Source: a virus
Taxonomy: Duplodnaviria; Caudoviricetes
Direction: 5' to 3' (one strand)
DNA length: 64,000 nucleotides
Virus record (IMG/VR): IMGVR_UViG_3300033177_000258
The position numbers were made by a program, and so were the translations under genes. Shown here one piece after another: positions 1 through 64,000 of this stretch; the first letter of the stretch is position 1, and the number at the start of each line of letters is the position of its first letter. The notes under the pieces are model-generated. The model was not told the origin of the DNA. It saw only the letters and a program-made list of their open reading frames with translations, and did no database searches.

Positions 1-1
1 C

Positions 2-754
2 AAGGTACCAATTGTTGCCTACGCTTACGCCAGCGACCGCATCACGGCTTACGGTATGCGCGGGCAAGCAGACCTCATACTCGAACGCGGTACATTCTAC
101 CTCTGCGTCGTAGTAGAGCTCCCCGAGCCTCTCAAGTCAGAGCCTAAAGACTGGCTCGGCGTGGACATGGGTGTCGTCAACATTACCACCGACAGCGACG
201 GCGAGAACTTCAGTGGGGCCGAGGTCAATGGCCTACGCCGTCGCCATGCGTCACTACGGTCCAAACTCCAAAGCAAAGGCAGCCAGTCGGCTACGCGTCG
301 GCTAAAGCAGCAGAGCGGGAAAGAGGCTCGTTTTGCCCGAGACGTGAATCACAGAATCTCCAAACATGTAGTCGCGAAAGCCCAAGGCACCGACCGTGGT
401 ATTGCCGTCGAAGACTTGACGGGAATCCGCGAGCGGGTAACGGTTCGCAAGGCTCAGCGTCGCGCACTACATTCTTGGGGCTTCCACCAGTTGGCCTCGT
501 TTGTCGAGTACAAGGCTGCGTTGGCAGGTGTGCCGTTTGTCAAGGTAGACCCCAAGAACACGAGCCGAACTTGTCCTGGGTGTGGTCATGTCGCGAAGGA
601 GAATCGTCCTACTCGCGACCAGTTTCTCTGTGTGTCGTGCGGTCTCGCTGGGCCAGCCGACCACTTCGCTGCGGTCGAAATCGGCCGTAGGGCTGCAGTC
701 AATCAGCCATACGCGGGGGCTCTGACGAACCACCTGCGAACTACGCTACTTTAG
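2..754 (+). CDS. tnpB: TnpB RNA-guided nuclease (IS200/IS605 OrfB family), cassette E1, 5'-truncated by window edge
   Basis: RuvC motifs GVDMG, AVEDL, ADHFAAVEI; zinc finger CPGC..CVSC; near-identical to 32978..34126; omega-RNA-type end AGTAGTTGAC at 762-771. Confidence 0.92.
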   Translation, partial: KVPIVAYAYASDRITAYGMRGQADLILERGTFYLCVVVELPEPLKSEPKDWLGVDMGVVNITTDSDGENFSGAEVNGLRRRHASLRSKLQSKGSQSATRRLKQQSGKEARFARDVNHRISKHVVAKAQGTDRGIAVEDLTGIRERVTVRKAQRRALHSWGFHQLASFVEYKAALAGVPFVKVDPKNTSRTCPGCGHVAKENRPTRDQFLCVSCGLAGPADHFAAVEIGRRAAVNQPYAGALTNHLRTTLL

Positions 755-785
755 TGGCGGCAGTAGTTGACCTGAGGGAAAGCAA

Positions 786-3700
786 ATGAGACTCGAACAG
801 CAAGGGACCGCCTGGAGGAAGACCATCGGGCCTGGTGATGTAGAGAACCGGGTCATGAGCACCGTGGAGACGCTGCGCACATCCGTGGCAGAGCTGCACG
901 GTGATGGTACTTTGGGGGACACCCTCAAGGTTCTGGAAGCTGCCGGTGCTATCGGGTTTGGGGAAGCCTACAGTGGAATCGTGCTGGTGGAGACCGGCAT
1001 CGCCTACATTGACGGCTACCGCTCTGCCTACTCCGGCGCCTACCTCTCCGTGCCTCAACCATACGTTGCGGTTGAGGCCCAGGAGTTGACGCTGCTGGAA
1101 AGCGAGGGGCCGGGGCAGAACTCCACCCGCTATGAACTGGCGAGAGAGGACGTGGTGGACGATGGCTCGTTCGTGCTCTACAAGCGCAATAGCGCCACCG
1201 GAGTGGATGAGGCTCTCACCCGGTACAGCCAGTACACCCTCGATGCCGCCCACGGCATCGTGACCCTGCTCGTTGAGCTCGGGGCCGAAGAAGAGTTGCG
1301 CGCCACCTACCGTTTCCGCGTGCCGGGCATCCTGTTTGTGGAGCTCGACCAGCAGGGGACACTGCATTGCAGTGTCGGTACCAGTGTGGCCGAGGACTCT
1401 GTGCCCGGTCAGGGCTGGGCCCCCGGCCCGATTGAAGAAGAGGAGTGGGAGTACACCCCCGGAGCCGCAGACGACCCCTACTTCCAGAGCGCCTACAACG
1501 GCTACTTCGCCCTGCCGCCCACGGCTTCTACTGGCACCATCCTGCTGGCTAAGCTGTACTACCCCGGACCCAAGGGCAAGCTGTACCGCAACATGGAAGA
1601 AGACGCGACGCGGGAGCTGACCGGCCTCAGCGCTGACGACATCATCAGTGGTGACTACGGCATCATTGACGACGAGCGCCGCATCCTGACACCGGCTGAA
1701 GACCTTCTGGACTTCCAGCAGGCGTTCAACGACATGATTGACGACATGAACTCAGCCGTGGCCGGGGCGGAGTTGGCCTTCTCCGAGGGGCGCCTCCGGG
1801 CCGCCGACCTGGACGGCGAAGGCATCGTCACCGGGGTTGTCCCGACAGGCGGCATGCAGAGCATGTACGTCAACATCTCGGCCGGCGTGGCCTACATTGA
1901 GCAGCATCTGGCCCAGCACGACTGGCTCATGCGGGTGGTTGTCCCGAGCCAGACAGTCCAGCTTGACGAGCCAACGGACGCCCCAAGCGAGAACCGCACC
2001 GTCACCGAGGGCCACCTGTACTCTCCGTCAACGACAGAGTACGCGCTGAACGTCGAGCCGGCCACCACCATCCTGTCTGTGAGCGGCGAAGTGGCCTACA
2101 GGTACACCCAGGCCAATCCTGCGCTGCTTACCAAGCGCCTGAGCGGCACGTTCTCCGCTTCCAAGCCCGCCGACAAGCCTACCTACGCCCTCTTCGACGC
2201 CACCTGCACGGCGTTGACGACCGTCGAGCGCGCCAAGCTCGAAGCGGCCGATTCGAACTCTGCCGCCAACGACAGCGCCGCCGAGAACCTGCATCACTCA
2301 CTGCACGTGTTCAAGGTCGAGCACCCATACGCAGCCGACAAGGCCCACACCATCAACTACCGCTGGGACGGAACCGGCAGCGGCGGCGCGGAACTGTTCA
2401 TCTTCAACTTCAACACCGACGCCTGGGTGAGCCTGGGGACTGTTGGCGCGACGCTGGCTTCGCTACAGGGCACCATCACAACCAACGTGACCAACTACAT
2501 CAGCGAAGGCGGAGACATCTACTTCGCGGCGGCCTCGACCAGCGCGTCCGATGGCGGTACGGCTGTGTCTGTCACGAGTGACTACTTCTACATCAACCTG
2601 TACGCCGGCCACTACGTAGTGGGAGACCTGGAGCAGGGCGAGAGCGTCCCGAACGACAGCTACAACCTCGCCGGCAACAAGGTGGTCTTTGAGGACGACA
2701 GGTTCGCGTACCCGCGCGCCGGCACCACCTTCGCGGTCCAATACTACGCCGCCCTGCCGCGCTACGACGCTCTGCAGGTGGGACTTGACGGCGCCGTTCA
2801 TGTTGTCAAGGGCACCCCGGCCGAGAGCCCCGTCATCCCAACCATCAATGATGAGCACCTGCTGGTAGCTAACGTCCTGGTTAGGCATGAAGGGGCCGTG
2901 GTGGCGTCCACCGAGGCGGCCGACAACGACAATGCTCTGTACGACCGGCGCCAGGTCATCTGGACAGGCGATGAGGGCCAGGCCGCTCGCGAAGACGCGT
3001 CCAGCCTTGTTGAGAACCTCCGCATGCGTACCTATGAGTTGCACGGCAATGTGGTGAGCAGCGGCTGCCGCGCCTATGCCTACCCCTCGGCGGCCGGCTC
3101 CTCCATCGTGCGTGTGGGCTCGGGCGTCTACTACGCTCTCGGCTACCGCCGCGAGTATGCCGGCTCTCTGCTGACCTACAACTTCGGCAGTCTGGCCGAC
3201 AGTGAACACCGTCGCGACATCATCTACATGGACACCGAGGGCGTCGTCTACAATGCTCTGGGTACCCCAGTGGCGCTTACCGAGGTCTCCGAGCCGCCAG
3301 ACCGCCCAGCCGGCACCATCCTCATCGCCTACGTGGAAATGACCGCTGACCTGGTGGCTGCTTCACGGGTTCCGCAGACCGCAATATACGACATGCGCAC
3401 CGTGCAGGGGCAGCCCGATACCGGAGGAGATGACGGGGAAGACCCAGTTGTGGTGGTAGACAACAATCTTCTGGCATACTTCAACGAGCTAGGCGGGGAA
3501 GGGCTGCTCGCGGCGGATGTCAGTGTTGTCGCCAAGGCCACCCCATCGCGCTCTGTGGACCTGTCTACTGCCACCACCAGCCGGGCCTACATTTCCGGTC
3601 AGCGAGTGCTGCCTGACGCCATGGCTAGCAGCTACAAGACCTACGAGGTGTCGCGGCCGGGCGCCATCGCCGCCACCAACGACGAGAACCCGAACTTCCA

Positions 3701-5837
3701 TCCGTTCATCAGTCTGCCGCAGGAATCCGCCGAGGCCAACTACTTCAACCTTTGGTCTCACCTGAGCCCCATCGAGGGGCTGCAGTTTCCACTGCAGAGC
3801 GTCTCGCGCATCAAGGCCAACGCCTGGTGCGACCACACCTTCCGGCGCGCGCACGGCGCGGCTCACACCAACCGCGCCTGGCACCTCTCGTACACCTCGC
3901 TGGCAGTGGACCCCGAGTCCCTGCCGGGCGCGGCAGAAGAGTTCGACAGCGATGGCTTCGAAGTCAACGGCGAGCCCGTCCTCACCGGTGAGTACGAGAG
4001 CTACGAGAACATGATGTTCTCTGATGGCATCGCGGCCACCAGTGAATCTTCGCCCGACAACGGCCACTACATGATGCACGTGTTCGCCTTCCGTCACGTC
4101 ACCAATGGTGGCACGGTGGCCCGCATCAAAGCGCGTTGGGACGGTACCGGAGAGAAGCCCGACGCCAACAACGACATCAGCTACGGGGCCATCCTTCAGA
4201 TATGGAACGGAAGTTCATGGGAGACCCTGGCCGACTACGACGAAGACAACCTCGGCACGGATGTCGCTATACGGCTGGAAGGCCAGGTAACGAGCAACCT
4301 GGACGACTACCGCCAGACAGATGACTACATCTACATCCGCGTCTACAACCCGCTGGCCGCAGACGGAACGCGCGGCTCGGAACTCTCCACCGACTTCGTG
4401 TGCGTCTGGGTCCTGGAGAACGGGCGGTGGATGGTTCCCAATAAGGTCTACAACGGCCACTTCGAACATGGCACCGGCATGCCTTACGGTTGGGAAGTCG
4501 TACAGGGCTCGGCCAGTTGGGACAGCTCTCAGGCCGACTCCCTGGCCAACAAGTACAACTGGTACAAGGACTGGGACTGGCTGGACAACATTGACACCGG
4601 CAGCCGCACGGAAATGGACTCCGGCTTCTACAATGACTTCCGGTCAAAGTGCCTGTCGCTCAGCAATGGAGGGTCGGACACCATCCGGGTACGCCAGCGC
4701 TTCGCCATTGACCAGGACTCTGGCACGGCGTTCCTGAAGCGGCCGGTGCGCTTCTCGTTTGACTACTGGCGCAACATCACCGAGGGCGAGCAGGACGAGA
4801 ACTTCTCCGTCCGCCTGCGGCTGTGGAACGTGGACAACGAACTGGAAGCCGACAACACCATCATGCTGGATGTGGGCTCGTGTTCATGGGAAGAGAAGGT
4901 CTACAACTTCATCCCCGAAAAGCACCTGAGCTACGGAGAAGTCACCATCCTGCTGGCCGACAAGACCGGCACCGCGAAGTTCGACAACTTCCGTCTCGTT
5001 GAGCTCCCAGATGGGACTTTCGAGACGGTGGACGACGAGACGACATTCTACTCGTTCTACGTGGAGCACGATTACGAGGTGGGGCAGGACCGCATTGACT
5101 GGCGCTGCTCTGGCTTCGACCCCTACATCGCGAGCGACTATGAGGTCACCTACCGGCACTGGCTACTGCGCACCGATAGCTGCCAGCTCACAGCCGGCAA
5201 CAGCTTCGCGGTCTACACCGGCGCTGAGGGTGCCACCGCGACCCCGCCCCCGCAGCAGTTGCGCTGCCTGGAGTTGGCGCGCATCGTCATCCGGGGCGAC
5301 CGGCCCATCAAGGATGCCGACGACGGCTGGTGCTCCTACATCGCGAACCTCAACCCCGTCATCTTCACTGGCGACGAGGGCGTCGAACACCGCGTTGAGC
5401 TGGCCAAGCTCCAAGCCGAGCTCGGCCCCCTGATGCGCAACAGCTTCCTGTTCGGCTGCACGCCCACGCGTGTCAGCAGCACGAAGGTTACGGTGGGCAT
5501 CGGTGCCTATTGGTGCGATGGAGTTGAGATAGAGAGGTTGGAGGTCGGCGAAGCCGGCACTCCGGGGGGAGAGAGCGGACGCTACTACCTGGTGGCTACC
5601 GCCGACGCCAACGGCGCCCCTACCTTCTCATGGGTCTACTGCGCCAGTGGTTGGCCGAGCACAGGCCCGGCCGTGATGCAGATTTCCTGGGACAAGGACG
5701 CCGGGACTTTTGCCGACGACATGGTGGACCTGCGCGGTATCCAGAACGCTCCGCCTCCCGCAGATGCGGTGGGCGTCCTGTCGGAGAGTGTCTTCTCCGA
5801 CCAGCACTTCACGCACGTGTTCAACTTCCGCAAGTAA
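786..5837 (+). CDS. Large virion structural protein (tail fibre/baseplate-like), 1683 aa
   Basis: Long acidic, beta-rich ORF with an internally repeated module (R-x-D...G-T-P...P-P...L/I-A) three times; next to an Ig-domain protein. Confidence 0.6.
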   Translation: MRLEQQGTAWRKTIGPGDVENRVMSTVETLRTSVAELHGDGTLGDTLKVLEAAGAIGFGEAYSGIVLVETGIAYIDGYRSAYSGAYLSVPQPYVAVEAQELTLLESEGPGQNSTRYELAREDVVDDGSFVLYKRNSATGVDEALTRYSQYTLDAAHGIVTLLVELGAEEELRATYRFRVPGILFVELDQQGTLHCSVGTSVAEDSVPGQGWAPGPIEEEEWEYTPGAADDPYFQSAYNGYFALPPTASTGTILLAKLYYPGPKGKLYRNMEEDATRELTGLSADDIISGDYGIIDDERRILTPAEDLLDFQQAFNDMIDDMNSAVAGAELAFSEGRLRAADLDGEGIVTGVVPTGGMQSMYVNISAGVAYIEQHLAQHDWLMRVVVPSQTVQLDEPTDAPSENRTVTEGHLYSPSTTEYALNVEPATTILSVSGEVAYRYTQANPALLTKRLSGTFSASKPADKPTYALFDATCTALTTVERAKLEAADSNSAANDSAAENLHHSLHVFKVEHPYAADKAHTINYRWDGTGSGGAELFIFNFNTDAWVSLGTVGATLASLQGTITTNVTNYISEGGDIYFAAASTSASDGGTAVSVTSDYFYINLYAGHYVVGDLEQGESVPNDSYNLAGNKVVFEDDRFAYPRAGTTFAVQYYAALPRYDALQVGLDGAVHVVKGTPAESPVIPTINDEHLLVANVLVRHEGAVVASTEAADNDNALYDRRQVIWTGDEGQAAREDASSLVENLRMRTYELHGNVVSSGCRAYAYPSAAGSSIVRVGSGVYYALGYRREYAGSLLTYNFGSLADSEHRRDIIYMDTEGVVYNALGTPVALTEVSEPPDRPAGTILIAYVEMTADLVAASRVPQTAIYDMRTVQGQPDTGGDDGEDPVVVVDNNLLAYFNELGGEGLLAADVSVVAKATPSRSVDLSTATTSRAYISGQRVLPDAMASSYKTYEVSRPGAIAATNDENPNFHPFISLPQESAEANYFNLWSHLSPIEGLQFPLQSVSRIKANAWCDHTFRRAHGAAHTNRAWHLSYTSLAVDPESLPGAAEEFDSDGFEVNGEPVLTGEYESYENMMFSDGIAATSESSPDNGHYMMHVFAFRHVTNGGTVARIKARWDGTGEKPDANNDISYGAILQIWNGSSWETLADYDEDNLGTDVAIRLEGQVTSNLDDYRQTDDYIYIRVYNPLAADGTRGSELSTDFVCVWVLENGRWMVPNKVYNGHFEHGTGMPYGWEVVQGSASWDSSQADSLANKYNWYKDWDWLDNIDTGSRTEMDSGFYNDFRSKCLSLSNGGSDTIRVRQRFAIDQDSGTAFLKRPVRFSFDYWRNITEGEQDENFSVRLRLWNVDNELEADNTIMLDVGSCSWEEKVYNFIPEKHLSYGEVTILLADKTGTAKFDNFRLVELPDGTFETVDDETTFYSFYVEHDYEVGQDRIDWRCSGFDPYIASDYEVTYRHWLLRTDSCQLTAGNSFAVYTGAEGATATPPPQQLRCLELARIVIRGDRPIKDADDGWCSYIANLNPVIFTGDEGVEHRVELAKLQAELGPLMRNSFLFGCTPTRVSSTKVTVGIGAYWCDGVEIERLEVGEAGTPGGESGRYYLVATADANGAPTFSWVYCASGWPSTGPAVMQISWDKDAGTFADDMVDLRGIQNAPPPADAVGVLSESVFSDQHFTHVFNFRK

Positions 5838-5851
5838 GCCGGAGGGACTAG

Positions 5852-8800
5852 ATGAACTGGTATTCACCCAACGCCATTCGATGCGTCGGCACCAAGTTCG
5901 ACGCCCAGTTTGCCATTGGCGTCAACTTCAATTCCGGCGACTACATCAAGGTCTACTGGAACGAGGCGCAGGGCGGCCCGGCCGAGATTGGACACTACGA
6001 TGAGGCCCTCAACATCACGGTCGCCAACTGGGCCTACCGCAAGGTCGCCTGCAACTGTGGTGACAATGCGGGTGGCGGCGACGCGACCTTCACCGTGAAG
6101 CACTTCAACTCCAGCAACACGGTTCTGGAAGAGTGTACTTCGCCAACGCTGAAGCTGGCCAACTGGGATGCTCCCACCCCAGCTTCTACCTTCGGCATGG
6201 AGTTTGATGTCCAGCTCTCCAGCCTGGTGCTCAATAAGAGCGGGGCCATCCGGGTCTACACCATCGAGGGTGGTGTGCCTACTACTCTCATCGGCACCCA
6301 GGCCGTGGCGGCCGGCCAAACATCCGCCACCGTGCCCTGTCTGGCTGAAGGGGAGACCGGGGACAATGTGCTGTTGGGGGCTTACTACTACCCATCAGCC
6401 GGAACCGTTCTCTTCCTGCGCCAGGCTACGGTCAACATCTACGCTCTGCACTGGGTCTACCCCGCCAAGGGGTCTGTGCACGAAGGGCTCAGCTTCACGG
6501 CTCAGATAGCCGGCATCGAGGGGGCCCTGGAGAATGACGAGCTAGTCATCACCGCTGGGCCGGGCCCTGGCGGAGAGCGGGAGGTTGGCTCAACAACGCT
6601 GGTCGCCGGCCAAGCGACGGCCGAAGTTGAAGTAACCGGCCTGGAGGTAACCGATGCCCGATTCGTGGTCACGCACGGTACCAAGCTGGCGTACATACCC
6701 CTCACCATCATCACTGAAGAAGACCTACCGTCTACCCCATATCCTGGCGGGTTCAGCCGGGGGCCGGCCTTCGATTACCAGTACGGGAATATTAGCTTCG
6801 GCGCATACGGCGTCGGGCGCGCCTCTATCGGGGGGACCGACTTCGTGATTGCCGCGCTCCATAGCAACAGCGGGCTAGGCTACAGCTTCATGCTCTACGA
6901 CATCGCCAATGAGAACTGGTTCGCGGTCGAAGGCCCCGCCATCGCATATGGAGTCGGCATCTTCGGTGCTGGGGACGACATCCACATCTGGACCGTGGAC
7001 ACTTCTAACTTCACGTACCAGAACTGGATATCGCCCAGCGACAGTGCTGAGCAGCTCATTTTCAAGAAGTATGCCATTGACCCCAACGCTGGGACGGCTA
7101 CTCTCGTGACTACGAAGAATGTGTTCGTTGAGGGCAGGAAAGAAGGCACTCCCTGGGACATCAGCAACGGCCTCTTCACCCAATTCCTGCAGCGGGACGG
7201 CAAACTCTACGCCTTCGTCAAATATCGTCAGGACCTGACAACGTACAGTAAACCAACAATGCTCATCAGTTGGGACCTGACGGAACAGCCCGACAGAACA
7301 ACATTCATCACCGAGTGGGTATCCACAGACGCGGCGACCATCGGGGTCCGAATCCCAGAACCGAGCACAGAGGGGTACCTTTGGATTGTGCCTTACGCTT
7401 ACGCTCTGCCCTGGCTGAACCTCTCCGACTTCATGGTCATCCTGGGCAACACGCCCCTATCGGTGGGGGAAGACGGTACCGTAGCAGAACTGTCCGACAC
7501 CGTCTACTTCCCAACTTTGCCCATCGGGGGGTTTGGTCTGGATGAGAGAACCGGCCTGGTCCACATAGACACGCTGGGGAGCATCCATTACGGTTTCCAA
7601 GAAACAACTCGCCAAGGCGTCGGGGCTAGCATCCGTTGGGCGCTGGGTGATGATGGCTTCGTCGTCAGCAATCCGCTCATGCCCCAGTTCTCCATGAGAG
7701 AATCGACGTACTACTACCAGACCGAGTACGGGGCCCAGTGGAGAACCACTTTCGGTGTCTACTACTGCTATTTGAGCGGCAACCCACTCGTGGCCGTAGG
7801 CATGGCTGACGATGTGATAAGCGGCCAGTACGTGTGGAAGTTCGACCCGCACCCCGTCGTCACCGGACTCATGGCGTCTGGGAACGCGGCGGGGTACGTT
7901 GCCAGTTGGGTCTACCGAGACCCGGACGGGTACGAGCAGGCCCAGTACCGGCTGAAGCTCATGGACGGCTCGACTGTCGTCCACGATACGCAATGGGTGG
8001 ATTCTGCTCTCAGCAGTCACACCCAGACCGGCCTGCCAGCCGGCACCTATACCCTGAAGCTGTGGGTGCGTAACAACAGCGGGCGGGAGACCGGCCTGAC
8101 CAATGGCCCCTGGACGGCCTCCGTGGTCACTGGGGAAGACACGACCAATCTCCCCCCGGTACCAACCATTACTGCCCCCACGGCAGGGCAAGTCATCACC
8201 GGCACGCTGAGCATTGCCGTGTCCGCCACGGATGACCACGGGATGTCGCATGCGGCTCTCTACCTGGATGGCAACATGATACAGGAGTGGACGCTGGGGG
8301 GTCTCGGGACCACCACCTGGAGCACCACGTCCTCGCTCGACACGGCGCCGCTAGGCGATAGCCAGCACACTCTCAGTCTGATTGTGACCGACAACCATGG
8401 GTCTTCGGCGACCGCAACGAGAGTCTTCACCACCGACAACCACGGTGGCGGCGGCACCCCGCCCACCATCACGTTCAATGCGCCCACGGCCGGCTCCAAT
8501 GTCACCGGCTCCCTGACCATAGATGTGACCGTTGCAGACGCTGAAGATGGCGTCAGCACGCTGGTCGTTTTGGCAGGTAGCCAGGGGTTCAACTACTCCT
8601 ACCCCAACACGCCGGCATCGGTGACCAATACCAGCTCGGTCGTGGACACAACGAAGTTGCCTAACGGGCCTCTTACCATCACCGCGTTCGCGAGCAACCC
8701 GAACGGCCTGATGGGAACCGCGACCATCACAGTCAATGTGGCGAATGGTGGAGTGACCGGCCACCCGCCGACCATTTCGCTGACGGCCCCCGCTGAGCCC

Positions 8801-9904
8801 GACTATAGCGCCCCAATCCCGGTAGAGCTCGAAGCCAGCGACGCAGAAGGCATCGCGTCCATCTACGTCATCGTGGAAGGCAATGGCGCTCCGTCATGGT
8901 CCATCGCCAATGTCCCAGGGACAACGTTCTCGGCAACCATCAACATTGACTTCTCCGGGTACGACGCCGGCTCCTACACCGTAACGGCGACCATCACCGA
9001 CACGGATGGGAACGTGGCCACCGATTCGGTCACCTTATATGTGGATGTTCCGCATCCCATCCCGCACGTCGTCTCCAGCGCCGACGTGGAGCACTATAAC
9101 GAACTGGTGGGCCCGGAGTCCATCCCAGTACCAACCGATGCGTCGTGGGTCGTCTGGCCCGGCACTGAAGTGGACAAGCTCTCTGAGCGTGGCGGCAACG
9201 GCGTGTCCGTATACCCGAAGGGCACGCCCTACTTGCCCGTCACCATGTTCGACTTTGACGTGTCCTCCATGTTCTCCTGGCAGGCTGAGCAGAAGGATGA
9301 TGGCGGCGCGGCTACCGCGTTCGACCCCAGAAAGAAGAACTCAGGTCTGCGCCGGCTCCTCTTCACCTGTACCTGCAACTGCATGGACGGCGAAGACCCA
9401 GGTCTGGTGCGCCTGTTTGTCTGGGACGTTGTGGAGAGCCGCTGGCGCCACTTCAACTATGGCAACCCGGCCGTCCTGGCCGACCAGCCGGAAGACGCCG
9501 CCCTGGACCTCAATGCCGCCAACATCAACCTGAGCCGCTTTGTGGGCATCGGCCCCAACGAGACCCACATCCGGTTCGCGGTCGTGCCCAAGCGCACCAT
9601 GCCGGTAGGCGACTACCTGGTCAACTTCGACTTCGCCGACCTGCAGGTCGAGACCGACATGCGCATCTGCGGAGGGCGCTCAGAAGTCACCGGGACAGGC
9701 ACCTACTACCTGTGCTTCGACACCGGACGGGTGATACGGGAAGTCCCCGACCTGCCTACAGGCGCCACATACCGGCAGACGCCGGGCGTGACAGTCACGC
9801 TCAGCACGGGGGAGGCCGTAGAGATAACCAATGTGAACGTAGCTTACGCTACCATCACAGTGCCAGAAGCCGGCGTGCTGCACTGGATGGCGTTCGGTTG
9901 GTAG
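5852..9904 (+). CDS. Virion protein with tandem Ig-like/FN3-like domains, 1350 aa
   Basis: Three PPT(I/V)T..AP...A.D..G repeats typical of bacterial Ig-like folds, preceded by an FN3-like segment (W.Y.DPDG..Q..Y). Confidence 0.65.
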   Translation: MNWYSPNAIRCVGTKFDAQFAIGVNFNSGDYIKVYWNEAQGGPAEIGHYDEALNITVANWAYRKVACNCGDNAGGGDATFTVKHFNSSNTVLEECTSPTLKLANWDAPTPASTFGMEFDVQLSSLVLNKSGAIRVYTIEGGVPTTLIGTQAVAAGQTSATVPCLAEGETGDNVLLGAYYYPSAGTVLFLRQATVNIYALHWVYPAKGSVHEGLSFTAQIAGIEGALENDELVITAGPGPGGEREVGSTTLVAGQATAEVEVTGLEVTDARFVVTHGTKLAYIPLTIITEEDLPSTPYPGGFSRGPAFDYQYGNISFGAYGVGRASIGGTDFVIAALHSNSGLGYSFMLYDIANENWFAVEGPAIAYGVGIFGAGDDIHIWTVDTSNFTYQNWISPSDSAEQLIFKKYAIDPNAGTATLVTTKNVFVEGRKEGTPWDISNGLFTQFLQRDGKLYAFVKYRQDLTTYSKPTMLISWDLTEQPDRTTFITEWVSTDAATIGVRIPEPSTEGYLWIVPYAYALPWLNLSDFMVILGNTPLSVGEDGTVAELSDTVYFPTLPIGGFGLDERTGLVHIDTLGSIHYGFQETTRQGVGASIRWALGDDGFVVSNPLMPQFSMRESTYYYQTEYGAQWRTTFGVYYCYLSGNPLVAVGMADDVISGQYVWKFDPHPVVTGLMASGNAAGYVASWVYRDPDGYEQAQYRLKLMDGSTVVHDTQWVDSALSSHTQTGLPAGTYTLKLWVRNNSGRETGLTNGPWTASVVTGEDTTNLPPVPTITAPTAGQVITGTLSIAVSATDDHGMSHAALYLDGNMIQEWTLGGLGTTTWSTTSSLDTAPLGDSQHTLSLIVTDNHGSSATATRVFTTDNHGGGGTPPTITFNAPTAGSNVTGSLTIDVTVADAEDGVSTLVVLAGSQGFNYSYPNTPASVTNTSSVVDTTKLPNGPLTITAFASNPNGLMGTATITVNVANGGVTGHPPTISLTAPAEPDYSAPIPVELEASDAEGIASIYVIVEGNGAPSWSIANVPGTTFSATINIDFSGYDAGSYTVTATITDTDGNVATDSVTLYVDVPHPIPHVVSSADVEHYNELVGPESIPVPTDASWVVWPGTEVDKLSERGGNGVSVYPKGTPYLPVTMFDFDVSSMFSWQAEQKDDGGAATAFDPRKKNSGLRRLLFTCTCNCMDGEDPGLVRLFVWDVVESRWRHFNYGNPAVLADQPEDAALDLNAANINLSRFVGIGPNETHIRFAVVPKRTMPVGDYLVNFDFADLQVETDMRICGGRSEVTGTGTYYLCFDTGRVIREVPDLPTGATYRQTPGVTVTLSTGEAVEITNVNVAYATITVPEAGVLHWMAFGW

Positions 9905-9945
9905 AGCCGGCCGCGACGCGGAATACTTCCCAAGAGTGTGACCCA

Positions 9946-10323
9946 ATGAAGTTCAACATCGAAGCCAGGGTCCCAGAGCCGGTTACCTGCCCCAAGTGCT
10001 TCACCAGGTGCCAGCCTAAGCACCTGGTCTCTATTCTATGGGACCGCTCGAAGAACTCTTTCGCGGCCATGTTTCTCTGCCCTTGCCAGAACAGGTTCAC
10101 AGTGCAAACAGATGGCGGGGAGAGAGCCGCATCGCAACCACAGCAGCAAGTAGAGAGCAAGCCGGCCACCCCCGGCCCCACAGCGCCGCCGCTTTCCATT
10201 GCTGACGGTCGGCGCCTGTCTTCTCAGCTAAGTTCTCCGCAAGGTCAACAAGACTTCCTGCGGCAATTACTGGCGGCAGAAGAGCAAAGTGGAGGTTCTA
10301 ATGCCATCGCTCCCGACCCATGA
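9946..10323 (+). CDS. Small zinc-finger protein
   Basis: CPKC...CPC; ATG at 9946 follows the GGAATACTTC motif. Confidence 0.55.
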   Translation: MKFNIEARVPEPVTCPKCFTRCQPKHLVSILWDRSKNSFAAMFLCPCQNRFTVQTDGGERAASQPQQQVESKPATPGPTAPPLSIADGRRLSSQLSSPQGQQDFLRQLLAAEEQSGGSNAIAPDP

Positions 10324-10403
10324 CCCCTTGGCCCAGGCTCTGCCAGAGGAGAACCGCGCACACGTAGTGGCGGATACCCTGAGCAGGCTACGGGAGGCCG
10401 TTA

Positions 10404-10928
10404 ATGTCGGACCACGAGTTGACGAAACGTTCCAACGAGCCCGAGACGCCGCCCGGCGCTCCGCCGACGACGGAGCCGCAATCGTTGGTGCCGGCATCCT
10501 TGCCAGACGCCACTTCCGGGAATCTACCAGGCTGGCTTCTGGTGGGGCAAGCGGTTAGCGGAATCGGCGAAGGACTCCTCCGGCTCTCGGAGCAAGTGGG
10601 GGGTCACGCCGGCCAATGCGAAGGCCACTTCGGGCAGATTACGCAGATTCTCATTAGCCGCGACTCCCGCTTCGCGGTCATCGAGTCGCTCATCGCCTCG
10701 GCCAAAGATGAGATACTCAAGAAGATGGCCGAGCAGGAAGCCGCTCGTGCGTCCCAACTCACAGAGGCCCTCGGTATCCTGCATAGCTTTGAGGCGGCAC
10801 GCAAGGTGTTGGTCTCCAGAACCCTCTGGACTGTGGGTATCATCGTCTTCATCTTCTCCATGCTGCAGTTCATTGGCATCGAAGGAAGGGAAATCCTCCA
10901 GTTCTTCCATGACCACATGACCAAGTAG
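10404..10928 (+). CDS. Membrane protein, coiled coil plus C-terminal TM helix (possibly holin-like)
   Basis: GGAGG RBS; hydrophobic LWTVGIIVFIFSMLQFIGI. Confidence 0.5.
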   Translation: MSDHELTKRSNEPETPPGAPPTTEPQSLVPASLPDATSGNLPGWLLVGQAVSGIGEGLLRLSEQVGGHAGQCEGHFGQITQILISRDSRFAVIESLIASAKDEILKKMAEQEAARASQLTEALGILHSFEAARKVLVSRTLWTVGIIVFIFSMLQFIGIEGREILQFFHDHMTK

Positions 10929-10937
10929 AGGTACCCA

Positions 10938-13049
10938 ATGTCCACCGGAGCCTTCTTCCTAACCCCCTCGCGACCGAAGTTCGTCATGGCCCAGTTGGCC
11001 CAGATGGTTGACTGGGGCGCGTTGATGGTTGGCTCTTCCGTGCATAAGGGCGAGGGGGTCAAGGTGGGAGTGCTGGACACCGGGTGCGCTCGCAACCACC
11101 CCGACCTCAAGGATGCCATCTTCACGTTCAATGACATCAGCGGCGGCAGCAAGGATGATGGCGACGGCCACGGGTGCGTTACCCCTGACAGCATGGTCTA
11201 CTCTTCTCTATGCGGGCTCCAAAACATCGAGACCTTGTTCGACGCAGCCCCAGGCATAGCGCACCTTCTCCCCGATGGTTCGGTCATCAAGGATGTGTCT
11301 CGTTACAGCCTGAAAACATTCTCTTTGGGCGCAGACGGACGGTGCGTCCCCTCTAATCTCAGCCACATCCACAAGTTGGCCTACGCCGGAGAGCTGGTGG
11401 ATGTCGTCACCAGACACGGGGTATTGCGTCTTACGCCGTGGCACCCCGTCTATGTGGTGGGTTCGCGGGCGGGCTCCGAAACGGTTAAGAGGATTCGGGC
11501 CGACGAACTCAGGGTTGGTCATTGTGTCGCGATAGCGCGCCAGCCAGCGGGCGAAGTAGGGGAGACAGTGTATATCCCGCTCAGCCGGCGCTGGGTCTGC
11601 AGGTGGTGTGGCTACGAAGCAAAAGGGGGAAAGAGAGCCACCTGTCGTTCGTGCAACAGGAGGAACTGGCATGAAGGAGCATCCGACCGCTCTATCGCCC
11701 TGGATGAACGACTTGCGTATTGGCTTGGGCTGGTCGTGTCAGACGGTCATGTGGCCAAGAGCGACACTTGTGTCTCGTTCACGTCAAAAGACCCAGAGCT
11801 TCTTAGTATCTTCGAGTCGGTGTCCGCCGAGCTGTTCGGTATTACGAGCAGCCGCCCCCCAAGTCATCCCATAGAAACCCGCCTGCACTCGGTTGACGTG
11901 TGGAGAATGCTTGTGGACGGGCTTGGTATTCCGGCCGGCAACAAGTCGCGGTGTATTGCACTTCCTGAGCTTGTGGCTAAGTCGCCTACGCCCATCATCG
12001 CGGCGTTCGTAGCTGGGTTGGTAGAAGGTGACGGTAGTGTGGGGGAGCAACGGCGTGTCCGTATAGCAACTGGCTCCATCCAGTTTGCCCAAAAGCTCTC
12101 CATGCTTCTGAAGACGATTGGCGTTTCGGCGAGCTACAGTGAAAACCGCTCTGAGGGTGGATTCAAGGTTAAGACCGCGAAGCCATCATATTCGGTGCGC
12201 GTTGGCCGCTGGAGCGCCCTAGACGCCCAGCTTAGGTTCAAAGTATCAGTTGGCGCGGGGATGCGCAAGGAGAGAAAAAGCTCCGAGGTGCTGTCCGTGG
12301 GTCGGTCCTCCTACAATGGCCCGTTGTACGACTTCACCGTTCCCGAGCACCACAACTATGTAGCTAATGGCTTCATCGTGAGCAACACCCACGTCTCTGG
12401 CATCATCGGCGCCCGCGACAACGACGCCGGCATTATCGGCGTCGCGCCTTCCTGTCAGCTTGGCATCTACAAGGTCCTGTCTGACACTGGCTGGGGCGAG
12501 TTCGACTGGTTCGTCAAAGCCATCTATGCCGCCCTGGAAGACGGCTGCCAGGTCATCAACCTAAGCCTTGGCTCCAACGAAACCCCTCCCGAAACCGTAC
12601 ACAATGCCATCCAAGACGCGCGCCGCGCCGGCTGCCTCATCTTCGCGGCTTCGGGCAACGACGGGAACGGTGTACCCGCCACGGGCGACGCGGTGGATTT
12701 CCCGGCTCGTTGGGAAGAAGTCATCGCCGTCGCTGCCGTTGAGCGCGACAGGGCCCACTCCAACTTCAGCTCCCCCGGCCCGAGCGTAGCCATCTGCGCC
12801 CCCGGACGCGACATCTACTCCTGCTGGCCCGAGACAGGCTACGCCCTCGACACCGGCACCAGCATGGCGTGCCCGTTCGTTTCTGGTGCGGCCGCTGTCT
12901 ACTGGTCACACTTCCTGGCCGAGGGCCATGAGCACAAGGACATTGCCCAGCTCGTCTGGGCTCAGATGCAGAAGGACGCACAAGACTTGGGCGACCCAGG
13001 CTGCGACCCACTCTATGGTTGCGGGTTGGTTAGAGTCAAGGTGAACTAA
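10938..13049 (+). CDS. S8 subtilisin-like serine protease interrupted by an intein
   Basis: VLDTG, HG|TH, ASGN, GTSMACP catalytic motifs. Confidence 0.93.
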   Translation: MSTGAFFLTPSRPKFVMAQLAQMVDWGALMVGSSVHKGEGVKVGVLDTGCARNHPDLKDAIFTFNDISGGSKDDGDGHGCVTPDSMVYSSLCGLQNIETLFDAAPGIAHLLPDGSVIKDVSRYSLKTFSLGADGRCVPSNLSHIHKLAYAGELVDVVTRHGVLRLTPWHPVYVVGSRAGSETVKRIRADELRVGHCVAIARQPAGEVGETVYIPLSRRWVCRWCGYEAKGGKRATCRSCNRRNWHEGASDRSIALDERLAYWLGLVVSDGHVAKSDTCVSFTSKDPELLSIFESVSAELFGITSSRPPSHPIETRLHSVDVWRMLVDGLGIPAGNKSRCIALPELVAKSPTPIIAAFVAGLVEGDGSVGEQRRVRIATGSIQFAQKLSMLLKTIGVSASYSENRSEGGFKVKTAKPSYSVRVGRWSALDAQLRFKVSVGAGMRKERKSSEVLSVGRSSYNGPLYDFTVPEHHNYVANGFIVSNTHVSGIIGARDNDAGIIGVAPSCQLGIYKVLSDTGWGEFDWFVKAIYAALEDGCQVINLSLGSNETPPETVHNAIQDARRAGCLIFAASGNDGNGVPATGDAVDFPARWEEVIAVAAVERDRAHSNFSSPGPSVAICAPGRDIYSCWPETGYALDTGTSMACPFVSGAAAVYWSHFLAEGHEHKDIAQLVWAQMQKDAQDLGDPGCDPLYGCGLVRVKVN
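11175..12386 (+). mobile_element. Intein (404 aa) with LAGLIDADG homing endonuclease
   Basis: Starts CVTPDS, block B LTPWHP, LGLVVSDG and VAGLVEGDG, ends NYVANGFIVSN, +1 Thr; removal restores HGTH. Confidence 0.93.
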
Positions 13050-13284
13050 TGGAACAGCCAGGCGAAGGTATGCAAGCGCTTGACGAAGAAGCGCCGTACA
13101 CCACACCCCCCACAGGAGGCGCAGCCACTCTCACAGACGCCCACGTCGTATACACGGACGACCCAGTAGACCTGGAAATCATCCAGGTGACGTAGCTCAA
13201 TGCGTGTCCCAGTGCTGCTCATCCATGAGAGACGGTGCCCAGGTTTCACTGGCACCGTCTTTCCGTTTTCCCGGAGTGAGATTC

Positions 13285-14133
13285 ATGAGCAACCCCAACC
13301 TGCACCCTGAAGTAGTCGTAGTGCCCGCCCCCACAACTGAACCAGAAGAGATGCGTCAAGGCTTCCCCTTCGAGGGAGACATCCCCCAGAACGCGTTCGC
13401 GTCCGTGACCTTCAGCGGCTACGAGCACGACCCACAGAACCGTGTCGTCTGTCGGCGCAAAGGCGACTTCCTGCGCCCCGTGCCAGCCGACTTCAACCGG
13501 CGCTTCACCATCCACCCCAAGGACCTCACCCAGTGCCTGGCCATGGACCTGCTCATGGACCGATACCTGGAGGGCGTCCTGCTGACGGGGCCGGCCGGCA
13601 GCGGAAAGACGTTGCTCTCTCTGGCGGCCGGAGTGGCCCAATGCGAAGCTGGTCACTATGAGGAGATTCTCTACGTCAAGCCCCTGGTCACCATCGGGAG
13701 CAAGGAGCTCGGGTTCTTCCCAGGCTCCATCTGCGAGAAGCTGGACGAATGGGTGCAACCCATCTGGGAGAACATGGAAGTGATTCGCCCGGACTACAAC
13801 CCCTACGACGACCGCGACGAGCTGGTCGTGCCCATCGCCCTGCCCTACTGCCGGGGCCGCACGTTCAGGCGCTCTTACATCATCCTCGATGAGGCGCAGA
13901 ACATCACCCGGCACGAACTCAAGTCCATGATTACGCGCTGTGGCGAGGGCACCAAGCTGGTCCTGCTGGCCGACGTGTCGCAGATAGACAATGCCGAGCT
14001 CAAGCTCGACGGGGACGACTGCGGCGCCGTGCTTGCCAAGAAGGCGTTCTTCGGCGAGCCAGTCTTCGGCTGCGCCGAACTGGAGCAGTGCTACCGCAAC
14101 GGGCTGGCTCGGCTTGCGGTCGAGCGCCTGTAG
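13285..14133 (+). CDS. phoH: PhoH-family ATPase
   Basis: GPAGSGKT, RGRTF, ILDEAQN, TRCGEGTK, D.SQID. Confidence 0.92.
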   Translation: MSNPNLHPEVVVVPAPTTEPEEMRQGFPFEGDIPQNAFASVTFSGYEHDPQNRVVCRRKGDFLRPVPADFNRRFTIHPKDLTQCLAMDLLMDRYLEGVLLTGPAGSGKTLLSLAAGVAQCEAGHYEEILYVKPLVTIGSKELGFFPGSICEKLDEWVQPIWENMEVIRPDYNPYDDRDELVVPIALPYCRGRTFRRSYIILDEAQNITRHELKSMITRCGEGTKLVLLADVSQIDNAELKLDGDDCGAVLAKKAFFGEPVFGCAELEQCYRNGLARLAVERL

Positions 14134-14140
14134 AAAGCAT

Positions 14141-14168
14141 CAGGGGCGCCCCGTCTGGGGCGCCCCTG
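14141..14168. terminator. GC-rich hairpin terminator between convergent phoH and Ro60 genes
   Basis: Perfect 12-bp stem CAGGGGCGCCCC/GGGGCGCCCCTG, 4-nt loop. Confidence 0.75.
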
Positions 14169-14204
14169 TCGTGTCAGCTTCGTTGTCGGCTACTCGGCCG
14201 GCTC

Positions 14205-15938
14205 TTAGCCGGGCTCCCCGCATCCGTTGTTGTCAGGGCCCTTGTAGGTGGCCGTGGCAACCTTCCTGATGTAGTCCTCCACGTCCTTCACCATACCATC
14301 CCGCCGCCATCCCCCGAGCAGCTTGAACATGGAGTCGTTCATGCCGGAGAGCTCCAAGACCCACGGGGCCTCCGGGAAGTCCAGGGTGCCGTAGCCGCCC
14401 AGGCACACGTTGACCAGCTTCATGCCGGGGTTGCGGTGCCGGAGCATCTTCAGAGGCTCGCTCTGGAACACCGTGTCGCCCCGGTAGTACGCCTGGCACG
14501 GGCGGGTCTCCCCTACCTGCTTGCGCGGCACGCGCTGGGTGCCCGGCAGCCAGCTCTCGTTGTCAGTCAGCGCGAACACCATGTCGTACTTGTTACCCGT
14601 CAGGGCTCCTTCGTACAGGGCGTTGGTGACCGACGTGGCACCCCCAGCCTGCGGGATGGCGTCCATGATGGCGCCGATACCGTAGGACGGGTCCACATTG
14701 ACGCGGAACGCGCGGTTGTTGTAGGCGATGATGTCCGCATGGTCGGACTTCTTGTAGATGGCGGCCGCGAACAGGGCGGCGATGTCGCGGAGGCAGCGTT
14801 CGCTCTTCTCCGATACCTTCTCGTCCATGCTACCGCTCACATCCACCAGGATGAGGGCATTGCCAACCTCCGGGATGTTGCGGCAGGAGCGTACCATGGC
14901 TTCCTCCAGCGCCAGGATGGCGTCGCGGTAGCGTCCACCAGTGATGGTGCCGCTGGCTGCCTTGAGCGCCTCACGCGCAGAGTAGAAGCGGTACGGGAAG
15001 ACCAGGCCGTCAGCCGCCGCCATGATGCGGTCGCGGTCTACCGGCAGGTCGGTCATCTGCAGGATGGAGCGGATGTTCATGACGTAGGCCATCGGCTGCA
15101 TTGAAGCCGCAGCCATGGTCCAGGCTTCCTTGGTGCGCCCGAACTTGGACGTGATGTTGTTCCAGGCCGGCCCGCGCGCGATGTCCGCCACGCTCTCGAT
15201 GTCCTCAGCCAGGTCCACGCGGAACTTGTTCACCACGTCGGTGAGCCCGCGCTCCTGGGCCCACGCCATGTCGAACGTGCGGCCCTCGGCCTCGAAGTTG
15301 ACCAGCCAGTCGAACAGTGCTTCCTGCTCCGGCGAAGTCGGCTTCGGCCGGCTGATGCGGATGGCGTCGCGCATCTCGATGGACCGGGAGCGGCCGTGGT
15401 ACTTGATGGCATCGTACTGCGTGATGCGCTGCAGGCGCTGGGCCAGGAGACGCAGCATGGAACGCGGCATGACACCGCTGTTGCCCGAGAGCATGTTGTA
15501 GGCTGCCAAGAGCTCGGCCGGCTCGTCGGCGCGGCGCAACACCTTCATCCCGAACTCGCGCATCCAGTTGACGGTCTTGCCGCCGATGACGCACGTCTTC
15601 GGAGCCAAGGTCTGCTTCCAGTACGGGTGGGTGGCCATCATGGCCGTCAGGAAGACCGGCATGGCACGGAGGCCCAGCTCATTGCGCAGGTAGGCCGCCA
15701 ACCCCATGACGTACTCGGGGCGGTGCTGGCCCAGCGGGCCGTGCACGATGGCGCGAATCTGGTCCATGAGCTGGTCGCCCTGCTGGTAGTAACGGTCCTC
15801 CACGAAGTTCGTGGCCGTCATGAGCAGGAGCTTCTTCTCATCGGTCTGGGGCTCCCAGGCCGGTCCCCCGGCCAGGTTGCGGGTGTTGGTGGCCGGGACT
15901 ACTGAGCCCAGGCCGCGCGTCGTGGTTGTTGCCTTCAT
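14205..15938 (-). CDS. Ro60/TROVE-domain RNA-binding protein with C-terminal vWA domain
   Basis: TROVE motifs (YLRNELGLR, RADE, KY..R, RDAIRISRPKP, FPYRFYSA); MIDAS DVSGSM, GGAT, LTDNE. Confidence 0.92.
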   Translation of the reverse strand: MKATTTTRGLGSVVPATNTRNLAGGPAWEPQTDEKKLLLMTATNFVEDRYYQQGDQLMDQIRAIVHGPLGQHRPEYVMGLAAYLRNELGLRAMPVFLTAMMATHPYWKQTLAPKTCVIGGKTVNWMREFGMKVLRRADEPAELLAAYNMLSGNSGVMPRSMLRLLAQRLQRITQYDAIKYHGRSRSIEMRDAIRISRPKPTSPEQEALFDWLVNFEAEGRTFDMAWAQERGLTDVVNKFRVDLAEDIESVADIARGPAWNNITSKFGRTKEAWTMAAASMQPMAYVMNIRSILQMTDLPVDRDRIMAAADGLVFPYRFYSAREALKAASGTITGGRYRDAILALEEAMVRSCRNIPEVGNALILVDVSGSMDEKVSEKSERCLRDIAALFAAAIYKKSDHADIIAYNNRAFRVNVDPSYGIGAIMDAIPQAGGATSVTNALYEGALTGNKYDMVFALTDNESWLPGTQRVPRKQVGETRPCQAYYRGDTVFQSEPLKMLRHRNPGMKLVNVCLGGYGTLDFPEAPWVLELSGMNDSMFKLLGGWRRDGMVKDVEDYIRKVATATYKGPDNNGCGEPG

Positions 15939-15960
15939 TGTATCACCTTTCCTCTAACAC

Positions 15961-16076
15961 AAACGGGGCCCTTGCTAACTGATGACGAGAAGAGAAGCGG
16001 CGGCGATGTTGCCGTTCTTACCGAGTGATGTAATCGCAGCCTACTGCTACGTCGTCAGCTAGCAAGGACCACGTTT
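15961..16076 (-). ncRNA. Ro60-associated structured RNA unit 1 (Y RNA-like scaffold, 18-nt insert)
   Basis: Shared scaffold GACG-UAGCAGUA-9bp stem-UACAUCA; long outer stem. Confidence 0.75.
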
Positions 16077-16096
16077 GGCAATGTGGGACCTGCTGC

Positions 16097-16224
16097 GTTC
16101 GTGGGCTGTGCTGGCTCATCGGCGAGGATGGGAGCGGCGGCGACGTGGTATCGGTCTCGATTAGCAGTCGGGTGATGTAGTCGCAACCTACTACTACGCC
16201 GATAGGCCAGCACAGCCTACGAAC
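16097..16224 (-). ncRNA. Ro60-associated structured RNA unit 2 (28-nt insert)
   Basis: Same scaffold; long outer stem. Confidence 0.75.
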
Positions 16225-16233
16225 AAATGCGTT

Positions 16234-16378
16234 ACTGACGAGAATGGATGGCGGAAACGACGAACAGTTTTACTCTACCAACTGAGCTACCGACCGGCGT
16301 TGCCGGTGGGCTGGACTCGAACCAGCGACCTTCACTTACCAGGGTGATGATGTAGTCGTTTCCTGCTACTACGTCAGT
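16234..16378 (-). ncRNA. Ro60-associated RNA unit 3 with circularly permuted tRNA-like domain (YrlA-like)
   Basis: T arm GCUGG-UUCGAGU-CCAGC precedes a loop-closed acceptor stem and D arm UAGCUCAGUUGGUAGAGU, inside the shared scaffold. Confidence 0.85.
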
Positions 16379-16389
16379 GAACAAGCTGA

Positions 16390-16566
16390 GGGACGAGAAC
16401 GGGGTGGCGGCGCCGAGAGTGTATCGGCCGCACTGAGGGTGCGGTTGCTCCCCACTGGAGCACGGTTCCCCATACAGTCTGGGAACCAATGGTTCGAACC
16501 TTAGAGTGATGTACTCGACTGGTTCGAACCTTAGAGTGATGTACTCGACACCTACTACTACGTCCC
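16390..16566 (-). ncRNA. Ro60-associated structured RNA unit 4 (multi-hairpin insert)
   Basis: Same scaffold; several hairpins; internal 30-bp duplication. Confidence 0.75.
16490..16549. repeat. Exact 30-bp tandem duplication
   Basis: TGGTTCGAACCTTAGAGTGATGTACTCGAC x2. Confidence 0.95.
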
Positions 16567-16576
16567 AAAGACGGTG

Positions 16577-16703
16577 AACCGGACGAGATTGGATGCGGTA
16601 GCGAGGGAACGCGATGGTCGCCTGAGCGGCCACACCTCTAAAGCCCCGTGGGGGCTCCGATTGCAGAGATGATGTACTCGCTGCCTACTACTACGTCCAG
16701 GTT
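16577..16703 (-). ncRNA. Ro60-associated structured RNA unit 5 (64-nt insert)
   Basis: Same scaffold; first unit after the promoter. Confidence 0.75.
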
Positions 16704-16732
16704 GTTTGTAATGGTTCACGTGCGACAGGTGC

Positions 16733-16761
16733 ATTGTAGAGACGCCGGCGATGCTTGTCAA
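16733..16761 (-). promoter_or_regulatory. Sigma70-type promoter for RNA array and Ro60
   Basis: TTGACA-N17-TACAAT on minus strand. Confidence 0.85.
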
Positions 16762-16821
16762 GACCCTTTCTGCAAGTTTCTGCAAGAATCTTTCCGAGCC
16801 GCCAGCGGGCACAGGACAGGA

Positions 16822-16853
16822 GAAGTATTCCATGCTCGGCGCGGTAGTGTCAA
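16822..16853 (-). promoter_or_regulatory. Second promoter-like element with GGAATACTTC motif
   Basis: TTGACA-N18-AATACT with TG extension. Confidence 0.5.
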
Positions 16854-16877
16854 AGTTTTTGCGGCCGACCCGCCTTG

Positions 16878-17334
16878 TAATATGTCTCGTGGGGACATAT
16901 TACCGAGCCTAATATGTCTCGTGGGGACATATTACCGAGCCTAATATGTCTCGTGGGGACATATTACCGAGCCTAATATGTCTCGCGGAGACATACTACT
17001 CGGGTCCATCGGGCTTAATATGTCTCCTGGGGACCAATTGAAGATGGTAAGAAAACGCTAAATGGTCTCGTGGGGACATATTACCGTGGCTATTTTGTGA
17101 AAATCAGGTAAGGAACTGGTAAGACGCCTGTCCGGGCGCCCAGATTGGGCAGGTGGCGTAAAGATACATAAATAGACGCAGAAATGCTCTCTGCCCAACA
17201 AGCCCCTGAGCCCCAGGGGCTGAGCACGTTTCTCCGAAGAATCGGAGAGCCCCATTGTAATATGTCCCCACGAGACATATTAACCCCCAAAGCTGGCCTC
17301 CCATCCGAGAACCTAATATGTCCCCACGAGACAT
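16878..17334. repeat. Array of 25-bp imperfect palindromes (6 direct, 2 inverted), putative origin/iterons
   Basis: TAATATGTCTCGTGGGGACATATTA at 16878, 16910, 16942; variants at 16974, 17016, 17059; reverse copies at 17258, 17314. Confidence 0.85.
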
Positions 17335-17539
17335 TCAAAAAAACGCAACAAACAGAGCCAAAAGTACAGGATGACCAGCCAAACCTGTACACTAAATTGT
17401 GTCCAAACTCGGAACTTGGAAGAGAAATCACCTAGAGGAATCTCTTTATTGGGATGTATCCCGAGAAGTAGTAGGTAGAATCCTACTAGGCCATCCAGCT
17501 CCCCCCAACAGTCTCATCGGAGAATCTCCAAGAAACCCC

Positions 17540-17568
17540 TTGCAACCTACCCGACCCTGTGGTATAGT
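17540..17568 (+). promoter_or_regulatory. Sigma70-type promoter of rightward operon
   Basis: TTGCAA-N17-TATAGT with TG extension; AAAGGAGG RBS downstream. Confidence 0.75.
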
Positions 17569-17590
17569 TCGCCCCAAAGGAGGAAGCCCA

Positions 17591-18040
17591 ATGCCATTCA
17601 TCCCAGACATTCCCCCGACCGTTCCCACCTACATCGCCGGCTGCGCCACGCTCGGCGGGGTCGCGCTCGGCCTGGTCATCCAGCAAGTGCTGCGCCGCGT
17701 GTTCGGCAAAGCACGGGGAGACGCGGATGCCAGGAAGCTCGCCAAGGCCATCTTCGCTCTGTTGAAGATGGCGCTCCCGGCCGGCAGGGTCAGGAAGCTG
17801 GCGAGCCTGGTGGCCAAACTCCTGGCAGCGTTGCATGCTGACCACAGGAGCGACTTGGCCACGCTGGCCCCCGCCCGGAAGCGGGGCATCAGTGAGCTGG
17901 CTATAGCATACGAGGACATCGAGCTCACGGCCAAGGAGGAGCGGGCCATCCAGAACATCCTGACGGCGGCCATCAATGTCCCGCAGGCGGGCGTGTTCTG
18001 CGAATTGGCGCTGCGGGTCCGCTCACAACACCAGGCATGA
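17591..18040 (+). CDS. Hypothetical protein with N-terminal TM helix
   Basis: Strong RBS; hydrophobic IAGCATLGGVALGLVI; ATGA overlap with next gene. Confidence 0.7.
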   Translation: MPFIPDIPPTVPTYIAGCATLGGVALGLVIQQVLRRVFGKARGDADARKLAKAIFALLKMALPAGRVRKLASLVAKLLAALHADHRSDLATLAPARKRGISELAIAYEDIELTAKEERAIQNILTAAINVPQAGVFCELALRVRSQHQA

Positions 18041-19521
18041 GAACCTTCTGGGCGTCCTCCCCTTTGGCGCTGGCTTCCTTCTTCTGGCTGACCAAGGAGT
18101 GGTCTGAGCAGGACCTTCCCCTTCGCAACATCGAGGTCGCGGTGACAGACCCCGCCCGCTTTGCCGAGGTTGGCAACAAGGAAGCGGCCGGTACCGAGAA
18201 CTCTGCGCGGCTGGGGTTGGCTCAGCGCATCAAGCTCCTGCGCCGCGACCGGCTCATTGATGGTTGCTGGTACAGGTGCGCATCGTGCTACCGCGAGATA
18301 GCCGCCTACAAGCGGGGCCGGGCGTTCCCCTGCAAAGGCTGCGGGAGCGCCGACCGGGTGCTGACGGTGCGGCTGAACCCTGCGGCGGTAGAAGAGCTGC
18401 TGGGTACGCACAAGATGCGCAGCCGCGTCCACCCGCAACAAGTGGCGCCCCCGCCCGAGCTCTTCCCGACTGTCATACCCGGCATCACTGTGCCCGAGAA
18501 GAGCGCGTATGAGCGCATGGTGACTGGGGCCAACATCCCGCCCCAAGAGCAACTGCCTCCGGGTTGGCGGCGGAACGACGACGGCTGGCCGGTGAACCCC
18601 CAGGAGCAGGTGTGCGACCCTCGCACGCTCCAGCCAATCCCTCCGGCTCTTGTCCCGCAGACCGTAGGCGTGCCGGCGTCCCCGGCCAGTCTCGCCGAGG
18701 TTCAGCCAATCCACATGATGGCGGCTGACCCGCAGGGCATCGAGCGGGAGCGGGCCGTGGGCAACCTGGAAGCGCTGGCGGCGACCGGGGCTCCGGGAGG
18801 ACTTTCTATCCCCCTGCCGCAGCAGTTGTCCACGCCGCCCTGGGTGGGCAAGCTGGACGATGCGCGTACTCTGGTGGCCGGGGCCATGGAGACCGGCCGG
18901 CCCTGGCTTGAACTGGGCGGCTCGCTCGGTCTCTCCACTGACGGCTCAGGTATCATCAGCACCAACATCTACGGCCCGTCATGGCCGCATGACAGCAAGT
19001 ATGTCCCCGGCGTCACCGAAGCAGTCGTGCAATGCAGCATGGGTTGGCTCGGAGGAAACTACTCCGACAAGAAGCTCGCCGCTCTGCCTGGCTCATTGAA
19101 GAAGTCGCGGCCGCTCAACCCCTACGAGCAGACGGGGTTCTGGGCGCCGATGTCCAGCTATGTCGCGCAGCAGGAAGCGCTGTGGGGCTTCCGCCTACCA
19201 GTCGAGCTGCCCTACATCTACTCGTGGTTCAACACCAAGCTCAGCCCATCGGAAGAAGTGCTGGTCTACTGGGATTGGATGATGCAGGCCATGACCATGG
19301 CTGGCAGACCTCTGACGGTAGACGCCGAGCAGGAGTGGTTGGACCTACCTGCTGCGCGCTGGGTCCACGAACGCCTGCGGGAAACCACCTCCATCGAGAC
19401 CGACAACTACCCGCACGTCATCGTGCTGGGCATGGTCAAAGCGCTGGCCAACGCGGTGACCATTCACGACATCGGCCGCATCCTGCGGGGCGACAAGCCC
19501 ATCTACGATAGCTATGACTGA
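18037..19521 (+). CDS. Hypothetical protein with zinc ribbon
   Basis: CASC...CKGC; phage-like codon usage; coupled start/stop. Confidence 0.7.
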   Translation: MRTFWASSPLALASFFWLTKEWSEQDLPLRNIEVAVTDPARFAEVGNKEAAGTENSARLGLAQRIKLLRRDRLIDGCWYRCASCYREIAAYKRGRAFPCKGCGSADRVLTVRLNPAAVEELLGTHKMRSRVHPQQVAPPPELFPTVIPGITVPEKSAYERMVTGANIPPQEQLPPGWRRNDDGWPVNPQEQVCDPRTLQPIPPALVPQTVGVPASPASLAEVQPIHMMAADPQGIERERAVGNLEALAATGAPGGLSIPLPQQLSTPPWVGKLDDARTLVAGAMETGRPWLELGGSLGLSTDGSGIISTNIYGPSWPHDSKYVPGVTEAVVQCSMGWLGGNYSDKKLAALPGSLKKSRPLNPYEQTGFWAPMSSYVAQQEALWGFRLPVELPYIYSWFNTKLSPSEEVLVYWDWMMQAMTMAGRPLTVDAEQEWLDLPAARWVHERLRETTSIETDNYPHVIVLGMVKALANAVTIHDIGRILRGDKPIYDSYD

Positions 19522-20224
19522 GTTTGATGCGCAACTGGCGGCAATGGCGGCGGTCGCCCTTTCCGACCCCGAACACGGGGAGGCCTTGGCGTGGCACGTG
19601 GTCTCCCTGCAGGCAAACCAGGAGCCGCTCTTTGTGCCGGTAGGAAGGGGCGACCTGGCGAAGCTCCGTGCGCTGCGTCGCGATAGGGTCGGAGAGGTAT
19701 CCGACATGCGTATGGCGCGGCCACCTTTCTGTCTGTTAGCCAAAGCTCAACTGGGGGAGACCCCATGCGCGCACTACCCGGCTTTGGGTGAGCTCCTCTT
19801 ACAGCAGCCGGCCGGCACCGTCTACAGCCCGCTTTGCCAAGCGCTCGGGATGCCAGACGAACACCTGGCCGCCAGGATGGCATGGCGGGCCGTCTGGGGC
19901 TGTATCTACGAAGCGGTGACGGCCTGCACCAAAGGCTGGCAGCCGGACGGCGAGGTTTGGATGGTGGGCCCCTGGGCCAAGCTCACGGCGATGGTCTGGG
20001 AGACCCCGGTCTTCCCGGTAGAGTACCCGGTTTTCTTGGAGAAGGCAAGGCAGCAGGCGAAGGCTTCTTGGTTGAAGTTTCTGCAAGAAACAAAAAGTGC
20101 TTGCACAAGAAGCGCCCCCCGTGTTATATTCGACCCCATCGCAGTTGACTGTCGTCGTCTCAGCATAGAAGGCACACGTTTGCTGAGAAGTGCGGGGGTC
20201 CTTATCCGGCGAGAGATAGCATAG
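19514..20224 (+). CDS. Hypothetical protein
   Basis: Operon-coupled ORF. Confidence 0.6.
   Translation: MTEFDAQLAAMAAVALSDPEHGEALAWHVVSLQANQEPLFVPVGRGDLAKLRALRRDRVGEVSDMRMARPPFCLLAKAQLGETPCAHYPALGELLLQQPAGTVYSPLCQALGMPDEHLAARMAWRAVWGCIYEAVTACTKGWQPDGEVWMVGPWAKLTAMVWETPVFPVEYPVFLEKARQQAKASWLKFLQETKSACTRSAPRVIFDPIAVDCRRLSIEGTRLLRSAGVLIRREIA
20101..20130 (+). promoter_or_regulatory. Internal promoter upstream of replication genes
   Basis: TTGCAC-N18-TATATT with TG extension and AT-rich upstream. Confidence 0.45.
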
Positions 20225-20225
20225 A

Positions 20226-21341
20226 ATGCAGACACGCGACGAAGCAACATTCTTCGGCGGCCCTAACAACAGCCCACGACGGCAAGTCTTCTGGAACGCC
20301 CATCGGGTTCTCAAGGAACTCAGTGGGCAAGGGCCAGATTCGTGGGAAGAAGTAGTGGAAGCCGGTTTCAACCGAGGGCTGGACAAGCTCATGGCCCCTC
20401 TAGCCACCGCGCTTGAAGCCCACGGTGAAGAGTACGTGGTGGCGTTTCTGGAAAGGCTCGCTCCTACCAGTGGCCTCCACACCTATAGCAAGACCTCCCT
20501 GCGCGACCTCATCGCGCGTTGGGCGGCGGCGTTCACGGCGTCCGTCAGCGCTGCTGCCTCCCAGGCACCGACTGGCGCCCTGGTCCTCTCAGAACCCAAA
20601 CCCGACGACGCGCGCAGCATCATCAGCGCCACCTACAGCCAGTACGAACTACTGGGCGCGCTGCTGCAACTCGTGCGAGACAAAGCCAAGCGCGGCGGCG
20701 TTGAAGTCCTGGATGGGCTGGGCCCGCCCTGGTTGGAAGCCCGGCTCTGTCACTCTCTTTGCATCAAGTCCCCCCGCAACCTGATGGACGCCATCGCTTA
20801 CATCGAAGGTCTTGATGGTGGCGGGAGCTCTCTGGTGAGAACCGGGGAGGAAGAACGGTACTTCCTGAAGACGGCCTACCAGCAAGCGTTCGGCATCTAC
20901 GTCTGCGAGCGCTGGGCGACGGGCATCATCGAAGTCACGGATGCCCCCGAGGAATCGTCAGTCATCATTGCCGGCAAGGTGGATGTTGACGTGTCCCAGC
21001 CCTACATCACCAACCTGTTCTCTTCCACCTACCTGACGGTCGTCAAGAGCTGGTGTGACCTTTGTCGCACGCACAACGTGCACGTTCAGACAGCCACATT
21101 CGTCGCCTACTGCCGGCTGTACGGCGGGGCGGCCATGGAGAACATCGTCGGCCACATGGAGGACAAGGGGCAGTTCCCCTCCGCCCACATGATTCCTCGC
21201 GTGGCCTACGAACTGTACGGGGAGAACCCTTGGGTCATCGCTCACAACAAGGTTAAGGAGCGCATCAACCTACTTGCGAACGAGGCCCCCGTGGGTCTCA
21301 TGGAGTTGCTTAATGGCGCAGTCCGCTTTCACACCACCTAG
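20226..21341 (+). CDS. Hypothetical protein upstream of helicase (possible initiator/loader)
   Basis: ORF and position only. Confidence 0.6.
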   Translation: MQTRDEATFFGGPNNSPRRQVFWNAHRVLKELSGQGPDSWEEVVEAGFNRGLDKLMAPLATALEAHGEEYVVAFLERLAPTSGLHTYSKTSLRDLIARWAAAFTASVSAAASQAPTGALVLSEPKPDDARSIISATYSQYELLGALLQLVRDKAKRGGVEVLDGLGPPWLEARLCHSLCIKSPRNLMDAIAYIEGLDGGGSSLVRTGEEERYFLKTAYQQAFGIYVCERWATGIIEVTDAPEESSVIIAGKVDVDVSQPYITNLFSSTYLTVVKSWCDLCRTHNVHVQTATFVAYCRLYGGAAMENIVGHMEDKGQFPSAHMIPRVAYELYGENPWVIAHNKVKERINLLANEAPVGLMELLNGAVRFHTT

Positions 21342-22800
21342 TCGTGAAGAACAACAAGCACTCATAGCGGCAGCCTTTCTCCTTGAGGGAGCGGCGGAGC
21401 AACTTGCAGAAGCTAAGCTGACCAACCTGGCCTTTGTTGAGCCACTGTATCAGGCGCTGTACCAGTTGGTCTGCCGTCTTCAGCAGCAGGACCGCCAACC
21501 TCTTCTCAGCGAGGTCGCCCACCGCGCGTCGTTCGTCGCCGTCGTGGGCCAGATACTGCAGCAGACCGAGGCGCACTCTCTGAACTTCTGGCGCCAGATT
21601 ATGCACGCTGGCTCCCACGTCCATCGCGCAGAGTTCAGGGCACTGATTTCTCGCTTCAAGCAGTACGAGCGCTATGAGAGCCTGAAGTCCACCCTGCCTG
21701 AAGTCTCGACCCTGGTCACGGGCTTTGAGCAGGGGGATGTGGGTCTCGACAAGCTGGTGGGCCCGCTCGAAAAGCTCGTCATCGAGGCGCGCTCTCTCAA
21801 CACCCTGGTGCAGGGTACACCGGCCGAGCGCTGGCCCATCCTGTCGGCTACCATCGGGGACCTGGACGGAGAGTTCGTGACGACCGGCTTCCCCGACTGG
21901 GACCGCCTCATCACGAAGTCGGGAGCCAAGACCGGCCAGCCGCTCGGGAGCATCCACTTCATGTCTGCCCCGGCAGGTCACGGTAAGTCAACACTGCTCC
22001 GGTCTCTGCTGAAACAGCAGTGCTTTGGATTCAACTATCCCACCTGCTACTTCAACTTCGAGATTTCGGAGCGAGAGTTCGTAGAAGACATGTTCGCCGC
22101 TGTCATGAACATCAGCCCCTACCAGAAATGGGACTGGATAAAGCGGTTCGAGGCGGACGGCATAGACCGCAACACCTCCTTGGCCAAGTGGGACGAGACC
22201 CGCAAGATGTTCGCCGAGTACATGGTCCAACTGGCGACCCGGAACATCTTCGATGTCATCCACCACATGGCGTTCGAGCTGGAGGAAGTGCAGACCATCA
22301 TTGAGACGCGCTACCGCCAGGGCTACCGCATCTTCATGATAGACACCATCAACCGCATCAAGCACCGCAACGCGCGCGGGCAGCGGCACGACGAGCTGGA
22401 GACCATCATCTACGCGCTGGAACAGCAGGCGCTCCGCCTGAACTGCATCATCAACTGTGCAGCCCAGGAGAACCGGGACAAGTGGAAGCGGGTAGATAAG
22501 ACCCCCACTGTCGCCGACTTGGCCGGCGCCTCCGCCATTGAGAAGGCGGCCTACAGCGTGACGCAGTTGTACCGTACCGACTACTACACGGGTGGTCAGG
22601 TGGACTACTCCGAGGGCATCATCACCAAGGCGCGTGGGCGCGGGGTCAGCAAGGACAGCCGGTTCCGGCTTCTCTTCTCTCGCCAGAACCATTGCTACAT
22701 CCCGTACCCGGAAAGCCAGGGCGACAAGGTGGTTGTCGCTGGTGGAGCAACCGCTTCACTGCCGCCCATGGGTGGGGCCGTCATTTCGTCGGGAGGGTAA
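21313..22800 (+). CDS. DnaB-like replicative helicase
   Basis: TTGFPDWD, Walker A APAGHGKS, FMIDTI, AAQENR, DLAGASAIE, K.RGR. Confidence 0.85.
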   Translation: MAQSAFTPPSREEQQALIAAAFLLEGAAEQLAEAKLTNLAFVEPLYQALYQLVCRLQQQDRQPLLSEVAHRASFVAVVGQILQQTEAHSLNFWRQIMHAGSHVHRAEFRALISRFKQYERYESLKSTLPEVSTLVTGFEQGDVGLDKLVGPLEKLVIEARSLNTLVQGTPAERWPILSATIGDLDGEFVTTGFPDWDRLITKSGAKTGQPLGSIHFMSAPAGHGKSTLLRSLLKQQCFGFNYPTCYFNFEISEREFVEDMFAAVMNISPYQKWDWIKRFEADGIDRNTSLAKWDETRKMFAEYMVQLATRNIFDVIHHMAFELEEVQTIIETRYRQGYRIFMIDTINRIKHRNARGQRHDELETIIYALEQQALRLNCIINCAAQENRDKWKRVDKTPTVADLAGASAIEKAAYSVTQLYRTDYYTGGQVDYSEGIITKARGRGVSKDSRFRLLFSRQNHCYIPYPESQGDKVVVAGGATASLPPMGGAVISSGG

Positions 22801-22806
22801 AGCCTC

Positions 22807-24078
22807 ATGAACGAGCAGGCCGTGCGACAGACGTACAGCATACTGGGCCACAAGATTGGCACCCACATCCGCATGCTGGACCCCAAAGGCGAGCGCCGCC
22901 CCCAGATGCTGGATGTCCAGGGAGAGGAAGAGTTCGTGCGCGCTTGCGCGGAGGCCGGCGAAGACTGGCACATCTACGTGGGCTGCAACGAGCGCGTCTC
23001 GGCTGGCGCCAACGGGGTCATGTCCATCGGCAGCGTCCTGATTGACATTGACCCGCAACTGGCCGGCAACGAGGGCACCAAGTGGGCCATCGCGGCCGCC
23101 GAGACCATCGCGCGGTACTCCATCGCCGAGAATATCCATGAGTACCCATTGGTGGCCTGCAGCGGCAACGGCGCCTACGTGTGGTTCTGCACGCCCCGCA
23201 TCCCGCCCGGAGACACGGCGGAGCGCCAGTCGCTCCGGTTGGCTCTGCGCAAGCTCGGGCTCTATCTGGCCGAGAAGGTCGCCGACTTCCCGGTCAAGGT
23301 AGACGTGCAGGTGACGGCCGACATCGCCCGCATCATCCGGGTCATTGGGACCCGCAACATCAAGGGCCGCTACGCCGACAGCGAGGCCGGCCTCGATGCT
23401 CGCTGGGCCAAAATGAGCTTCTGGCTCTTCCCGCCCAAGCGGCACGAGAGCCCGAACTTCTGGCCCTTCGTGGAGGCGCTCCGCGAGCGCTACAAGCACA
23501 AGGACGTAGACGCTACCCACATTCTTCCTGTGCCGGCACCAGGCGCTCTTGACTTCTTTTTCAAGAACTGCCCGCGCATGGCCAGCTTGGCCGGTCGCAG
23601 CAACACCATGGGAGACCTCAACGAACTGGAGGACTACCAGCTCTGGCTGAGCTTCGGAGCCAACCTGGTCAAAGCCTGCGGTCAGATTGGCGCCGCAGAG
23701 TGGAAACGGGTCTCCGAGCAGGCCCCGAAGTTCGACCCTTGGAACTTCGATGAAAGCAACTCTCGGAACAAAGTGCAGGAGGTGATTCACTGGAACGGCC
23801 CGCCCACGTGCGCCAACATGGGGTGCAACATCGCGGGCAACCCCAACTGCCCCAAAGCCCCCGCTGGCTGGGCGTTCAGATACGCTGGGGCGCTCGTGAC
23901 AGCCGCACGCTTCGACGGCATCCCGCCGCACATGATGGAAGCTCGCCTGATGCAGCTTCTGCTGGACTCAGACTTCCACATGGAACAGGCGCTTGATGCA
24001 CAGACGACAGCCGACCAGAGACTGCACATTGAGACGGTCGGACAGATTCGGGAACTGCTATACGGCCGGCTTCGCTGA
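22807..24078 (+). CDS. Primase (AEP/prim-pol-like with C-terminal PriCT-like domain)
   Basis: IDID, SGNGAYVW, RIIRVIGT.N; Cys-rich C-terminus; next to helicase. Confidence 0.7.
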   Translation: MNEQAVRQTYSILGHKIGTHIRMLDPKGERRPQMLDVQGEEEFVRACAEAGEDWHIYVGCNERVSAGANGVMSIGSVLIDIDPQLAGNEGTKWAIAAAETIARYSIAENIHEYPLVACSGNGAYVWFCTPRIPPGDTAERQSLRLALRKLGLYLAEKVADFPVKVDVQVTADIARIIRVIGTRNIKGRYADSEAGLDARWAKMSFWLFPPKRHESPNFWPFVEALRERYKHKDVDATHILPVPAPGALDFFFKNCPRMASLAGRSNTMGDLNELEDYQLWLSFGANLVKACGQIGAAEWKRVSEQAPKFDPWNFDESNSRNKVQEVIHWNGPPTCANMGCNIAGNPNCPKAPAGWAFRYAGALVTAARFDGIPPHMMEARLMQLLLDSDFHMEQALDAQTTADQRLHIETVGQIRELLYGRLR

Positions 24079-24119
24079 GCGAAGCGCGGTCAGATAGAAC
24101 CAACACACGGAGGTAGGAC

Positions 24120-25049
24120 ATGTACGCACAGCAGCAGCCGCAGATTTACGCCAACCAGGTGTACCTCATGGGGGTCATCCGCCGCGTCAACGTGTCGGAG
24201 AAGTTCGGGAGTATGACCCTCAACACCCTGCGCTACGGGCAGAAGAATGGCCAGCCCATCACCCTGCCGCGCAACTTCCTCATCAACTCGTTCGCCGACA
24301 CGGCGGCCCTGCCCGCCTTGCAGCAAGGACAGCCGCAGATTGGCATGGTCGTTGAGGTCTGGGGAGAGCTCGACTTCGGCAAGGTGGGAGGCCAGGACAG
24401 CGAGACCGTCACCCTAGTGCGCGCCACCAACATCGTCGTCCACCCCGAGTTCGGTCTGCAGAACGTGATGGAGTATTCCAATGGCTCCGTCGTGGCCGTC
24501 AGTCCGCAGGACATCGCCTACCAGCAGCAGATGAAGCAGGCCCAGGCGCAGCAGCATGCACCGCAGCCCGGCTATGCCCCGCAGCCCGGCTATGCCCCGC
24601 AGCCGGCCCCGGCTCCGCAGTACGCGCCGCAGCCGGCCCCGGCTCCGCAGTACGCGCCGCAGCCGGTCCCGGCTCCGCAGTACGCCCCGCATCCGGTCCC
24701 GGCTCCGCAGTACGCCCCGCAGCCGGCCCCGGCTCCGCAGTACGCGCCGCAGCCCGCCCCGGCCCCGGCCCAAGCTCCCGCGCCGCAGCCCGCCCCGGCC
24801 CCGGCCCAAGCTCCCGCGCCGCAGCCCGCCCCGGCCCCGGCCCAAGCTCCCGCGCCGCAGCCCGCCCCGGCCCCCGTGGCTCCCGGCCAAGTGGTGCCGC
24901 CCCCGGTAGCGCCGCAGCCGCAGAGCCCGATGCCCGAGAAGGCGCAGGTCGCGCCGCCGCAGGCCACTGGCCCAATCGTTCCTCCCGCCAATGCGGGAGT
25001 GCCCACCGTACCCTATCCGCCTGAGTTGGACCAGGCTACCCAGGGATAG
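24120..25049 (+). CDS. SSB-like OB-fold protein with long Pro/Gln/Ala repeat tail
   Basis: NQVYLMG, G..VEVWGEL; replication context. Confidence 0.65.
   Translation: MYAQQQPQIYANQVYLMGVIRRVNVSEKFGSMTLNTLRYGQKNGQPITLPRNFLINSFADTAALPALQQGQPQIGMVVEVWGELDFGKVGGQDSETVTLVRATNIVVHPEFGLQNVMEYSNGSVVAVSPQDIAYQQQMKQAQAQQHAPQPGYAPQPGYAPQPAPAPQYAPQPAPAPQYAPQPVPAPQYAPHPVPAPQYAPQPAPAPQYAPQPAPAPAQAPAPQPAPAPAQAPAPQPAPAPAQAPAPQPAPAPVAPGQVVPPPVAPQPQSPMPEKAQVAPPQATGPIVPPANAGVPTVPYPPELDQATQG
24560..24875 (+). repeat. Coding tandem repeats (18, 30 and 36 bp units)
   Basis: PQPGYA x2, PQPAPAPQYA x5, PQPAPAPAQAPA x3. Confidence 0.9.
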
Positions 25050-25085
25050 GGTCGGCCGTCAAGCAGGAGGCTTCGAAGATGTCTA

Positions 25086-25697
25086 ATGCCCAAAAGGATG
25101 GATGAAGCGGTCGCCGTTCTTCTGCGGACCATCAAGAGTGTGAACTCCAAGCCCGTAGAAGAGCAGACCGAGGAAGAGAAGAAGCAAGCCGCCGACGCGT
25201 TCGGTCGCCTCGTGAAAACGGGTGAGAAGTTCATACGGTTCTGGACGCGCAAGATGATATTGTGCGGCAAAGACGAAGGGGAAGCCAAGAGCTGGGTCAT
25301 CATGTGGCTGCACGAAATAGCCATGACCCACAACATGGACAATCCCTTCTTTTGGGCAAGCGCCGCTTTCTGCATCAACCGGAAACGGCAGCACTATGTG
25401 GATGCTGTCAGGAAACAGAACGACCGGGAGTTCGTGATGGACGTGGCCAAGGACGAAGCCTGTCAGGCTGTCCCCTGCGACCAGAGCGCCTCCCGGCAAA
25501 CGAATATCCTGGCGTCCCAAGTGAACAACGCTGTAGACCGGGTGCTGGATGCTGAAGAGCGAGAGCTCCTGTACTGGGTGGTGGACGGCGGGACGTACAA
25601 AGACTTCGCATCCATGAAGGGCATCTCTGCCCGCGAAGTCTCACAGCGCATGGGAGCCATTCGCAACAAAGTCAAAGCACAGGTCGGAGAACTCTAA
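25086..25697 (+). CDS. Sigma-factor-like/HTH transcription regulator
   Basis: C-terminal region-4-like HTH (LDAEERELL...G.TYKDFA...GIS...V). Confidence 0.6.
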   Translation: MPKRMDEAVAVLLRTIKSVNSKPVEEQTEEEKKQAADAFGRLVKTGEKFIRFWTRKMILCGKDEGEAKSWVIMWLHEIAMTHNMDNPFFWASAAFCINRKRQHYVDAVRKQNDREFVMDVAKDEACQAVPCDQSASRQTNILASQVNNAVDRVLDAEERELLYWVVDGGTYKDFASMKGISAREVSQRMGAIRNKVKAQVGEL

Positions 25698-25698
25698 C

Positions 25699-26877
25699 AT
25701 GGCAACTGCTGATTACGAGAAGTTCGACGGCGCCCTATCACCAACCGGGGTACAGACATACATCCAGTGCCCCCTGAAGTGGTACCGGCGCTACAGGGAA
25801 GGCAAGAGGGAGTCGGCGACGGCCGCCATGATGATTGGAACCGTCTGCCATGGCGCCATGGAGCGCTTCACCAAGGCCAAGGGACAGGAGACCATCGAGA
25901 ACTGCCTCAACCAGTCCATGGCCGCCAACGACATCATCGAGTTCGGCGACTTCGCGGCCTGCCAGAAGATGGTCAAGATTGGTGCGGAGACGGTGGACCA
26001 CAACCGACTGCTCGCGACCGAGCAGTCCTTTGCGTTCCCCTTCGGGGATGTGAACATCACGGGCTTCATTGACCGGGTGGACCGCATCTCGGACGACACC
26101 ATCGAGGTCATTGACTACAAGACGGGTCTCAACCCGAAGTCGTCTTGGGAAATGGAAAGCGACCTGCAGTTGGCCATGTACTACGTGGCCGCGCGCGGGC
26201 TCTGGCCCCAATTCCCCAACGTCATCACCAGTCTGCTCTACCTGCGCACCGGCAAGAAGGTGACGCAGGGCGGGGAAGACGAGTTGGTACCCCGGCTCTA
26301 CGAGTACCTGCGGGGTGTCGTGGACCGCATCGAGGCTGGCCAGTTCGCCCCGCGCATCAACCGCTACTGTGTGTACTGCCACGTGAAGCACGAGTGCGAG
26401 GAGTACATGAAGCTGGACGAGCGGCTGCGCGCCCTGCTGGAGCAGCCCACCACCGACCCGGCAGCGGCCTTCGCTCGCTACGAGCGCTTTGCCGAAATCA
26501 GCTCCACCTCCGAGAAGGAGAAGAAGGGGCTCCAGGAGCAGCTCATTGCTCAGATGGAGGCGGCCGGCGTTGGCGAACAGACGGTTGGCGAGCGGGTATA
26601 CTCCACGACCCAGCGGGTGACGCGAGACACCGACACGCGCATCGCGTTCAACATCCTGCAGAACTACGGCGTGCCCATGGAGGAAATCCTGGCGGCCATG
26701 TCGTTCGGGGCTTCGGCTCTCGATGAACTGCTGGAGCGTCACGCGGCGCACCTGCCAGGACTGGAGGACACCATCAAGACGGCCCAACGGATGAAAGCCA
26801 CTTCGTCGTGGCTCACATCGAAAGCGCTTACCCCCAAGCTGCGCAAGGGCAGCGGCGGCGGCCGGCGCAAGTCGTAA
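25699..26877 (+). CDS. PD-(D/E)XK RecB/Cas4-like exonuclease
   Basis: SPT..CP, GT..H, GFIDRVD, IDYKTG, QL..Y, C.YC....C. Confidence 0.88.
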   Translation: MATADYEKFDGALSPTGVQTYIQCPLKWYRRYREGKRESATAAMMIGTVCHGAMERFTKAKGQETIENCLNQSMAANDIIEFGDFAACQKMVKIGAETVDHNRLLATEQSFAFPFGDVNITGFIDRVDRISDDTIEVIDYKTGLNPKSSWEMESDLQLAMYYVAARGLWPQFPNVITSLLYLRTGKKVTQGGEDELVPRLYEYLRGVVDRIEAGQFAPRINRYCVYCHVKHECEEYMKLDERLRALLEQPTTDPAAAFARYERFAEISSTSEKEKKGLQEQLIAQMEAAGVGEQTVGERVYSTTQRVTRDTDTRIAFNILQNYGVPMEEILAAMSFGASALDELLERHAAHLPGLEDTIKTAQRMKATSSWLTSKALTPKLRKGSGGGRRKS

Positions 26878-26910
26878 CCATCACTCCTCAAGGAACGGAG
26901 AACAAGGACC

Positions 26911-27132
26911 ATGTGGGAAAAGATTAGGCAGGCTATCCGGCAATTCAGCGTTGAGCGTCTCGGGCTGGTCGTTGAGAAGACCAACCTGGAGCAGAAGAAG
27001 GACAAGGACGGCATTGACGTGGTGAAGGTCACCATCGTGCTGACCGGCACCAAGGAGCAGCTCGAACTGGCGGCGGCCGCCATCCCCGACAGCATCTTCA
27101 GCTACGGCGAAGACGAGGAAGACGGCGGGTAG
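26911..27132 (+). CDS. Small hypothetical protein
   Basis: RBS AAGGA, GC3-rich codons. Confidence 0.65.
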   Translation: MWEKIRQAIRQFSVERLGLVVEKTNLEQKKDKDGIDVVKVTIVLTGTKEQLELAAAAIPDSIFSYGEDEEDGG

Positions 27133-27147
27133 CAAACCCGCCTCGCG

Positions 27148-27837
27148 GTGAACATAATGGGCGTAGGCATTGGTAGCGCGAACTCTGAAGAGTTCGACAG
27201 ATTTCTGGAGAGACTGTCCAATAGCAGCGCGACCGACCGGGTAGATGCGCTGGTGACCTTGGCTGTCAGCAACCCGGAGAGTGCCTACGCCCTTTTGATT
27301 CATGCCCTGGCTACACCCCAGGAGTTCGTGAGCTTCATCGAGCGGGTGAGCCAGCAGCGCGGCATAGGCTCTGGTTTGAAGCGCGCCCTCACGGCTGTTC
27401 TTTCTTCAGCTCCTCCGAACTGGTTTGTTGGCCTGCCGGCCATCGAGTCTTTGGACGGCCGGGAGTGGAGCTGGCGCAAGGTTGTCCAGATACTACATCC
27501 GAAGGGTAGCAACTTCGAGCAGGAGTTGCGGTTCGCCTACATGGCGGGAGCAATACCTGAAGCGGGGCGTATCGAAGCAGAGCGGCTTATCGAGGTGATT
27601 GGCATTGGCAGACCTCATTCAGGTCCAGGTCAAAGGAACACACTGGCGACTGGGATTCGTGGCGTCAGCACCTGGTTTCAACCAGTACAAGCAGGAGGAC
27701 CTGGAGACATTGTGCGAGCAGGCGGGGGCGACGCTGATGGCGATGCTGCTGATGCCTCAGCATGCTCAGGAGAGCTTCCAGATGCTGAGGGACATGCAGT
27801 TCCGCCTGGCGGAGAAAGCCCAGAACCAGTTGGATAG
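27148..27837 (+). CDS. Truncated TROVE-like protein (no vWA); 3' part overlaps next gene
   Basis: RGIGSGLKRAL and WSWRKVVQILHPK resemble Ro60 helices. Confidence 0.5.
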   Translation: MNIMGVGIGSANSEEFDRFLERLSNSSATDRVDALVTLAVSNPESAYALLIHALATPQEFVSFIERVSQQRGIGSGLKRALTAVLSSAPPNWFVGLPAIESLDGREWSWRKVVQILHPKGSNFEQELRFAYMAGAIPEAGRIEAERLIEVIGIGRPHSGPGQRNTLATGIRGVSTWFQPVQAGGPGDIVRAGGGDADGDAADASACSGELPDAEGHAVPPGGESPEPVG

Positions 27838-27850
27838 AGGACAGACCTAA
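27599..27850 (+). CDS. Small hypothetical protein
   Basis: GAGGTGA RBS, TTG start, TAATG coupling. Confidence 0.55.
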   Translation: MALADLIQVQVKGTHWRLGFVASAPGFNQYKQEDLETLCEQAGATLMAMLLMPQHAQESFQMLRDMQFRLAEKAQNQLDRGQT

Positions 27851-28335
27851 TGCCGCGCGGCAGGATGAAGCAGAAGACCAAGGACGAACTCAGAGAAGAG
27901 CTGCGGCTGGCGAAGGAGCGAGAGGCCGCGCTTCGTGACGAGTTGGCCGCCCTGCGCGAGGGCGTCTTGGGCGCCGCGTCGGATGCTCCCATCGTTGTTG
28001 TCGTGGGGCTGAGCGAGACCTTCGAGCCATTCATGGAAGCTGTCCGCCCCGTGCCGGTTCCCGCGTTCGCTATGGATGCTATGGCGGCGCATCTATCCCG
28101 CATGTCTGCCGCGTCATCGCACCGCGAGGTGGATGATGTCGGCCCCAGGGTCACCCAGACTGAAACCCACATCCGCGAGCTCTACAAGCGTATTGGCGAA
28201 TTGTCCGAAGTCCAGCAGAAGACGATGGAGTCGCTGGGGGGTTTGTCGGCCCTGATTAGGAGCATCGTGGATGGCAGGGAGCTGGGCATCTTCGGTGGAG
28301 AGGAGCAGCAAACGTCAACTACTGTTGGGCCCTAA
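27850..28335 (+). CDS. Coiled-coil hypothetical protein, 3' end runs into cassette E2
   Basis: Coupled ORF. Confidence 0.6.
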   Translation: MPRGRMKQKTKDELREELRLAKEREAALRDELAALREGVLGAASDAPIVVVVGLSETFEPFMEAVRPVPVPAFAMDAMAAHLSRMSAASSHREVDDVGPRVTQTETHIRELYKRIGELSEVQQKTMESLGGLSALIRSIVDGRELGIFGGEEQQTSTTVGP

Positions 28336-28627
28336 AAACCCGCAGCTCGCAGCTAGCGAAACAACCGCCGCCGCGTATGGCTGATTGACTGCAGCCCTGC
28401 GGCCAATTTCGACCGCAGCGAAGTGGTCGGCTGGCCCAGCGAGACCGCACGACACACAGAGAAACTGGTCGCGAGTAGGACGGCTCTCCTTCGCGACATG
28501 GCCGCACCCAGGACAAGTACGGCTGGTGTTCCTGGGGTCTTCCTTGACAAACGGCACACCAGACAGGGCGGCCTTGTATTCCACTGATAACGGAGCATTG
28601 ACAGTAAATGAGCGAAAAAGGTTATGC
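28298..28627 (-). ncRNA. Cassette E2: tnpB-less omega-RNA unit (E1/E4/E6 family) with putative guide at 28313-28298
   Basis: About 265 bp matching the tnpB 3' end, ending AGTAGTTGAC at 28314; 5' leader GCATAACCTTTTTCG...GGAATAC shared with E4. Confidence 0.75.
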
Positions 28628-28676
28628 TTCTTGCCCCACTGCGTCTGAAGTCTCGCGGCATCATGAGGGTAAGATT

Positions 28677-29801
28677 GTGCGTACTGACATCTTAATCCCC
28701 TGCGCCGCATACCACCGCGAGCGCTTCCTCAAGGCTGTGCCCCTGTGGAACGAAGTCGCTCAGAGCAAGCTGGTGGGGCGCATCCTCGTCGTCTGCCAGG
28801 GCTGGTACCCCGTGGAAGACCAGCTCGGCAAAGTGGACGCCCTCATTGACGTTCCATCTGACAAGTGGCAGCCCAGCGTTGCCCGCAACGCCGGCCTCTC
28901 TGCACTCGAATCCGAGCTGGTGCTGTATTGTGACGCGGATGTGGTCATGCTCCCCGACACCGTGCGGGCGCACGTCTACGCACACAAGGGGTCCGAGGAG
29001 CCCAGGCTGACGGCCAACCTGCACAAAGACATCGCCACTGATGCCCCCCTGCCTTTTACTGTCGAGGAATTGGAAGCGTTGAACGTTCCCGACATGTGGC
29101 GCTCGATGCGCGTTGACTGGCGCGTGGCCATACTCGAAGAGTGCCGCTGGCTGGAGTACCCGCCTTCAGTGCCTCTCTGGTCGCTTGGCGGGGGCAGTGG
29201 TATCTGCCTTCCCCGCGAGTGGGCCCAGGCGGTCGGTGGCTGGAACGAAGACTTCCAGGGGTGGGGCTACGAAGACGCCGAGTTCTGGTACCGCTGCCAG
29301 AAGAGCGGCCTCAAGTTCGAGTTCATCAAGCAGTACGCCTACCACCAGCAGCACGAGGTGGACATCCCGCGCCGCATCGCCGACTCGCAGGAAAACTCGC
29401 AGATGTTCACAATCGAGCGCGACAGTTGCAAGGTCACCTACATCGCTGATGCCGTGACGGATGACCTGGCCCAGCTTGTGCTCGACTCCGAGTACAATGC
29501 CGAAGTCATCGGCGCCTTCCCGCTCAACATGGCCAGCCCCATGGGCATCCGCTCCGTCCCGGCCGCTGCCGACCAGCCGGCCGAAGCGTTCCGCGCCTTC
29601 GCGCGCGGTTGGTACCTGTGCGATATGCGGGGCGACCGGCCCGAGCCGTCCAGTTCCGACTGGCACAGTCTCACCCACTGCGGTAGTCACACCGTCCAGC
29701 TAGGCGGGTTGGACTACATCCCCAAGTCTTCAACCGGGTTCGTGCAGCACCGGGTATCTGGAGGAGCTCATAATGTCGAGACAAGTAGCGGTCCTTACTG
29801 A
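28677..29801 (+). CDS. Glycosyltransferase family 2 (GT7C-like C-terminus)
   Basis: ARNAGL, CDADV, GGWNEDFQGWGYED. Confidence 0.88.
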   Translation: MRTDILIPCAAYHRERFLKAVPLWNEVAQSKLVGRILVVCQGWYPVEDQLGKVDALIDVPSDKWQPSVARNAGLSALESELVLYCDADVVMLPDTVRAHVYAHKGSEEPRLTANLHKDIATDAPLPFTVEELEALNVPDMWRSMRVDWRVAILEECRWLEYPPSVPLWSLGGGSGICLPREWAQAVGGWNEDFQGWGYEDAEFWYRCQKSGLKFEFIKQYAYHQQHEVDIPRRIADSQENSQMFTIERDSCKVTYIADAVTDDLAQLVLDSEYNAEVIGAFPLNMASPMGIRSVPAAADQPAEAFRAFARGWYLCDMRGDRPEPSSSDWHSLTHCGSHTVQLGGLDYIPKSSTGFVQHRVSGGAHNVETSSGPY

Positions 29802-29810
29802 CGCTGCCAC

Positions 29811-30998
29811 CTAAGCGGCTTCTTGCTTGCGCGAGCTATGTGCCGGGCGTCCACCGGAACTACCTGCAACCAAGGCCACAGGATACTTGTAGCGGATGAC
29901 GTTGGGCACGTCACAGCCTGGAGCAAGCTCGCCGCGCATACCGATGCAGCGGATGTTGGTAGAGCCTACCACGTCGCGTGGGGCGCCAAAACCGCATTGC
30001 TTGCAGCGGTAGGTCCGCTGGCACTTGTTCCTGGTTCCGCAAACGGGACACGTTTGGGAACTGTACGCCTCGTCTACGGTGATTGCTCCCGCAGTCTTGT
30101 AGTCGAGTTGCGTAATGAGCCTGCGGTTGCAGGCGGTTGAGACTTGTTGGGCAGTCTTTCGAGACATCTTCTGTGCTGCGTCATTGAACGGTTCGCCGAC
30201 GTAGCACTTTGCTCCGGGGAAAGTGTCAACGACCACCCGAGTGGCTTTGTGGGTGATGTCGTTGATGCGGTTCTCCGACTTCTTTAGCAGCTTGTGTTTG
30301 CGGCGCTGGAGCCGGCCGTACTGACGGGAACCCCGGTGGCAATTCGACAGCTTGCTGCGGAGAGTTGCGAGACGTTTGGCGCGCCACTGAACCGTCGCCT
30401 TGGCTTCCCGACCCGAGACGAGTACGGTTTTTTCTCCGTCTGTGGCAGCAAGGAGAGTATTGATGCCGAGGTCAACGCCGATGGTGGAGCCGGTCGGGAT
30501 GGCGGGCTCCTCGCATTGACAAACTAGGATGATTGCACCGTAGGCGAGTCTAGCTTCCATGAGTCGGCCGGGCAGTTCGAATGGGAGACGGACAAATAGG
30601 TAACCAGAATCCCCGTGAGGGAGACGGACACTTCCATTTCTGACCACGGCACCCTGATTGGTGTAGGGGATGTCTCTGAACTCTGGTTTGTGATTGGGGT
30701 AGGATGACCCCAGGCCTCCCCTTCTTTTTGCTGTTGTGGACTTCAGGGCTTCGCAGAACTCGCGGATGATTTCCTGTACTGACTGGCTGTGGAGATTGGG
30801 GTAACGCCCCTTTGCCCACCTTCTCCAGCGCGCCTCAGAAGGCCACTTTAGTTGGCGACGACGGATACGCAGATGGCGCTCCACCAAGTCAGACCATAGG
30901 CGGCCGGAATCGCTTCGGGCAGCCGTAAAGATAGTCCACTCAGAACGAGAGTGCGGGAGCCAGTCGAGTTTTACAGACCTGTAAACTATGGGCATCAC
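29811..30998 (-). CDS. tnpB: TnpB, cassette E3 (second family)
   Basis: GVDLG, YVGEP, RDVVGSTNI, CPVC/CKQC; omega end ...GCAGCGTCA at about 29799. Confidence 0.9.
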   Translation of the reverse strand: MMPIVYRSVKLDWLPHSRSEWTIFTAARSDSGRLWSDLVERHLRIRRRQLKWPSEARWRRWAKGRYPNLHSQSVQEIIREFCEALKSTTAKRRGGLGSSYPNHKPEFRDIPYTNQGAVVRNGSVRLPHGDSGYLFVRLPFELPGRLMEARLAYGAIILVCQCEEPAIPTGSTIGVDLGINTLLAATDGEKTVLVSGREAKATVQWRAKRLATLRSKLSNCHRGSRQYGRLQRRKHKLLKKSENRINDITHKATRVVVDTFPGAKCYVGEPFNDAAQKMSRKTAQQVSTACNRRLITQLDYKTAGAITVDEAYSSQTCPVCGTRNKCQRTYRCKQCGFGAPRDVVGSTNIRCIGMRGELAPGCDVPNVIRYKYPVALVAGSSGGRPAHSSRKQEAA

Positions 30999-31030
30999 TG
31001 GAAGTATTTCGTGCTACAGGGAGTAGCGAC

Positions 31031-32080
31031 ATGAGACAGGCAGCCGTATTGACCAGCGTACCCATCCATCTGCTCGGGGAGGGGCAGCGTATCCCGCAGA
31101 TGCTGGGGCGCCTAAGCGAGCTGCCCGGCGTCGAGACGCACGTTGTGGAGACGCACATCTACGTGCCCGGCGCCGGCGCCGTCTACACCGGGGAGAAGGT
31201 CAAGGAGGCTCTCGACACCATCTTGCGTCAGGGCCCCACGGTCATCATCATCGCCCAGCCAGTGGCAGCGGCGCTACCCGCATTGTTGGAAGCGCAGAAG
31301 CGCGGGGCTAAACTGGTGTACGACCGCTTCGAGAGCTGGAAGGACTTCCCCGGCAACGAGACCTGGTACCGCCCCCAGCAAGAGACCGCCATCATTGTGG
31401 CCAGCGATGGCCTGGTCTCGACCTACCGCGACTCGCTCTTCGATTCCTATGACCGCCCCAAGCTGCTGCTGCCGAACGCCGCCAGCGACGCGCCACTGTG
31501 GCCCCAGACACAACTCAAGGGCTCGCGCGGCCGCAGTGTGGCTCTGGCCAGCTCGGCCGTGTACGTGGGGAGCATGGACCCCCGCTACATAGACATGGAC
31601 GCCATGCGCCATGTGGGAGAGGCGCGCCCGAGCGCCTTCTACGGCAAGCCTCCGGGCCAGCGCATCATGGAGGACGGGATGTCGCCGGTGCAGTACGGCG
31701 CCTCGGGCTGGCTGGTGGGTTGGGTGAACCATGTCAACCTGAGCTTCGCGCTCGCCTCCGGCGACGGCAAGTACAATGACCGGCGCAAGGTGGGTTTGCT
31801 CCCGTTCCTCGACATCCCGTTGACCGAGAAGGTCTCCCCCATCAAGTGGTGGGAGTACCTGCTGGCCGGCGTTCGCCCGGTCACCATGCACCTGAGCCAG
31901 GTCGCGGAAATGCCCTTCGGCGTCTACACCGACGACATCAACGCGTTCCTGTACGCGGCCATCACCGCTGCCCCGTTCTCCGATGAGGAAGCTCGCGAGG
32001 CTTCCAACTGGGTGCGCGAACACCACATGTGGGCGCACCGCGCCAAGGTTCTCAACGCCTGGATGGAGGGCTTGCTCTGA
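31031..32080 (+). CDS. GT-B (GT4-like) glycosyltransferase
   Basis: KLVYD, LLPNA, YVGSM, GLLPF...SPIK.WEYL.AG, H.W.HR. Confidence 0.75.
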   Translation: MRQAAVLTSVPIHLLGEGQRIPQMLGRLSELPGVETHVVETHIYVPGAGAVYTGEKVKEALDTILRQGPTVIIIAQPVAAALPALLEAQKRGAKLVYDRFESWKDFPGNETWYRPQQETAIIVASDGLVSTYRDSLFDSYDRPKLLLPNAASDAPLWPQTQLKGSRGRSVALASSAVYVGSMDPRYIDMDAMRHVGEARPSAFYGKPPGQRIMEDGMSPVQYGASGWLVGWVNHVNLSFALASGDGKYNDRRKVGLLPFLDIPLTEKVSPIKWWEYLLAGVRPVTMHLSQVAEMPFGVYTDDINAFLYAAITAAPFSDEEAREASNWVREHHMWAHRAKVLNAWMEGLL

Positions 32081-32922
32081 TGGTACCCGGCCGCCTCGTC
32101 ATCTTGGTGCCCATAGCGGAGCACAAGACCTACGCGCTCCCTTCGCTTCTCGATTCCATCCTGAAGCTCACCCTGCCGCACGACCACTGCTTCTTCTTCC
32201 ATGTGAACAGGTCCAAGCCGGCCTTCGCTGAGCATCTACGGTTGGAGCTCCTGCGCCGGGACATCCCCTTCGCCATGGTGTTCAACGACAAGGACTACGC
32301 GTCGGAGACTACCCTGCTGCGGGAACGGAACGGCAACGTCCTGGACGACCCTGGGGCCATAGCTGCTCTGTTGGCTATCGCGGAGGCGCGTGAAGCTCTC
32401 CTGCGCGGTGCTCTCATGGTCAAGCCCGAGCGCATCTTCTGGTTGGACGCCGACATGGTGCCTCCCCCCGATACGGTATCCCGCCTGATGGCCCACAACA
32501 AGGATGTGGTGTCGGCGAAGTGCTTCATGCGCCGGGCCGACATCCCCACCGTTTGTGCTTGGCGGTACGACCCCGCACTGTTGTTGGCCGGCCGCAACCA
32601 GGGGCGGGGCCCCATCAACCTGACACTTGAAGAACTGGGTGGCAAGCCCGGTGTAACTTGGCTGCGCGGCAAAACCGACTTGCTGCAACTGACCCAGCGC
32701 TTCATTCCTGAAGACAGCACCGGCCTTCAGGAGGTTGATGGCGTCGGGTTGGCGGCAACGCTCTGGAGTGCAGAAGCAGCCAAGAAGGTCATTTTCCACT
32801 TGCAGAATCTCACGAGTGATGATATGCTGGCTTCATCGCTTCTGCAAGAAGCCGGTTTCCCCATCTTCGTTGATATGGACCTCCACGTGTTGCACATGGA
32901 TTCTGCGCGCGGGGCGGTGTAG
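32080..32922 (+). CDS. GT-A (GT2-like) glycosyltransferase
   Basis: LDADM DxD motif, EVDGVGLA, DD, H.LH. Confidence 0.7.
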   Translation: MVPGRLVILVPIAEHKTYALPSLLDSILKLTLPHDHCFFFHVNRSKPAFAEHLRLELLRRDIPFAMVFNDKDYASETTLLRERNGNVLDDPGAIAALLAIAEAREALLRGALMVKPERIFWLDADMVPPPDTVSRLMAHNKDVVSAKCFMRRADIPTVCAWRYDPALLLAGRNQGRGPINLTLEELGGKPGVTWLRGKTDLLQLTQRFIPEDSTGLQEVDGVGLAATLWSAEAAKKVIFHLQNLTSDDMLASSLLQEAGFPIFVDMDLHVLHMDSARGAV

Positions 32923-32977
32923 ATGGGCATAACCTTTTTTCGTCAATGTATGTCACAGCATGGAATACTTCATGGTG

Positions 32978-34126
32978 ATGAAGACTACACTCAAGCTGAA
33001 GCTGCTCACAAGCCCGGACCAGCACCAGGCCCTACTCACTACTCTGGAGGTCTTCAATGCCGCCTGTAACTACCTGGCAGAAGTGGCATTCGACAACCAT
33101 ACCGCGAACAAGCTGAAGCTGCAGAAGCTGGCCTACCATGAGACCCGAGAGCGCTTCATGCTCCCGGCCCAACTGGCCGTTCGCGCAATCGCTAAGGTTT
33201 GCGAAGCCTACAAGCGGGACAAGTCAACCCGACCAACCTTCCGGCCGCATGGGGCAGCCATCTACGACCAGCGGGTCCTCTCGTTCAAGGGTCTGGACAC
33301 CGTGTCCATACTCTCCCTCTCCGGCCGGCTCAAGATTCCAATCGTAGTCCACGGTTACGCCCACGACCGAATCACAGCCTACGGCATGCGCGGCCAGGCC
33401 GACCTGCTCTACCAGCGCGGCACGTTCTACCTGTGTGTCGTGGTTGAGCTTCCCGAACCTCCTCCTGGTGAGACTAAGGACTGGCTCGGCGTAGACCTCG
33501 GCATGGTCAACATAGCCACCGACAGCGACGGAGAGAACTTCAGTGGTGCCGAGGTCAACGGCCTCCGTGCCCGGCACAATGCCCTTCGGTCCAAACTCCA
33601 GGGCAAGGGCACGAAGAGCGCCCGTCGTCGTCTCCGTCAACAGAGCGGACGGGAAAACCGCTTCGCCCGAGACGTAAATCACAGAATCTCCAAGAAGCTA
33701 GTCGCGAAAGCCAAAGGCACCGAGCGTGGCATTTCCGTAGAAGACCTGACGGGAATCCGCGAGCGGGTAACGGTTCGCAAGGCACAGCGTCGCGCGCTAC
33801 ATTCTTGGGGCTTCTACCAGTTGGCCTCGTTTGTCGAGTACAAGGCTGCTTTGGCTGGTGTGCCGTTTGTCAAAGTAGACCCCAGGAATACCAGTCGAAC
33901 ATGTCCTTGGTGCGGTCATGTCGCGAAGGCGAACCGTCCTACTCGCGACCAATTCCTCTGTGTGTCGTGCGGTCTCGCTGGGCCGGCCGACCACTTCGCT
34001 GCGGTCGAAATCGGCCGCAGGGCTGCAGTCAATCAGCCGAACGCGGCAGCAGTCATATCGCTAGCTGCGAGCCCTAAGGATTGCAACAGGGTAGTTGACA
34101 AAACCAGCCAAAAACCTTCTGGGTGA
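32978..34126 (+). CDS. tnpB: TnpB, cassette E4 (full length)
   Basis: N-terminal HTH region, GVDLG, SVEDL, ADHF, zinc finger; omega end GTAGTTGAC at 34091-34099. Confidence 0.93.
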   Translation: MKTTLKLKLLTSPDQHQALLTTLEVFNAACNYLAEVAFDNHTANKLKLQKLAYHETRERFMLPAQLAVRAIAKVCEAYKRDKSTRPTFRPHGAAIYDQRVLSFKGLDTVSILSLSGRLKIPIVVHGYAHDRITAYGMRGQADLLYQRGTFYLCVVVELPEPPPGETKDWLGVDLGMVNIATDSDGENFSGAEVNGLRARHNALRSKLQGKGTKSARRRLRQQSGRENRFARDVNHRISKKLVAKAKGTERGISVEDLTGIRERVTVRKAQRRALHSWGFYQLASFVEYKAALAGVPFVKVDPRNTSRTCPWCGHVAKANRPTRDQFLCVSCGLAGPADHFAAVEIGRRAAVNQPNAAAVISLAASPKDCNRVVDKTSQKPSG

Positions 34127-34134
34127 GAACGGTC

Positions 34135-37100
34135 ATGAGTAGTTCGCCGAATCACGGGTTTGTGAACCTGCACGTCCATTCCGAGTACAGCGCGATGGAC
34201 GGCGTAAGTACGTGCAAAGAGTTGGTGAAGCGCGTCGGGGTGCTCGGGCAGACGGCCCTGGCTCTCACGGACCATGACGGTCTGTACGGCGCGGTTGACA
34301 TCTGCGAGAGCGCCTTGGCGAAGGATGTCAAGCCCATCGTTGGTTGCGAACTGCGGTTCGTGCCCGACATCTCCGAGAAGGTGCGGGGCTGGCACATCAC
34401 TGCTCTGGCGCTGACGGAGCAGGGGTACCGCAACCTCTGCGACTTGGTGACGGAAAGCTACCGCCCCAAGAACTTCTTCTACAGCCCCCGCATCCCTCTG
34501 CAGTCGCTTCTGGAACGACAGGAGGGTTTGGCGCTGCTCTCTGGCTGCTGGTTCGGGTACCCGGCCCAGACCTACGAGCAGACCGTCCACGGCGGCCGCG
34601 ACCGGATGGCTCAATTCCAGGAAATCACCAGCGCTCTGCAGTCGGCCTACGGCGAGCGCTTCCTCTTCGAGCTCTTCACTGGCGACTACGCCCATTCTCG
34701 CGAGGCCATCACGTTCCTGCTCGACGCCTCGGCCAAGTGGGGCATCAAGACTGTTGCGACCAACGACTCCCACTTCGCCGCCCCCGAGGACTGGCGCAAG
34801 GCGGAGTTGATACGTCGCATCCGCATGAAGGGCAAGGACGAAGAGGGCAATGCCATGCCCCAGCACCAGTACCTCATGGGTGAGCAGGAAATGCGCACAC
34901 TGCTCCCAGAGGAAGCGGTGGACAACACGGTGATGGTGGCCGGCTGGGCGGAGTACGCCTTGGACCTGGCCATTGACCGAGAGGGCCACGTGCTGCTGGA
35001 CAAAGTGCTGCAGCGCCTGCCGAAGCTGCCTCTGGCTGAGGGACAGACGGAGTGGGGCGCATTCATTGAGGCCATCAAGCAGGGGTGGCAGAAGAGGATG
35101 GGCTACCTCACCGAGGAGCAGCGGCCCATCTACCACGAACGTCTACTGCGGGAAATCGAGGTCTTCAAAGAGACCGGCCTGGCCGGCTATATGCTCATTG
35201 TGGCCGCGATGACCGATTACTGCGCGGAAAACGGCATCCTGCGGGGCCCCGGCCGAGGCTCGGCGTCAGGGTCCCTGTGCTCCTTCCTGCTGGGTATCAC
35301 CGACCTTGACCCCATAGCCTCCGGCTTGTTCTTCGAGCGGTTCCTGGACGCCCGGCGCGCCAGCATGCCAGACATTGATGTGGACTACGACCCGGACGAC
35401 CGGGAGCGTGTGTTCGCCTATCTGCAGCGGACGTATGGTGTTGACCACGTGGCGCGCATCCTGACCTTCCAGCGGTTGGTGGGTAGCAGCGCGGTCAAAG
35501 ACGTGGGCTCCATGATGGGGGTCAGCTACGACGAGCTCAACAAGCTCACTTCGGCCATCGAGGACTTCGATGAACTGGATGTGAGCGAAGGCGCCCCGCC
35601 CTCCGACAAGAACAAGGAGGCGCTCGGGGTCATCGCTCAGAACCCGGACCTCGCAGCGGTGGTGCAGCAGGCCAAGCTGATTTCTGCCGACGAGAAGACC
35701 AAGACCAAAGGGGTCATCCGTCAGGTAGGTGCCCATGCGGCCGGCGTGGTTATCGCCCCCGGCCCGGTGCGCTACCTCTCTCCCACCCAGCTCACCAAGC
35801 GCGATAGCAACCTGGAAGTCTTCCAGTGGGACATGGGCGCAGTAGACAAGATGGGTCTGCTGAAGATTGACGTTCTCAACGTCAGGACCCTCGGCATGGC
35901 GCGCGACATCATCAGCCTGGTCAAGAAGCGGCATGGGGTGGAGCTCGACTGGTACTCTATCCCAGTCGAAGACCCCGCCGCCTACGAAATGGCCGGGCGC
36001 GGTCGCACTACCGCCATCTTCCAGCTTGAGAAGCGCACGGCCCAGGAGCCACTGAAGAAGATTAAGCCCAACTCGCTGTTGGACTTGGCTGTCGTTCTGG
36101 CGCTCAACCGTCCGGGCCCCATGGAGTACATGGAAGAGTACGCCATCTGCAAGAACGACCCGTCGCAGATAACCTACGACCTGCGCGAATGGGAGTCGGT
36201 GCTGGCCGAGACTTACGGCATCATGGTCTACCAGGAGCAGGTCATCCAAGCCCTGCAGGCGCTGGGATTCGACTTCACCGAAGCCGACGACTTCCGCCGA
36301 GGGATGGCCAAGAAGAAGCAGGACCTCATCGAGGCGGCCAAACTCAGGGTCGTGCCCAAGATAATCGAGCGTGGGTACTCCGAAGCTCACGCTGAAGCCG
36401 TCTGGGCGAAGATAGCCAAGTTCGGCGGCTACGCGTTCAACAAAGCGCATGCTGTGGCGTATGGCGCGATTTCCGCCCGCATGCTGTACCTGAAGACCCA
36501 CTACCCTGCGGAGTACATGGCAGCCGCTCTGACCTCCCAGGACAAAGAGGAGTTCTTCACCAGATACATCGAGGAAGTCTCGCGCCTGGGTCTGCGCTTG
36601 CTGCCTCCCGACATCAACGAGGCCAGCGAGAGCTTCACTCCAAGCGACGGCGCTGTGCGGTTCGGTTTCTCTCAGATTTCCCACATCGGCGCCGTCGCCA
36701 AGGCCATAGTGGCGGCCCGCCTGGTCCGCCCCCGAGGATGGCGCGGGCCCGAGCCGGAGAACGGGGTGTACCCGTACCAAGACCCACTAGACTTCTGCCG
36801 GCGCCTGAAAGACCACGGCATGAACCGGCGCCAGTTGGATGCTCTGGTCTGGGCTGGGGCGTTCGACGCCTTCTGCCCTTCGCGGGCTTTCCTGGCCGAC
36901 AAGGTTGACCAACTCATGGGCATGGCGAAAGCCGGCCGCACCTCAGTGGAGGCTTTGGTGACGTGGGAGTCTCTGTTGGCGGACGCGGAACTGCGCCCCG
37001 ATGACGAGGACCTGCTGGCCGACAAGGAGCAGGAGTTGTTGCGCTGCTCGCCGCGTCGCATGGCGCAGGACATCAGTTTGCGTGAGCGCATAGGAAAGGG

Positions 37101-37386
37101 TACCGCGCCCCTGTCCCAGCTCGAACCGCAAGCCAAGGGCGTCAAAGTCTGCGGGCGCATCCTCGAAATCGGTAAGCGCTCTGGCAGGAAGAACGACTAT
37201 GCCTACCTGCAGTTGAACGACGGGACGGCCATCATGCGATGCCTGGCGTTCAAAGAAGAAGTCATCCAGCAGCTATCGGACGAAATAGGTCCTCAGGCAG
37301 CAGTGGTGCTACAGGGAGACGTGAGTGATGACGGGACGGCGTTCTTCATTCGCAAAATAGTGCAGTCTGACGCCGGCGCAAGTTAG
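34135..37386 (+). CDS. dnaE: DNA polymerase III alpha subunit
   Basis: PHP HVHSEYS/TDH/TNDSH, GRGSASGS, MPDIDVD, GLLKID, YAFNKAHA, OB fold. Confidence 0.96.
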   Translation: MSSSPNHGFVNLHVHSEYSAMDGVSTCKELVKRVGVLGQTALALTDHDGLYGAVDICESALAKDVKPIVGCELRFVPDISEKVRGWHITALALTEQGYRNLCDLVTESYRPKNFFYSPRIPLQSLLERQEGLALLSGCWFGYPAQTYEQTVHGGRDRMAQFQEITSALQSAYGERFLFELFTGDYAHSREAITFLLDASAKWGIKTVATNDSHFAAPEDWRKAELIRRIRMKGKDEEGNAMPQHQYLMGEQEMRTLLPEEAVDNTVMVAGWAEYALDLAIDREGHVLLDKVLQRLPKLPLAEGQTEWGAFIEAIKQGWQKRMGYLTEEQRPIYHERLLREIEVFKETGLAGYMLIVAAMTDYCAENGILRGPGRGSASGSLCSFLLGITDLDPIASGLFFERFLDARRASMPDIDVDYDPDDRERVFAYLQRTYGVDHVARILTFQRLVGSSAVKDVGSMMGVSYDELNKLTSAIEDFDELDVSEGAPPSDKNKEALGVIAQNPDLAAVVQQAKLISADEKTKTKGVIRQVGAHAAGVVIAPGPVRYLSPTQLTKRDSNLEVFQWDMGAVDKMGLLKIDVLNVRTLGMARDIISLVKKRHGVELDWYSIPVEDPAAYEMAGRGRTTAIFQLEKRTAQEPLKKIKPNSLLDLAVVLALNRPGPMEYMEEYAICKNDPSQITYDLREWESVLAETYGIMVYQEQVIQALQALGFDFTEADDFRRGMAKKKQDLIEAAKLRVVPKIIERGYSEAHAEAVWAKIAKFGGYAFNKAHAVAYGAISARMLYLKTHYPAEYMAAALTSQDKEEFFTRYIEEVSRLGLRLLPPDINEASESFTPSDGAVRFGFSQISHIGAVAKAIVAARLVRPRGWRGPEPENGVYPYQDPLDFCRRLKDHGMNRRQLDALVWAGAFDAFCPSRAFLADKVDQLMGMAKAGRTSVEALVTWESLLADAELRPDDEDLLADKEQELLRCSPRRMAQDISLRERIGKGTAPLSQLEPQAKGVKVCGRILEIGKRSGRKNDYAYLQLNDGTAIMRCLAFKEEVIQQLSDEIGPQAAVVLQGDVSDDGTAFFIRKIVQSDAGAS

Positions 37387-37445
37387 AGAAGCGCGGAATA
37401 CTTCTATGCGAGCAAGTAGAACATAGTCTCATATATGAACTTCCA

Positions 37446-38555
37446 ATGCAACGCACTCTCTACATCCAATTGGTAGTTTCCCCCGAACAAGGCAGAGCCA
37501 TCGGCGTCACGATGGCTCTGTATACGGCTTGCTTCAACGCGGCCACTCGGTTCGGTTGGGACAACCATACGGTAAATGGAGTGGAGCTACATAAGGGCAC
37601 CTATGCTACCCTTCGCGCCCAGTACCCCGAGCTTCCCTCCCAACTTGTCTGCTCTTCTCGCGTCAAAGCGACAGAGTCACTCAAGTCAGTCCGCGCCCGT
37701 CTCGCCAAGGGCAAGAAAGCATCCTGCCCGCTCTCCCGTCTTCAGTCGGTACGCTACGACGCCCGTTCCTACACCATTTCCCTCACCGAAGGCTGGGCCA
37801 CTCTCGCCACGGTCGCCGGCCGTCAGCGCGTCACATTCGACGCCGGCTTCACCAGGCTCCAGACCTGGAAGCCCACCTCGGCCGAACTCGTCTACCGTCG
37901 CAACCAGTTCTGGCTCCACGTCGTTGTAGAGTCCCCCGCCCCCGTCTACACCGCAACCGGCGAGGTTGTCGGTGTAGACTTGGGCATTGTCCGCCCGGCC
38001 GTCACCTCCGAAGCCCAGTTCTTCGGTGAGCGGCGCTGGCGCAACGTCGAACAGCGGTACTTCCGTCTTCGCAGAGCCTTGCAGGCAAAGGCCACTCGCT
38101 CCGCCCGTCGTAAGCTACGTAAGCTCTCGGGCAAGCAGGCTAGGTTTCGCCGCGACTGCGACCACGTACTGTCCCGCCGCCTTGTAGAGTCCGTTGACCC
38201 AGGAGCCGTACTCGTCTTCGAGAACCTGACTGGAATCCGTGACCGCGCTGACTTCGGCCGGCATGGCAACCGTCGTCTCCACGGGTGGAGCTTCGCCCAA
38301 CTGTTCGCGTTCACGGCCTACAAAGCCGAGGAAGGCGGCAAGACGACGGCGACGGTAGACCCGCGCGGGACGAGCCAGAAATGCTCGCGGTGCGGACACG
38401 TCGCGCGGGGCAACCGCGTCAGCCAGTCAGAGTTCCGGTGCCAGAAGTGCGGCTTTCGAATCAACGCTGACCTCAACGCGGGACGAAACGTGAAGGGGAA
38501 GTACCTGGTCCGAGAGGGCAGCGCCGTCTCGGGCGGGCCGCGTCAACCGGCCTAA
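37446..38555 (+). CDS. tnpB: TnpB, cassette E5 (third family, full length)
   Basis: GVDLG, VFENL, NADLNAGRNV, CSRC/CQKC; omega end GTAGTTGAA at 38595-38603. Confidence 0.93.
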   Translation: MQRTLYIQLVVSPEQGRAIGVTMALYTACFNAATRFGWDNHTVNGVELHKGTYATLRAQYPELPSQLVCSSRVKATESLKSVRARLAKGKKASCPLSRLQSVRYDARSYTISLTEGWATLATVAGRQRVTFDAGFTRLQTWKPTSAELVYRRNQFWLHVVVESPAPVYTATGEVVGVDLGIVRPAVTSEAQFFGERRWRNVEQRYFRLRRALQAKATRSARRKLRKLSGKQARFRRDCDHVLSRRLVESVDPGAVLVFENLTGIRDRADFGRHGNRRLHGWSFAQLFAFTAYKAEEGGKTTATVDPRGTSQKCSRCGHVARGNRVSQSEFRCQKCGFRINADLNAGRNVKGKYLVREGSAVSGGPRQPA

Positions 38556-38632
38556 TGCAGCGTGTTGTTTGCGGCTGCAAGCTACCTTTGGGTAGTAGTT
38601 GAATCGTAAGATTGTCACATTGAGGAGCTGGT

Positions 38633-39346
38633 ATGCGTCTTTCTATCCTAACTCCAACAATCAGGGGTAGCCGCTGCGATGCGCTCTCTCGGGTAGTTGG
38701 CGACCTGCGCCAACATTGGGATGTGACTTGGTGGCTCTGCCCCAATGCTCCTGGATGGGACGCCCGGCCGCCGCTGTTTGCTCGGGTTGTGCCCCTGGTG
38801 TTCTCTGGCCCGGTGCCGGTTCTCTCTCGCATCAACCAGGCGCGCGAACTGCTGAGGGTAGCGGCATCGTCGTGGCCGGCCGACGTGGTTGTGTGGCTGG
38901 ACGATGACATGACACCCACGACCGAGCAGCTACACCAGCTTGCGTCCACGGCCATCCGTTCCGATACGCGAGGGCTTCTCGTCTCGCCTGTGATGCGGAA
39001 CCGACATAGCACCGATGACTACACCTGTGCCTGGGTCTTCACCCAGACTGCCGTGGAAGTTCGTGGAGCGGACCTGGACTTGTCCATCCACGGCCTGTCT
39101 TTCCTCCCGTCATCCGTATCCCGTGAAGATAGGGGATTCGTATGGGCCCACGGAGTGGGACTCGGTTGTGTCGCTCACCCCTGGGCCTTCTTGCTTGAGT
39201 TCGCCTTCCCTGCCGCCGAGGTGGCTGACGACGAGTGGTTGTCGCGCGCGTTCGCTGCGAGCGGGCGCACTGGCATCATTGTTGACTACACGCTTGACGT
39301 GGGGCACATTGATGCAGATAAGGAGCACTCATGCCCAGAAGTCTAA
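38633..39346 (+). CDS. GT-A-like glycosyltransferase
   Basis: WLDDDM, GVGLGC, DD, paralogous to 32080. Confidence 0.65.
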   Translation: MRLSILTPTIRGSRCDALSRVVGDLRQHWDVTWWLCPNAPGWDARPPLFARVVPLVFSGPVPVLSRINQARELLRVAASSWPADVVVWLDDDMTPTTEQLHQLASTAIRSDTRGLLVSPVMRNRHSTDDYTCAWVFTQTAVEVRGADLDLSIHGLSFLPSSVSREDRGFVWAHGVGLGCVAHPWAFLLEFAFPAAEVADDEWLSRAFAASGRTGIIVDYTLDVGHIDADKEHSCPEV

Positions 39347-42300
39347 TCATCTACGATGGACAGAGCGGGGAAATCCTGCTGCGTATCGCCGGCTATGCAG
39401 GCGACGCCCCCGAAGACCCGACCGCCATCTTGCCGTTGGCGCCACCAACCGCCAAGTGCAAGATTGTGGGCGATGACCTGCCCGAGCTCTTACCCGCCAG
39501 CCGCGTCAACCCCATGGATGAAACGGTCATCCCTGCGCGCATTGTCTACAGCCCCCCGGTGTCCTACAATGCCACTGGGAAGGTTGTCATCGTTACACCC
39601 CACGGTTTCGTGGCGGGCACGACCAAGTACAACATCGCGCTGGCCCAGGCGCTGCTGCGGCAGGGCAAGAAGACCAGCATCTTCTTTCTCGGCTCCTGTT
39701 CCCCCGATGTGGCTTCCTACCTGGAAGAGTTGGGCGTCCCGTTCGCCGAGGGCTCTCCGGCAGCAGCGGTGCAGTACGTATCCGATGCCGACTCGGTTGT
39801 GTGGCATGGCGATGGCGGGCCGATAGTGGCCTTCATCACCGAGTTCGCCAAACTGAGCTCGCGGCCGCACAGCACCTTGGTCCTGCACATGGAGAGCGAC
39901 TTCCTCATGGCCGCCTATGCGGCGCCAGTAGTGGAGCGCCTGGTGGTTGTCGGTCGCTGGATGCTCAAGCACTTCCCCTACGCAACCTGGTGTCCGCCCC
40001 CCGCCGTCATCGAGCCTCAGGCCGGCAACCGCGACGAGAGGACCATTGTCTATCTCGGACGGTTGGCCGAGCATAAGGGACTGGAGAACCTGGTCAGTTC
40101 GCTGTGCGTGCTGGAGGACTTCAGGCTGGTACTGGTGGGTGCCGGTCCATTGCACGACCCCCTCATTACTCGTGCTAAGGAGCTCGGCTGCGCTGACCGG
40201 CTTACGGTGGTGGATGGCGACCTCCGCGCAACACGGCACCTCAGCCGGGGTGGCATATTCGTGTTGGCCAGTGAGAGCGAGGGGGCCTCTGTCGCCTTGG
40301 TTGAAGCCATCGCGGCCGGGCTCAAGGTGGTGGCCACTCCGGTTGGGGACGCGCCTTGGCTGGCAGAAGAAAAAGGCGTGCCCATCACCATCATCCCCAA
40401 CAACCAGGTGAACAGCATTGTCTCGGGCGTGGTGCAGTCTCACGCCCAGTTCGGTAACGCCCCCTTGCCACCTCAGTATTCCATATCGTACTTCGAACAG
40501 GTATGGCGCCACACCTTGCCGCTCAGTCCGGTCGAAGCGCCGGCCGCGACAACCGCTCGGCCGAAGGTGTCTGTTCTGATGCCGGTCTACGGCTACAAGC
40601 ATCTGATGGATGGCGCCATTGCAAGTGTGCTCAACCAAAGCGACGCCTTGGAAGTTGTGGTCGTGGACAACGGGAACCAAGACGACACTCTGGCTCGACT
40701 CCAAGACTGGCAGCAGCGCGACCCCCGTGTGAAGCCAGTCTCCGTCTTGAACAACGTCGGGCTATCCGGGGCAAGGAACCAAGCACTGCGAGCCGCGACG
40801 GGGGAATGGGTTTGTCTTCTAGACCCCGACGACCGCTACATGCCAGGCTTCATCGAGCCCCGGTTGGCCCTGATGGGCGCCGACCGGCGCGCCGTTCTCT
40901 CCTGCGGCCAGGCCCTGGCCGTTCGCGATGGCCAGCCGCAAGGCATCATGCCCAGCGCTCCCTATGACCGGGCAGTCCAGAGCGGCAACAACCGAGTTCT
41001 GTGTCAGTCAGTCATGATGCCGCACTGGGCGGCAGTCGCGGCAGGCGGCAATGAGCCTTGGCGGTATGCTGAGGACTGGGGGCTGTGGGCGCGGTTGGCG
41101 TCGGCCGGCGAAGTCTTGTTTGACGGCCGCCCGGTATACGAACTCCATGCGCACGCCCAACAGCGCAGCCGCATCACCAGTGAAGGGCTCTGGGACAAGT
41201 ATGCTTGTAACTTGCGCGCCGCATTCCACAACGCCTTCTGCTATGGCTTCACTCGGCCGCTGAGCATTTTGATGGTGCTCCCCGACCTGGAGCCCAATGG
41301 GGCCCAGCACGCGGCTCTGCAGATTGCTCTGCGTCTCAAGGCCGCTGGTCACGGAGTGGACGTGCTTTCTCTGATGCCATATTGGGCACCCCCGTCCGAG
41401 TGGGCGGAAAGCGGTCTCAGTGTTTCCTGCGCCAGCGGTTGGGACAACTTCCTGCAGATGACGAAGAGCGGTCGCTATGATGTTGCTTTCATCCATTGTT
41501 GGTCGGGTTCCGGCATCATTGCCTCTACCCACTGCTCGCTTCCGGCTGTGGTTGTCCATCATTCGGTTGAGGCGGATACGCGGCCTCCTAACGACGACAG
41601 GGCTCTGCGCCTGCACGTTTCGGTCGCTCCCTACGGGCGGGCTAAGTTCTCGTTCGAGCCGGTGACGGACGGCGAGCCGGCGACCAACACCTACATCTGC
41701 AACGGTGTAGACACCGACCGCATCAACAGTGTGCGGGTCGGTAAACAGCAAGCCAGAGAAGAACTGGGCATCCCAATGGACCAGAAATTGGTGGTGTCGG
41801 TGACGCGCGCTGACCGCGAGAAAGGCGCCGACATCCTGATGGATGTTCCACAGCATGTTGCGGATGACGTGAAGTTTGTGGCCATTGGGGTCGCGCCGGG
41901 CCAGGCGCTCTACGAGACGGTTATGTCTAACTTTGTTCTGTTTGGGGTGGAGAGCAAAGGAGTGCTGCCTTGGGAACAGGTCGTGCGTTGGCTGGAAGCG
42001 GCGGATGTGCTGTTGGTCCCATCGCGGCGCGAGGCGCACAGTTTGGTTGTTATGGAGAGTCTGGCGCTCGGTACATTGGTCGTGGGCGCGGCGTCTGCTT
42101 TGCCGTCTGAGGATATACGCGGCTTGTACCGGGTGAGCGCCCCGGACGCTCGTCAGTTGGCCGAAGCGCTCAGCCAGGCCCTGTCATCAGGAGAGACAGT
42201 AGGCCCGCTGCCTGAAGAGTGGAGCTGGGAAACGATTGCTTTCAAGTATGGAGCGGCTCTGCGCTTGTTGGCATTGCGCGACAAGTGGACCAAGTGTGAG

Positions 42301-42972
42301 CGCAACATGGAAGTCCCGCCCCAGCCGCCAATAAACCTGGCTGTCACCCTGGAGCTGCCTGAGACTGCCCGTTTGGTTTCGTTTGGGTTGATGGTTAAGA
42401 TGGCGCTGGAGAGAGCGGGGGTCGCTATTGTGGCGCCCGGCGAGAGTCGGCACCGCTTGGCCCTGTCTGCCGATGGGAGATTCTTGGAGGTCTACGACCA
42501 GCTTAGGCTTGTGGGGCGTGTGTATTTCGACCCAGCGCTTTTTGGGCAAGCTGGGCCGGAGGACAGACTGTGCCCCCCGCCCATCATCCCGGCGCACGTA
42601 ACGCAGGGACCTTCTCCCATCTGCGTGGGTGATGTCCCATTGTTGCGGAACGCCGAAGCGCGCCCCGCCGCAGAGGGGCCCGCCGATTTTGCTCATGCTC
42701 TCTATGCCGTGGTGGGCGACTGGCTGGACGCGGTTTACGCCCAAGCGGCCGGTATCCCAGTAGCATCCGTGGCCAACAGCTATGGCCTGACCTGCAACTG
42801 GTACTCGGGTGTGACGGCTACGCCCGACACGGTAGGAACTGAGGCCGGCCGCATTGACCGCGAGACTTGGGCTTTCTACGCCGACAACATCCGTCGCTAC
42901 GGAGCCAGGTGGCATGCGCCTAAAGGGGAGCTGGCGCGGTGCGTGGCAGCCATGCTGGGTGGTGGGGAATGA
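39331..42972 (+). CDS. Multidomain glycosyltransferase (GT4-GT2-GT4)
   Basis: GRLAEHKG/SEG..VEA; VVVDNG/ARN/LDPDD/EDW; R.DREKG/PSRREA. Confidence 0.88.
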   Translation: MPRSLIIYDGQSGEILLRIAGYAGDAPEDPTAILPLAPPTAKCKIVGDDLPELLPASRVNPMDETVIPARIVYSPPVSYNATGKVVIVTPHGFVAGTTKYNIALAQALLRQGKKTSIFFLGSCSPDVASYLEELGVPFAEGSPAAAVQYVSDADSVVWHGDGGPIVAFITEFAKLSSRPHSTLVLHMESDFLMAAYAAPVVERLVVVGRWMLKHFPYATWCPPPAVIEPQAGNRDERTIVYLGRLAEHKGLENLVSSLCVLEDFRLVLVGAGPLHDPLITRAKELGCADRLTVVDGDLRATRHLSRGGIFVLASESEGASVALVEAIAAGLKVVATPVGDAPWLAEEKGVPITIIPNNQVNSIVSGVVQSHAQFGNAPLPPQYSISYFEQVWRHTLPLSPVEAPAATTARPKVSVLMPVYGYKHLMDGAIASVLNQSDALEVVVVDNGNQDDTLARLQDWQQRDPRVKPVSVLNNVGLSGARNQALRAATGEWVCLLDPDDRYMPGFIEPRLALMGADRRAVLSCGQALAVRDGQPQGIMPSAPYDRAVQSGNNRVLCQSVMMPHWAAVAAGGNEPWRYAEDWGLWARLASAGEVLFDGRPVYELHAHAQQRSRITSEGLWDKYACNLRAAFHNAFCYGFTRPLSILMVLPDLEPNGAQHAALQIALRLKAAGHGVDVLSLMPYWAPPSEWAESGLSVSCASGWDNFLQMTKSGRYDVAFIHCWSGSGIIASTHCSLPAVVVHHSVEADTRPPNDDRALRLHVSVAPYGRAKFSFEPVTDGEPATNTYICNGVDTDRINSVRVGKQQAREELGIPMDQKLVVSVTRADREKGADILMDVPQHVADDVKFVAIGVAPGQALYETVMSNFVLFGVESKGVLPWEQVVRWLEAADVLLVPSRREAHSLVVMESLALGTLVVGAASALPSEDIRGLYRVSAPDARQLAEALSQALSSGETVGPLPEEWSWETIAFKYGAALRLLALRDKWTKCERNMEVPPQPPINLAVTLELPETARLVSFGLMVKMALERAGVAIVAPGESRHRLALSADGRFLEVYDQLRLVGRVYFDPALFGQAGPEDRLCPPPIIPAHVTQGPSPICVGDVPLLRNAEARPAAEGPADFAHALYAVVGDWLDAVYAQAAGIPVASVANSYGLTCNWYSGVTATPDTVGTEAGRIDRETWAFYADNIRRYGARWHAPKGELARCVAAMLGGGE

Positions 42973-45434
42973 GCGTCACATCCATCTTGAAGACCAACGT
43001 CCCGCTCGCCGTGCTTGAAGAGCATGGGCCCCTCGTCTCCGTCATCATGCCGGTCTACCGCTATCGGCAGGTCATGGGACGCGCCATCGCAAGCGTGCTG
43101 GCCCAGCGGGTGGACTTCGAACTCCTGCTGGTAGACAACGGGAACGACGACAACACCTGGCAAGACATGCTTTGGTGGCGTCAGCAGGACAAGCGTATCC
43201 GTCCCATCCGGCTTGAGAAGAACATCTGGCTTTCTGGTGCTCGCAACACGGCGGCCTGGCATGCCAAGGGCAAGTACCTGGCCTTCCTGGACCCGGACGA
43301 TATGTTCTTGCCCGGCTTCCTGGAGCGCCGCCTTGCCTACCTCGAAGAGCACCCGGATATAGTGTTTTCCTATGGGGACGCCGTGCTTGAGTTGGCGCAG
43401 CAGGAGGGGGCGCTCATACCCTGCGGTCGGTGGGAGTACGACCCCGCATGGCAGACTGCGGCCAACTCCGTCCTCTGCCAGTCCGTTATTGTCCCGAAGT
43501 GGGCGTTCGTCGCCATAGGAGGGAACGAGCCTGAGTGGCACTTCGGCGAGGACTGGGGGGCGTGGGCGCGCGCGCACGCGGTGGGGCCATCCTACTACGA
43601 GCCGCGCAAGTCTTATGTGGCGACGCTTCATGGGCAGAACTGGCAATACATCACGCCGTCCAAGGTGCCCGACATCTATGACTGCAACCACATGGTTTCT
43701 TTCCACAACGCTCTTTGTGGCGGGTTCAGGAGCAGGAAGCTGTCGGTGCTCTGTGCCCTCCCCAACATCATCCCGAATGGGGCCCAGCGGCTGGCTCTGC
43801 GCGTGAACCAGCTCCTGCAAGAGCGGGGGCACCAGATAGATGTGGTTGTCCTCGGAGCTCACGAGAAAGACGATACCGACTGGGAAGCGAGCGGCCTGAG
43901 CCCACGCGCCTACGATGGGCGCTACGAGTTGCGGGACGCACTCGGTTCTTCTACGCACGACGCGGCAGTTGTTCATACCTGGCCGGGTCAAGACAAAGCC
44001 CTGCAGACCCACATGGCGCCCCCGGCGCTGGTGGTGCACCACTCCTGTGATGTTGATGTCCAGAACAACGTGCTCGGGTCTCCGCAACTGCAAGCCGTAG
44101 TGGCTAACCCCGAGCGGGCTACGGTGCGCTACTCTGACCATTTGGCGTCTGGCGCGGTCCCGTCCCTTATGCACATGCCCAACACACCGGGCCCCGAGCA
44201 GCCACAGCAGAACAAAGAGGAGTTGGCGGCCGAGTTCCGCCTGCCCACCGGGAAGCCATGGTTGCTTTGCCTGACGCGAGCGGATGCCGAGAAGGGCTGC
44301 GACGTGCTACTGCGCGTGCTCCCCGCCCTGCAGCAGTCTTTCGAGGTAGTGGTGGTGGGAATCACGAAGGGACAACAACTCTTCGAGCAGATTCCGGCCG
44401 CCCTGGCCGAAGCCGGGGCTCATTCGCTTGGTATTGTTCCGCACGATAAGGTCCTGTCGTTGATGGCCGCCAGCGAACTCCTGCTGGTCGTGTCGCGGCG
44501 AGAGGCCAACAGCATCGCCGTCATGGAGGCTGCAGTATTGGGTCTTCCCGTCGTGTGTTCGCGCGGGGCCGCTCCTCATTGGGGGGACGGCGTAACCCAG
44601 ATTGGGGTGTACGACGAAGGCGACGATGCTGGTTTGCTCGCTCTCTGCGGCCGCATGGCTGGTCGCGGCGCCCCCTACTTGCCTGTCGAGTGTTCGGAGC
44701 AGGTCGTCGCACTGCGGTACGAGGGTGCGTTGAGAGCCCTGGCTCTGCGCGGAGCTTGGCAGCACTGCCTTAGGTTCGCAGGGGGTGCGGGCGTCCTTCC
44801 TTTGCCCCACATCGCGGTGGAGCCTGCCACACCCATGGCTGGGCCTCTGGCATCCTGGGTCGCGGCGGACATCAAGCTGGGTTCCACGGAAGACCATCTA
44901 CCGCTGGACGCTAAGTTGCTGGTGCACGAGAACGGCGTGGCCGAATACTCCGAGGCCGGGCAGTCGTTCGGGCGCATATTCTTCAACCCCACGTTGTACG
45001 GCCCGGAAGCGGTCCCCGGCGACCTGTTGTGTCTGCCGCCAGTTGTGGCTGAGGAGCTCACTCCGGGCGGCTGCGTCTTAACGACCCGCGAGAGACCATA
45101 CGCCGAGCCGGCCGCTGTTCTTCAGTCTTTCTTGCCCCTGTCCAATCTGGCCTTTTCTGCAAGAATATATGTTGACTCCTTTGCAGAAATCCTGTATGCT
45201 CTTTCTGTCGGTGTGCCTCCAGTGTCAAGCGGCGGCTCATACGGGTTGTTCACCAACGACTATGATGGCATCGTCACTAGGACCGAGCACGAATTGCAGG
45301 TCACGGTGAAAGACAGAACAGACAATTTCTGGCGTGGGCGGATGGCTCAGTCCATCCATTACTGGCAGAAGCTCTATGCCCCGAACGGTCGCGTAGCCCG
45401 CGCCATAGCGCATCTCAGGTCTCTGAAGCGCTAG
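42969..45434 (+). CDS. Multidomain glycosyltransferase (GT2-GT4), paralogue of preceding gene
   Basis: SVIMPVY, VDNG, ARN, LDPDD, EDW, SRREA. Confidence 0.88.
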
Positions 45435-45477
45435 AACAACACACAACATCATTGCAGCATGCGTAGAAGGAGCTATC

Positions 45478-46017
45478 ATGTCTCACGATTCTTCCCCTGA
45501 TGTAAAGCCCATGGTTGAAGAGCCGGGCGCCCCCGTTACTGAAGACGCCCCCGAAGCGCCTCCGGCGCAGACCGGCAAGGCCAAGAAGGTCGGCCGGAAC
45601 GACCCCTGCCCCTGCGGCTCAGGCAAGAAGTACAAAGCCTGCTGCATCCATCTTGAAGAAGACGCGGCAGTCGTCAACGCTATTCTGGCCAAGATTCCGC
45701 AGGGCGTCACGGAGAACATGCCGCACTTCATCAACTGGCTGCTGAACACGGGCCAGATTCGCTACCTGGGCTGGGTTAAGCCCGAGGCGTGGGACCTGCT
45801 TCTCCTCCAGACCCTGCACGCCCGCTGCCTGACAGACATGCAGATGCAGGCGCGCCAGCAGCAGGAGCGGCAGGCGTCCAACCCGGAATGGCTCGCCCAG
45901 CAGCGCGAACATCTCGCCGCTCAGCTCGGCAAACTTGACGAGCGGCTCGCTGAGCTGGCCCAGAGCGAAGAGTCTGCACGGCCGCCGTCTCCTGGGAATA
46001 CTTCTCCTGCCACGTAG
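45478..46017 (+). CDS. SEC-C motif protein
   Basis: [20 protein letters not shown]. Confidence 0.85.
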
Positions 46018-46052
46018 TTCCCCCACCCGAGAAATTACCCCAGGAGGACCCT

Positions 46053-48161
46053 TTGATAATGGTTGTAAAGCGTGATGGTACTAGGGTCGTTTTCGACCGT
46101 AGCCGCATCGAGGACGCCGTATACAAGGCGTTCTGTGCTGTGGCCCAACACAATGAAACAAGCAGCCGGCAGTATGCCGAGACAGTAACAGAAGACGTAA
46201 CCAACAACCTACCCAGCCTGGACCGCGATGTCGCAGTAGAGGACATCCAGGACGCCGTAGAGCAAGCACTGATGCGCCAGGGCCACCACAAAGAGGCCCG
46301 AGCCTACATCGTGTATCGAGAGCAGCGCAGCACCAGCCGCGACTTCAACCGCATGTTCGTGCAGGTGGACAGACTGGCTGACAGCTACCTGGGCCAGGCG
46401 GACTGGAGAATCAGCGAAAACGCTAACGTGACGTTCAGCCTCCAGGGGCTCAACAACTATCTGGCTGATGCGCTCACGGCGCGGTATTGGATGCACATTT
46501 TGCCAGCAGAAGCTGCAGAGGCGCATCGCGAAGGCATCATGCACATCCACGACCTCGGAATCTTTGCCCCGTACTGTTGCGGGTGGGACCTCAAACAACT
46601 CCTCGATGAAGGATTCGGTGGGGTGCCCGGCAAGGTTCAGAGCCGCCCTCCGCTGCATCTGCGCACTGCTTTGGGACAGGCTGTCAACTTCATATTCACT
46701 CTTCAAGGCGAGTCTGCGGGAGCGCAGGCTTTCTCCAACTTTGACACCCTGCTCGCGCCGTTTGTGAGGGAAGACGGGCTTTCGTATCGCCAGGTCAAGC
46801 AAGCGATGCAGGAGTTTGTGTACAACATGAACGTCGCCACGAGGGTTGGGGGGCAGAGCCCCTTCAGTAACATCACGCTCGACGTAACAGTCCCGGTGAC
46901 CTTCTCTGACGAGTACGCGTCCATCGGCGGCAAGCTGCTGTCCTACAAGTACAGCACTCTGCAGGCCGAGATGGATATGATTAACCGGGCGCTGGCCGAG
47001 GTTCTGGTGGAAGGAGACGCCAGCGGGCGTCCCTTCACCTTCCCCATCCCGACGTATAACATCTGGGGCGGTACCGACTACGAACATGAGCGCTGGGGCC
47101 CCATCTGGAAGATGGCGGCCGAGACCGGCTTGCCCTACTTCGCCAACTTTGTCAACAGCGACATGCGGCCGGAAGATGTGCGCTCCATGTGCTGCCGCCT
47201 GCGCCTGAACCATGACGAGATGAAGCGGCGTTTGGGCGGTTTGTTTGGTAGCACTCCTCTTACCGGGAGCGTGGGCGTCGTCACCATCAACCTGGCTCGT
47301 GCGGCTTTGATGGCGGGCTCCGATGTCGGCGCCTACCTGGAGAATCTGCGCCAGGCCGTGGCTCTGGCTGAGTCGGCGTTGGTGGCGCGCCGCAAAATAG
47401 TGGACGATATGACGCGCGCCGGCCTCTACCCGTACTCCCGGCACTACCTGCAGGGGGTCAAGGAGCAGAACGGCAGCTACTGGTCTCAACACTTCCTGAC
47501 CATCGGTCTCTGCGGCGCGCATGAAGCCGCCATGGAGCTCTTCGGGAAGGGCATCGAGAGCGTCGAGGGATACGAATTGGCGTCCACCACCCTAGACTTC
47601 CTGCGGGAGCAGGTGGATGCTCTTAATGCCAAGTACGGGGAAGAACACTACATGTTCAACCTCGAAGCGACGCCGGCCGAGGGCGCGAGCTTCCGGTTGG
47701 CTAAGGCCGACGCTGAGCGTTACCCGGCCAGCTACGCCGCCCAGTCTGGTGGTATGCCTTATACCGGCAGCACTCTACAGCCGGTGGATTCCGAGTTGTC
47801 GCTGTTCGACGCTCTGACCTTCCAGGCTGAGCTCCAAACCAAGTACACCGGAGGCACGGTCTTCCATGCTTACATGGGCCAGCCTCTGACGAGCCCCGAC
47901 CAGGCCCGCCACCTCGTTTCATACATGTGCTCGAACTTCCGCCTGCCCTACCTAACTCTGTCGCCGGTCTACAGCATCTGTCCGACACACGGCCGGATGC
48001 CGGGCGAACATGAGACCTGCCCTACCTGTGGCAGCGACTGCGAGGTCTGGAGCCGCATCGTCGGCTACTACCGGCCAGTCAGCCAGTGGAGTGCGGGGAA
48101 GCAGAAGGAACACGAGGCGCGGGTCTACTATGAGCCGGAAGGAGTTCTTTCGCAGACATGA
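46053..48161 (+). CDS. nrdD: Class III anaerobic ribonucleotide reductase with ATP cone
   Basis: VVKRDG, HIHDL, PYCCG, SMCCRL, EATPAEG, RIVGY glycyl-radical loop. Confidence 0.96.
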   Translation: MIMVVKRDGTRVVFDRSRIEDAVYKAFCAVAQHNETSSRQYAETVTEDVTNNLPSLDRDVAVEDIQDAVEQALMRQGHHKEARAYIVYREQRSTSRDFNRMFVQVDRLADSYLGQADWRISENANVTFSLQGLNNYLADALTARYWMHILPAEAAEAHREGIMHIHDLGIFAPYCCGWDLKQLLDEGFGGVPGKVQSRPPLHLRTALGQAVNFIFTLQGESAGAQAFSNFDTLLAPFVREDGLSYRQVKQAMQEFVYNMNVATRVGGQSPFSNITLDVTVPVTFSDEYASIGGKLLSYKYSTLQAEMDMINRALAEVLVEGDASGRPFTFPIPTYNIWGGTDYEHERWGPIWKMAAETGLPYFANFVNSDMRPEDVRSMCCRLRLNHDEMKRRLGGLFGSTPLTGSVGVVTINLARAALMAGSDVGAYLENLRQAVALAESALVARRKIVDDMTRAGLYPYSRHYLQGVKEQNGSYWSQHFLTIGLCGAHEAAMELFGKGIESVEGYELASTTLDFLREQVDALNAKYGEEHYMFNLEATPAEGASFRLAKADAERYPASYAAQSGGMPYTGSTLQPVDSELSLFDALTFQAELQTKYTGGTVFHAYMGQPLTSPDQARHLVSYMCSNFRLPYLTLSPVYSICPTHGRMPGEHETCPTCGSDCEVWSRIVGYYRPVSQWSAGKQKEHEARVYYEPEGVLSQT

Positions 48162-48988
48162 TGAAAGCGGCTTTCAAGTTCGGTCTGACGCCCGAGAGTA
48201 CAGTTGACTGGCGCGGTCGTTTGGCAGCAGCCATCTGGCTCCCACAATGCAGCTTCAGGTGCCCCTTTTGCCATAACGGTGAATTGGTGAAGGGCAACTT
48301 GGATGTGGCCTATTCTCTTGAAGAAGTGATAGAGGAGGTTATTTCCAAGCGCCAAGGGTTGCTGCAGGGGGTTGTGCTCTCGGGCGGAGAGCCGCTCTTT
48401 AGTGTGGCCCAGTGCGACGCCGTGTGCGAAGCTATCGGCGGTCGCCTCCCCATCAAGTTGGACACCAATGGCAGTTTCCCGGAATCTTTCACCGACTTCG
48501 TTGAGCGCTGGAAGCCAGATTACGTTGCCATTGACATCAAAGGAGCGCCCGAGAACTACGCTGAAGTGGCGGGGCTCTCCGTTCCTCCTCGTATGCTGGC
48601 GTCTTCGGTGATGGCTACCCTGGAGACGGCGCTGGCGTTCGAGGTTCCCCACGTAGAACTGCGCACCACCGTCATCCCCGGCCTCAACGATGAAGACGCG
48701 CCCGCCATTGCCGAGTGGGTTGGGCACCTCGCCCCCTACATCACCGAATACTCGGTGCAGGCGTTCCAGCCGGGGCGCTGTCTCGACCGCTTCTTCAACC
48801 GTGTCCAGGCCACTCCCGCCGACATGCTCCAGCATTTCGCCGGTGTCATCAAGGGCGCCGGCTTCAATGCGCAGATAACACATGGTGCAGTAGCCGATAC
48901 AGACATCGAGGCGCTGGACGCGACAACAGACGCAACTGGAACTGCCGACCCGTCCGGGTCGGCCATCTTGGCCGAAGACCTTGAGTAG
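48158..48988 (+). CDS. nrdG: NrdD-activating radical SAM enzyme
   Basis: CSFRCPFCHN, SGGEP, KLDTNG; adjacent to nrdD. Confidence 0.92.
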   Translation: MMKAAFKFGLTPESTVDWRGRLAAAIWLPQCSFRCPFCHNGELVKGNLDVAYSLEEVIEEVISKRQGLLQGVVLSGGEPLFSVAQCDAVCEAIGGRLPIKLDTNGSFPESFTDFVERWKPDYVAIDIKGAPENYAEVAGLSVPPRMLASSVMATLETALAFEVPHVELRTTVIPGLNDEDAPAIAEWVGHLAPYITEYSVQAFQPGRCLDRFFNRVQATPADMLQHFAGVIKGAGFNAQITHGAVADTDIEALDATTDATGTADPSGSAILAEDLE

Positions 48989-49003
48989 GAATTGGAGGTA
49001 GAC

Positions 49004-50215
49004 ATGAGTTCTAACCACGGTTACGGGGGCTACCCACCGCCACAGCCGGAGTTCGCTCCGGCCCCGCCGCAACAGCCATACCCTATGCCGGCCCCGCAGT
49101 ACGCCGCCCCCGCCATGCCGACCGATGTCATGGTGCGCGCGCAGCAGCTTCTGGCGGAAGCGCCGCAGCCCAACGACGCACTGCTGCGCTACGTTACCGA
49201 AGCGGCATCGCCTGACAAGAAAGCCCTGCAGGCGAAGTTCGATGACGACGACGTGTTCAAGCTGAGCTGGGGCCGCGTGCCCAAGCACAAGGCATACGTC
49301 AAGCGCCTGTGCGAAGTGGCCCCGACCTACTTCTACACCATCCTCGGGCAGACCATCGTGGCGTTCGCCAATGACATCTGGTACCTGACTGCCGGCCGTA
49401 TGGTCATCCCCGGCGTAGGCGTCTGCGACGCTGTGGGCGCGGCCTCGTTCCGCGACAAGGCGTTTGGGGACAAGAGCACGGGCGCGAACATCCACAGCCC
49501 AGGCTACGGCGGCTACGCCCCGTCCAAGAACGCCAACAAGTCCGAGATGGACAACATGTGGCCGCAGTTCATGAAGCTGGCCGAGACCAACGCTTTCACC
49601 CGCTGTGCCTTCCGCCTGGGTGTGGGCCTCGAAGACGCCGATGACGAAGAAGACGGCGCGGCCGCAGCCACCTACACGCCGCCCCCGCCGCCGCCGAGTG
49701 GTGGCCCCGGCATGCCGCCGCCTCCTGGCGCGGCTCCCGTGGGGCCGCCCCCCATGCCGCCACAGCCCGGTTACGACCCGAGCGCGGCGGGTTGGGCCCC
49801 GGCCCCGGTTCCGCAGCAGCCGCCGATGTATGGGCAGCCGCCGCAAGCGCCGCCCGTGTACCAGCAGCCCGCGATGCCGGCGCCACCAATGGCTCCCATG
49901 CCGCAGGCCCCAATGCCCCAGGCTCCCATGCCGCAGGCCCCGATGCCCCAGGCGCCGCCGCAGGCTCACTATGCGGCCCCGCAGCCGCCCGACATGGGCC
50001 AGGGGGCGCCCACGGTCAACACCTTGACGGGGAAGCCTTCTGACGAGCAGTTGCAGCGCCTGCGCGATACCATTGCGCATACGGGCATCCCCAACGAAGC
50101 GCTGGCCGGCATCCTGGCCAACTTCGGTCTGGCCGACATCTCCGAGGTCAACGTGGCGCAGTTGGGCAGCATCGAGAACCTGGTCAAGCAGTACAAGCCG
50201 GAGGGTGATGGCTAA
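49004..50215 (+). CDS. Possible Rad52/Sak-like annealing protein with Pro-rich linker
   Basis: KLAETNAFTRCAFRLGVG resembles the Rad52-family helix; MPQAP repeats. Confidence 0.45.
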   Translation: MSSNHGYGGYPPPQPEFAPAPPQQPYPMPAPQYAAPAMPTDVMVRAQQLLAEAPQPNDALLRYVTEAASPDKKALQAKFDDDDVFKLSWGRVPKHKAYVKRLCEVAPTYFYTILGQTIVAFANDIWYLTAGRMVIPGVGVCDAVGAASFRDKAFGDKSTGANIHSPGYGGYAPSKNANKSEMDNMWPQFMKLAETNAFTRCAFRLGVGLEDADDEEDGAAAATYTPPPPPPSGGPGMPPPPGAAPVGPPPMPPQPGYDPSAAGWAPAPVPQQPPMYGQPPQAPPVYQQPAMPAPPMAPMPQAPMPQAPMPQAPMPQAPPQAHYAAPQPPDMGQGAPTVNTLTGKPSDEQLQRLRDTIAHTGIPNEALAGILANFGLADISEVNVAQLGSIENLVKQYKPEGDG

Positions 50216-50862
50216 TGCCGAGGATAGCAGTCTCCGGGCCCATCTGCTCGGGCAAGTCAACCGTCACTCAACCCATCGTCTCAGACTTCGGTTACGAGCA
50301 TGAATCGCTGGCGAAGCCGCTCAAGCAGTTGGCTGCCGCCGCCATTCTCGATACCGTCATGCGCGACAGCACGGTGGCCGTACTGCTGCAGCGCCTCTTC
50401 AACCAGCGGCCAAGTCTCGGGGTCCGTGCCCTGCAGGCGTATGAGACACTGCGCGCAGAGCACGCGGACGAGCTTGAGACACAGCGAGACGGGGGCAAGC
50501 CCCGCGTCTTCCTCCAGCAGCTCGGCTCCGCCTTCCGCGAACTCGATGTGGACGTGTGGGCCAAGGACCTCATCGCTCGCACGTCGGATGGCCGCTCATT
50601 CGTGGTGGACGACCTGCGCTATGAGAACGAGGCTCGCATCATGCGGGCCAATGGCTGGCGCTTGGTCCGCTGCCAGGTGCCGCTGGAGATTCGCAAGGAG
50701 CGCATCCGGGGTCTCTACGGCTCCTACGACGAGAGCATCTTGCAGCACCCGAGCGAAACCGGGCTAGACAACTGGACCGACTGGGACTACCTCATTGACA
50801 CCAGCGTGCCGTTCGAGGACCAGTCGCTCGAAGTGCTGCGCATGATGGAGGCGATGTTCTGA
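50215..50862 (+). CDS. Deoxynucleoside monophosphate kinase
   Basis: GPICSGKS, R.FLQQLG, DDLRYENE, HPSE. Confidence 0.85.
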   Translation: MPRIAVSGPICSGKSTVTQPIVSDFGYEHESLAKPLKQLAAAAILDTVMRDSTVAVLLQRLFNQRPSLGVRALQAYETLRAEHADELETQRDGGKPRVFLQQLGSAFRELDVDVWAKDLIARTSDGRSFVVDDLRYENEARIMRANGWRLVRCQVPLEIRKERIRGLYGSYDESILQHPSETGLDNWTDWDYLIDTSVPFEDQSLEVLRMMEAMF

Positions 50863-51278
50863 TGGCGACCGACCAGTATGTCGTAGCCGAGTTGCTGATG
50901 GAAGACAGGGAGCGAGCGCGCCGGCAGAAGGCATGCTTCTCCGCCTGTAACATCTGCACCAAGTGCGAGCACTTCACGAGCGAGTACCCCGAGTGCCGGG
51001 CCTGCTACCCGTCTGACCCGGAGTACCAGGCCGTGACCCATTCTTGGGAGCACTGCCATTGCCGGCAGTTGCCGTGGGTTGACTCCATCGGCGGCCGGCA
51101 GCATAGCAACCTGGTGCTCCCCAGCATGCAGAACCCCAAGGTGCGCGACCAATTCAAGCAGACCATCGCCGAGGCCGACAAGAGCAACCTCGTTGAAGAG
51201 ATGGCGCAAGCTCTTGAAGAGTCGGGCGTTTCCCTGCCCGAGGACGCCGCCAAGACGACTATCCGACAGGCCCGATAA
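50862..51278 (+). CDS. Cys-rich hypothetical protein
   Basis: Coupled ORF with several CxxC. Confidence 0.6.
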   Translation: MATDQYVVAELLMEDRERARRQKACFSACNICTKCEHFTSEYPECRACYPSDPEYQAVTHSWEHCHCRQLPWVDSIGGRQHSNLVLPSMQNPKVRDQFKQTIAEADKSNLVEEMAQALEESGVSLPEDAAKTTIRQAR

Positions 51279-51317
51279 GGCGCCTCTGCCGTTCCCAACA
51301 GAAAGGACACCGCACCC

Positions 51318-52469
51318 ATGAAAGTCAACTTCGCTCGCTTGGTCGGTCCCGCCATCCAGGCCAGGGCACCTCAACTGGAGCTGGTGTGCCAGCAGGGAGT
51401 AGTGACCGCGCGCGGTTACTCCGCTGGCGAAATCATCTGCCAGCCCCCCGACCAGGAAGTCTCAGGCGATGACTGGTCCATCACGGTCGAGACCCGCATG
51501 CTGTCCCCCATCAAGGACATCGGTGACGCCGAGCTCTCCATCGGGGAGAACGACGGCGCCCCCTGCCTGAGCATCGTTTCCGGCAAGAGCGAGTTCGAGC
51601 TGCCCGCCTTCGACAGCCAGGTTCCCAAGAACGAGCACATCACGGAAGTGGCCCTCCTTCTGGAAGGCCCGGTGCTCAAGGACGCGCTCCAGTTCCTGGC
51701 TCCGTATCACAACAAGGGCTCCAAGGCCGTTACCGGCGTGGACCATGGTTGCCTCTACCTGTACGCCGATGCCAACAATCGGCTGCGCATGGCCGCCACC
51801 TCCAGCTACGTCCTGGCGCACGTGGGCGGCGACGCCCTGCCGTCCCTGCCCGACGATATGGCGGGCATCATCAGGGCCGGCAAGACGGCCTTCCGCCTCA
51901 TCCCGTGGGAGCTGCTCACCGTAGGCACGCCAAAGTCGCTGTCCATCTGCGGCGATGGTGCCGTGGTTGAGTTCGAAGAAGGCATCAAGGTGGTGGCGTC
52001 CTGGGCTGAGACCAAGGTCCCGGACTGGACCATCCTGACCTGCCCGCGCCGCACCAAGGGCTGGCATGCCACTGTCTCGCGGGAAGAGTTCACCAGCCAC
52101 TTCAAGCGCGTCGCGGCCTACATCAGCGTAGTGGGCGACGAGGCTCTCCCGGTCATCAAGACGGGCAAGAGCGGCCTCGGCATTTCCATCCGTGGTGGGC
52201 GCGGCCGCATCGAGACCGAAGTCCCGGCCGACGTGTCGGCGCAGGCCAGCGCCACCTATGAGACCCCAGCGAGCGGCATCCACCTGCGCGGCTTTGGCCC
52301 CCAGGTTGGCATGGTTGTGCCCAAGGAAGTCGGCTTCCTGCTACCCGAGGACCTGAAAGACGATGCCGAGCCGGAAGTCGCGAGCTCCATGCTGTTCTGG
52401 GAGGATAGCGCCTTGTCGGGCGGCACGCTGGAGAAGAATGTATCGGTCGTCCTGTCCGAGCAGGGATGA
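51318..52469 (+). CDS. Divergent sliding clamp (DNA pol III beta-like)
   Basis: About 380 aa; MAATSSYVLA aligns with ATDxxRLA; PDW; dnaE in window. Confidence 0.6.
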   Translation: MKVNFARLVGPAIQARAPQLELVCQQGVVTARGYSAGEIICQPPDQEVSGDDWSITVETRMLSPIKDIGDAELSIGENDGAPCLSIVSGKSEFELPAFDSQVPKNEHITEVALLLEGPVLKDALQFLAPYHNKGSKAVTGVDHGCLYLYADANNRLRMAATSSYVLAHVGGDALPSLPDDMAGIIRAGKTAFRLIPWELLTVGTPKSLSICGDGAVVEFEEGIKVVASWAETKVPDWTILTCPRRTKGWHATVSREEFTSHFKRVAAYISVVGDEALPVIKTGKSGLGISIRGGRGRIETEVPADVSAQASATYETPASGIHLRGFGPQVGMVVPKEVGFLLPEDLKDDAEPEVASSMLFWEDSALSGGTLEKNVSVVLSEQG

Positions 52470-52475
52470 TAGACA

Positions 52476-52910
52476 ATGGTTGACGTGACCGTCATCAAAG
52501 AGGGCTGGGACGGAGTAGGCAACTACTGGCCGAAAGAGGCGCTCGTCGCCATGGCCAAGCGCTACACGGCCTGGCGAGAAGAGAACGCCCGAGCGGGTAA
52601 ACCTACCGCCATGCCAATCCGGGTCGGCGGCCCCAACGGCCCAGCCCTCGGTCACGTTGACAGCATGTGGTACGACATCTCGTGGAACGCTCTGCGTGCC
52701 AGCATAGACTGCAGCACCGCCCGGCTGCCCGATGGATGGCAGGGGCCAACGCCTGAAGACATGCTCTCGACGGCTCCCGTAATCGCACTGTACCGGGTCG
52801 TGGATAAGGAAGACTTTGGGGGTCCCGGCTCTGGCTACAAGGTGAAGGAAGGGCACGTAGCGCGGCTCTTCATCAAGCAGATGCCGCAAGGAGTGAAGAT
52901 GCAGCAATAG
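52476..52910 (+). CDS. Hypothetical protein
   Basis: ORF in operon. Confidence 0.6.
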   Translation: MVDVTVIKEGWDGVGNYWPKEALVAMAKRYTAWREENARAGKPTAMPIRVGGPNGPALGHVDSMWYDISWNALRASIDCSTARLPDGWQGPTPEDMLSTAPVIALYRVVDKEDFGGPGSGYKVKEGHVARLFIKQMPQGVKMQQ

Positions 52911-52921
52911 GCTATTGCCTG

Positions 52922-53914
52922 TCACAGGCAACTCGCAGCTAGCCCAAGTACAGCAGCCGCCGCGTATGGCTGATTGACTGCAGCCCTGCGGCCGATTTCG
53001 ACCGCAGCGAAGTGGTCGGCTGGCCCAGCGAGACCGCACGACACACAGAGGAATTGGTCGCGAGTAGGACGGTTCGCCTTCGCGACATGACCGCACCCAG
53101 GACATGTTCGACTGGTATTCCTGGGGTCTACCTTGACAAACGGCACACCAGCCAAAGCAGCCTTGTACTCTACAAACGAGGCCAACTGGTAGAAGCCCCT
53201 GGAGACTTCATGGTTGACGTGGCGCCCGAAACGACTCTCCCGTCCGCTCTGTTGCTTCAGCCGGCGCGTGGCCGACCTTGTGCCTTTGCTCTGGAGCCTG
53301 GCTCGCAATGACGCATGACGGCGGCGCAAGCCGTTGACTTCGGCCCCGCTGAAGTTCTCGCCGTCGCTGTCGGTAGTTATGTTGACGACACCCATGTCTA
53401 CGCCGAGCCAATCCTTGGGTTGCTTTTGCGGGGGTTCGGGAATGTCAACGACTACGCAGAGGTAGAATTGCCCATCACGGAGCACGAGGTCGGCTTGGCC
53501 TCTGACCCCGTAAGCGGTAATCCGCTCATGGGCATAGCCATATACGACGACCGGCATCTTGAGCCGTCCCGAGACCGACAAGATAGACACGGTATCAAGC
53601 CCTTTGAACGAGAGGTTGCGTTGGTCGTATACCACTGAGCCCCGCGCTCTGAAAGTCGGTTGCTTCTTCTTGTCGCGCTTGTAGACTTCGCAGACCTTGG
53701 CAATGGCGCGAACAGCCAACTGGGCGGGTAGAGAGAACCGCTCTCGGGCCCCCTGGTAAGTAAGACGGTGTACGACATTGCGGTTGGCGGAGCCGTTCTC
53801 ATAGGCTACGCTGGAAATCCAATTACACGCCGTATTGAACGACTCCATGGTATCAACCAGGGCGTGGTGCTGGTCGGAGGAAGGCGCGAGTTTGAGCTGC
53901 AGTGTGGTGTTCAT
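52922..53914 (-). pseudogene. tnpB: TnpB cassette E6 with in-frame deletion of RuvC-II and no TTGAC end
   Basis: Relative to E4, 39 aa including VEDL are replaced by one residue (VNHEVSRGFYQ). Confidence 0.85.
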
Positions 53915-53981
53915 CGGGTAGAAGTATCCCGTGGTGTGCCGGGTTGTGTTTGAAGTTTTTCATCAAACGGGGTTGATTGCA

Positions 53982-54611
53982 ATGACCGAGTCTGATACTA
54001 ACCGCGAAATCATCCAGTCCATCTGCGACATCCCCCGCTCCTGGGCTTGGAAGATACCAGATACGTCGCCTATGAACCGCATGACCCAGCGTTACGTGCC
54101 CGCCCGAGCTTTCGACATCTCGGCTTGCATCCACGGTCAGTTCTATGCCATTGAAGGCAAGCTCATTAAGACGCTCGGGGGCTTGTCTACCAATGGCATT
54201 ACCGAGTTCGAGAAGCGTTCTTTGGGTGGCGTAACGCGTGCGGGTGGTTCAGCCCTTCTGGCTATCGCCTACCACGTGCAAAAAGCCACCCCTCAGCAGA
54301 TGCGCAAACACGAACTCGCTTCCCCCAAGGTGCGGCAGCTCTTCTTGGTGCCCTGGGATAGGTGGGTCGAGTTGGAAGCTGCGCTGCCCGAGGGCGTCGG
54401 CACGGTTGCCCGTCCAGACATTGTAGCTGCAGGGGTGAGCGTGGAATGGCTGGGTAAAGGGCGCTGGGACATTGAAAAGGCTCTCTTCGACCTGCATGAA
54501 CGCTCTGACATTATGGTCTGGCCAGTAGGCATTGGCGATGAAAACTGGGTCCCGTTTGACGCCAGTCGCTTTGGGAGAGAGACAGGTGACGCTGAGCATG
54601 CAGAGGGTTAG
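53982..54611 (+). CDS. RecU-like Holliday junction resolvase
   Basis: KIPD, FDISACIHGQFYAIEGK. Confidence 0.7.
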   Translation: MTESDTNREIIQSICDIPRSWAWKIPDTSPMNRMTQRYVPARAFDISACIHGQFYAIEGKLIKTLGGLSTNGITEFEKRSLGGVTRAGGSALLAIAYHVQKATPQQMRKHELASPKVRQLFLVPWDRWVELEAALPEGVGTVARPDIVAAGVSVEWLGKGRWDIEKALFDLHERSDIMVWPVGIGDENWVPFDASRFGRETGDAEHAEG

Positions 54612-55548
54612 GTCTGCCTACCTGGTGGCCGACAGCCAGTTTGCGCTCTCCGCGCTACCCAGCTCTTCAGTGGGGGCTGTCGTCACCTCTCCGCCCTACA
54701 TGGCTGCCAAGGAGTACGAAGAGGGCTGGACCTGGGAAGCCTACTGGCGGCTCATGTCTTCAGTCATCGCCGAGTCGTATCGTGTCCTGCTGCCGGGTGG
54801 TTGGCTGTGCATCAACATGGGCATGACCCCGATGCCGCTGGAGCCTGGCGAAACAGAGAAGGTGCAGCAGTCAGGTATCCCGCACCGCCTCTGGGCCATG
54901 ATGCAGGAGAGAGGCTTCCTCATGGACGCCGACATCATCTGGCTCAAGGCGGCCCCGAAGGGCCCCGGCCAATGGCGCATGTGGGGGTCGTTCCCTTACC
55001 CCAGCAAGATATACGTGCAGTACGGCCATGAGTACATCCTGCGCGGTCGAGTTCGCGGCCGGCGCGAAGTTCCCGAAGCGGTGAAGGAAGCCAGCCGCCT
55101 GACGAACCCGGAGTTCACTGAGTGGGCTCAGGGCGTATGGAAAGTATTCCCGCTCAACCGCAGCCGCGAACTGAAGCACCCGGCGCCCTGGCCGGTTGAG
55201 ATTCCCTATCGTCTCATTCGCATGCACAGCTTCGTGGGCGACGTGATAGTTGACCCGTTTACCGGAAGTGCCGGTACTCAACTGGCCGCCGCCAGTTGCG
55301 GCCGGCACTCATTGGGAGTGGAGAAACATGAGCAATACTGGCCCGACGCCCGGCACCGCTGCGGAGGCTCTGAGTTCATTGGCTATTCCAACCTCCGGCG
55401 ATTCGATGACCCTGCCGGCGCCGTCCGATATGTCTTCGACGGAGGAGTTGGACCGGGGGCACCAGCAGATGAGGGTGGTGCTGCTCCACTACCGCTTGCC
55501 ACTGCATCAACAGCCAGGGACCCTGGCGATGACATCATCTCAGCTTGA
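54598..55548 (+). CDS. Amino-DNA methyltransferase (N4C/N6A, beta class)
   Basis: TSPPY, HPAPWP, DPFTGS. Confidence 0.9.
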   Translation: MQRVRSAYLVADSQFALSALPSSSVGAVVTSPPYMAAKEYEEGWTWEAYWRLMSSVIAESYRVLLPGGWLCINMGMTPMPLEPGETEKVQQSGIPHRLWAMMQERGFLMDADIIWLKAAPKGPGQWRMWGSFPYPSKIYVQYGHEYILRGRVRGRREVPEAVKEASRLTNPEFTEWAQGVWKVFPLNRSRELKHPAPWPVEIPYRLIRMHSFVGDVIVDPFTGSAGTQLAAASCGRHSLGVEKHEQYWPDARHRCGGSEFIGYSNLRRFDDPAGAVRYVFDGGVGPGAPADEGGAAPLPLATASTARDPGDDIISA

Positions 55549-55858
55549 CGGTCTGCAAACCGAGCTCGAAATGCTCAAGGTCCGGGCCAAGTCCTGGGCC
55601 GCCAAACTGGAAGACGAGTTCAGTGCTGAGAAGGCACGGGCCATGATGAAGGCCCGGAACGAAGAGGGACTCAAGAACGCAGAAGAGCGGCAAGCCTGGG
55701 TTTCAGCCCAGGTCCAGCCGACGCAGGAGCGCCTGACCCGAGCCCAGTCCTGGCTCAACCTCTACTCGGGCGCCTGCAAGGTCATTGAGACGCGCGTAAC
55801 CCTGCTTGCTTTGCAGGCATCTGGTGTGCGCTCGAACGCTTCGCTTGGAGGAGCATGA
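55529..55858 (+). CDS. Small helical protein upstream of recombinase (UvsY-like?)
   Basis: Coiled coil; overlaps both neighbours. Confidence 0.5.
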   Translation: MTSSQLDGLQTELEMLKVRAKSWAAKLEDEFSAEKARAMMKARNEEGLKNAEERQAWVSAQVQPTQERLTRAQSWLNLYSGACKVIETRVTLLALQASGVRSNASLGGA

Positions 55859-57042
55859 TGGCTCGAAAGTCAAAGAAAACAGAAGAAGAAGTACCAGTGG
55901 TTGAAGAGCCGAAAGAAGGAGCGCGCCCGTTTGCGGACGCGGCCCAGACCTACACGGTCGGTTCAATGGATGACGACGACTTCGTGACGTTCTGCTTCCT
56001 GAGCACCGGCGTGCCGGCTGTGGACCTCATCCTCAAGGGCGGCTACCCCTGCGGCGTGTTCTGCCAGGTCTACGGCGAAGACCGCTCAGGGAAGACGCTC
56101 ATGTCGTTGAGAGCCGCCCGCGAGGCCCTGCTGATGGACCCGGAGGCGTGGGTGCTCTACATTGACAGCGAGCACAGCATCACTCGGGAGCTGTGCATCC
56201 TGAACGACTTCGAGCCCGACCAGCTCAAGCGTCTCTACGTGGTGCACACGGCGGTCCTGGAGGATACCCTGCGCTGGATGAAGACGGCGCTGACGGGTGA
56301 CTACTCGGACTTCCCCGAAGGCGCGCGGCCCCCGGTCAAAGCTCTGGTTGAGCAGCTCAAGCGCCCGCCCGCCCTCATCGTCTGGGACAGCGTGGCGACC
56401 GCCATCACGTCCAACGACTACGAAGCTGACCCCGGCAAGCAGGTGGGCTACTCCGGCGTTGCCAAGGTCATGCCCCGCCGCCTGCCGGCCATCGCGGCCT
56501 ACGCCTTCCACGCCAAGGTCCCCATCCTGCTGACGAACCAGGCGCGCGAGAGCCTGGACATCTTCGACAAGGAAATGAAGTTCTCGGGCGGCAAGCATCT
56601 GCGCCACACGCACTTCACCCGCCTCCTGCTGGACCGCTATCTGGACAAGAAGACCAACATCTCGACCCACAAGGTCCAGGTGTCCAAGAGCAAGCTTGTC
56701 GGCGACGGCATCCAGACGGAGTTCGTGTTCGCGCCCGAGACCGGGTTCGACTACATTGACGCCATCATCAACGGGGTGGCTCTGCCGCTCGGCATCGTCA
56801 CCAAGGCCGGCGCCTACTACCAGTGGCGCGGTCAGTCTTTCTACCTCAAGGATGCGCTCACGAAGCTCGGCGCGCAGATAAAGGACCTGGTAGCGGACAT
56901 CCGCGCCGCCAGCGGCATCCCCCTGCTGGGCGGCCGCAGTCTCGACAGGTTCATTGAGAAGCGCTTGGCTTCCATCAAGGAGGCGGAAGACGGTGGTGGC
57001 GACAACGAGTTCGCCGAAGAGCCAGGAGAGGGCGCCGAGTAG
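55855..57042 (+). CDS. RecA/UvsX-like recombinase
   Basis: STG..AVD...GGYP, GEDRSGKT, YIDSEH, IVWDSV, TNQ.R, SGG, KAGAYY. Confidence 0.9.
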   Translation: MMARKSKKTEEEVPVVEEPKEGARPFADAAQTYTVGSMDDDDFVTFCFLSTGVPAVDLILKGGYPCGVFCQVYGEDRSGKTLMSLRAAREALLMDPEAWVLYIDSEHSITRELCILNDFEPDQLKRLYVVHTAVLEDTLRWMKTALTGDYSDFPEGARPPVKALVEQLKRPPALIVWDSVATAITSNDYEADPGKQVGYSGVAKVMPRRLPAIAAYAFHAKVPILLTNQARESLDIFDKEMKFSGGKHLRHTHFTRLLLDRYLDKKTNISTHKVQVSKSKLVGDGIQTEFVFAPETGFDYIDAIINGVALPLGIVTKAGAYYQWRGQSFYLKDALTKLGAQIKDLVADIRAASGIPLLGGRSLDRFIEKRLASIKEAEDGGGDNEFAEEPGEGAE

Positions 57043-57304
57043 AGGGCTGAAGCCCCACAAGACGCTTCGCTTCTACCTTTGGCTTGTACAGCAGGGTAGG
57101 TGCATCTGGTGCAAGCGCAATCACCCGTTCGGGACGACGACGTTGGAACACATCCATCCCAAAAGCGAACAAGGGGCACTCGGGGTAAGCAACCTGGCGG
57201 TGGCTTGCCCCGAGTGCAACAGTTCGCGCCGACAACAGCCTTCATCGCAGAAAGGTTCTCCGAATGTCTCAACGTCAACAGCTCCTGGATGCAACCAGGG
57301 CTAA
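56954..57304 (+). CDS. HNH endonuclease (start uncertain)
   Basis: CIWC, EHIHPKS..G, NLAVACPECN. Confidence 0.75.
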   Translation: MRSAWLPSRRRKTVVATTSSPKSQERAPSRGLKPHKTLRFYLWLVQQGRCIWCKRNHPFGTTTLEHIHPKSEQGALGVSNLAVACPECNSSRRQQPSSQKGSPNVSTSTAPGCNQG

Positions 57305-58553
57305 GGTTTTCAACTGCAAGTTGTGCCCGCTTCGCGAGCATGCGAAGCAGACCGTGTGGGGGGAAGGCCCTATTGACGCTCCGGTCTTCATCATCGGTGA
57401 AGCGCCGGGAGCGGACGAAGACGAGCAGGGGCGCCCGTTCGTGGGCCGTGCTGGCAAGGTGCTCGATGACGCGCTGAAGACAGCGGGGCTCGACCGCCAG
57501 GCACTCTATGTGGACAATGTGCTGTCATGTCGTCCTCCGAACAACAGCTTCCCGGATGACCCGACTCCGGTCCAGTCTTGCCTGCCCTACCTCAACGACA
57601 ATCTCGCCGCCGTGCTGCCCGAAGTAGCTGTGGTGCTGGGCGCCAACGCCTACAAGTCCATCTTCGACGGCCGCCCGCAGATGATGATGAGCAAGACGCG
57701 GGGCACCGTGTTCATGCACCAGTTCTTCGCCAACGGCCGACCGCTGGCGCTGCCGATGGTGCTGAGCTACCACCCCTCATACGTCGCACGCCGGGGCGGC
57801 TCAGACACGCGCGAGTACCGCGAGCTGGTCGAAGACATCAAGTTTGCTGCAACGCTAGCGGAGACCAGGCGCCAAGTCCCGGAAATCTTCGCCGGTGTCG
57901 TTACCTCGCTGCCGGAGCCCGTTCAGGCGGTTACGCGCGCGGCGCTGGAGCGGGCCCCCGATACCTTCACCAAAGCCCCCGCGTCATCATCCGGCAAGCA
58001 TCACCCCGCATGGGCCAACGAAGATGGCGGCCTGCTGTCGCATAGCCTGGGCGTGTCCTACATCGCCGGGGAAATCGCCGCCCGGATGGGCGAGGAGCAG
58101 TTCGTTACCATCTTGCGCGCGGCCGGCCTGCTGCACGACCTCATTAAGTGGGGTTACGGGAGCCAGGGGTACAAGAGCGACTACAAGCATCACGAGGCAA
58201 TATCTTCTGGTTTCGTGGCAGCGGTTGCTGACCGGATGGGCCTGTACGAAGACGGCAACGTCTTGCGTCTACTCTGCGCCATCGGCACCCACGCGGGCCA
58301 GTGGGGCGACAACCGCCCGCGCATCTGGTATGAGTTGGCGCTGCATCTCGGCGACTTGCTCATGTCCAACAAGAACATGCCCGACCCCCTGCACATTTCG
58401 GTAGTCACACAGGACGCCAAAGAGGCGCTCACTGAGCTCTCGCGCATCCAGGACTACAGCTCCATACCGCGCTCTGCTGAAGCGATAGATGCTGCGCGCG
58501 CCGTCGTTACCGCCCTGCGGCCGGGCTTTGCTCGTTCGCTACTCAGAAAGTGA
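57264..58553 (+). CDS. Family-4 uracil-DNA glycosylase fused to an HD-domain hydrolase
   Basis: CKLCPL, GEAPG..ED..GRPFVG, CRPP.N, YHPS; then HH...GGLLSHS, LLHDLIK. Confidence 0.88.
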   Translation: MSQRQQLLDATRAKVFNCKLCPLREHAKQTVWGEGPIDAPVFIIGEAPGADEDEQGRPFVGRAGKVLDDALKTAGLDRQALYVDNVLSCRPPNNSFPDDPTPVQSCLPYLNDNLAAVLPEVAVVLGANAYKSIFDGRPQMMMSKTRGTVFMHQFFANGRPLALPMVLSYHPSYVARRGGSDTREYRELVEDIKFAATLAETRRQVPEIFAGVVTSLPEPVQAVTRAALERAPDTFTKAPASSSGKHHPAWANEDGGLLSHSLGVSYIAGEIAARMGEEQFVTILRAAGLLHDLIKWGYGSQGYKSDYKHHEAISSGFVAAVADRMGLYEDGNVLRLLCAIGTHAGQWGDNRPRIWYELALHLGDLLMSNKNMPDPLHISVVTQDAKEALTELSRIQDYSSIPRSAEAIDAARAVVTALRPGFARSLLRK

Positions 58554-58564
58554 GGGCTTGACCT

Positions 58565-59185
58565 ATGCAGTACAGCGGCACCCCCATCATGGCCCTGGAG
58601 GCCCCGAGCCAAGAGCGCCTGATTGAGGCGTTCTGGTCATCCGGCTTGTGTGCGCTTCAGGTGGTGAACCCGAAAGTCTTTGCGCGCCCTTTGCCGGCGC
58701 AAGAGGGCGAGCACAACGCCGTGCACGACGCCGCGTCGGCGGCCCTGCGGTCCAGCACATTGTCTCGCTACGTCGCGCTGGACATGACCCATAACGTAGA
58801 GCCGGAGACGATGGCGGCTGCCGTCGCGCTTTGCATGGTCACGCAGGCCGAGCTCCTCGTGGTCTCCGAGTACGGCCACTTCCCCATGCTCTTCCGGCAA
58901 CTGCTGCAGGTGAATGAAGTCGCCGACGCCGACGCACTCATTGCACTCGCTGGTCAGCTACTAGGTAAGGACCACGAAGAGCGACGCATGAACATCCCCC
59001 TGATGGCGACGCTCTCCCTGCCGGTTGAGGGCGCGGGCGGCGTATCGCTCGGGGACGCGGACAAGGTGATGGAGCTCCTGCGTCTCGCGTTCAACAACGC
59101 GGCGAACATCAAGCCGGCCCCGGACCACATCATCATCCACGCCATGGCCAGTGTGGTCATGCCGAAACCCCTGTTGGAGGGCTAA
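58565..59185 (+). CDS. Hypothetical protein
   Basis: ORF in operon. Confidence 0.6.
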   Translation: MQYSGTPIMALEAPSQERLIEAFWSSGLCALQVVNPKVFARPLPAQEGEHNAVHDAASAALRSSTLSRYVALDMTHNVEPETMAAAVALCMVTQAELLVVSEYGHFPMLFRQLLQVNEVADADALIALAGQLLGKDHEERRMNIPLMATLSLPVEGAGGVSLGDADKVMELLRLAFNNAANIKPAPDHIIIHAMASVVMPKPLLEG

Positions 59186-59186
59186 C

Positions 59187-60014
59187 ATGGAACTGCACGT
59201 CTTTGGCACCCAAGAAACCATCCACCTCTCGTACAGCGAGATTCCGTGGGATGTAGACACGAAGCAGCGCACCGACCTGGACCCCGGCACCGGCGAACCC
59301 ATGATGGAGTTCGTGCTCGACGCCGATGGCAAGATGAAGCGAGACGAAAACCTCAACCCGCTGATGCGGGCGGCGGACGGTAGCGAAGTCCCGGTGAAGA
59401 CCGACGTGTGGGTCGAGAACCGCGCTTTCACCGTCCCCTTCGGCCCCTGCTGCATCAACCAGGAAGTCAAGCAGACGCAGTACGCCGACCGCCCCGACGT
59501 GCAGGTCTGTCGCGGCACCTGCTGCCGCCAGCCGGTCTCAGTGAAGGTTAGCACCATCGCGGCCATCCTCAAGCACATGGATGGCATCCTCAAGCACATG
59601 CCCCCGGCGAACGCGAAGCTGGCTTCGCTGGCGAGCCCGTTCCGCCACGAGTCCATCCGCCCGATGCCCGATGGCTCCTGTATCTTCTGGAACCCGGTCA
59701 ACGGCCAGTGCGCGCTGTACAACTACGCCCAGGCCAACGGCCTGGATGTGAACCGCCTGCGGCCCATCCCATGCTCGCTGTTCCCCCTGCAGATTCAGGC
59801 CGGCTGGCTCGACCAGACCCCGCGCTACTTCGCGATGTTCATTGACCCCATCGTGATGCAGCAGCACAACATCGCCTGCCCCACGGCCGGCAATGGTGCC
59901 TGCAAGCCGGCGTACCTGAGCCTGAAGCGCGAGTTCGACACCGCCTTCGGGGAAGGCTTCTGGGAGGTCATGGTAGACGTGTATGAGCGGCACTTCAGAC
60001 CAAAGCACGAGTAG
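59187..60014 (+). CDS. Cys-cluster protein (DUF3109/YkgJ-like)
   Basis: C.GTCC, CIF, CAL, RP..CSLFP, FG..F. Confidence 0.6.
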   Translation: MELHVFGTQETIHLSYSEIPWDVDTKQRTDLDPGTGEPMMEFVLDADGKMKRDENLNPLMRAADGSEVPVKTDVWVENRAFTVPFGPCCINQEVKQTQYADRPDVQVCRGTCCRQPVSVKVSTIAAILKHMDGILKHMPPANAKLASLASPFRHESIRPMPDGSCIFWNPVNGQCALYNYAQANGLDVNRLRPIPCSLFPLQIQAGWLDQTPRYFAMFIDPIVMQQHNIACPTAGNGACKPAYLSLKREFDTAFGEGFWEVMVDVYERHFRPKHE

Positions 60015-60041
60015 GCTCACGGCGCTTTTCAGGTATATTCC

Positions 60042-60323
60042 GCAAGACGACGGCGACGGTAGACCCGCGCGGGACGAGTCAGAAGTGCTCGCGGTGTGGG
60101 CACGTTGCGCGGGGCAACCGCGTCAGCCAGTCAGAGTTCCAGTGCCAGAAGTGCGGCTTTCGAATCAACGCTGACCTCAACGCGGGACGGAATGTGAAGG
60201 GGAAGTACCTGGTCCGAGAGGGCAGCGCCGTCTCGGGCGGGCCGCGTCAACCGGCCTAATGCAGCGTGTTGTTTGCGGCTGCAAGCTGCCTTCGGGTAGT
60301 GGTTGACGGTGGATGTTTACTAC
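60042..60323 (+). ncRNA. Cassette E7: tnpB-less omega-RNA unit (E5 family) with guide from 60308
   Basis: 266 bp nearly identical to 38338-38603, ends TTGAC at 60307; TATATT immediately upstream. Confidence 0.8.
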
Positions 60324-60345
60324 TATTGGCTTTGTGTAGAACGTA

Positions 60346-60783
60346 ATGTTCACAACGGGAATATCCCAATTGTTGGCTACCGCTAGCGAACGCGTGTCCA
60401 CGCCCGAGGGTCTGTTCGCGGCTCTTGGGCGCCTGGAGACGTTCATCGTGGAGCTCTCAGAGTCGCTGAGCGAGAGCAAACCCGAGCACGCCGTCGCCGC
60501 CGCGTTTCTTTCGGACGATGACATCGTGTCGGCTGTCCGCAGTATGTGCGCCGAGTATCTTCTCTCGGCCTGGTTCATGGGCAGCCTCAACGAAGCCATC
60601 AAGTCCAACTCGATTCCGTCGCAGCGCTTCACACCAGACGCCATTGTGAAAGCCATGACCAAGTTGCAGCGTATGGCCAAGCCGGTGGGCGAGACGGGAG
60701 CGAAGGTCGAGCAAGCCCTGGAAGCACTCATGCCCGCAGAAGGCACCGCAGCACCAGTTGCACTATCCGAGAAAGGATTGTAG
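60346..60783 (+). CDS. Hypothetical protein
   Basis: ORF in operon. Confidence 0.55.
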   Translation: MFTTGISQLLATASERVSTPEGLFAALGRLETFIVELSESLSESKPEHAVAAAFLSDDDIVSAVRSMCAEYLLSAWFMGSLNEAIKSNSIPSQRFTPDAIVKAMTKLQRMAKPVGETGAKVEQALEALMPAEGTAAPVALSEKGL

Positions 60784-60799
60784 CCAGAGAGGAATCGCA

Positions 60800-63418
60800 A
60801 TGTCAAACAAAGTGGATAAGAGCCCGGTCGTCAGCACGTCTGTCCGTAGTCTCGCTGCCGCCATCGGCGTCAAGGAGCTGGATGTCTCGATTGCCAAGAT
60901 GGCGTTCGTGCAGGGCATGAAGCGCGAGCAGATTTCCACCGCGCTCGGGCTCAGTTTCCGCAACGTGCAGGCCCGTCTGCACACGTTCGCGCAGTTCCAT
61001 AAGGCGGCCGACATGCCCCCCGTGGACGCCGTTGATGCGCTGATGGGAATGCACGACGACGACCTTGAGTACACCCCGCCTGCCGAGCGCTACCGCAAGC
61101 GGCTTCAGGCGCAGGCACAGGCCATTGCCCGCCTGCACGAGTCGCTCAACAAGCGACAGGTTGTCATTGACAACGTGGTCGCGGCCCTCGTCGCCGAGCT
61201 GGGCACCTACGACCCGTCTCCCTATACGCCCATCCCGATGGAGGGCCGCAAGGGCCGGCCCGAGTACGCCATGCTGGAGCTCAGCGACTGGCAGTTCGGG
61301 TCGAACTGGACTGGCGAAGACGTGGCCGGTCTGAACGAAATGAGCACCACCATCCTGGAGCAGCGCGTCGAACTGCTGACCCAGCGCGTGCTCCACCTCA
61401 TTGACCTGCAGCGCTCCGCCGTGAACATCCCATGGCTGGTCATCAACGCCCTGGGCGACTTCATCGAGAACGAAATCATCTGGGAGAGCCAGGGCACGTA
61501 CATTGATATGAACGCCTCCGACCAGATGATGGCGTGCCTAGAGTCCATGGAGAAGATGATGGTGACGTTCCTCCAGCACGGCGGCTTCGAGGAAATTAGG
61601 ATGTACTGTTTCCCCGCTGGCACGCCGGTCCTAATGGGCGACCTCAAGCAGAAGCCCATCGAGGATGTGTCGGTAGGGGATGAGGTCATCACGCACACGG
61701 GAGCGAGGAGAAAGGTTACTCGCACCGGCTCCCGTATTGCTGGTTCGGTCGTATCCATCGAAGCGGAGGGTTTGCCCAAGGCCATCAATGCGACTCCCGA
61801 GCACCCATTCTTCGCCATAAAGGGCGACGGGGTGGTTTGTGCTCGCTACCCATCTTTCCAGAAGATGGGACGACGTTGTTGGCTACAAGAGCGCGACGTA
61901 GAGCACCACCCATGTTGCAGTTGCAATTCCAGACCCAATCCCAAGGCGGAGTGGGTGAAAGCGGCCGACCTCGTAGAGGGGGATTACTTGCTGGTTCCCA
62001 CTACGTCGGGCTTGGTGGACAACCCGACCCCAATTGGCCCTGACCACGATGCCTTCTCTGGGTGTGTTGTGCGGCGATACGGAGAGAGGTTTTCGGTTAG
62101 CAACTCGGAGCGCGCAGCCATGCAGGAACGTATGGGTGAGGTCAAGTCCATGCTGCCATTCGAGTTCTCTCCCCGCAATATGCGCATACTTGGTTTGTGG
62201 GTGGCAGAGGGTAGTGTGGGGGGTCCGACTGAGGGACAGCCCAATTCGCTCAGCTTCTCGTTCGGGGCGCATGAGGCGGAAACGCTGGCGCGCGATGTCG
62301 TTGAGTGGGCGCGGGATATGGGGGTGTCTAATGAAGACATCCGGCAGAACCTCCAAAATGAGAATAAATCTGCATTGGTAGTTACCCTGAACAACACGAT
62401 GCTAGCCCGTCTCTTTGTCTACCTGGCCGGGAAGGGGGCAGCGGAGAAGAGCCTCCATTCGTCGCTGCTGATGATGGACCCATCGCTCCAACGGGAGCTG
62501 CTGATGGGCATGTGTGACGGCGACGGGACACGCTATGAGAAGGGGGCTTGTAGGGGTGCGCATCTGCGCTACTACACAGTATCGTCTTCACTGGCTGAAG
62601 ACGCCAGGAGATTGGCTCTTCGCTGTGGTTTCCTGACATCTAATCAGGTGAGTGAGAGAGGAGACGGTCGTCTGCCCCAGCATTCCGTATGCCTCTCCCA
62701 CCCGGATATCCCAGGTTCGGGGGACGGGAACGCGGGGAGGACGAAGCGTTGGGGAGGGTACATCGCGTTGCCCATCAGACAGATAACGGCGGAGACCGCC
62801 GAGACTGTGGTATACAACCTGGAAGTCGAGATTGACCACTCGTATGTGGCAGGAGATGCTGCTGTTCACAACTGCGTGGCAGGTAACCACGGCAGAATGG
62901 GAAAGAAACCAAACTCTATGCACTGGAAGAACAACTGGGACTTCCTGCTGTACCGCTTCCTGGCGCGCCGCTTCAAGAACGAGCCCCGCGTCAAGTTCAT
63001 CATCGGCACGTCGCCCTGGCTCGCCTACCGGCTGCCGCAGGCCCCGCGCTGGAACCACGTCATCCTGCACGGAGACACCATCCCGAACAACCTGGGCATC
63101 CCGTACTACGGCATCAACCGCGAGGTCGCCAAGATGGCAACCCTGACGAACATGCCGGTGCACCTGGTCCACCTCGGCCACTTCCACCAGCCGTCCATCC
63201 TGGACAACACCTACGGCGCCAAAATCATCAACGGCTGTCTCACCGGCGCCTCGCCGTTCTCAGTGGGCAAGTTGCTGATGGGTGGCCTGCCGCAGCAGTT
63301 GCTGTTCGGCGTTCACCCGGAACACGGGCGCACCTGGAACTACCCGGTGCTGCTCGCCAACATGCCGGAAGTCACTGCCGATGACGAAGGCGTCTACTCG
63401 TCCTACGTCGAGGAGTAG
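60800..63418 (+). CDS. Calcineurin-like metallophosphoesterase/nuclease with N-terminal HTH, interrupted by an intein
   Basis: SDWQ.G, LGDFIE, GNHGR, HGD, GHFH. Confidence 0.85.
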   Translation: MSNKVDKSPVVSTSVRSLAAAIGVKELDVSIAKMAFVQGMKREQISTALGLSFRNVQARLHTFAQFHKAADMPPVDAVDALMGMHDDDLEYTPPAERYRKRLQAQAQAIARLHESLNKRQVVIDNVVAALVAELGTYDPSPYTPIPMEGRKGRPEYAMLELSDWQFGSNWTGEDVAGLNEMSTTILEQRVELLTQRVLHLIDLQRSAVNIPWLVINALGDFIENEIIWESQGTYIDMNASDQMMACLESMEKMMVTFLQHGGFEEIRMYCFPAGTPVLMGDLKQKPIEDVSVGDEVITHTGARRKVTRTGSRIAGSVVSIEAEGLPKAINATPEHPFFAIKGDGVVCARYPSFQKMGRRCWLQERDVEHHPCCSCNSRPNPKAEWVKAADLVEGDYLLVPTTSGLVDNPTPIGPDHDAFSGCVVRRYGERFSVSNSERAAMQERMGEVKSMLPFEFSPRNMRILGLWVAEGSVGGPTEGQPNSLSFSFGAHEAETLARDVVEWARDMGVSNEDIRQNLQNENKSALVVTLNNTMLARLFVYLAGKGAAEKSLHSSLLMMDPSLQRELLMGMCDGDGTRYEKGACRGAHLRYYTVSSSLAEDARRLALRCGFLTSNQVSERGDGRLPQHSVCLSHPDIPGSGDGNAGRTKRWGGYIALPIRQITAETAETVVYNLEVEIDHSYVAGDAAVHNCVAGNHGRMGKKPNSMHWKNNWDFLLYRFLARRFKNEPRVKFIIGTSPWLAYRLPQAPRWNHVILHGDTIPNNLGIPYYGINREVAKMATLTNMPVHLVHLGHFHQPSILDNTYGAKIINGCLTGASPFSVGKLLMGGLPQQLLFGVHPEHGRTWNYPVLLANMPEVTADDEGVYSSYVEE
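61607..62872 (+). mobile_element. Intein (422 aa) with LAGLIDADG homing endonuclease
   Basis: Starts CFPAGT, ATPEHPF, LGLWVAEG and LMGMCDGDG, ends VHN, +1 Cys. Confidence 0.93.
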
Positions 63419-63421
63419 GGG

Positions 63422-63450
63422 TTGACGGCCGTCCTTCTTTGTGGTAGAGT
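63422..63450 (+). promoter_or_regulatory. Sigma70-type promoter
   Basis: TTGACG-N17-TAGAGT with TG extension; GGAGG RBS downstream. Confidence 0.65.
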
Positions 63451-63483
63451 GTCCAAAGCAACTTAACACTCCGGGAGGGAGTA

Positions 63484-64000
63484 ATGAGCATCTGTGCAGT
63501 GCCATGGTTCAGGATGGAAGTTCACGAAAACCGTCTGTGCCCGTGCAACCTCATCCATCCTCAGCTCTTCTGGCACGCTAAGCGGAGCCGTTACTGGGAC
63601 TTCCTGGAAGACGGTGTGAAGCCGCTGGTGAACAGCTTGCAGTACCAGCAGTTCAGGACCAGCATGGCAGCGACCGAAGCGGAGGGTGCCTGTGGCGCCG
63701 AACGACGTTGTGGCGCCCCCTCCGCCTTTCCCAACCTTCCCGTCCACGCGCTCCCGTCTATCGCGGAGAACTACCGCCTCGTCAAAGAGGATTGGGAAGC
63801 GCGCAGCCCTATTCTGCGCGGCGTCCCTCCGGTGTGGACAGTCTCTACTGGCGCGCGTTGTGACATGCGCTGTGTAATGTGTCCCATTGACCACAGTCTG
63901 GACATCCCGCCGCTTACGACAGATGCGGCGACGCAGCTTCGAGAAGCGGCCGAACTAGCGCTCAACTGGACGGTAGTTGGGGGCGAGCCACTTCATTCCC
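63484..64000 (+). CDS. Radical SAM protein with N-terminal SPASM/twitch-like domain, 3'-truncated (absent from ORF track)
   Basis: Manual translation MSICAVPW...CDMRCVMC...GGEP. Confidence 0.8.
   Translation, partial: MSICAVPWFRMEVHENRLCPCNLIHPQLFWHAKRSRYWDFLEDGVKPLVNSLQYQQFRTSMAATEAEGACGAERRCGAPSAFPNLPVHALPSIAENYRLVKEDWEARSPILRGVPPVWTVSTGARCDMRCVMCPIDHSLDIPPLTTDAATQLREAAELALNWTVVGGEPLHS

What the first reader, a model, noticed from the sequence alone, without database searches (positions are those of the whole stretch)
15961..16761. Ro60 operon with five modular RNAs: constant scaffold, variable cargo
Seen: between a TTGACA-N17-TACAAT promoter and the Ro60 gene lie five units. Each reads (minus strand) outer stem-GRCG, UAGYAGYA, a 9-bp stem, invariant UACAUCA, an insert, the partner strand, a pyrimidine-rich loop and CGYC. 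The 9-bp stem differs among units but keeps pairing (e.g. GGAAACGAC/GUCGUUUCC, GGUGUCGAG/CUCGGCGCC), which is covariation. Inserts are 18, 28, 86, 119 and 64 nt and largely unrelated. Established: bacterial and some phage Ro60 genes have adjacent Y RNAs that tether effectors such as PNPase. Inference: a Ro60 RNP diversified by an array of exchangeable RNA modules, with a Ro-binding motif that does not match the canonical bulged helix as I recall it.
Basis: partly seen in the sequence, partly recalled or inferred. Interest (0 to 1): 0.9.

Follow-up and report, generated by a model that had tools for sequence, protein, structure and literature searches.

The report
Five-RNA Y-RNA operon with phage Ro60
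A large uncultured wastewater phage encodes, in one operon, five small RNAs with the same two-stem "handle" and different interiors, followed by a Ro60-type ring protein. It is a five-RNA version of the known Ro60/Y-RNA particle, and many other uncultured phages carry similar arrays.

Summary
On the minus strand a consensus promoter (16761-16733) is followed by five tandem units (16698-15962), a 577-aa Ro60 gene (15938-14205) and a terminator (14168-14141). All five units share outer stem-UAGYAGYA-9-bp stem-UACAUCA-cargo-partner strand-pyrimidine loop-CGYC. The motif occurs 5 times against 0.13 expected. Both stems covary (94% paired, 8 of 16 pairs compensatory, 0 of 500 shuffles as good). The protein folds as Ro60, nearest to Thermus phage phiLo Ro60. 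Unit 3 is a YrlA-type, circularly permuted tRNA mimic. Unit 2 has T-arm-like cargo, and units 4 and 5 are long hairpins with small cargo.

The handle is not a new Ro-binding design. A model built only from other phages' RNAs recognises units 4 and 5. It also finds handle-sharing units upstream of Ro60 genes, same strand, in about 40 of 85 phage loci. By that model or by eye, arrays reach 3 units in Streptomyces phage Satis, 6 in L086 and 6-7 in L069. This locus is therefore one divergent member of a widespread phage multi-Y-RNA operon type. Papers I could read describe only two RNAs per locus. This scan has flagged the same type before on other DNA. Transcription, processing and Ro60 binding remain untested.

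The parts
16733..16761 (-). Sigma-70-type promoter TTGACA-17-TACAAT; predicted start about 16726, roughly 28 nt before unit 1
   Evidence: 11/12 match, the only such site in the window (0.05 expected). Function is inferred.
16581..16698 (-). Unit 1: handle plus 64-nt cargo with two hairpins
   Evidence: model R1 68.2 bits. A sister strain has one extra base in a hairpin loop.
16390..16566 (-). Unit 2: handle plus 119-nt cargo holding a T-loop-like GGUUCGAACC (twice, because of a 30-nt tandem duplication at 16490-16549) and three hairpins
   Evidence: The duplication is absent in the sister strain.
16236..16376 (-). Unit 3: handle plus 86-nt YrlA-type cargo. The order is anticodon-arm-like hairpin, 5-nt variable loop, T arm, closed acceptor-like stem, D arm, which is a circularly permuted tRNA mimic.
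   Evidence: Rfam YrlA RF02553 matches model positions 27-81 at 27.9 bits, E 0.0016. ARAGORN calls the un-permuted order a tRNA and the native order not. The T and D arm words recur upstream of more than 30 other phage Ro60 genes.
16097..16221 (-). Unit 4: handle (core 16120-16201) plus 28-nt cargo, enclosed by an outer stem of about 20 bp
   Evidence: R1 72.4 bits; foreign-built model R2 28.5 bits. The sister-strain change at 16104 turns G-C into G-U.
15962..16074 (-). Unit 5: handle (core 15983-16054) plus 18-nt cargo, enclosed by an outer stem of about 23 bp
   Evidence: R1 70.5 bits; R2 44.4 bits, E 4e-9. The sister-strain change at 16071 turns a U.C mismatch into G-C.
14205..15938 (-). 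Ro60 (TROVE/HEAT ring plus vWA with a DxSxS metal site), 577 aa, preceded by a GAGGAAAGG ribosome-binding site
   Evidence: Pfam vWA_Ro60 33.2 bits against a 27.7 cut-off; phrog_850 E 1e-20; PDB 9KOP/9L5Y phiLo Ro60 E 4.5e-24. The AlphaFold model has pLDDT 78.7 and pTM 0.80, and its top 13 fold matches are all Ro60 structures.
14141..14168 (-). Intrinsic-terminator-like hairpin (12 bp, 11 G-C) after the Ro60 stop; no terminator-like site was found between the units
16880..17336 (.). Cluster of eight 21-nt palindromes (ATATGTCTCGTGGGGACATAT) just upstream of the operon. It may be an operator or origin hub; whether it belongs to the operon is uncertain.
   Evidence: 15 strand-matches, all in this interval, none expected.

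Best explanation
This is a polycistronic phage operon: one strong host-type promoter, five Y-RNA-like (Yrl) genes, a Ro60 gene and a terminator. I infer that the primary transcript is cut in the 13-22-nt spacers into five RNAs, as shown for M. smegmatis YrlA/YrlB. Each RNA closes its 5' and 3' ends in an outer stem. An asymmetric internal loop follows, with purine-rich UAGYAGYA on the 5' side and 11-13 pyrimidine-rich nt on the 3' side, and then a 9-bp inner stem capped by UACAUCA. This constant handle is the inferred docking site for the phage Ro60 ring. The variable cargo is a permuted tRNA mimic (unit 3), a T-arm-like element with hairpins (unit 2), two hairpins (unit 1) or small loops on long hairpins (units 4 and 5). 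The cargo would give each Ro60 particle a different partner or specificity, for example host PNPase or tRNA-binding enzymes. Shown here: the sequence anatomy, the covariation, the homology of the handle and of the protein, and recurrence of the operon plan. Inferred: transcription, processing, binding and partner recruitment.
For: The five exact handles are far above chance and both helices covary. The promoter and terminator bracket the RNAs and Ro60 with no internal terminator. The protein has the full-length Ro60 fold and is closest to phiLo Ro60. That protein binds two upstream Yrl RNAs and forms complexes with host PNPase in vitro (PMC12135203). Unit 3 carries the YrlA T/acceptor/D module. 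Chen et al. [quoted passage not shown] In M. smegmatis they are processed from one precursor upstream of rsr. Model R1, built from the five handles, found its best foreign hits on the Ro60 strand just upstream of other phage Ro60 genes. Model R2, built only from seven of those foreign hits, scored window units 5 and 4 at 44.4 and 28.5 bits. All of its roughly 80 foreign hits were on the Ro60 strand, and nearly all were upstream. L086 shows the same plan: TTGACA, six units, then Ro60. In a sister strain the four substitutions and one 1-nt insertion in the array lie in loops or the leader, or keep or restore pairing.
Against: There is no direct evidence of transcription, processing or Ro60 binding. 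No unit reaches the Rfam YrlA gathering score (27.9 against 69 bits). The published CGAA core is not present as such (CGUA or AGUA instead). Pfam TROVE (PF05731) does not hit the protein at E 0.001 or better. R2 missed units 1-3 with default filters, probably because of their long cargoes. The covariation is measured among five paralogues in one genome, so it rests on few independent events. The 30-nt duplication may impair unit 2 in this strain.
Confidence: 0.8

Rival explanations
1. The five structures are not released as separate RNAs. They act in cis as a long structured 5' leader of the Ro60 mRNA, for example as Ro60 binding sites that autoregulate translation or stability.
For: There is one promoter and no internal terminators, and unit 5 ends only 23 nt before the start codon, next to the ribosome-binding site.
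Against: The cargoes are elaborate and differ from each other, including a complete tRNA mimic, which a leader does not need. Characterised homologous loci release separate RNAs (PMC4201824). Arrays in other phages vary from 1 to 7 units.
Confidence: 0.08
2. The cargoes are mainly decoys or sponges for host tRNA-directed enzymes, such as anticodon nucleases or other tRNA-cleaving defences. In this reading Ro60 serves mostly to stabilise them rather than being targeted by them.
For: Unit 3 keeps an anticodon-arm-like hairpin in addition to the T, D and acceptor arms. Units 1-4 have a C-U-N-N-N-A-N heptamer, and unit 5 a looser form, within about 10 nt after UACAUCA (sequence). Phage Ro60 genes often sit in or beside tRNA arrays.
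Against: Only units 3 and 4 place that heptamer in a plausible stem-loop. Such heptamers are frequent by chance. The units of L086 show no comparable motif after UUACUUC.
Confidence: 0.07
3. The region is decaying repeat DNA (tRNA-derived or duplicated junk) or holds a real protein gene (the 133-aa ORF at 16633-16232), with no RNA function.
For: ORFs of 133, 91 and 64 aa overlap the array, and unit 2 carries a recent duplication.
Against: Compensatory changes keep two helices in all five copies. The ORFs have no Pfam match even at E 0.1. The same handle recurs upstream of Ro60 in distant phages. ARAGORN finds no tRNA gene.
Confidence: 0.03

Closest known systems
Thermus phage phiLo Ro60 with Yrl1 and Yrl2 (PMC12135203; PDB 9KOP, 9L5Y)
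   Same: It is a phage Ro60 gene with Y-RNA-like genes directly upstream on the same strand, each a 5'-3' stem around a large internal loop. Its protein is the closest solved relative of the window's protein (E 4.5e-24; top fold hit).
   Different: phiLo has two RNAs and this locus has five. The published motif core is CGAA and here it is CGUA/AGUA. The proteins share only about 20-27% identity. phiLo binding to its Yrls and to host PNPase was shown in vitro; nothing is shown here.
Bacterial Rsr with YrlA/YrlB (Salmonella, M. smegmatis; Rfam RF02553; PMC4201824; 10.1101/312249)
   Same: The RNAs lie upstream of rsr on the same strand and, in M. smegmatis, are processed from one precursor. One RNA has a permuted T-arm/acceptor/D-arm tRNA mimic and another is a long hairpin or carries a T arm. 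A conserved 5'-strand motif is present.
   Different: Five RNAs instead of two. Unit 3 also keeps an anticodon-arm-like hairpin. No unit reaches the Rfam threshold, and the handle sequence is divergent.
Unannotated multi-Yrl arrays upstream of Ro60 in other phages, found here (IMG/VR loci L086, L069, L031, L054, L070; Streptomyces phage Satis; Gordonia phage Rabbitrun)
   Same: The operon plan and the two-helix handle are the same, with three conserved elements in the same order. Cargo is variable, usually with one YrlA-type unit, and arrays hold 2-7 units.
   Different: The window's handle is a divergent sub-type: UAGYAGYAGG against GUGCGNAGG, UACAUCA against UUACUUC. Its exact 5' pattern was not found beside any Ro60 gene in IMG/VR or the JGI metagenomes.
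Animal Y RNAs (hY1-hY5, Xenopus Y3) and D. radiodurans Yrn1/Yrn2
   Same: Several Y RNAs share one Ro60-binding stem and differ in the loop module that recruits other proteins (own knowledge and PMC4201824).
   Different: Animal Y RNAs have a two-stranded bulged helix and no tRNA-like module, and their genes are separate polymerase III units rather than an operon with Ro60.

Membership tests
Y RNA (Ro60-partner non-coding RNA, functional class) | Encoded next to the Ro60 gene, on the same strand | tested here: met
   The units lie 23-760 nt upstream of the Ro60 start, on the same strand, between one promoter and one terminator.
Y RNA (Ro60-partner non-coding RNA, functional class) | The 5' and 3' ends pair into a stem that carries a conserved protein-binding element next to a large internal loop | tested here: met
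   The outer and inner helices are 93.8% paired with 8 compensatory pairs. They flank an invariant asymmetric loop of 8 nt against 11-13 nt.
Y RNA (Ro60-partner non-coding RNA, functional class) | Physically bound and stabilised by Ro60 | not testable with these tools
   This needs RIP, EMSA or a structure. No RNA-protein docking tool was available.
YrlA (Rfam RF02553) | Score at or above the family's gathering threshold (69 bits) | tested here: not met
   There was no match at gathering in the window. Unit 3 reaches 27.9 bits over model positions 27-81 only. Accepted-looking YrlA units of cultured actinophages also score below threshold, at 31-43 bits.
YrlA (Rfam RF02553) | tRNA-like module: T arm, closed acceptor-like stem and D arm in permuted order | tested here: met
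   Met for unit 3 only: the cmscan alignment and the ARAGORN cloverleaf on the un-permuted order.
YrlA/YrlB | GNCGAA(N0-1)G motif near the 5' end (PMC4201824) | tested here: inconclusive
   The exact motif is absent. GRCGUAG at the stem/loop junction differs at one position. By model alignment the family's GCG(A/U/C)AGG instead lines up with AG(U/C)AGG. The UAG triplet repeat leaves the register ambiguous.
Phage Yrl handle family (model R2, built here from 7 RNAs of other phages) | Recognised by a covariance model that contains no sequence from this window | tested here: met
   Unit 5 scores 44.4 bits (E 4e-9) and unit 4 scores 28.5 bits (E 1.5e-4) in a 667-kb search. Units 1-3, with long cargo, are not reported with default filters. 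Caveat: the seven seed RNAs were picked with a model made from the window's units.
Ro60 / TROVE-vWA protein | HEAT-repeat ring plus C-terminal vWA domain with a DxSxS metal site | tested here: met
   The top 13 Foldseek PDB hits are Ro60 structures over about 540-580 alignment columns, TM 0.56-0.77. DVSGSM is conserved, with D366, S368 and S370 invariant in 20 homologues. Pfam vWA_Ro60 is above its cut-off.
Ro60 / TROVE-vWA protein | Pfam TROVE domain PF05731 match | tested here: not met
   There is no PF05731 hit at E 0.001 or better, although nearly all homologues carry it. The sequence is divergent (at most 31% identity to anything except its own strain variants), but the fold is kept.

The most novel reading that the evidence does not exclude
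Large phages use Ro60 as a general docking platform for a library of RNAs. Some cargoes, such as the permuted tRNA with an anticodon-like arm and the T-arm-only units, would act as decoys or adaptors. They would neutralise or redirect host tRNA-directed defence nucleases and RNA-decay enzymes, making the multi-Yrl operon a counter-defence system rather than RNA housekeeping.
Probability: 0.1. Interest if true: 0.8.

Novelty: new variant of a known kind. Interest (0 to 1): 0.4.

Why it matters
What bacterial and phage Ro60/Y-RNA particles do is still largely unknown. This locus is a compact natural experiment: one protein and five RNAs with an identical handle but graded cargo, from a full tRNA mimic to almost none. 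That layout is convenient for asking which part binds Ro60 and which part recruits other factors. It suggests that multi-RNA Ro60 particles are a common phage tool. Published work I could read describes at most two RNAs per locus, and genome annotations omit them. For this window alone the gain is modest: it is one more, sequence-divergent, example.

Tried and rejected
1. Rfam at gathering threshold on the whole window gave no match. At E up to 10 the only meaningful hit is the partial YrlA match in unit 3; the miRNA, snoRNA and pseudoknot hits are noise.

2. Megablast of the locus against 50,697 phage records gave no match.

3. The exact 5'-handle pattern gave three hits in IMG/VR, all inside coding sequence. 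It gave 16 hits in JGI metagenomes, none beside a Ro60 homologue and none with a proper partner strand. All are chance matches.

4. The search for related loci with the single protein found nothing in IMG/VR; the 20-protein alignment was needed.

6. Expression could not be judged. Two metatranscriptome runs were laid as contigs. The only pieces on the array are 18-23-nt matches to the D- and T-arm words of unit 3, joined by unrelated letters, which means genuine tRNAs of other organisms. One run has contigs over the 3' third of Ro60, but DNA carry-over cannot be excluded. This gives no verdict on transcription or processing.

7. The first MAFFT alignment of whole units put unit 2's 3' strand three columns out of register. 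I used a handle-only alignment instead.

8. The idea that each cargo starts with an anticodon-loop mimic could not be tested for function. It fits units 3 and 4 structurally, fits units 1, 2 and 5 poorly, and is not seen in L086. I kept it only as a low-probability reading.

9. Host identity is unresolved: DnaB and a 1213-aa protein have only remote phage relatives.

10. No whole genome is held for this window.

Full report
**What is there**

The window is 62% G+C. Other notes of this scan, which I did not check, describe it as part of a roughly 215-kb uncultured phage. Near-identical DNA is held by at least 14 sludge, wastewater, digester and bioreactor runs. Its genes include PhoH, a DnaB-like helicase and a subtilase with an intein, all with only remote phage relatives.

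On the minus strand the order is as follows.
- A TTGACA-17-TACAAT promoter at 16761-16733. It is the only such site in 64 kb, against 0.05 expected.
- Five tandem units between 16698 and 15962.
- A GAGGAAAGG ribosome-binding site.
- A 577-aa ORF at 15938-14205.
- A 12-bp G+C-rich terminator hairpin at 14168-14141.

No terminator-like site lies between the units.

**The repeat is real**

The 24-nt pattern TAGYAGYA-GG-N7-TACATCA occurs five times and nowhere else in the window, even with three mismatches allowed (0.13 expected). Each 9-nt stem strand finds its best partner 64, 119, 86, 28 and 18 nt downstream, with 8-9 of 9 pairs.

On a handle-only alignment (A3) the outer helix has 7 pairs and the inner helix 9 pairs.
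- Together they are 93.8% paired.
- Eight of 16 pairs change on both sides.
- None of 500 shuffles reaches any of the five measures.
- Sliding the 3' partners by 1-3 columns drops pairing to 27-63%.

Minimum-free-energy folds close every unit with its outer stem. In units 4 and 5 that stem extends to about 20-23 bp. The overlapping ORFs of 64-133 aa have no family match.

**The protein**

- Pfam reports vWA_Ro60 above its cut-off but not the TROVE domain.
- PHROGs gives phrog_850, "RNA-binding protein", at E 1e-20.
- phmmer against PDB sequences finds only the Ro60 of Thermus phage phiLo, at E 4.5e-24.
- Among 5.8 billion clustered proteins, the only close relative is a 99%-identical strain variant of 582 aa. 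Everything else is at most about 30% identical.
- An AlphaFold model built from a 20-sequence alignment has pLDDT 78.7 and pTM 0.80.
- Its 13 best PDB fold matches are all Ro60 structures from phiLo, Xenopus, human and Deinococcus, aligned over nearly the full length.
- The DxSxS metal site of the vWA domain is conserved.

It is therefore a divergent but genuine Ro60.

**The cargoes**

Unit 3 matches the tRNA-like core of Rfam YrlA (model positions 27-81, 27.9 bits, E 0.0016). Read in order, its cargo is a 4-bp hairpin with an 8-nt loop, AGGUC, a canonical T arm, a 7-bp acceptor-like stem closed by a 5-nt loop, UA, a D arm and A.

This is a tRNA opened between the D arm and the anticodon arm. 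When the two halves are rejoined in tRNA order, ARAGORN calls a cloverleaf with an irregular anticodon loop. In native order it calls nothing.

The other cargoes are as follows.
- Unit 2 holds a T-loop-like GGUUCGAACC and three hairpins.
- Unit 1 holds two hairpins.
- Units 4 and 5 have only 28 and 18 nt of cargo on long hairpins.

Apart from the T-loop word shared by units 2 and 3, the cargoes are unrelated to each other. Only the T and D arm words of unit 3 recur at other Ro60 loci.

This repertoire matches Chen et al. (PMC4201824) for all three bacteria they studied. [quoted passage not shown] M. smegmatis YrlB also carries a possible T arm, and both of its RNAs are processed from one precursor upstream of rsr.

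**Relation to other loci**

The exact 5' handle is absent from IMG/VR and the JGI metagenomes except for chance hits in coding sequence.

I then collected 80 phage Ro60 loci from IMG/VR using a protein alignment and five loci from annotated phages. A covariance model of the five handles (R1) gave weak hits. Its best foreign hits lay on the Ro60 strand within 800 nt upstream of the gene. The alignments show the same two helices and three conserved elements in the same order.

| Element | This window | Other phages |
|---|---|---|
| 5' loop and stem start | UAGYAGYAGG | G(U/C)GCG(A/U/C)AGG |
| After the inner stem | UACAUCA | UUACUUC |
| 3' loop end | (A/U)UCUCG | GGUUCUCG |

A second model was built only from seven of those foreign RNAs (R2). 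In them the structure is 88% paired with 10 compensatory pairs. R2 then found about 80 foreign hits at E 1 or better.
- All of them are on the Ro60 strand.
- Nearly all lie upstream of the gene.
- It scored window unit 5 at 44.4 bits and unit 4 at 28.5 bits.

At E 0.01 or better, about 40 of the 85 loci have at least one unit. Counts at that threshold are six units in L069, five in L086 and four each in L031, L054 and L070. These are lower bounds, because long cargoes cost score. Other array sizes found are as follows.

| Locus | Units | Basis |
|---|---|---|
| L086 | 6, following a TTGACA box and preceding Ro60 | by eye and by an independent pattern count |
| L069 | up to 7 | a further YrlA-type match beside the six R2 hits |
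| Streptomyces phage Satis | 3 unannotated units | |
| Gordonia phage Rabbitrun | 2-3 | |

Most arrays contain one sub-threshold YrlA match.

**Sister strain**

A digester metagenome contig covers the whole locus. Relative to the window it lacks the 30-nt duplication in unit 2. It has four substitutions and one 1-nt insertion in the array or its leader, and one more substitution in the ribosome-binding site. Within the units:
- one change turns a U.C mismatch of unit 5's outer stem into G-C;
- one turns a G-C pair of unit 4's outer stem into G-U;
- two lie in hairpin loops.

The fourth substitution lies in the leader. The numbers are small but consistent with selection on structure.

**Interpretation**

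The best reading, at about 0.8, is a Ro60/Y-RNA operon that produces five Y-like RNAs. They dock on one Ro60 through a common handle and differ in the module they present.

Three readings are less likely.
- An unprocessed autoregulatory leader (0.08).
- A mainly decoy role for the tRNA-like cargoes (0.07).
- Non-functional repeats or a protein gene (0.03).

The claim of a Ro-binding motif unlike the known one is not, because the handle is a divergent member of a handle family shared by many phage Yrl RNAs. The implied uniqueness also does not hold.

**Novelty**

Papers I could read describe two Yrl RNAs for a phage (PMC12135203) and at least two per bacterium (PMC4201824). A search of the held library found no description of longer phage arrays.

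Relative to print, this is a many-RNA variant of a known system. Relative to sequence databases it is common. Earlier notes of this scan report arrays of 4, 7 and 8 handle-sharing RNAs beside phage Ro60-like genes on other DNA. I therefore score the interest of this instance as moderate.

**Limits**

- No whole genome is held for the window.
- The metatranscriptome contigs gave no verdict on expression.
- Ro60 binding cannot be tested with these tools.

Noticed in passing
window 16880-17336: Eight copies of the 21-nt palindrome ATATGTCTCGTGGGGACATAT occur only in this interval (none expected by chance). Three are exact copies at a 32-bp period. The cluster lies between the Yrl-Ro60 operon and the divergent plus-strand genes that start at 17399. 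It looks like an operator or origin hub.
   Followed up: partly
L070:2563-2739 (IMGVR_UViG_3300002121_000006): A manA RNA (Rfam RF01745, 57.4 bits against a gathering score of 55.2) sits inside the Yrl array directly upstream of that phage's Ro60 gene. This hints that the function-unknown manA motif may be another Ro60-array cargo.
   Followed up: no
L023:1949-2360 (Streptomyces phage Satis MH576962) and L022:2030-2403 (Gordonia phage Rabbitrun): These cultured actinophages carry unannotated handle-sharing Yrl units upstream of their Ro-like genes: three in Satis and two to three in Rabbitrun. In Rabbitrun the last unit overlaps the annotated start of the Ro gene, which may therefore be set too far upstream.
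   Followed up: partly
L086:2195-2990 (IMGVR_UViG_3300037119_004556): This locus has the same operon plan as the window: a TTGACA box, six Yrl units with the handle GGUGCG.AG...UUACUUC...GGUUCUC, then Ro60.
   Followed up: yes
window 16490-16549 and 14207: The exact 30-nt tandem duplication in unit 2 repeats part of the handle plus the T-loop-like word, and it is absent in a sister strain. The same sister strains change the first base of the Ro60 stop codon, which fits the 582-aa variant P0001.
   Followed up: partly
window 10938-13049: A subtilase (Peptidase_S8) is interrupted by an intein with a LAGLIDADG homing endonuclease domain.
   Followed up: no
L024 (Arthrobacter phage Atuin), L103, L022: Several phage Ro60 genes sit inside or beside large tRNA gene arrays, with Yrl units interleaved among them.
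   Followed up: no
L020 (Halogranum tailed virus 1): The best annotated phage-collection match to the window's Ro60 is from a haloarchaeal virus (25% identity, E 6e-33). Neither the handle models nor Rfam YrlA found a Yrl unit within 2.5 kb of that gene.
   Followed up: partly

Follow-up and report, generated by a model that had tools for sequence, protein, structure and literature searches.

TnpA-less TnpB cassettes at rebuilt gene ends of a phage: candidates for RNA-guided intronless homing or competitor exclusion

The window, i.e. the whole stretch of 64,000 nucleotides that we analysed, is part of a 195-kb contig of a large uncultured phage and contains seven TnpB-related pieces (E1-E7). 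The pieces and the altered gene ends next to them are the following:

2..787, plus strand: E1, a group-A tnpB of which only the 3′ part falls within the window; its right end stops at 771 (GTAGTTGAC)
28298..28584, minus strand: E2, gene-less group-A scaffold (28314-28584) with its guide position (28298-28313)
29760..29799, minus strand: E3 guide, made of the displaced ancestral RBS, ATG and 8 codons of the 349-aa gene
29811..30998, minus strand: E3 tnpB, of its own family, RuvC D-E-D intact
31019..31054, plus strand: E3 patch, new RBS, ATG and re-coded codons (RQAAVLT)
32913..34164, plus strand: E4 unit, absent from the 99.5% strain L014; it comprises the diverged last codons of the Anp1-like gene (32913-32916), the motif (32962-32971), tnpB (32978-34126), the right end stopping at 34099, the guide (34100-34112, matching the L014 DnaE start as reverse complement) and the patch (34113-34164: new RBS, MSSSPNH, re-coded GFV)
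37345..37393, plus strand: E5 putative TAM (TTCAT) and patch, in which RKIV is re-coded and DnaE given a new short tail, QSDAGAS and stop
37395..38603, plus strand: E5 cassette, GGAATACTTC motif and tnpB (37446-38555, group B, RuvC intact)
38604..38670, plus strand: E5 guide (38604-38619), in frame into the displaced ancestral DnaE tail ending in NSNNQG and stop
52891..53914, minus strand: E6, group-A tnpB with an internal deletion removing the RuvC Glu
59968..60014, plus strand: E7 putative TAM (TCAT) and patch b1, the complete re-coded 3′ end (VDVYERHFRPKHE and stop) of the 287-aa gene
60042..60320, plus strand: E7, gene-less group-B scaffold with its guide (60308-60320, GGTGGATGTTTAC)
60346..60381, plus strand: E7 patch b2, re-coded 5′ start of the 145-aa gene

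The RuvC D-E-D catalytic triad is intact in four copies (E1, E3, E4 and E5), as a preliminary description of this DNA had stated, and the Glu of E6 was lost through an internal deletion of ~38 aa. OrfB_IS605 and zinc-ribbon (Cas12f1-like_TNB) domains were detected in the E3, E4 and E5 proteins, Cas12f/TnpB structures were matched at E 1e-24, and the dN/dS between the tnpB copies is 0.15-0.24. E2 and E7 are putative gene-less 3′ guide-RNA scaffolds; such fragments keep a scaffold of 243-266 nt and the flank at the guide position. Among the 40 ORFs scanned in the window we found neither a TnpA (Y1_Tnp) domain, in agreement with the earlier claim that tnpA is missing here, nor a serine recombinase. 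No left-end hairpin was found for the window cassettes either, so that both TnpA and the left end of a complete IS200/IS605 transposon are missing from them, and the gap between the neighbouring gene or TAM and the tnpB start is just 32-97 nt. The IS-like relatives in bacteria and IMG/VR, which have the right end GTAGTTGAC in common, do possess a left-end hairpin, and many of them have TCAY ~100 nt before tnpB.

The right-end tail of E5 contains a hairpin (CTACCTTTGGGTAG) and stops at 38603 (GTAGTTGAA). The E7 scaffold, with its right end at 60307, is 96% identical to positions 38338-38602 of E5, and within the window the hairpin CTRCCTTYGGGTAG occurs only at the right ends of these two elements. 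The predicted folding of the scaffold was no better than that of shuffled sequences (z-score -0.87), with no covariation signal and no matching Rfam family. Upstream of tnpB in E3, E4 and E5 lies the motif GRAATACTTC, which also stands ahead of three ordinary phage genes; in E3 it reads GAAATACTTC (31001-31010), just upstream of the tnpB start.

E7 is located where the 287-aa and 145-aa genes overlap. Its putative guide GGTGGATGTTTAC corresponds to the resident GGTAGACGTGTAT at 59972, which is preceded by GTCAT; both encode VDVY and they differ at guide positions 4, 7, 10 and 13. The 41-nt gene overlap is split here into two re-coded copies (b1 and b2). In the near-identical, E7-free strain L017 the empty site reads GGTCAT followed by GGTAGATGTTTAC, a 12/13 match to the guide with the mismatch at guide position 4, and in L006, a 69%-identical relative, GGTAAT is followed by GGTGGATGTTTAC, a 13/13 match. 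Both are guide-like at 4/6 discriminating positions. The differences between the window and L017 are confined to 59978-60380, the 2.6 kb before this interval showing 3 mismatches, and b2 departs from L017 by 9 synonymous and 2 non-synonymous changes in 12 codons. Yet another relative, L015, has a full-length tnpB at this site.

At the end of DnaE, the E5 guide TCGTAAGATTGTCACA is paired with the resident TCGCAAAATAGTGCAG at 37350, preceded by TTCAT. Both encode RKIV, with mismatches at positions 4, 7, 10 and 13 and also at 14-16. The flank of E5 runs colinear with the cassette-free L004 through the DnaE tail and into the following gene; L004 is guide-like at 4/7 discriminating positions, and the displaced tail is homologous to the DnaE end of L004 and L011. 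E3 sits at the junction of a glycosyltransferase gene and the 349-aa gene, and its guide region is colinear with the glycosyltransferase 3′ end, as in the cassette-free L012 and L013. The sequence at 29773 has a ribosome-binding site of its own and encodes MSRQVAVLT; the resident copy at 31031, where the patch rebuilds the 5′ end of the gene 31031-32080, encodes MRQAAVLT, i.e. the two peptides differ by one codon indel and one amino-acid change. L012 is guide-like at 7/7 discriminating positions. No close strain without E3 or without E5 was found.

E4, between the Anp1-like gene and the DnaE start, was not among the cases noticed earlier; it follows the pattern of E3, E5 and E7, but with an inverted guide. 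The guide matches the empty site of L014 at 13/13 in inverted orientation (14-mer match p ~4e-6), and L014 is guide-like at 8/10 discriminating positions. It reads TTAAC where TTCAC is expected as TAM. Gene order ruled out that this guide was turned round by an inversion between E2 and E4.

The remaining three elements are located at gene boundaries, with little or no patch needed. The guide position of E1 (772-787) is the natural RBS/start of gene 786, that of E2 coincides with the 3′ end of the 161-aa gene upstream of it, and that of E6 (52891-52906) is the end of the upstream gene. E6, which is absent from L006, was inserted where an ancestral stop and start overlap as ATGA (on the minus strand TCAT). 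As a candidate TAM, TCAT is seen at E5, E6 and E7, with TTAAC instead at the empty site of E4. The strain contigs at the E2 and E6 sites end at repeats. No further TAM+guide sites were found elsewhere in the window, and the 10 nt that the E5 guide matches at 28670 were put down to chance.

These comparisons bear out, and add to, what the preliminary description had read from the window. The guide positions of E3, E5 and E7 do encode the same or nearly the same peptide as the neighbouring gene, and TCAT does precede the resident site at E5 and E7. The mismatches noted for both of these at positions 4, 7, 10 and 13 are there, and E5 has further ones at 14-16. The check on cassette-free alleles that had been suggested came out in favour of the interpretation offered there: such relatives carry the guide codons instead of the resident ones at most discriminating positions (E7 4/6, E4 8/10, E3 7/7, E5 4/7). 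The sequences refine this picture in that the "recoded resident gene" is a short rebuilt patch and forms part of the inserted unit; what serves as the guide position is the ancestral end of the gene, displaced by the insertion.

Strains that are 99.5-99.9% identical differ in whether they have E4 and E7, with conserved flanks, as in intronless homing. Since the flanks beyond the patches are ~99.9% identical with and without E7, whole units (patch, tnpB or scaffold, guide) come and go. L017 and L014, the closest cassette-free strains, are each one critical base off TAM+guide, so they may be escapers or simply non-targets. A search of INPHARED returned only ~70% DnaE matches to Streptomyces phages and no relatives, and scans of IMG/VR and JGI metagenomes with the DnaE C-terminus gave nothing or only 29-31% relatives. 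Patch-like duplications were absent from 13 IS-like relatives with a located right end, save a possible one in L044.

At the sequence level, the alignments show an original insertion point of each cassette at a TCAY motif within or at the edge of a phage gene, a displaced ancestral gene end abutting the right end at the guide position, a short, heavily diverged patch across the cassette that keeps the gene whole, and presence or absence of the entire unit, promoter-like motif included, between near-identical strains. We think that the cassettes are phage-adapted TnpB/guide-RNA units without transposon machinery, which now behave like RNA-guided free-standing homing endonuclease genes. Probably they serve RNA-guided intronless homing or competitor exclusion, in an arrangement like that of a synthetic home-and-rescue drive. 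During mixed infection, guide-loaded TnpB would cut TAM+target in the cassette-free genome, and repair from the cassette-bearing genome would copy the unit in, or the rival would simply be excluded; exclusion and homing are compatible. Predicted targets in empty alleles match the guide at 12-13/13, and the rebuilt resident gene ends have 4-7 mismatches/16. The carrier would be immune for two reasons: the cassette lies between the ancestral TAM and the remnant that matches the guide, so that this remnant has a non-TAM right end (TTGAC/TTGAA) next to it, and the mismatches in the patch that follows the TAM begin TAM-proximally. E2 and E7 could provide extra guides in trans for the full-length enzymes. 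Since the targets are DnaE ends and gene overlaps, where the sequence is essential or dual-coding, escape mutations would be costly, which is the logic of home-and-rescue.

The elements could instead be decaying IS200/IS605 insertions, with TnpA supplied in trans and the damaged genes patched by illegitimate recombination with related phages, their presence and absence reflecting ordinary homologous exchange with no nuclease bias. We regard this as unlikely, although several observations agree with it: the left ends are gone, the phage is strongly mosaic, the patches contain indels and amino-acid changes as expected from diverged lineages, and the catalytically dead E6 and the fragments E2 and E7 are what decay predicts and count against homing. 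The inverted guide of E4 also counts against homing, as it needs an extra rearrangement; under decay, it is the survival of this guide through an inversion that is unexpected. Decay likewise does not fit the triad kept in four copies under the dN/dS given above, nor the gain of a phage promoter-like motif, and the fragments are exactly scaffold plus guide, not random pieces. Moreover, the guides are still ancestral and the patches altered at nearly every synonymous site. We hold it to be rather improbable that the cassettes are purely a domesticated anti-competitor weapon, in which TnpB with several guides only destroys co-infecting relatives and no cassette is copied. The multiple guides, including those of the gene-less scaffolds, aimed at conserved essential or dual-coding sites and the apparent expression predicted from the phage motif would suit it, but each unit occupies precisely the site that it would target, and its presence there varies between strains whose flanks are near-identical, the footprint that homing leaves.

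Chance resemblance of right-end flanks to neighbouring genes has a negligible probability. By the raw count alone, 9/13 matches are not significant (~0.1 per cassette expected in a ~100-nt scan); the resemblance is significant because of frame, position and, above all, the cassette-free relatives, whose exact positional homology at four sites, together with the p-value of the E4 14-mer, already refutes chance. Two further models were rejected. The patch is not recipient sequence kept up to a TnpB cut 15-21 nt from the TAM, because the E7 b1 and E5 patches cover the displaced gene end completely (13 and 11 codons plus stop) and are homologous to it over that whole length. Nor did empty sites arise by cassette deletion: b1/b2 could not have given back the ancestral dual-coding overlap of L017 with its guide-like codons.

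Returning to homing with rescue, we tentatively put forward a wider reading, about which we are somewhat doubtful: a natural RNA-guided home-and-rescue phage gene drive, in which end-stripped TnpB cassettes would home into essential or dual-coding gene ends, each with its guide and re-coded rescue. Scattered gene-less scaffolds would be extra guides and a step towards multi-guide systems, and single-base TAM/seed differences would be escape alleles of an arms race.

In IS200/IS605 elements such as ISDra2, TnpB works with an omega/reRNA whose ~16-nt guide is the right-end flank, with the TAM 5′ of the target, and transposons have been both proposed and shown to home into the empty site (PMC8612924; 10.1101/2023.03.14.532601). 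The phage cassettes share the protein family, and their putative scaffold at the tnpB 3′ end, their guide position flanking the right end and their candidate TAM 5′ of the target would correspond. They differ in having no TnpA, no left end, a phage promoter-like motif, a location in coding sequence with a rebuilt gene end and gene-less scaffolds with their own guides; their proposed target is the allele of another genome, not an excision scar. An IS605 TnpB gene drive is known in plasmids, where the IS-bearing replicon spreads over empty copies independently of TnpA and dependent on RuvC (PMC11870625). That system is an experimental plasmid with a complete IS and no rescue patch, whereas the phage cassettes lack a left end and the evidence for them is comparative only. 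As a means of transposon retention TnpB homing is established, and in plasmids it has been demonstrated as a drive.

Replacement gene ends are also carried by integrating elements such as phage 21/e14 in icd and those at tRNA 3′ ends. There too, the gene whose end is displaced by the insertion stays intact through a diverged copy brought in by the element, but these elements use site-specific recombinases and att sites, with no guide RNA or nuclease directed against the displaced copy.

The T-even free-standing homing endonucleases SegF, SegG and MobE act by intronless homing and marker exclusion; a 2026 review still treats phage-to-phage homing as theoretical and gives intronless homing with self/non-self discrimination by substitutions only for protein endonucleases (PMC13565253). 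Alike are the nuclease gene between conserved phage genes, polymorphic among close relatives, and, as predicted for the cassettes, the cutting of the relatives' neighbouring gene, the resistance of the resident through substitutions and the co-conversion of flanks. As the cassette enzyme is TnpB, its specificity would be RNA-guided, unlike the protein-based recognition of homing endonucleases; the putative guide is a stretch kept from the target allele, and the resident gene end is duplicated and re-coded, not merely polymorphic. Visible here is a comparative footprint of intronless homing in which the enzyme would be guided by RNA and a rescue of the interrupted gene is built into the unit. 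If true, it would account for the persistence of TnpA-less tnpB genes in phages, make clear how homing comes to target gene overlaps and the ends of essential genes, and put in hand compact nuclease/guide pairs with natural targets and resistant alleles, directly testable in vitro.

It would also be a natural counterpart of the synthetic home-and-rescue (HomeR) and cleave-and-rescue drives, engineered with Cas9 in insects (PMC7968924). In both arrangements a nuclease and a guide directed at an essential gene come with a re-coded replacement of the gene end inside the drive, which is cleavage-resistant in the engineered drives and predicted to be so in the phage; the phage system is natural and TnpB-based, and its activity is a candidate one.

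Searches with tblastn and self-blastn identified seven TnpB-related pieces in the window, and the cassettes were assigned to TnpB/Cas12f by Pfam and PDB searches:

E1: 2-771, group A, clipped by the window edge
E2: 28314-28584, minus strand, group A, gene-less fragment
E3: 29811-30998, minus strand, separate family, neither group A nor B
E4: tnpB at 32978-34126, group A
E5: 37446-38555, group B
E6: 52922-53914, minus strand, group A
E7: 60042-60307, group B, gene-less fragment, 96% identical to the final 265 bp of E5

Judged by their sequence, the nucleases are intact and evolve under purifying selection. E1, E3, E4 and E5 have a complete RuvC D-E-D triad, as the preliminary description had stated, and dN/dS between copies is 0.15-0.24; E6 has lost the RuvC Glu through a deletion of about 38 residues.

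The cassettes clearly appear to lack both a transposase and a left end. The right ends of groups A and B all terminate at GTAGTTGAC, preceded by a variable hairpin (E5 reads GTTGAA and E6 is divergent), and the same right end is shared by IS-like relatives found in bacteria and in IMG/VR. These relatives have a left-end hairpin matching the right end, and in many of them TCAY lies some 100 nt 5′ of tnpB. No left end of this type was found in the window cassettes, where tnpB starts only 32-97 nt from the neighbouring gene or TAM (the motif 5′ of a TnpB target), and no TnpA was found among the 40 ORFs scanned in the window, in agreement with the earlier reading. The motif GRAATACTTC is located upstream of tnpB in E3, E4 and E5, and E6 carries the variant GGGATACTTC. 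The window contains six copies (9920, 16822 minus strand, 31001 minus strand, 32962, 37395 and 45995) against 0.07 expected, three of them before ordinary phage genes; the cassettes have probably captured a phage signal, either a promoter or one for translation. In L044, an IS-like relative on an IMG/VR contig, TTGAC followed by TTTCGCTTTGTCAAG lies upstream of the left end (L044:2820-2880) and TTGAC followed by TTTCTTTTTGTCAAG after the right end (L044:4085-4130), alike at 13 of 16 positions; this may be an ancient solo right end, or else a target copy that has diverged. The tnpB frame of E4 lacks the usual stop and continues across the right-end hairpin and the predicted guide (the ~16 nt abutting the right end) into the patch, the short re-coded gene end, stopping at 34126 after about 25 extra residues.

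Comparison with contigs of related phages, retrieved by protein searches and exact-protein look-ups, clearly indicates that the cassettes were inserted at TAM-like sites, that the guide represents the ancestral gene end, now displaced, that the resident gene end (of the copy now working) is a rebuilt, diverged patch, and that whole units were gained or lost between near-identical genomes. At the E5 site, DnaE is free of cassettes on both sides in L004 and L011, whose DnaE is 77% identical. The E5 right-end flank reads in frame IRKIVTLRSWYASFYPNSNNQG to a stop. Its colinearity with L004 extends from ...TCC AAC AAT CAG GGG TAG through the tail of DnaE and the spacer into the next gene, which identifies the flank as the displaced end of the ancestral gene. 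In the resident copy, DnaE terminates in a rebuilt tail, RKIVQSDAGAS and stop, homologous to a DnaE tail. The guide TCGTAAGATTGTCACA and the resident TTCAT followed, across the TAM/target boundary, by TCGCAAAATAGTGCAG both encode RKIV; likewise the E7 guide GGTGGATGTTTAC and the resident GTCAT followed across that boundary by GGTAGACGTGTAT both encode VDVY, and in both cassettes the mismatches fall at positions 4, 7, 10 and 13.

Regarding E3, the glycosyltransferase gene and the 349-aa gene overlap by 29 nt in L011-L013, and window positions 29760-29799, an orphan RBS and ATG encoding MSRQVAVLT, are colinear with this arrangement, second codon included. The resident gene starts at 31031 with MRQAAVLT; its RBS is new, codon 2 is missing and the sequence is re-coded. 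L012 is guide-like at all seven discriminating positions. At the E7 site, the distant L006 and L007 and also L017 have an overlap of 41 nt between the 276-aa and 145-aa genes. L017 shows three mismatches to the window in 2.6 kb to the left and two in 620 nt to the right, and otherwise differs from it only within 59978-60380. The guide matches L006 at 13 of 13 and L017 at 12 of 13 positions. In the window the overlap is split into b1, putative scaffold plus guide, and b2, the patches being:

59972-60014: b1, complete re-coded 3′ end
60346-60381: b2, re-coded 5′ start (12 codons, with 9 synonymous and 2 non-synonymous changes)

In the 94% strain L015 the same b1 precedes the motif and a full-length tnpB, and therefore E7 is an internal-deletion derivative. 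This L015 tnpB is itself a mosaic relative to E5 (L015:6146-6731 vs window 37430-38012), with about 65% identity over the first ~330 nt and about 95% over the remainder, which suggests gene conversion between cassettes of different loci.

L014, 99.5% identical, has E3 and lacks E4, 21 nt standing in place of window 32922-34156. When reverse-complemented, the E4 guide AAAACCAGCCAAA matches the L014 DnaE start exactly (TTT GGC TGG TTT T context; chance of the 14-mer match about 4e-6). In the window, both the RBS and the N-terminus of DnaE (MSSSPNH) are new and GFV is re-coded. The order promoter, tnpB, right end, inverted remnant, patch and gene corresponds to that of E3 after a flip of the segment made up of remnant and cassette; the guide therefore survived a rearrangement. 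E1, E2 and E6 are located at gene boundaries, where little or no patch is needed; E6, absent in L006, sits at an ATGA stop/start overlap, which is TCAT on its own strand. The preliminary description had proposed that guides match re-coded versions of neighbouring phage genes: its base-by-base readings of E3, E5 and E7 proved correct, and the comparison with cassette-free relatives that it suggested supports its interpretation as a candidate homing or anti-competitor system.

At E5, E6 and E7 the ancestral target has TCAT on its 5′ side. TTCAC stands on the resident side at E4, and IS-like relatives have TCAY where the left-end boundary is expected. The cassette right end, TTGAC or TTGAA, is one base off this motif, so the right-end/guide junction would not be a target. 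Resident patches retain the putative TAM and show 4-7 mismatches to the guide over 16 positions, beginning at position 1-4. Together, the patch mismatches and non-TAM right end would confer self-immunity on the carrier; no further TAM-plus-guide site was found elsewhere in the window. Each close cassette-free strain differs from TAM plus guide at one critical base, L017 at guide position 4 (L017:4560-4600) and L014 with TTAAC vs TTCAC (L014:2744-2764). These two variants fit escape alleles, which with n=2 is only suggestive.

In a mixed infection, TnpB would cut cassette-free alleles under RNA guidance, after which the unit would be copied in by recombination or the rival excluded; the gene-less scaffolds E2 and E7 would be used in trans. 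The patches may derive from illegitimate recombination with the intact gene end of a diverged relative, which would also explain the left-end loss and patch indels, or from a local duplication re-coded under selection against self-cutting and repeat-mediated deletion. Synonymous changes affect about 14 of 15 codons in E3, E5 and E7 and 9 of 9 in b2, and this near-saturation leans towards selection without deciding the origin.

The window (G+C 62%) is identical to part of L016, a metagenomic contig of 195,484 bp, and encodes a module for phage replication and nucleotide metabolism (DnaB, DnaE, RecA-like, UDG-HD, NrdD/NrdG, methylases and glycosyltransferases); the GenBank phage set contained no close relative. 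Within 14205-17040, a Ro60-like vWA protein gene (minus strand) adjoins tandem ~80-nt repeat units at 16878-17034. In addition to the TnpB cassettes the window has two intein-bearing genes, and the phage therefore carries several kinds of homing elements:

10938-13046: LAGLIDADG intein in a subtilase-like protease gene
60758-63415: LAGLIDADG intein in the gene for an 886-aa protein

TnpB is known to home to the empty donor site (PMC8612924; 10.1101/2023.03.14.532601), and drive without TnpA was demonstrated in plasmids (PMC11870625). A 2026 review treats phage-to-phage homing as theoretical and lists intronless homing for protein endonucleases only (PMC13565253), and we found no description in the literature of phages in which TnpB cassettes have rescue patches or gene-less guides are dispersed. 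Unlike the window cassettes, IS-like relatives of these TnpBs generally have no patch, which marks the arrangement as peculiar to the phage copies. Its layout resembles that of synthetic home-and-rescue drives (PMC7968924), and as a candidate system it would extend both known TnpB homing and phage intronless homing.

Follow-up and report, generated by a model that had tools for sequence, protein, structure and literature searches.

The window, that is the whole 64,000-nt stretch of DNA analysed, is part of a phage-like genome of roughly 130–215 kb in which inteins with homing endonucleases are also present. This phage occurs in JGI samples 3300033170 and 3300033174 and in SRR27197515 and SRR10872647. 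It contains a transposase-less TnpB cassette, E3, at the end of a native 29-nt overlap between a GT2-type glycosyltransferase gene (28608..29801, +; Pfam Glyco_transf_7C and Glyco_tranf_2_2) and an intact gene of the glycosyltransferase cluster encoding a 349-aa protein without any Pfam hit (31031..32080, +). The overlap corresponds to the final 29 nt of the GT2 gene, and the TGA stop codon of this gene (29799–29801) is the complement of the terminal TCA of E3, so that the cassette supplies the GT2 stop, an arrangement also found at L008, a paralogous copy. On the minus strand, E3 comprises at least the 3' part of an omega-RNA scaffold (29799..29888) overlapping the 3' end of tnpB, an intact tnpB gene encoding 394 aa and recognized by Pfam (29811..30995), and a short 5' region (30996..31022) whose homology with the sister copy L009 stops near 31021. 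This 5' region carries a promoter-like motif, GAAATACTTC, at 31010–31001, 5 nt ahead of the tnpB ATG. With 12 matches versus 1.7 expected, this motif is over-represented across the window, and 4 of the matches precede tnpB genes. No tnpA gene was seen adjoining any cassette, the search covering the cassette neighbourhoods and, non-exhaustively, the window.

Two gene starts flank E3 at the positions given by the original prediction. The left one, X (29760..29798, +), consists of an orphan native RBS (GGAGGAG, 6 nt upstream of the ATG at 29773) and the first nine codons (MSRQVAVLT) of the downstream gene, kept as the 3' end of the GT2 gene. The right one, X' (31019..31054, +), consists of a replacement RBS (GGGAG, 7 nt upstream of the ATG at 31031) and the first eight codons (MRQAAVLT) of the 349-aa ORF that it opens, and matches X at 14 of 20 bases. 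The five synonymous codon changes reported earlier (Gln, Ala, Val, Leu and Thr) are all present, together with one Val-to-Ala change and the loss of one Ser codon from X'; strain L001 retains the Val codon. When the entire window is read in six frames, X and X' are the sole sites matching a 7-residue peptide at six or more positions (one match in total over 20 shuffled windows). A nucleotide-only local alignment of the flanks does not rise above shuffles for any cassette, E3 included. The similarity signal is at the protein level, and the duplicates can be recognized only by their peptides or by comparison with relatives that lack the cassette. An extension of the duplication to about 60 nt (13/17 match, 29745–29763 against the promoter region) is likely due to chance, because the promoter region is homologous to the L009 cassette.

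The prediction had proposed to compare these starts with the 5' ends of cassette-free homologues. In the relatives concerned (L002–L004 and L134–L136), the gene indeed begins with an MPKQVVALI- or MQVAALI-type peptide and overlaps the GT2 end as the orphan does (overlap of 23–29 nt). The GT2 homologues of L003 and L004 end in GPY-stop inside the next gene, and the C-terminus HN.ETS.GPY is common to the window and L003. X is the native start of the downstream gene, since in cassette-free relatives this gene overlaps GT2 and starts with an MPKQVVALI-type peptide. It is kept as conserved C-terminal coding sequence of GT2, which still needs it, and not for its guide function. X' is a diverged duplicate that restores the downstream gene with its own Shine-Dalgarno sequence. 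All the close strains found (L001, L007 and L139–L141) carry E3, and no presence/absence polymorphism with co-converted flanks was found for E3 among them. The closest E3-free relatives share 62% protein identity, match the guide at 15 of 20 positions and have ACTA or GCTA, not YTAC, as the flank; no real target allele of the guide was seen among the relatives found.

The E3 protein is a TnpB (Pfam OrfB_IS605, PF01385, and Cas12f1-like_TNB, PF07282) whose profile matches the ISDra2 TnpB structures with an E-value of 6e-17. Asp175, Asp341 and the four cysteines of a CxxC..CxxC zinc finger are invariant. The canonical RuvC-II glutamate is not present: a tyrosine aligns with Glu278 of ISDra2 across the whole family. 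Glu309 is invariant and is a candidate substitute, on which the presumed activity of E3 would rest. This recalls the rearranged RuvC-II type described by Altae-Tran et al. (2023, PMC10691335), with which E3 shares the replacement of the canonical Glu and the presence of a second, invariant Glu some 44 residues further on. The missing canonical residue is a variant active site and not evidence of inactivity. The nearest E3 relatives in scans of viral and metagenome collections stood at 63% and 58%, respectively; of the relatives found, only L008 and L009, retrieved via a protein index, fall in the phage clade.

The prediction that the orphan copy lies exactly at the guide position is borne out by family comparison, which ends the scaffold at 29799. 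Sequence conservation among about 75 copies ends after GTCA, and the predicted 20-nt guide (29779..29798, −) is read from 29798 to 29779 because the last base of the scaffold pairs with 29799; this register is uncertain by 1 nt. In an alignment of 51 sequences, compensatory changes affect 14 of the 18 predicted pairs, among them those of a long-range helix closed by the terminal GYGTC; E3 has its own compensated variant of this helix. A search of the window against Rfam matched no family to the scaffold. In E3, a structured RNA lies at the 3' end of tnpB and stops where the element does, the guide following outside it. X begins right after the last scaffold base and would be carried as the guide by the predicted omega-RNA; at up to three mismatches, the guide has a single match in the window. 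X' has six mismatches to the 20-nt guide (positions 3, 5, 6, 9, 13 and 15), four of them within the 12-base seed. The carrier allele thus differs from the presumed target at the recognition site, X' being mismatched and X being preceded by the scaffold.

These data bear on whether E3 might be an immobile and functionless relic, with X' as the compensatory repair of a once-disrupted gene. E3 does lack TnpA and a left end, its paralogue in L008 has lost its 5' part and shows relaxed constraint (dN/dS of 0.35), and E2, another cassette of the window, is internally deleted. However, the E3 ORF is full length with its catalytic Asp residues and zinc finger intact, the dN/dS between its tnpB and that of L009 is 0.14, and the scaffold helices are kept through compensated changes. 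Both tnpB and the scaffold are thus under purifying constraint, and a relic is very improbable.

Other cassettes show comparable layouts. As predicted, E3 and E5 belong to different TnpB families (about 25% identity), and the recurrence of the layout at E5, from which the prediction suggested that the strategy arose more than once, is confirmed. The two DnaE tails at E5 each show homology to that of L002, and X' retains a TTCAT flank but mismatches the guide at positions 4, 7, 10 and 13; a viral scan for E5 relatives found nothing close. L009 has the same layout as E3, with a flanking diverged duplicate. A 99.5%-identical strain lacks E4. What separates the two strains is concentrated near the ends of this cassette, 5 of 23 SNPs lying within 10 nt of the junctions (Poisson 6e-8). 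Two of these junction SNPs are synonymous and fall in a GTTAAC-flanked site that, in the empty allele, is matched by the first 12 nt of the E4 guide. A presence/absence polymorphism with co-converted flanks is thus found for E4, and its gain or loss between close strains is recombinational and not a precise cut-and-paste event. Microhomology-mediated template switching at the scaffold end was also considered; it fits E4 (GTTGAC versus GTTAAC) but neither E3 nor E5.

Alternatively, E3 could sit where two diverged phage lineages recombined, X coming from one and X' with the downstream gene from the other. The recoding would then be ordinary lineage divergence under protein constraint, without any selection for immunity. 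The differences between X and X' are indeed mostly synonymous and near saturation, like those between orthologues, and the few bases beside E4 that differ from the otherwise 99.5%-identical strain look like an import from a diverged donor. Phages also offer known examples of nuclease genes located at the boundaries of exchanged segments (PMC10055350). Selection for immunity, drift after release from dual coding and origin from another lineage would look the same in the synonymous changes, and age by itself would also be expected to bring the synonymous divergence of X' near saturation (dS of 1.2 between the tnpB genes of E3 and L009). Nevertheless, a right-end copy starting exactly at guide position 1 in E3, E5 and L009 is unexplained without a nuclease or its RNA, and no donor lineage with an X'-type start was found among the relatives. 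A hybrid junction is improbable; it would not conflict with homing, and the two could go together.

Another alternative concerns the other edge of the cassette. In bacterial members of the family, which are multi-copy tnpB-only elements, the left flank is YTAC or YTAY and the left end covers about 110–145 nt with hairpins, versus 27–35 nt with only the promoter-like motif in E3 and L009. A CTAC lies just outside the 5' boundary of E3 (31023..31026, −) and fits the left-flank motif of the family. The equivalent L009 site lacks the motif, and the CTAC of E3 may be a coincidence. E3 could nonetheless be an ordinary insertion of the IS200/IS605 type, placed 3' of this CTAC (31026–31023) by a TnpA acting in trans, in an ancestor in which an earlier tandem duplication had moved the two genes apart. 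Before insertion, the site would have read TTAC|GTAG, with the GT2 gene ending in an ATGA start/stop overlap; TnpB would only restore the element after excision, and X' would have diverged neutrally. The CTAC at the very point where L009 homology ends, a TAM and guide that would be canonical with the postulated empty site, and the existence of a relative, L133, whose two genes do not overlap all favour this scenario. By contrast, E3 lacks left-end hairpins, only 27 nt separating CTAC from the ATG, and the L009 boundary has no YTAC. The postulated duplicated intermediate was found in no relative, the plain overlap being kept in four lineages. The recurrence of flanking diverged duplicates at E5 and L009 argues that duplicates come with the cassette, and the recombinational gain or loss of E4 is not that of a cut-and-paste element. 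An ordinary insertion is therefore unlikely, though somewhat less so than the other two alternatives. The idea that a canonical insertion at TTAC on the plus strand (29795–29798) was then inverted in place was also dropped, because single-strand transposition fixes orientation and because this TTAC merely belongs to Leu-Thr and Pro-Tyr codons.

The layout of E3 is that expected of an RNA-guided homing element, and a reading of E3 as a homing and self-immune element is plausible on sequence grounds, with support from E5 and E4. The following model can be drawn. The nuclease–RNA complex of the resident cassette would cut uninterrupted GT2/349-aa junctions in co-infecting relatives, and the break would be repaired from the cassette-bearing genome, so that the cassette and X' are copied in; this process would amount to RNA-guided intronless homing or allele exclusion. 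The carrier would be safe, as the scaffold and not a TAM precedes X, and X' is mismatched to the guide, mainly in the seed. X' would most likely date from the entry of the cassette, through recombination between two copies of the genome, perhaps from diverged lineages, whose exchange points were staggered; the survivors would be only those products that kept both genes whole. Its later divergence would have been favoured by escape from self-cutting and also by the loss of a direct repeat able to delete the cassette. One step fits less well: the 4 nt before the predicted protospacer at the native junction are GCTA, or CTAG in the other register, not YTAC. Predicted cutting of this junction is doubtful unless TAM use has been relaxed or changed in the phage clade. 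Overall, the balance leans slightly towards E3 being a resident transposase-less homing cassette.

Free-standing homing endonucleases of T-even and other phages, such as SegF, SegG and MobE, carry out intronless homing and localized marker exclusion. Like them, E3 has a nuclease gene wedged between conserved genes, a presumed target in the neighbouring gene of cassette-free genomes and putative self-protection through nucleotide substitutions; co-converted flanking markers are seen here at E4. Unlike them, E3 would recognize its target by an RNA guide copied from its flank, not by a protein, and includes a spare gene end. The TnpB and omega-RNA of IS200/IS605 elements such as ISDra2 act together as a homing endonuclease that can be programmed (Meers et al., PMC10055086; reviewed in PMC13565253). 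E3 shares with them the RuvC and zinc-finger nuclease, the scaffold overlapping the tnpB 3' end and a guide taken from the DNA just outside the right end. It differs in lacking TnpA and the left end, in the phage promoter-like motif fused to a near-leaderless tnpB, in its location in a lytic-type phage gene cluster and in the diverged target duplicate that keeps the host gene whole. Its presumed target is also the allele of a rival genome, not its own excision scar, a "non-restorative homing" raised only as a theoretical possibility in the review (PMC13565253).

TldR proteins are nuclease-dead TnpB-derived repressors encoded beside a replacement gene copy (bioRxiv 10.1101/2023.11.30.569447). 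As with TldR, a TnpB relative lies on a mobile genome, with a guide matching one version of a gene and a divergent version adjoining. However, E3 is full length and shows no TldR-type loss, Asp175, Asp341 and the zinc finger being kept; the missing Glu reflects a family-wide rearrangement common to multi-copy, transposing bacterial insertion sequences, and the guide-matching copy directly follows the scaffold. In view of the catalytic residues, a TldR-like repressor role is rejected.

No paper describing this layout was found in the literature. More broadly, and with a confidence falling a little short of even, it can be proposed that large phages carry transposase-less TnpB/omega-RNA cassettes that are RNA-guided free-standing homing elements. 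These would enter essential or overlapping genes while bringing a spare, guide-mismatched gene end ("home and rescue"). The native end that they displace would become a guide against rival alleles, and the arrangement would have evolved in at least two TnpB families in one genome. E3 lends itself to direct testing, since each component has been delimited: the nuclease, its guide, the presumed target and the presumed immune copy. If true, this would be a second natural lifestyle of TnpB, besides keeping insertion sequences in place, and an RNA-programmed counterpart of phage homing endonucleases, able to pass from one co-infecting phage to another with no need of a transposase. The spare gene end would also account for the presence of a cassette among tightly packed, overlapping genes without any burden on the phage. 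E3 also suggests a natural route for guide retargeting, and would represent a natural self-immunity by synonymous recoding, a trick shared with engineered gene drives.

The TnpB cassette E3 lies between two versions of the same gene start, at exactly the coordinates originally predicted, as checked directly in the sequence. On its left, a Shine-Dalgarno sequence and an ATG at 29773 (+ strand) open a 9-codon peptide, MSRQVAVLT, followed by a stop. On its right, a second Shine-Dalgarno sequence and an ATG at 31031 (+) start MRQAAVLT and lead into the intact ORF of a 349-aa protein with few relatives (31031–32080, glycosyltransferase cluster). Between the orphan and the replacement start, the E3 tnpB is a full-length 394-aa ORF with Pfam TnpB domains (29811–30995, - strand). 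The five synonymous codon changes claimed between the two starts are present, together with a Val-to-Ala substitution and the loss of a Ser codon; the Val codon is unchanged in L001, a strain 99.5% identical to the window. When the 7-residue peptide was searched in all six frames at ≥6/7, only these two sites were found in the window, versus one match in total over 20 shuffled windows. At the nucleotide level, their similarity (14/20) is no higher than in shuffles. The upstream glycosyltransferase gene GT2 (28608–29801, +) overlaps the 349-aa gene by 23–29 nt in three E3-free lineages (L002–L004, 62% identity; L134–L136, 43%; contig P0003, 44%), the GT2 stop falling within codons 8–10; in the distant lineage L133, the two genes do not overlap. 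In agreement with the proposal that E3 separates a gene from its former start, the start of the homologue in the cassette-free L003 matches the orphan in length and pattern, and the C-terminus of GT2 is conserved between L003 and the window. Taken together, the overlap, the L003 start and this conservation show that the orphan start is the native sequence, retained through selection on GT2, and that the replacement start is the novelty.

Asp175, Asp341 and the zinc-finger cysteines do not vary within the E3 family. The canonical RuvC-II Glu is replaced throughout this family, in which a Tyr aligns to Glu278 of ISDra2, and an invariant Glu309 is found 44 residues downstream of this position. 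This alternative Glu resembles that of the 'rearranged' TnpB clades with such a downstream Glu described by Altae-Tran et al. (PMC10691335). The dN/dS of the E3 tnpB is 0.14 relative to its L009 copy, and the value for the 5'-truncated L008 copy is 0.35. Alignment of the E3 3' end with these two phage copies and about 70 bacterial and metagenomic relatives revealed an omega-RNA scaffold with four conserved helices, compensatory changes being observed in 14 of the 18 predicted pairs (51-sequence alignment). A long-range helix pairs an internal GACRC with a terminal GYGTC and is compensated in E3 in its own way. Conservation stops after ..GTCA; the next base is usually C in bacterial copies and is G, C and A in the three phage copies. 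As the last scaffold base of E3 pairs with 29799, the guide is predicted to be the complement of 29798–29779, with a possible 1-nt shift, which upholds its placement over the orphan copy. The TGA stop of GT2 is now the complement of the terminal TCA of the cassette; that of the L008 copy likewise provides the stop of a convergent SNF2 helicase gene. The original observation is confirmed, and the anatomy of the locus is solid.

The orphan start is preceded by the scaffold, and the replacement start carries guide mismatches at positions 3, 5, 6, 9, 13 and 15 and lacks the codon beyond position 20. Given the seed requirements of TnpB, reportedly worked out by Karvelis et al. in 2021, these mismatches and the missing codon should block cutting. 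The divergence would also abolish a direct repeat through which recombination could delete the cassette. Age alone could yield the same pattern, dS having already reached 1.2 between the E3 and L009 tnpB copies.

What speaks most against homing in the case of E3 is the flank of its predicted native target: the protospacer is preceded by GCTA (CTAG in the alternative register) and not by YTAC. In bacterial relatives, YTAC (occasionally YTAT) bounds a left end of about 110–145 nt with hairpins, at the point where the likeness between copies ends. Unlike them, E3 and L009 do not have this hairpin left end; their homology stops near 31021, adjoining CTAC in E3, whereas no CTAC is found there in L009. 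Their tnpB begins 5–8 nt downstream of a GGAATACTTC-like motif. This motif has 12 matches in the window at ≤1 mismatch versus 1.7 expected (9920, 16822, 31001, 32962, 37395, 45995, 53921 and others), is located 5–30 nt upstream of all tnpB starts of the window and several other genes, and is probably the -10 region of a phage promoter giving near-leaderless mRNAs.

At least five TnpB-related cassettes from three families are found in the window. The E3-type layout recurs at E5 (37446–38555, region 37330–38700), whose TnpB does belong to a distinct family (25% identity), as had been claimed. E5 splits the C-terminal tail of DnaE, which is present twice: the real tail stands to the left of the cassette, and an orphan copy immediately follows the scaffold. 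Each is homologous to the one tail that the cassette-free L002 has. The left copy retains the TTCAT flank and differs from the guide at 4, 7, 10 and 13, all third codon positions of Arg-Lys-Ile-Val, the recoding thus covering every third position of the first four codons of the tail. On another contig, an E3-family cassette (L009:1150–2540, 76% identical) lies between two diverged versions of a terminator half plus the promoter motif, the left of which agrees with the cassette's guide at 9 of its first 10 bases. Three origins would fit the replacement start of E3. The cassette could have entered when two copies of the genome recombined at staggered points, duplicating the target, with only gene-preserving products surviving; the same staggered recombination could have involved diverged lineages, the copies differing from the outset; or a duplication could have preceded canonical insertion at CTAC. 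The recurrence of flanking duplicates at E5 and L009 favours the first two, and no duplicated cassette-free intermediate was found that would speak for the third.

The most informative sister cassette is E4 (tnpB 32960–34126, region 32923–34155; compared with L001:2744–2764), which is absent from strain L001, 99.5% identical on both sides. Among the 23 SNPs that separate the window from L001, five are within 10 nt of the E4 junctions (Poisson 6e-8). Over its first 12 nt, the E4 guide is reverse-complementary to the start of DnaE in the empty allele, adjoining GTTAAC; the carrier allele shows synonymous changes in this hexamer and at seed position 4, and has a new DnaE start and a new N-terminus. 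This pattern is typical of a gain or loss through recombination that left short conversion tracts, and not of cut-and-paste transposition. At E4, the copy that matches the guide runs in the opposite orientation to the gene.

Exact-protein look-ups located the proteins of the window on metagenomic contigs of 132–215 kb. Its genes encode DnaE, NrdD, a UDG-HD protein, a PD-(D/E)XK nuclease and large Ig-domain and DUF4815 proteins. The nearest TnpB relatives come from Chloroflexota-type MAGs, and we infer a large phage of a Chloroflexota-type host as the source. Inteins that contain LAGLIDADG homing endonuclease domains are found in two genes (10938–13049 and 60758–63418, one a subtilase); selfish nuclease elements abound in this genome. 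For protein endonucleases of phages, intronless homing with immunity through substitutions is established. TnpB is an established guide-RNA homing nuclease in IS605-type elements (PMC10055086), and a 2026 review regards TnpB homing into phages that co-infect a cell as no more than a theoretical possibility (PMC13565253). No account of phage TnpB cassettes that bring spare gene ends turned up in the literature searched. A homing function is plausible for E3 but unproven, chiefly owing to the TAM mismatch and to the fact that no close strain devoid of E3 was found.

Partial cassettes also occur. E1, a partial cassette of family 2 that lies where the window begins (right end, 763–785), has a guide that spans both the ribosome-binding site and the start codon of a 1683-aa gene at 786. 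E7 (60050–60310) preserves a 3' fragment of a tnpB of the E5 type; its scaffold is intact and leads into a different guide. An E3-family paralogue from the same or a sister phage (L008:4001–5038) is devoid of about 57 N-terminal residues, has an intact scaffold and may be a guide-only cassette served in trans. In the mini-cassette E2 (28315–28600, -), a promoter-like motif is fused to the 3'-terminal ~270 nt of a tnpB of family 2 with its omega-RNA scaffold. E2 occupies what is, in the cassette-free L003, a 47-nt overlap between a 155-aa gene and GT2, and the GT2 N-terminus of the window differs from that of L003. As strain L140 carries a full-length tnpB at this site (L140:2–815) and the window only a remnant, these cassettes are turning over within the phage population.

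Follow-up and report, generated by a model that had tools for sequence, protein, structure and literature searches.

The 3′ end of a phage dnaE gene and the TnpB cassette next to it

The window, a 64,000-nucleotide stretch of DNA from an uncultured giant phage, encodes a DNA polymerase III alpha subunit whose gene, dnaE, is followed by a cassette (E5) comprising a tnpB gene and an omegaRNA scaffold (Table 1). We place the dnaE start at the ATG, with GTG 34123 as an alternative; proteins identical to this dnaE (P0001, P0241) occur in at least eight contigs. Two TnpB cassettes flank the gene, E4 on one side and E5 on the other, the latter sitting 12 codons before the dnaE end. In the contigs L003 and L108, whose dnaE is 81% identical at the amino acid level, an Anp1-like gene, dnaE, the next gene and a glycosyltransferase are present without E4 or E5. 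As with homing cassettes, E5 thus places a nuclease gene between conserved genes and is lacking in syntenic relatives.

Table 1 Features of the dnaE–E5 region (window coordinates)
Feature	Position	Strand	Basis or remark
Phage dnaE (DNA polymerase III alpha, 1083 aa)	34135..37386	+	Pfam PHP, DNA_pol3_alpha, finger, HHH_6 and OB domains
TTCAT, TAM-like motif before the resident copy (codons F, I)	37345..37349	+	Same TTCAT at L003 4544-4548
Left copy of the old overlap, read as replacement dnaE tail: IRKIVQSDAGAS, stop	37350..37386	+	Aligns to dnaE tails of relatives
Phage promoter-like motif GGAATACTTC, 8 nt past the dnaE stop	37395..37404	+	Consensus GRRATACTTC
IS left-end remnant	37412..37445	+	Homology to the L009 left end is confined to this part
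E5 tnpB (369 aa)	37446..38555	+	Pfam OrfB_IS605 and Cas12f1-like_TNB
omegaRNA scaffold and right end, ending GTAGTTGAA; overlaps tnpB 3′ end	38338..38603	+	E7 homology, consensus fold
Guide position: displaced original dnaE tail/old next-gene start (38604-38617), then insert	38604..38623	+	L003 alignment
27-nt insert relative to L003	38618..38644	+	Gives GAGGAG ribosome-binding site, ATG 38633 and re-spelled R-L-S
Remainder of right overlap copy; dnaE frame runs on to ancestral TAG	38645..38670	+	L003 alignment
Next gene (237 aa, no Pfam family)	38633..39346	+	Start overlaps dnaE 3′ end in relatives

E5 TnpB matches PF01385 (E 5.9e-11) and PF07282 (E 4.9e-20), as well as Cas12f/TnpB structures in the PDB with E-values down to 1e-24. 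The RuvC triad (D178, E259, D342) and the two CxxC pairs of the zinc finger (C313, C316, C332, C335) are invariant in an alignment of 18 homologs; a reading of E5 as a TldR-like repressor was rejected, since the catalytic triad is intact. Against the variants L109 and L096, tnpB has a pN/pS of 0.17–0.18, and the gene is under purifying selection. The scaffold is 96% identical to that of a stand-alone copy, the E5-like fragment E7 (60042–60306), and a consensus fold of 12 sequences (RNAalifold) has 35 pairs—19 of them with compensatory changes—with all helices kept in E5. It matches no Rfam family, and the window gave no Rfam hit at gathering thresholds. Homology between E5 and E7 stops at 38602/60306, which independently supports the right-end boundary. 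The GTAG(T/C)TGAC motif at this end is shared with bacterial relatives, whose last base is C where E5 has A.

The left side of the cassette is different. No left-end hairpin was found in 37350–37445 (fold z +0.94, no better than shuffles), whereas the left end of the homolog L009 folds at −22.4 kcal/mol (z −3.4). The promoter-like motif occurs seven times in the window, before the tnpB genes of E3, E4, E5 and E6 and at three TnpB-free sites, and is absent at both empty sites of L003; its occurrence at sites devoid of a TnpB element led us to reject it as a transposon-end signal. Rejected as well was the idea that the IS left end encodes the dnaE tail, as this tail aligns with those of P0003, P0004 and L003 and the region is free of left-end features. 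No TnpA (Y1/HUH transposase) gene adjoins E5, the only neighbourhood searched for one. Because the left-end hairpin is gone and the promoter-like motif stands in its stead, mobility through TnpA is not expected. Nor does E5 have the complete IS200/IS605 layout: although the right junction is exact, both sides of the cassette carry the target from directly after TTCAT to the dnaE stop.

A gene overlap present on both sides of the cassette

In relatives, the 3′ end of dnaE overlaps the start of the next gene by 53–59 nt (P0003/P0004 contigs) or about 32 nt (L003). By this comparison, the overlap is ancestral, and here E5 has a copy of it on either side. The empty-site alignment with L003 begins at the first base past the right end of the cassette, and the right flank of L108 behaves likewise. 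Over the 14 nt that follow the boundary, the right copy is identical to L003 at 12 positions, as opposed to 9/14 for the resident copy. After removal of the 27-nt insert, it matches the L003 tail at 33 of 40 positions, is equal in length and ends at the same stop, reading FIRKIVNPNSNNQG versus FIRKVVNSYSDDKG in L003. The right copy, located at the guide position, is thus the positional ortholog of the old dnaE end.

The left copy has only 22/37 positions in common with the L003 tail, as compared with 73% for the whole of dnaE, and 18/37 with the right copy; it also aligns with the dnaE tails of P0003 and P0004. Judging from these alignments, it is a far more diverged replacement tail that keeps dnaE whole. 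On the far side, the old TTG-start frame of the next gene now stops after three codons; a new ribosome-binding site and ATG serve the gene, and three of its codons are re-spelled.

A sequence-only reading of this DNA had proposed that the guide of E5 matches the dnaE C-terminus. The paralogy was borne out, and the comparison with L003 and L108 identifies the guide-position bases as the original copy. The overlap on both sides, the replacement tail beyond IRKIV, the re-spelled next gene and the missing left end had been overlooked.

TTCAT as the probable TAM of the clade

Comparison of relatives gives good support to TTCAT as the TAM of the TnpB clade to which E5 belongs. In three 99.5%-identical copies from a Peptococcaceae MAG, the shared homology begins at TTCAT and the flanks are unrelated, while both Ktedonobacter copies are preceded by ATTCAT. 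At L009 (64% amino acid identity), TTTCAT and the right-end flank together rebuild a ribosome-binding site and ATG. The E7 paralog is preceded by GTCAT. A TAM unrelated to TCAT, named beforehand as an outcome that would speak against dnaE as a target, is therefore not what the clade displays.

The guide matches the resident dnaE except at wobble positions

Within dnaE, the 13-mer directly after TTCAT (37350–37362; frame F-I-R-K-I-V) is identical to the 13-mer directly after the E5 right end (38604–38616) at nine positions. The mismatches fall at positions 4, 7, 10 and 13, all third-codon and synonymous (resident/guide: CGC/CGT, AAA/AAG, ATA/ATT, GTG/GTC), with three of them inside the 12-nt TAM-proximal stretch of the resident copy. 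Re-reading the sequence confirmed the coordinates and letters of both 13-mers, the TTCAT and the four synonymous differences as first reported. The remark that AAA and ATA are rare codons in a GC3-rich genome was equally accurate (16% of Lys and 9.6% of Ile codons in 20 long ORFs; GC3 0.79).

By raw similarity, the match is insignificant genome-wide: 50 positions, or 3.9e-4 of all, reach at least 9/13. It gains significance because of its position, frame, TAM and outgroup alignment. Among the 102 TTCAT sites on both strands of the window, the dnaE site is the best guide match (the runner-up has 7/13), where 0.04 sites with at least 9/13 are expected; the probability that four mismatches all hit the five wobble positions is 5/715. 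Chance as the source of the resemblance is excluded. However, four wobble differences out of four are found in 8–15% of four-codon windows at the divergence between the window and L003, and selection for recoding is therefore unproven. Of the recoding of the resident copy that had been suggested, what stands is the set of four synonymous differences.

Similar layouts at E7 and E3

At E7, the gene upstream has in its tail, directly after GTCAT, a 13-mer that likewise matches the guide at 9/13, again with mismatches at 4, 7, 10 and 13 that are all synonymous. At E3, an orphan ribosome-binding site and start occupy the guide position, with a re-spelled functional start on the far side. By eye, without a count, the orphan is nearer to the start in the outgroup L108: it has the same length and a second codon that is absent from the functional start. 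A duplicated gene end with a re-spelled functional copy is thus seen at three cassettes (E5, E3 and E7) from two TnpB families in one window.

Searches for a cassette-free allele

An exact guide-bearing, cassette-free allele was not found in IMG/VR or the JGI metagenomes. Exact 18-/19-mers of TTCAT plus guide had two matches in IMG/VR and six in JGI metagenomes, all in AT-rich unrelated DNA and due to chance. In INPHARED, megablast returned nothing and a protein search only relatives below 35% identity; searching IMG/VR via the dnaE protein and via its C-terminal alignment gave nothing closer than 26%. The search for the guide among dnaE relatives, suggested at the outset, hence yielded no allele with all guide codons. 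A partial natural counterpart does exist in L003 and L108, which carry two of the four codons (AAG, GTC) and match the guide at 12/14 bases. Their mismatches, at positions 4 and 8, both lie in the 12-nt stretch, so that these alleles might escape cutting. The ancestral tail does not extend to guide positions 15–20, which the 27-nt insert supplies.

Six other assemblies of the phage all carry the identical E5 right junction, and both junctions are identical across independent JGI, ENA and Logan assemblies, although contigs of this phage often break inside E5. The contigs L096 and L109 share the dnaE–E5 left junction and have other right ends, guides and genes; they represent genuine recombinants or else chimeras formed at the repeat during assembly. 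As they differ only to the right of tnpB, they were rejected as naive alleles.

A proposed model of RNA-guided homing

With moderate confidence, we read E5 as a transposase-less TnpB–omegaRNA cassette that would act like a free-standing homing endonuclease gene or a rival-exclusion cassette. Between TAM and right end, it carries the replacement dnaE tail, followed by the promoter-like motif, tnpB and the scaffold of the omegaRNA. Since the original tail now lies directly outside the right end, it would be transcribed as the guide. TnpB–omegaRNA would then recognise sites where this tail comes directly after TTCAT, as in the uninterrupted dnaE of co-infecting, cassette-free relatives, and cut there. 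Repair templated by the cassette-bearing genome, with dnaE as left arm and the displaced tail plus next gene as right arm, would copy in the cassette along with the replacement tail; if repair failed, the rival genome would be destroyed.

The dnaE of the carrier would be spared through the mismatches at guide positions 4, 7 and 10 (and from 13 onward), and the guide DNA itself because it is preceded by TTGAA rather than TTCAT. For ISDra2 TnpB, double mismatches in positions 1–12 abolish cutting, while positions 13–16 are tolerated (PMC10097598). By analogy, the resident dnaE allele is probably immune to E5, and 14 matching nucleotides would be enough for an ancestral-type allele to be cut. We infer expression, guide processing, cleavage, resident immunity, homing and the first acquisition of the replacement tail.

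A broader proposal, to which we give about an even chance, is that E5, E3, E7 and further cassettes of this genome are natural gene-drive-like, RNA-guided phage elements that lost transposition, invade the ends of essential genes by cutting the uninterrupted allele, and carry re-spelled ends. Each host gene would remain functional and immune because the cassette brings its own re-spelled gene end, and the end that was displaced would turn into the guide template. Such elements would be to RNA-guided nucleases what intronless homing by T4 Seg/Mob is to protein-guided ones.

Alternative explanations

The most serious alternative, which we hold to be possible but unlikely, is a relic with compensation. 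A canonical TnpB insertion sequence would have entered after TTCAT in the dnaE end; later, in a rare event, illegitimate recombination with a genome free of the cassette gave dnaE a tail again and removed the left-end hairpin. The tail next to the right end would now be a vestige, the differences between the copies neutral, and TnpB kept for another role, for example with stand-alone omegaRNAs. The truncated left end of E5 fits this history, as do a match between guide and ancestral tail that spans just 14 nt, the exact target allele not being found in IMG/VR, JGI metagenomes or six assemblies, wobble differences that are not rare at such divergence, and the existence, in bacterial and prophage-like DNA, of canonical relatives that have both hairpins. 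Yet the layout is shared by three cassettes of two TnpB families, each of which would need its own rare rescue; moreover, tnpB is under purifying selection with its scaffold intact, and the 14-nt vestige, though non-coding, has stayed 12/14 identical to the outgroup.

Gene overlaps are known to be resolved by duplication, and two diverged copies with an element between them would also fit a tandem duplication that resolved the overlap before TnpB arrived. An ordinary insertion sequence would then have entered at the second copy's TTCAT, losing TAM and left end afterwards, so that the guide resembles dnaE merely through the older duplication. We regard this order of events as improbable: no relative has the duplication but lacks the cassette, the two copies have exact starts, the right one at the right-end boundary and the left one directly after TTCAT, and the 8 nt from the dnaE stop to the promoter motif hold no second TTCAT or upstream sequence. 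The same coincidence would also be required at E3 and E7. That the entire pattern reflects chance resemblance or an assembly artefact seems very improbable. Four-mismatch 13-mers are common genome-wide and contigs of this phage tend to break inside the cassette, but the dnaE site ranks first among the TTCAT sites against the small expected number, with every mismatch at a wobble position; the outgroup alignment starts at the right-end boundary and extends for 40 nt; and both junctions agree among the independent assemblies.

Significance

TnpB is known to restore the transposon that encodes it once this has been excised. A 2026 review (PMC13565253) treats its spread to other genomes ("non-restorative homing") as a theoretical possibility only, and we found no published description of an E5-type layout in the literature. 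The E5 locus offers a concrete natural architecture for such homing, inside the end of a phage replicative polymerase gene, and its layout is the one expected of an RNA-guided element that would cut the rival copy and copy itself in. If active, E5 would explain why virulent and jumbo phages retain multiple tnpB genes together with orphan omegaRNAs, in what way RNA-guided nucleases can take part in phage–phage competition, and how guides can be retargeted simply via the sequence beside the right end. With its 369 aa, the TnpB of E5 is compact, its TTCAT TAM has good support, and the locus furnishes a natural candidate pair of matched and mismatched targets.

Comparison with known systems

E5 resembles the ISDra2-type IS200/IS605 TnpB with right-end omegaRNA (PMC8612924; PMC10097598; bioRxiv 10.1101/2023.03.14.532601) in having a RuvC nuclease with zinc finger, a scaffold that overlaps the tnpB 3′ end, a guide taken from the right-end flank, a 5-nt TAM (TTGAT in ISDra2, TTCAT in E5) and a proposed role in which homologous repair of the cut copies the element. 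It differs in that no TnpA was seen and a promoter-like motif takes the place of the left-end hairpin. Its predicted target is the uninterrupted allele of another genome rather than the excision donor joint, and E5 sits inside a gene end whose replacement it brings.

TnpB-only members of the same clade in bacterial DNA (Peptococcaceae MAG L010–L012, Ktedonobacter L017/L027, prophage-like L009) are 51–64% identical to E5 in amino acid sequence (L027 51%) and share the right-end motif, the omegaRNA helices and the TAM. Unlike E5, they have both subterminal hairpins, several identical copies per genome and no target duplication; L009 also has a sigma-70-like promoter in its left end.

T-even free-standing homing endonucleases such as SegF and MobE mediate intronless homing and localized marker exclusion (PMC13565253, PMC2988022). 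Like theirs, the nuclease gene of E5 has conserved phage genes on either side and is missing from relatives, with a predicted target in the neighbouring conserved gene of the rival, a self allele that differs by base substitutions, and proposed spread through repair in co-infection. Recognition would, however, use an RNA guide and a TAM instead of protein, and the distinction between self and non-self would lie in a whole re-spelled gene end on the left, with the original end kept as guide template.

TldR, finally, is a phage-borne, nuclease-dead TnpB derivative that acts as an RNA-guided repressor (PMC10705468). Like E5, it is related to TnpB, domesticated and transposase-less, resides in phage DNA and has a guide next to it. 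Whereas TldR is devoid of the RuvC catalytic residues, E5 keeps all three, and its guide mismatches the phage's own gene.

E4, E5 and the dnaE locus

The contig that contains the window is phage-like (215 kb, 61% G+C), and nucleotide and protein searches found no close relative of it among deposited phages. Of the TnpB-related loci in the window (E1–E7), five are tnpB genes or parts of such genes and two are 3′ fragments. The E4 cassette is located directly 5′ of dnaE; its position looks intergenic, and no duplicated or re-spelled gene end was seen there.

TnpB-related features and dnaE in the window
Feature	Position	Strand	Remark
E1	2-754
E2 fragment	28584-28378	minus
E3	30998-29811	minus
E4	32960-34126
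E4 right end	34089-34099		GTAGTTGAC; 35 nt ahead of the ATG of dnaE (34135)
Phage dnaE	34135-37386		Pfam; E4 and E5 on either side
E5	37446-38555
E6	53926-52922	minus
E7 fragment	60042-60307

The old dnaE end lies on both sides of E5

A protein search placed the close relatives of dnaE in two clusters. L003 and L108, whose dnaE is 81% (amino acid) and 73% (nucleotide) identical to that of the window, share its gene order—an Anp1-like gene, dnaE, a 213-aa gene and a glycosyltransferase—and carry neither E4 nor E5; they therefore stand for the empty site. In L003, L108 and the contigs of two further dnaE relatives (P0003 and P0004), dnaE ends inside the next gene, with an overlap of about 32–59 nt between its 3′ end and the start of that gene. 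In a MAFFT alignment of the L003 empty site with the right flank of E5, homology begins at the first base past the right end. Once a single 27-nt insert that L003 lacks (38618-38644) is left aside, the right flank (FIRKIVNPNSNNQG) is identical to the L003 dnaE tail (FIRKVVNSYSDDKG) at 33 of 40 positions, with equal length and the same terminal TAG. The resident dnaE tail (FIRKIVQSDAGAS) shares 22 of 37 positions with L003 and 18 of 37 with the right copy, far under the 73% average for dnaE. The old overlap is therefore now found on both sides of E5: as judged from these comparisons, the right copy is its positional ortholog, and the left copy, a replacement, preserves the dnaE reading frame alone. 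From the insert the next gene gains an ATG, a ribosome-binding site (GAGGAG) and R-L-S codons spelled unlike the old ones, so that the 14 nt at the guide position now code for neither gene.

The guide position and its TAM

The right-end boundary of E5 at 38603 is supported by two independent lines of evidence: homology to the E7 fragment stops at 38602/60306, and bacterial relatives terminate in the same GTAG(T/C)TGAC motif. E5 and L109 (~1348) both end in A (TTGAA); the final base is C (TGAC) in E1, E2, E4, E7 and in almost every bacterial relative with a located right end, and the right end of L096 reads TTGAT (L096 and L109 being contigs with E5 variants).

The sequence-only reading had proposed that the guide directly past this boundary matches the C-terminus of dnaE, recoded in the resident copy, and its letters and coordinates for both proved correct. 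The 13 bases from 38604 are identical to dnaE 37350-37362 at nine positions, all four mismatches fall on third codon positions and are synonymous, and AAA and ATA, which it had called rare, make up 16% and 9.6% of their codon families in this genome (GC3 0.79). A 9/13 match to the guide occurs at 50 positions in the window and is thus common on its own; the dnaE site, 96 nt 5′ of the E5 start codon, is the best of 102 TTCAT sites, with 0.04 such sites expected. The probability that four of four mismatches hit the five wobble positions is 5/715. At the divergence between the window and L003, 8–15% of four-codon windows show all four wobble differences, which is not rare. After TTCAT, L003 is identical to the guide at 12 of 14 positions and to the resident copy at 9 of 14, and both L003 and L108 mismatch the guide at positions 4 and 8.

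Related elements mark where TnpB copies of this clade begin. Three 99.5%-identical copies in a Peptococcaceae MAG share homology that opens with TTCAT, with unrelated upstream flanks; two Ktedonobacter copies start with ATTCAT, and TTCAT or GTCAT is found at two Sericytochromatia copies. In L009 (64% amino acid identity), joining TTTCAT to the right-end flank yields a perfect ribosome-binding site and ATG of the neighbouring gene. These ends therefore point to TTCAT as the TAM of the clade, in agreement with the earlier guess. L009 (2885-4200) is the closest full-length E5 relative and resides in prophage-like DNA with integrase, DnaB and MT-A70 genes; it is inserted between a gene's ribosome-binding site and ATG, and in its left end AAGGTG serves as a substitute site and TTGACG-N17-TATACT as the promoter of tnpB.

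The broader interpretation is partly supported, and the present analysis widens it: the TTCAT TAM and the 12/14 match of L003 to the guide speak for it, but scans of IMG/VR and JGI metagenomes turned up no natural dnaE allele that carries the guide exactly. All six other assemblies of the phage that cover the E5 junction carry the cassette.

E5 protein, omegaRNA and left side

E5 TnpB contains both Pfam domains (OrfB_IS605 and Cas12f1-like_TNB), the D-E-D triad of RuvC and the four cysteines of a zinc finger; solved structures of Cas12f/TnpB are among its matches. A pN/pS of 0.17–0.18 among E5 variants from other samples indicates purifying selection. The consensus fold of the 3′ region has four helices, shared by E5 and eleven relatives, and compensatory changes are seen at 19 of its 35 pairs.

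The left side of E5 is not a transposon end; homology to the left end of L009 spans only 37412-37445, and a left-end hairpin is absent at E5. Eight bases past the dnaE stop lies GGAATACTTC, with the consensus GRRATACTTC, of which the window holds seven copies (9920, 32962, 37395 and 45995, plus strand; 16831, 31010 and 53930, minus strand). The motif occurs just 5′ of the E3, E4, E5 and E6 tnpB start codons, flanked there by short complementary bases (CATG/CATG, CGGG/CCCG, CGC/GCG, CAC/GTG), and at three sites without a TnpB element, and L003 lacks it at its empty sites. The motif is probably a promoter or regulatory site of the phage which the tnpB genes have adopted.

Two contigs from other samples, L096 (7448-7620) and L109 (1340-1421), show the exact dnaE–E5 left junction, but beyond it their right ends, their guides and the genes downstream are different ones, and several assemblies break within E5 tnpB. 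The cause is either recombination among E5-family copies, which would rearrange the genome, or the misjoining of repeats by assemblers.

A similar layout at E7 and E3

E7 is a stand-alone omegaRNA copy of 265 nt with 96% identity to the 3′ end of E5; the remainder of tnpB is missing, and E5 TnpB could presumably use the copy in trans. The 13-mer past it (from 60308) matches 9/13 bases of a resident copy after GTCAT (59967-59984) within the tail of the gene upstream of E7 (59151-60014); the mismatches, all synonymous, fall at positions 4, 7, 10 and 13, as at E5. E3 belongs to another TnpB family, and its right end (…GCGTCA) and likely TAM are unlike those of E5. Its guide position (29773-29798, minus) holds an orphan gene start with a ribosome-binding site, and the far side (31031-31054, minus) the re-spelled functional start of a 349-aa gene. 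By eye, the orphan start is nearer that of the outgroup L108, with equal length and a second codon missing from the functional start.

A candidate homing cassette

We hold the anatomy of E5 described here with high confidence. The layout fits a homing cassette, and we lean, by a modest degree, towards a function in homing or rival exclusion. The displaced original dnaE tail would template the omegaRNA guide, which together with TTCAT would specify an uninterrupted dnaE end; repair off the carrier genome would then copy the replacement tail along with the cassette, a mode of spread that would do without TnpA and without a left end. In front of the guide DNA stands TTGAA instead of the TAM.

We found no description of this architecture in the literature on TnpB in phage homing, on marker exclusion or on free-standing or phage-encoded TnpB, and a 2026 review (PMC13565253) makes no mention of recoding and regards spread into co-infecting phages driven by TnpB as theoretical. 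For ISDra2 TnpB, ~12 TAM-proximal base pairs are enough for cutting, and double mismatches there abolish it (PMC10097598). By analogy, the 14-nt ancestral stretch would suffice to cut a naive allele, and the resident tail would be immune through its mismatches at positions 4, 7 and 10.
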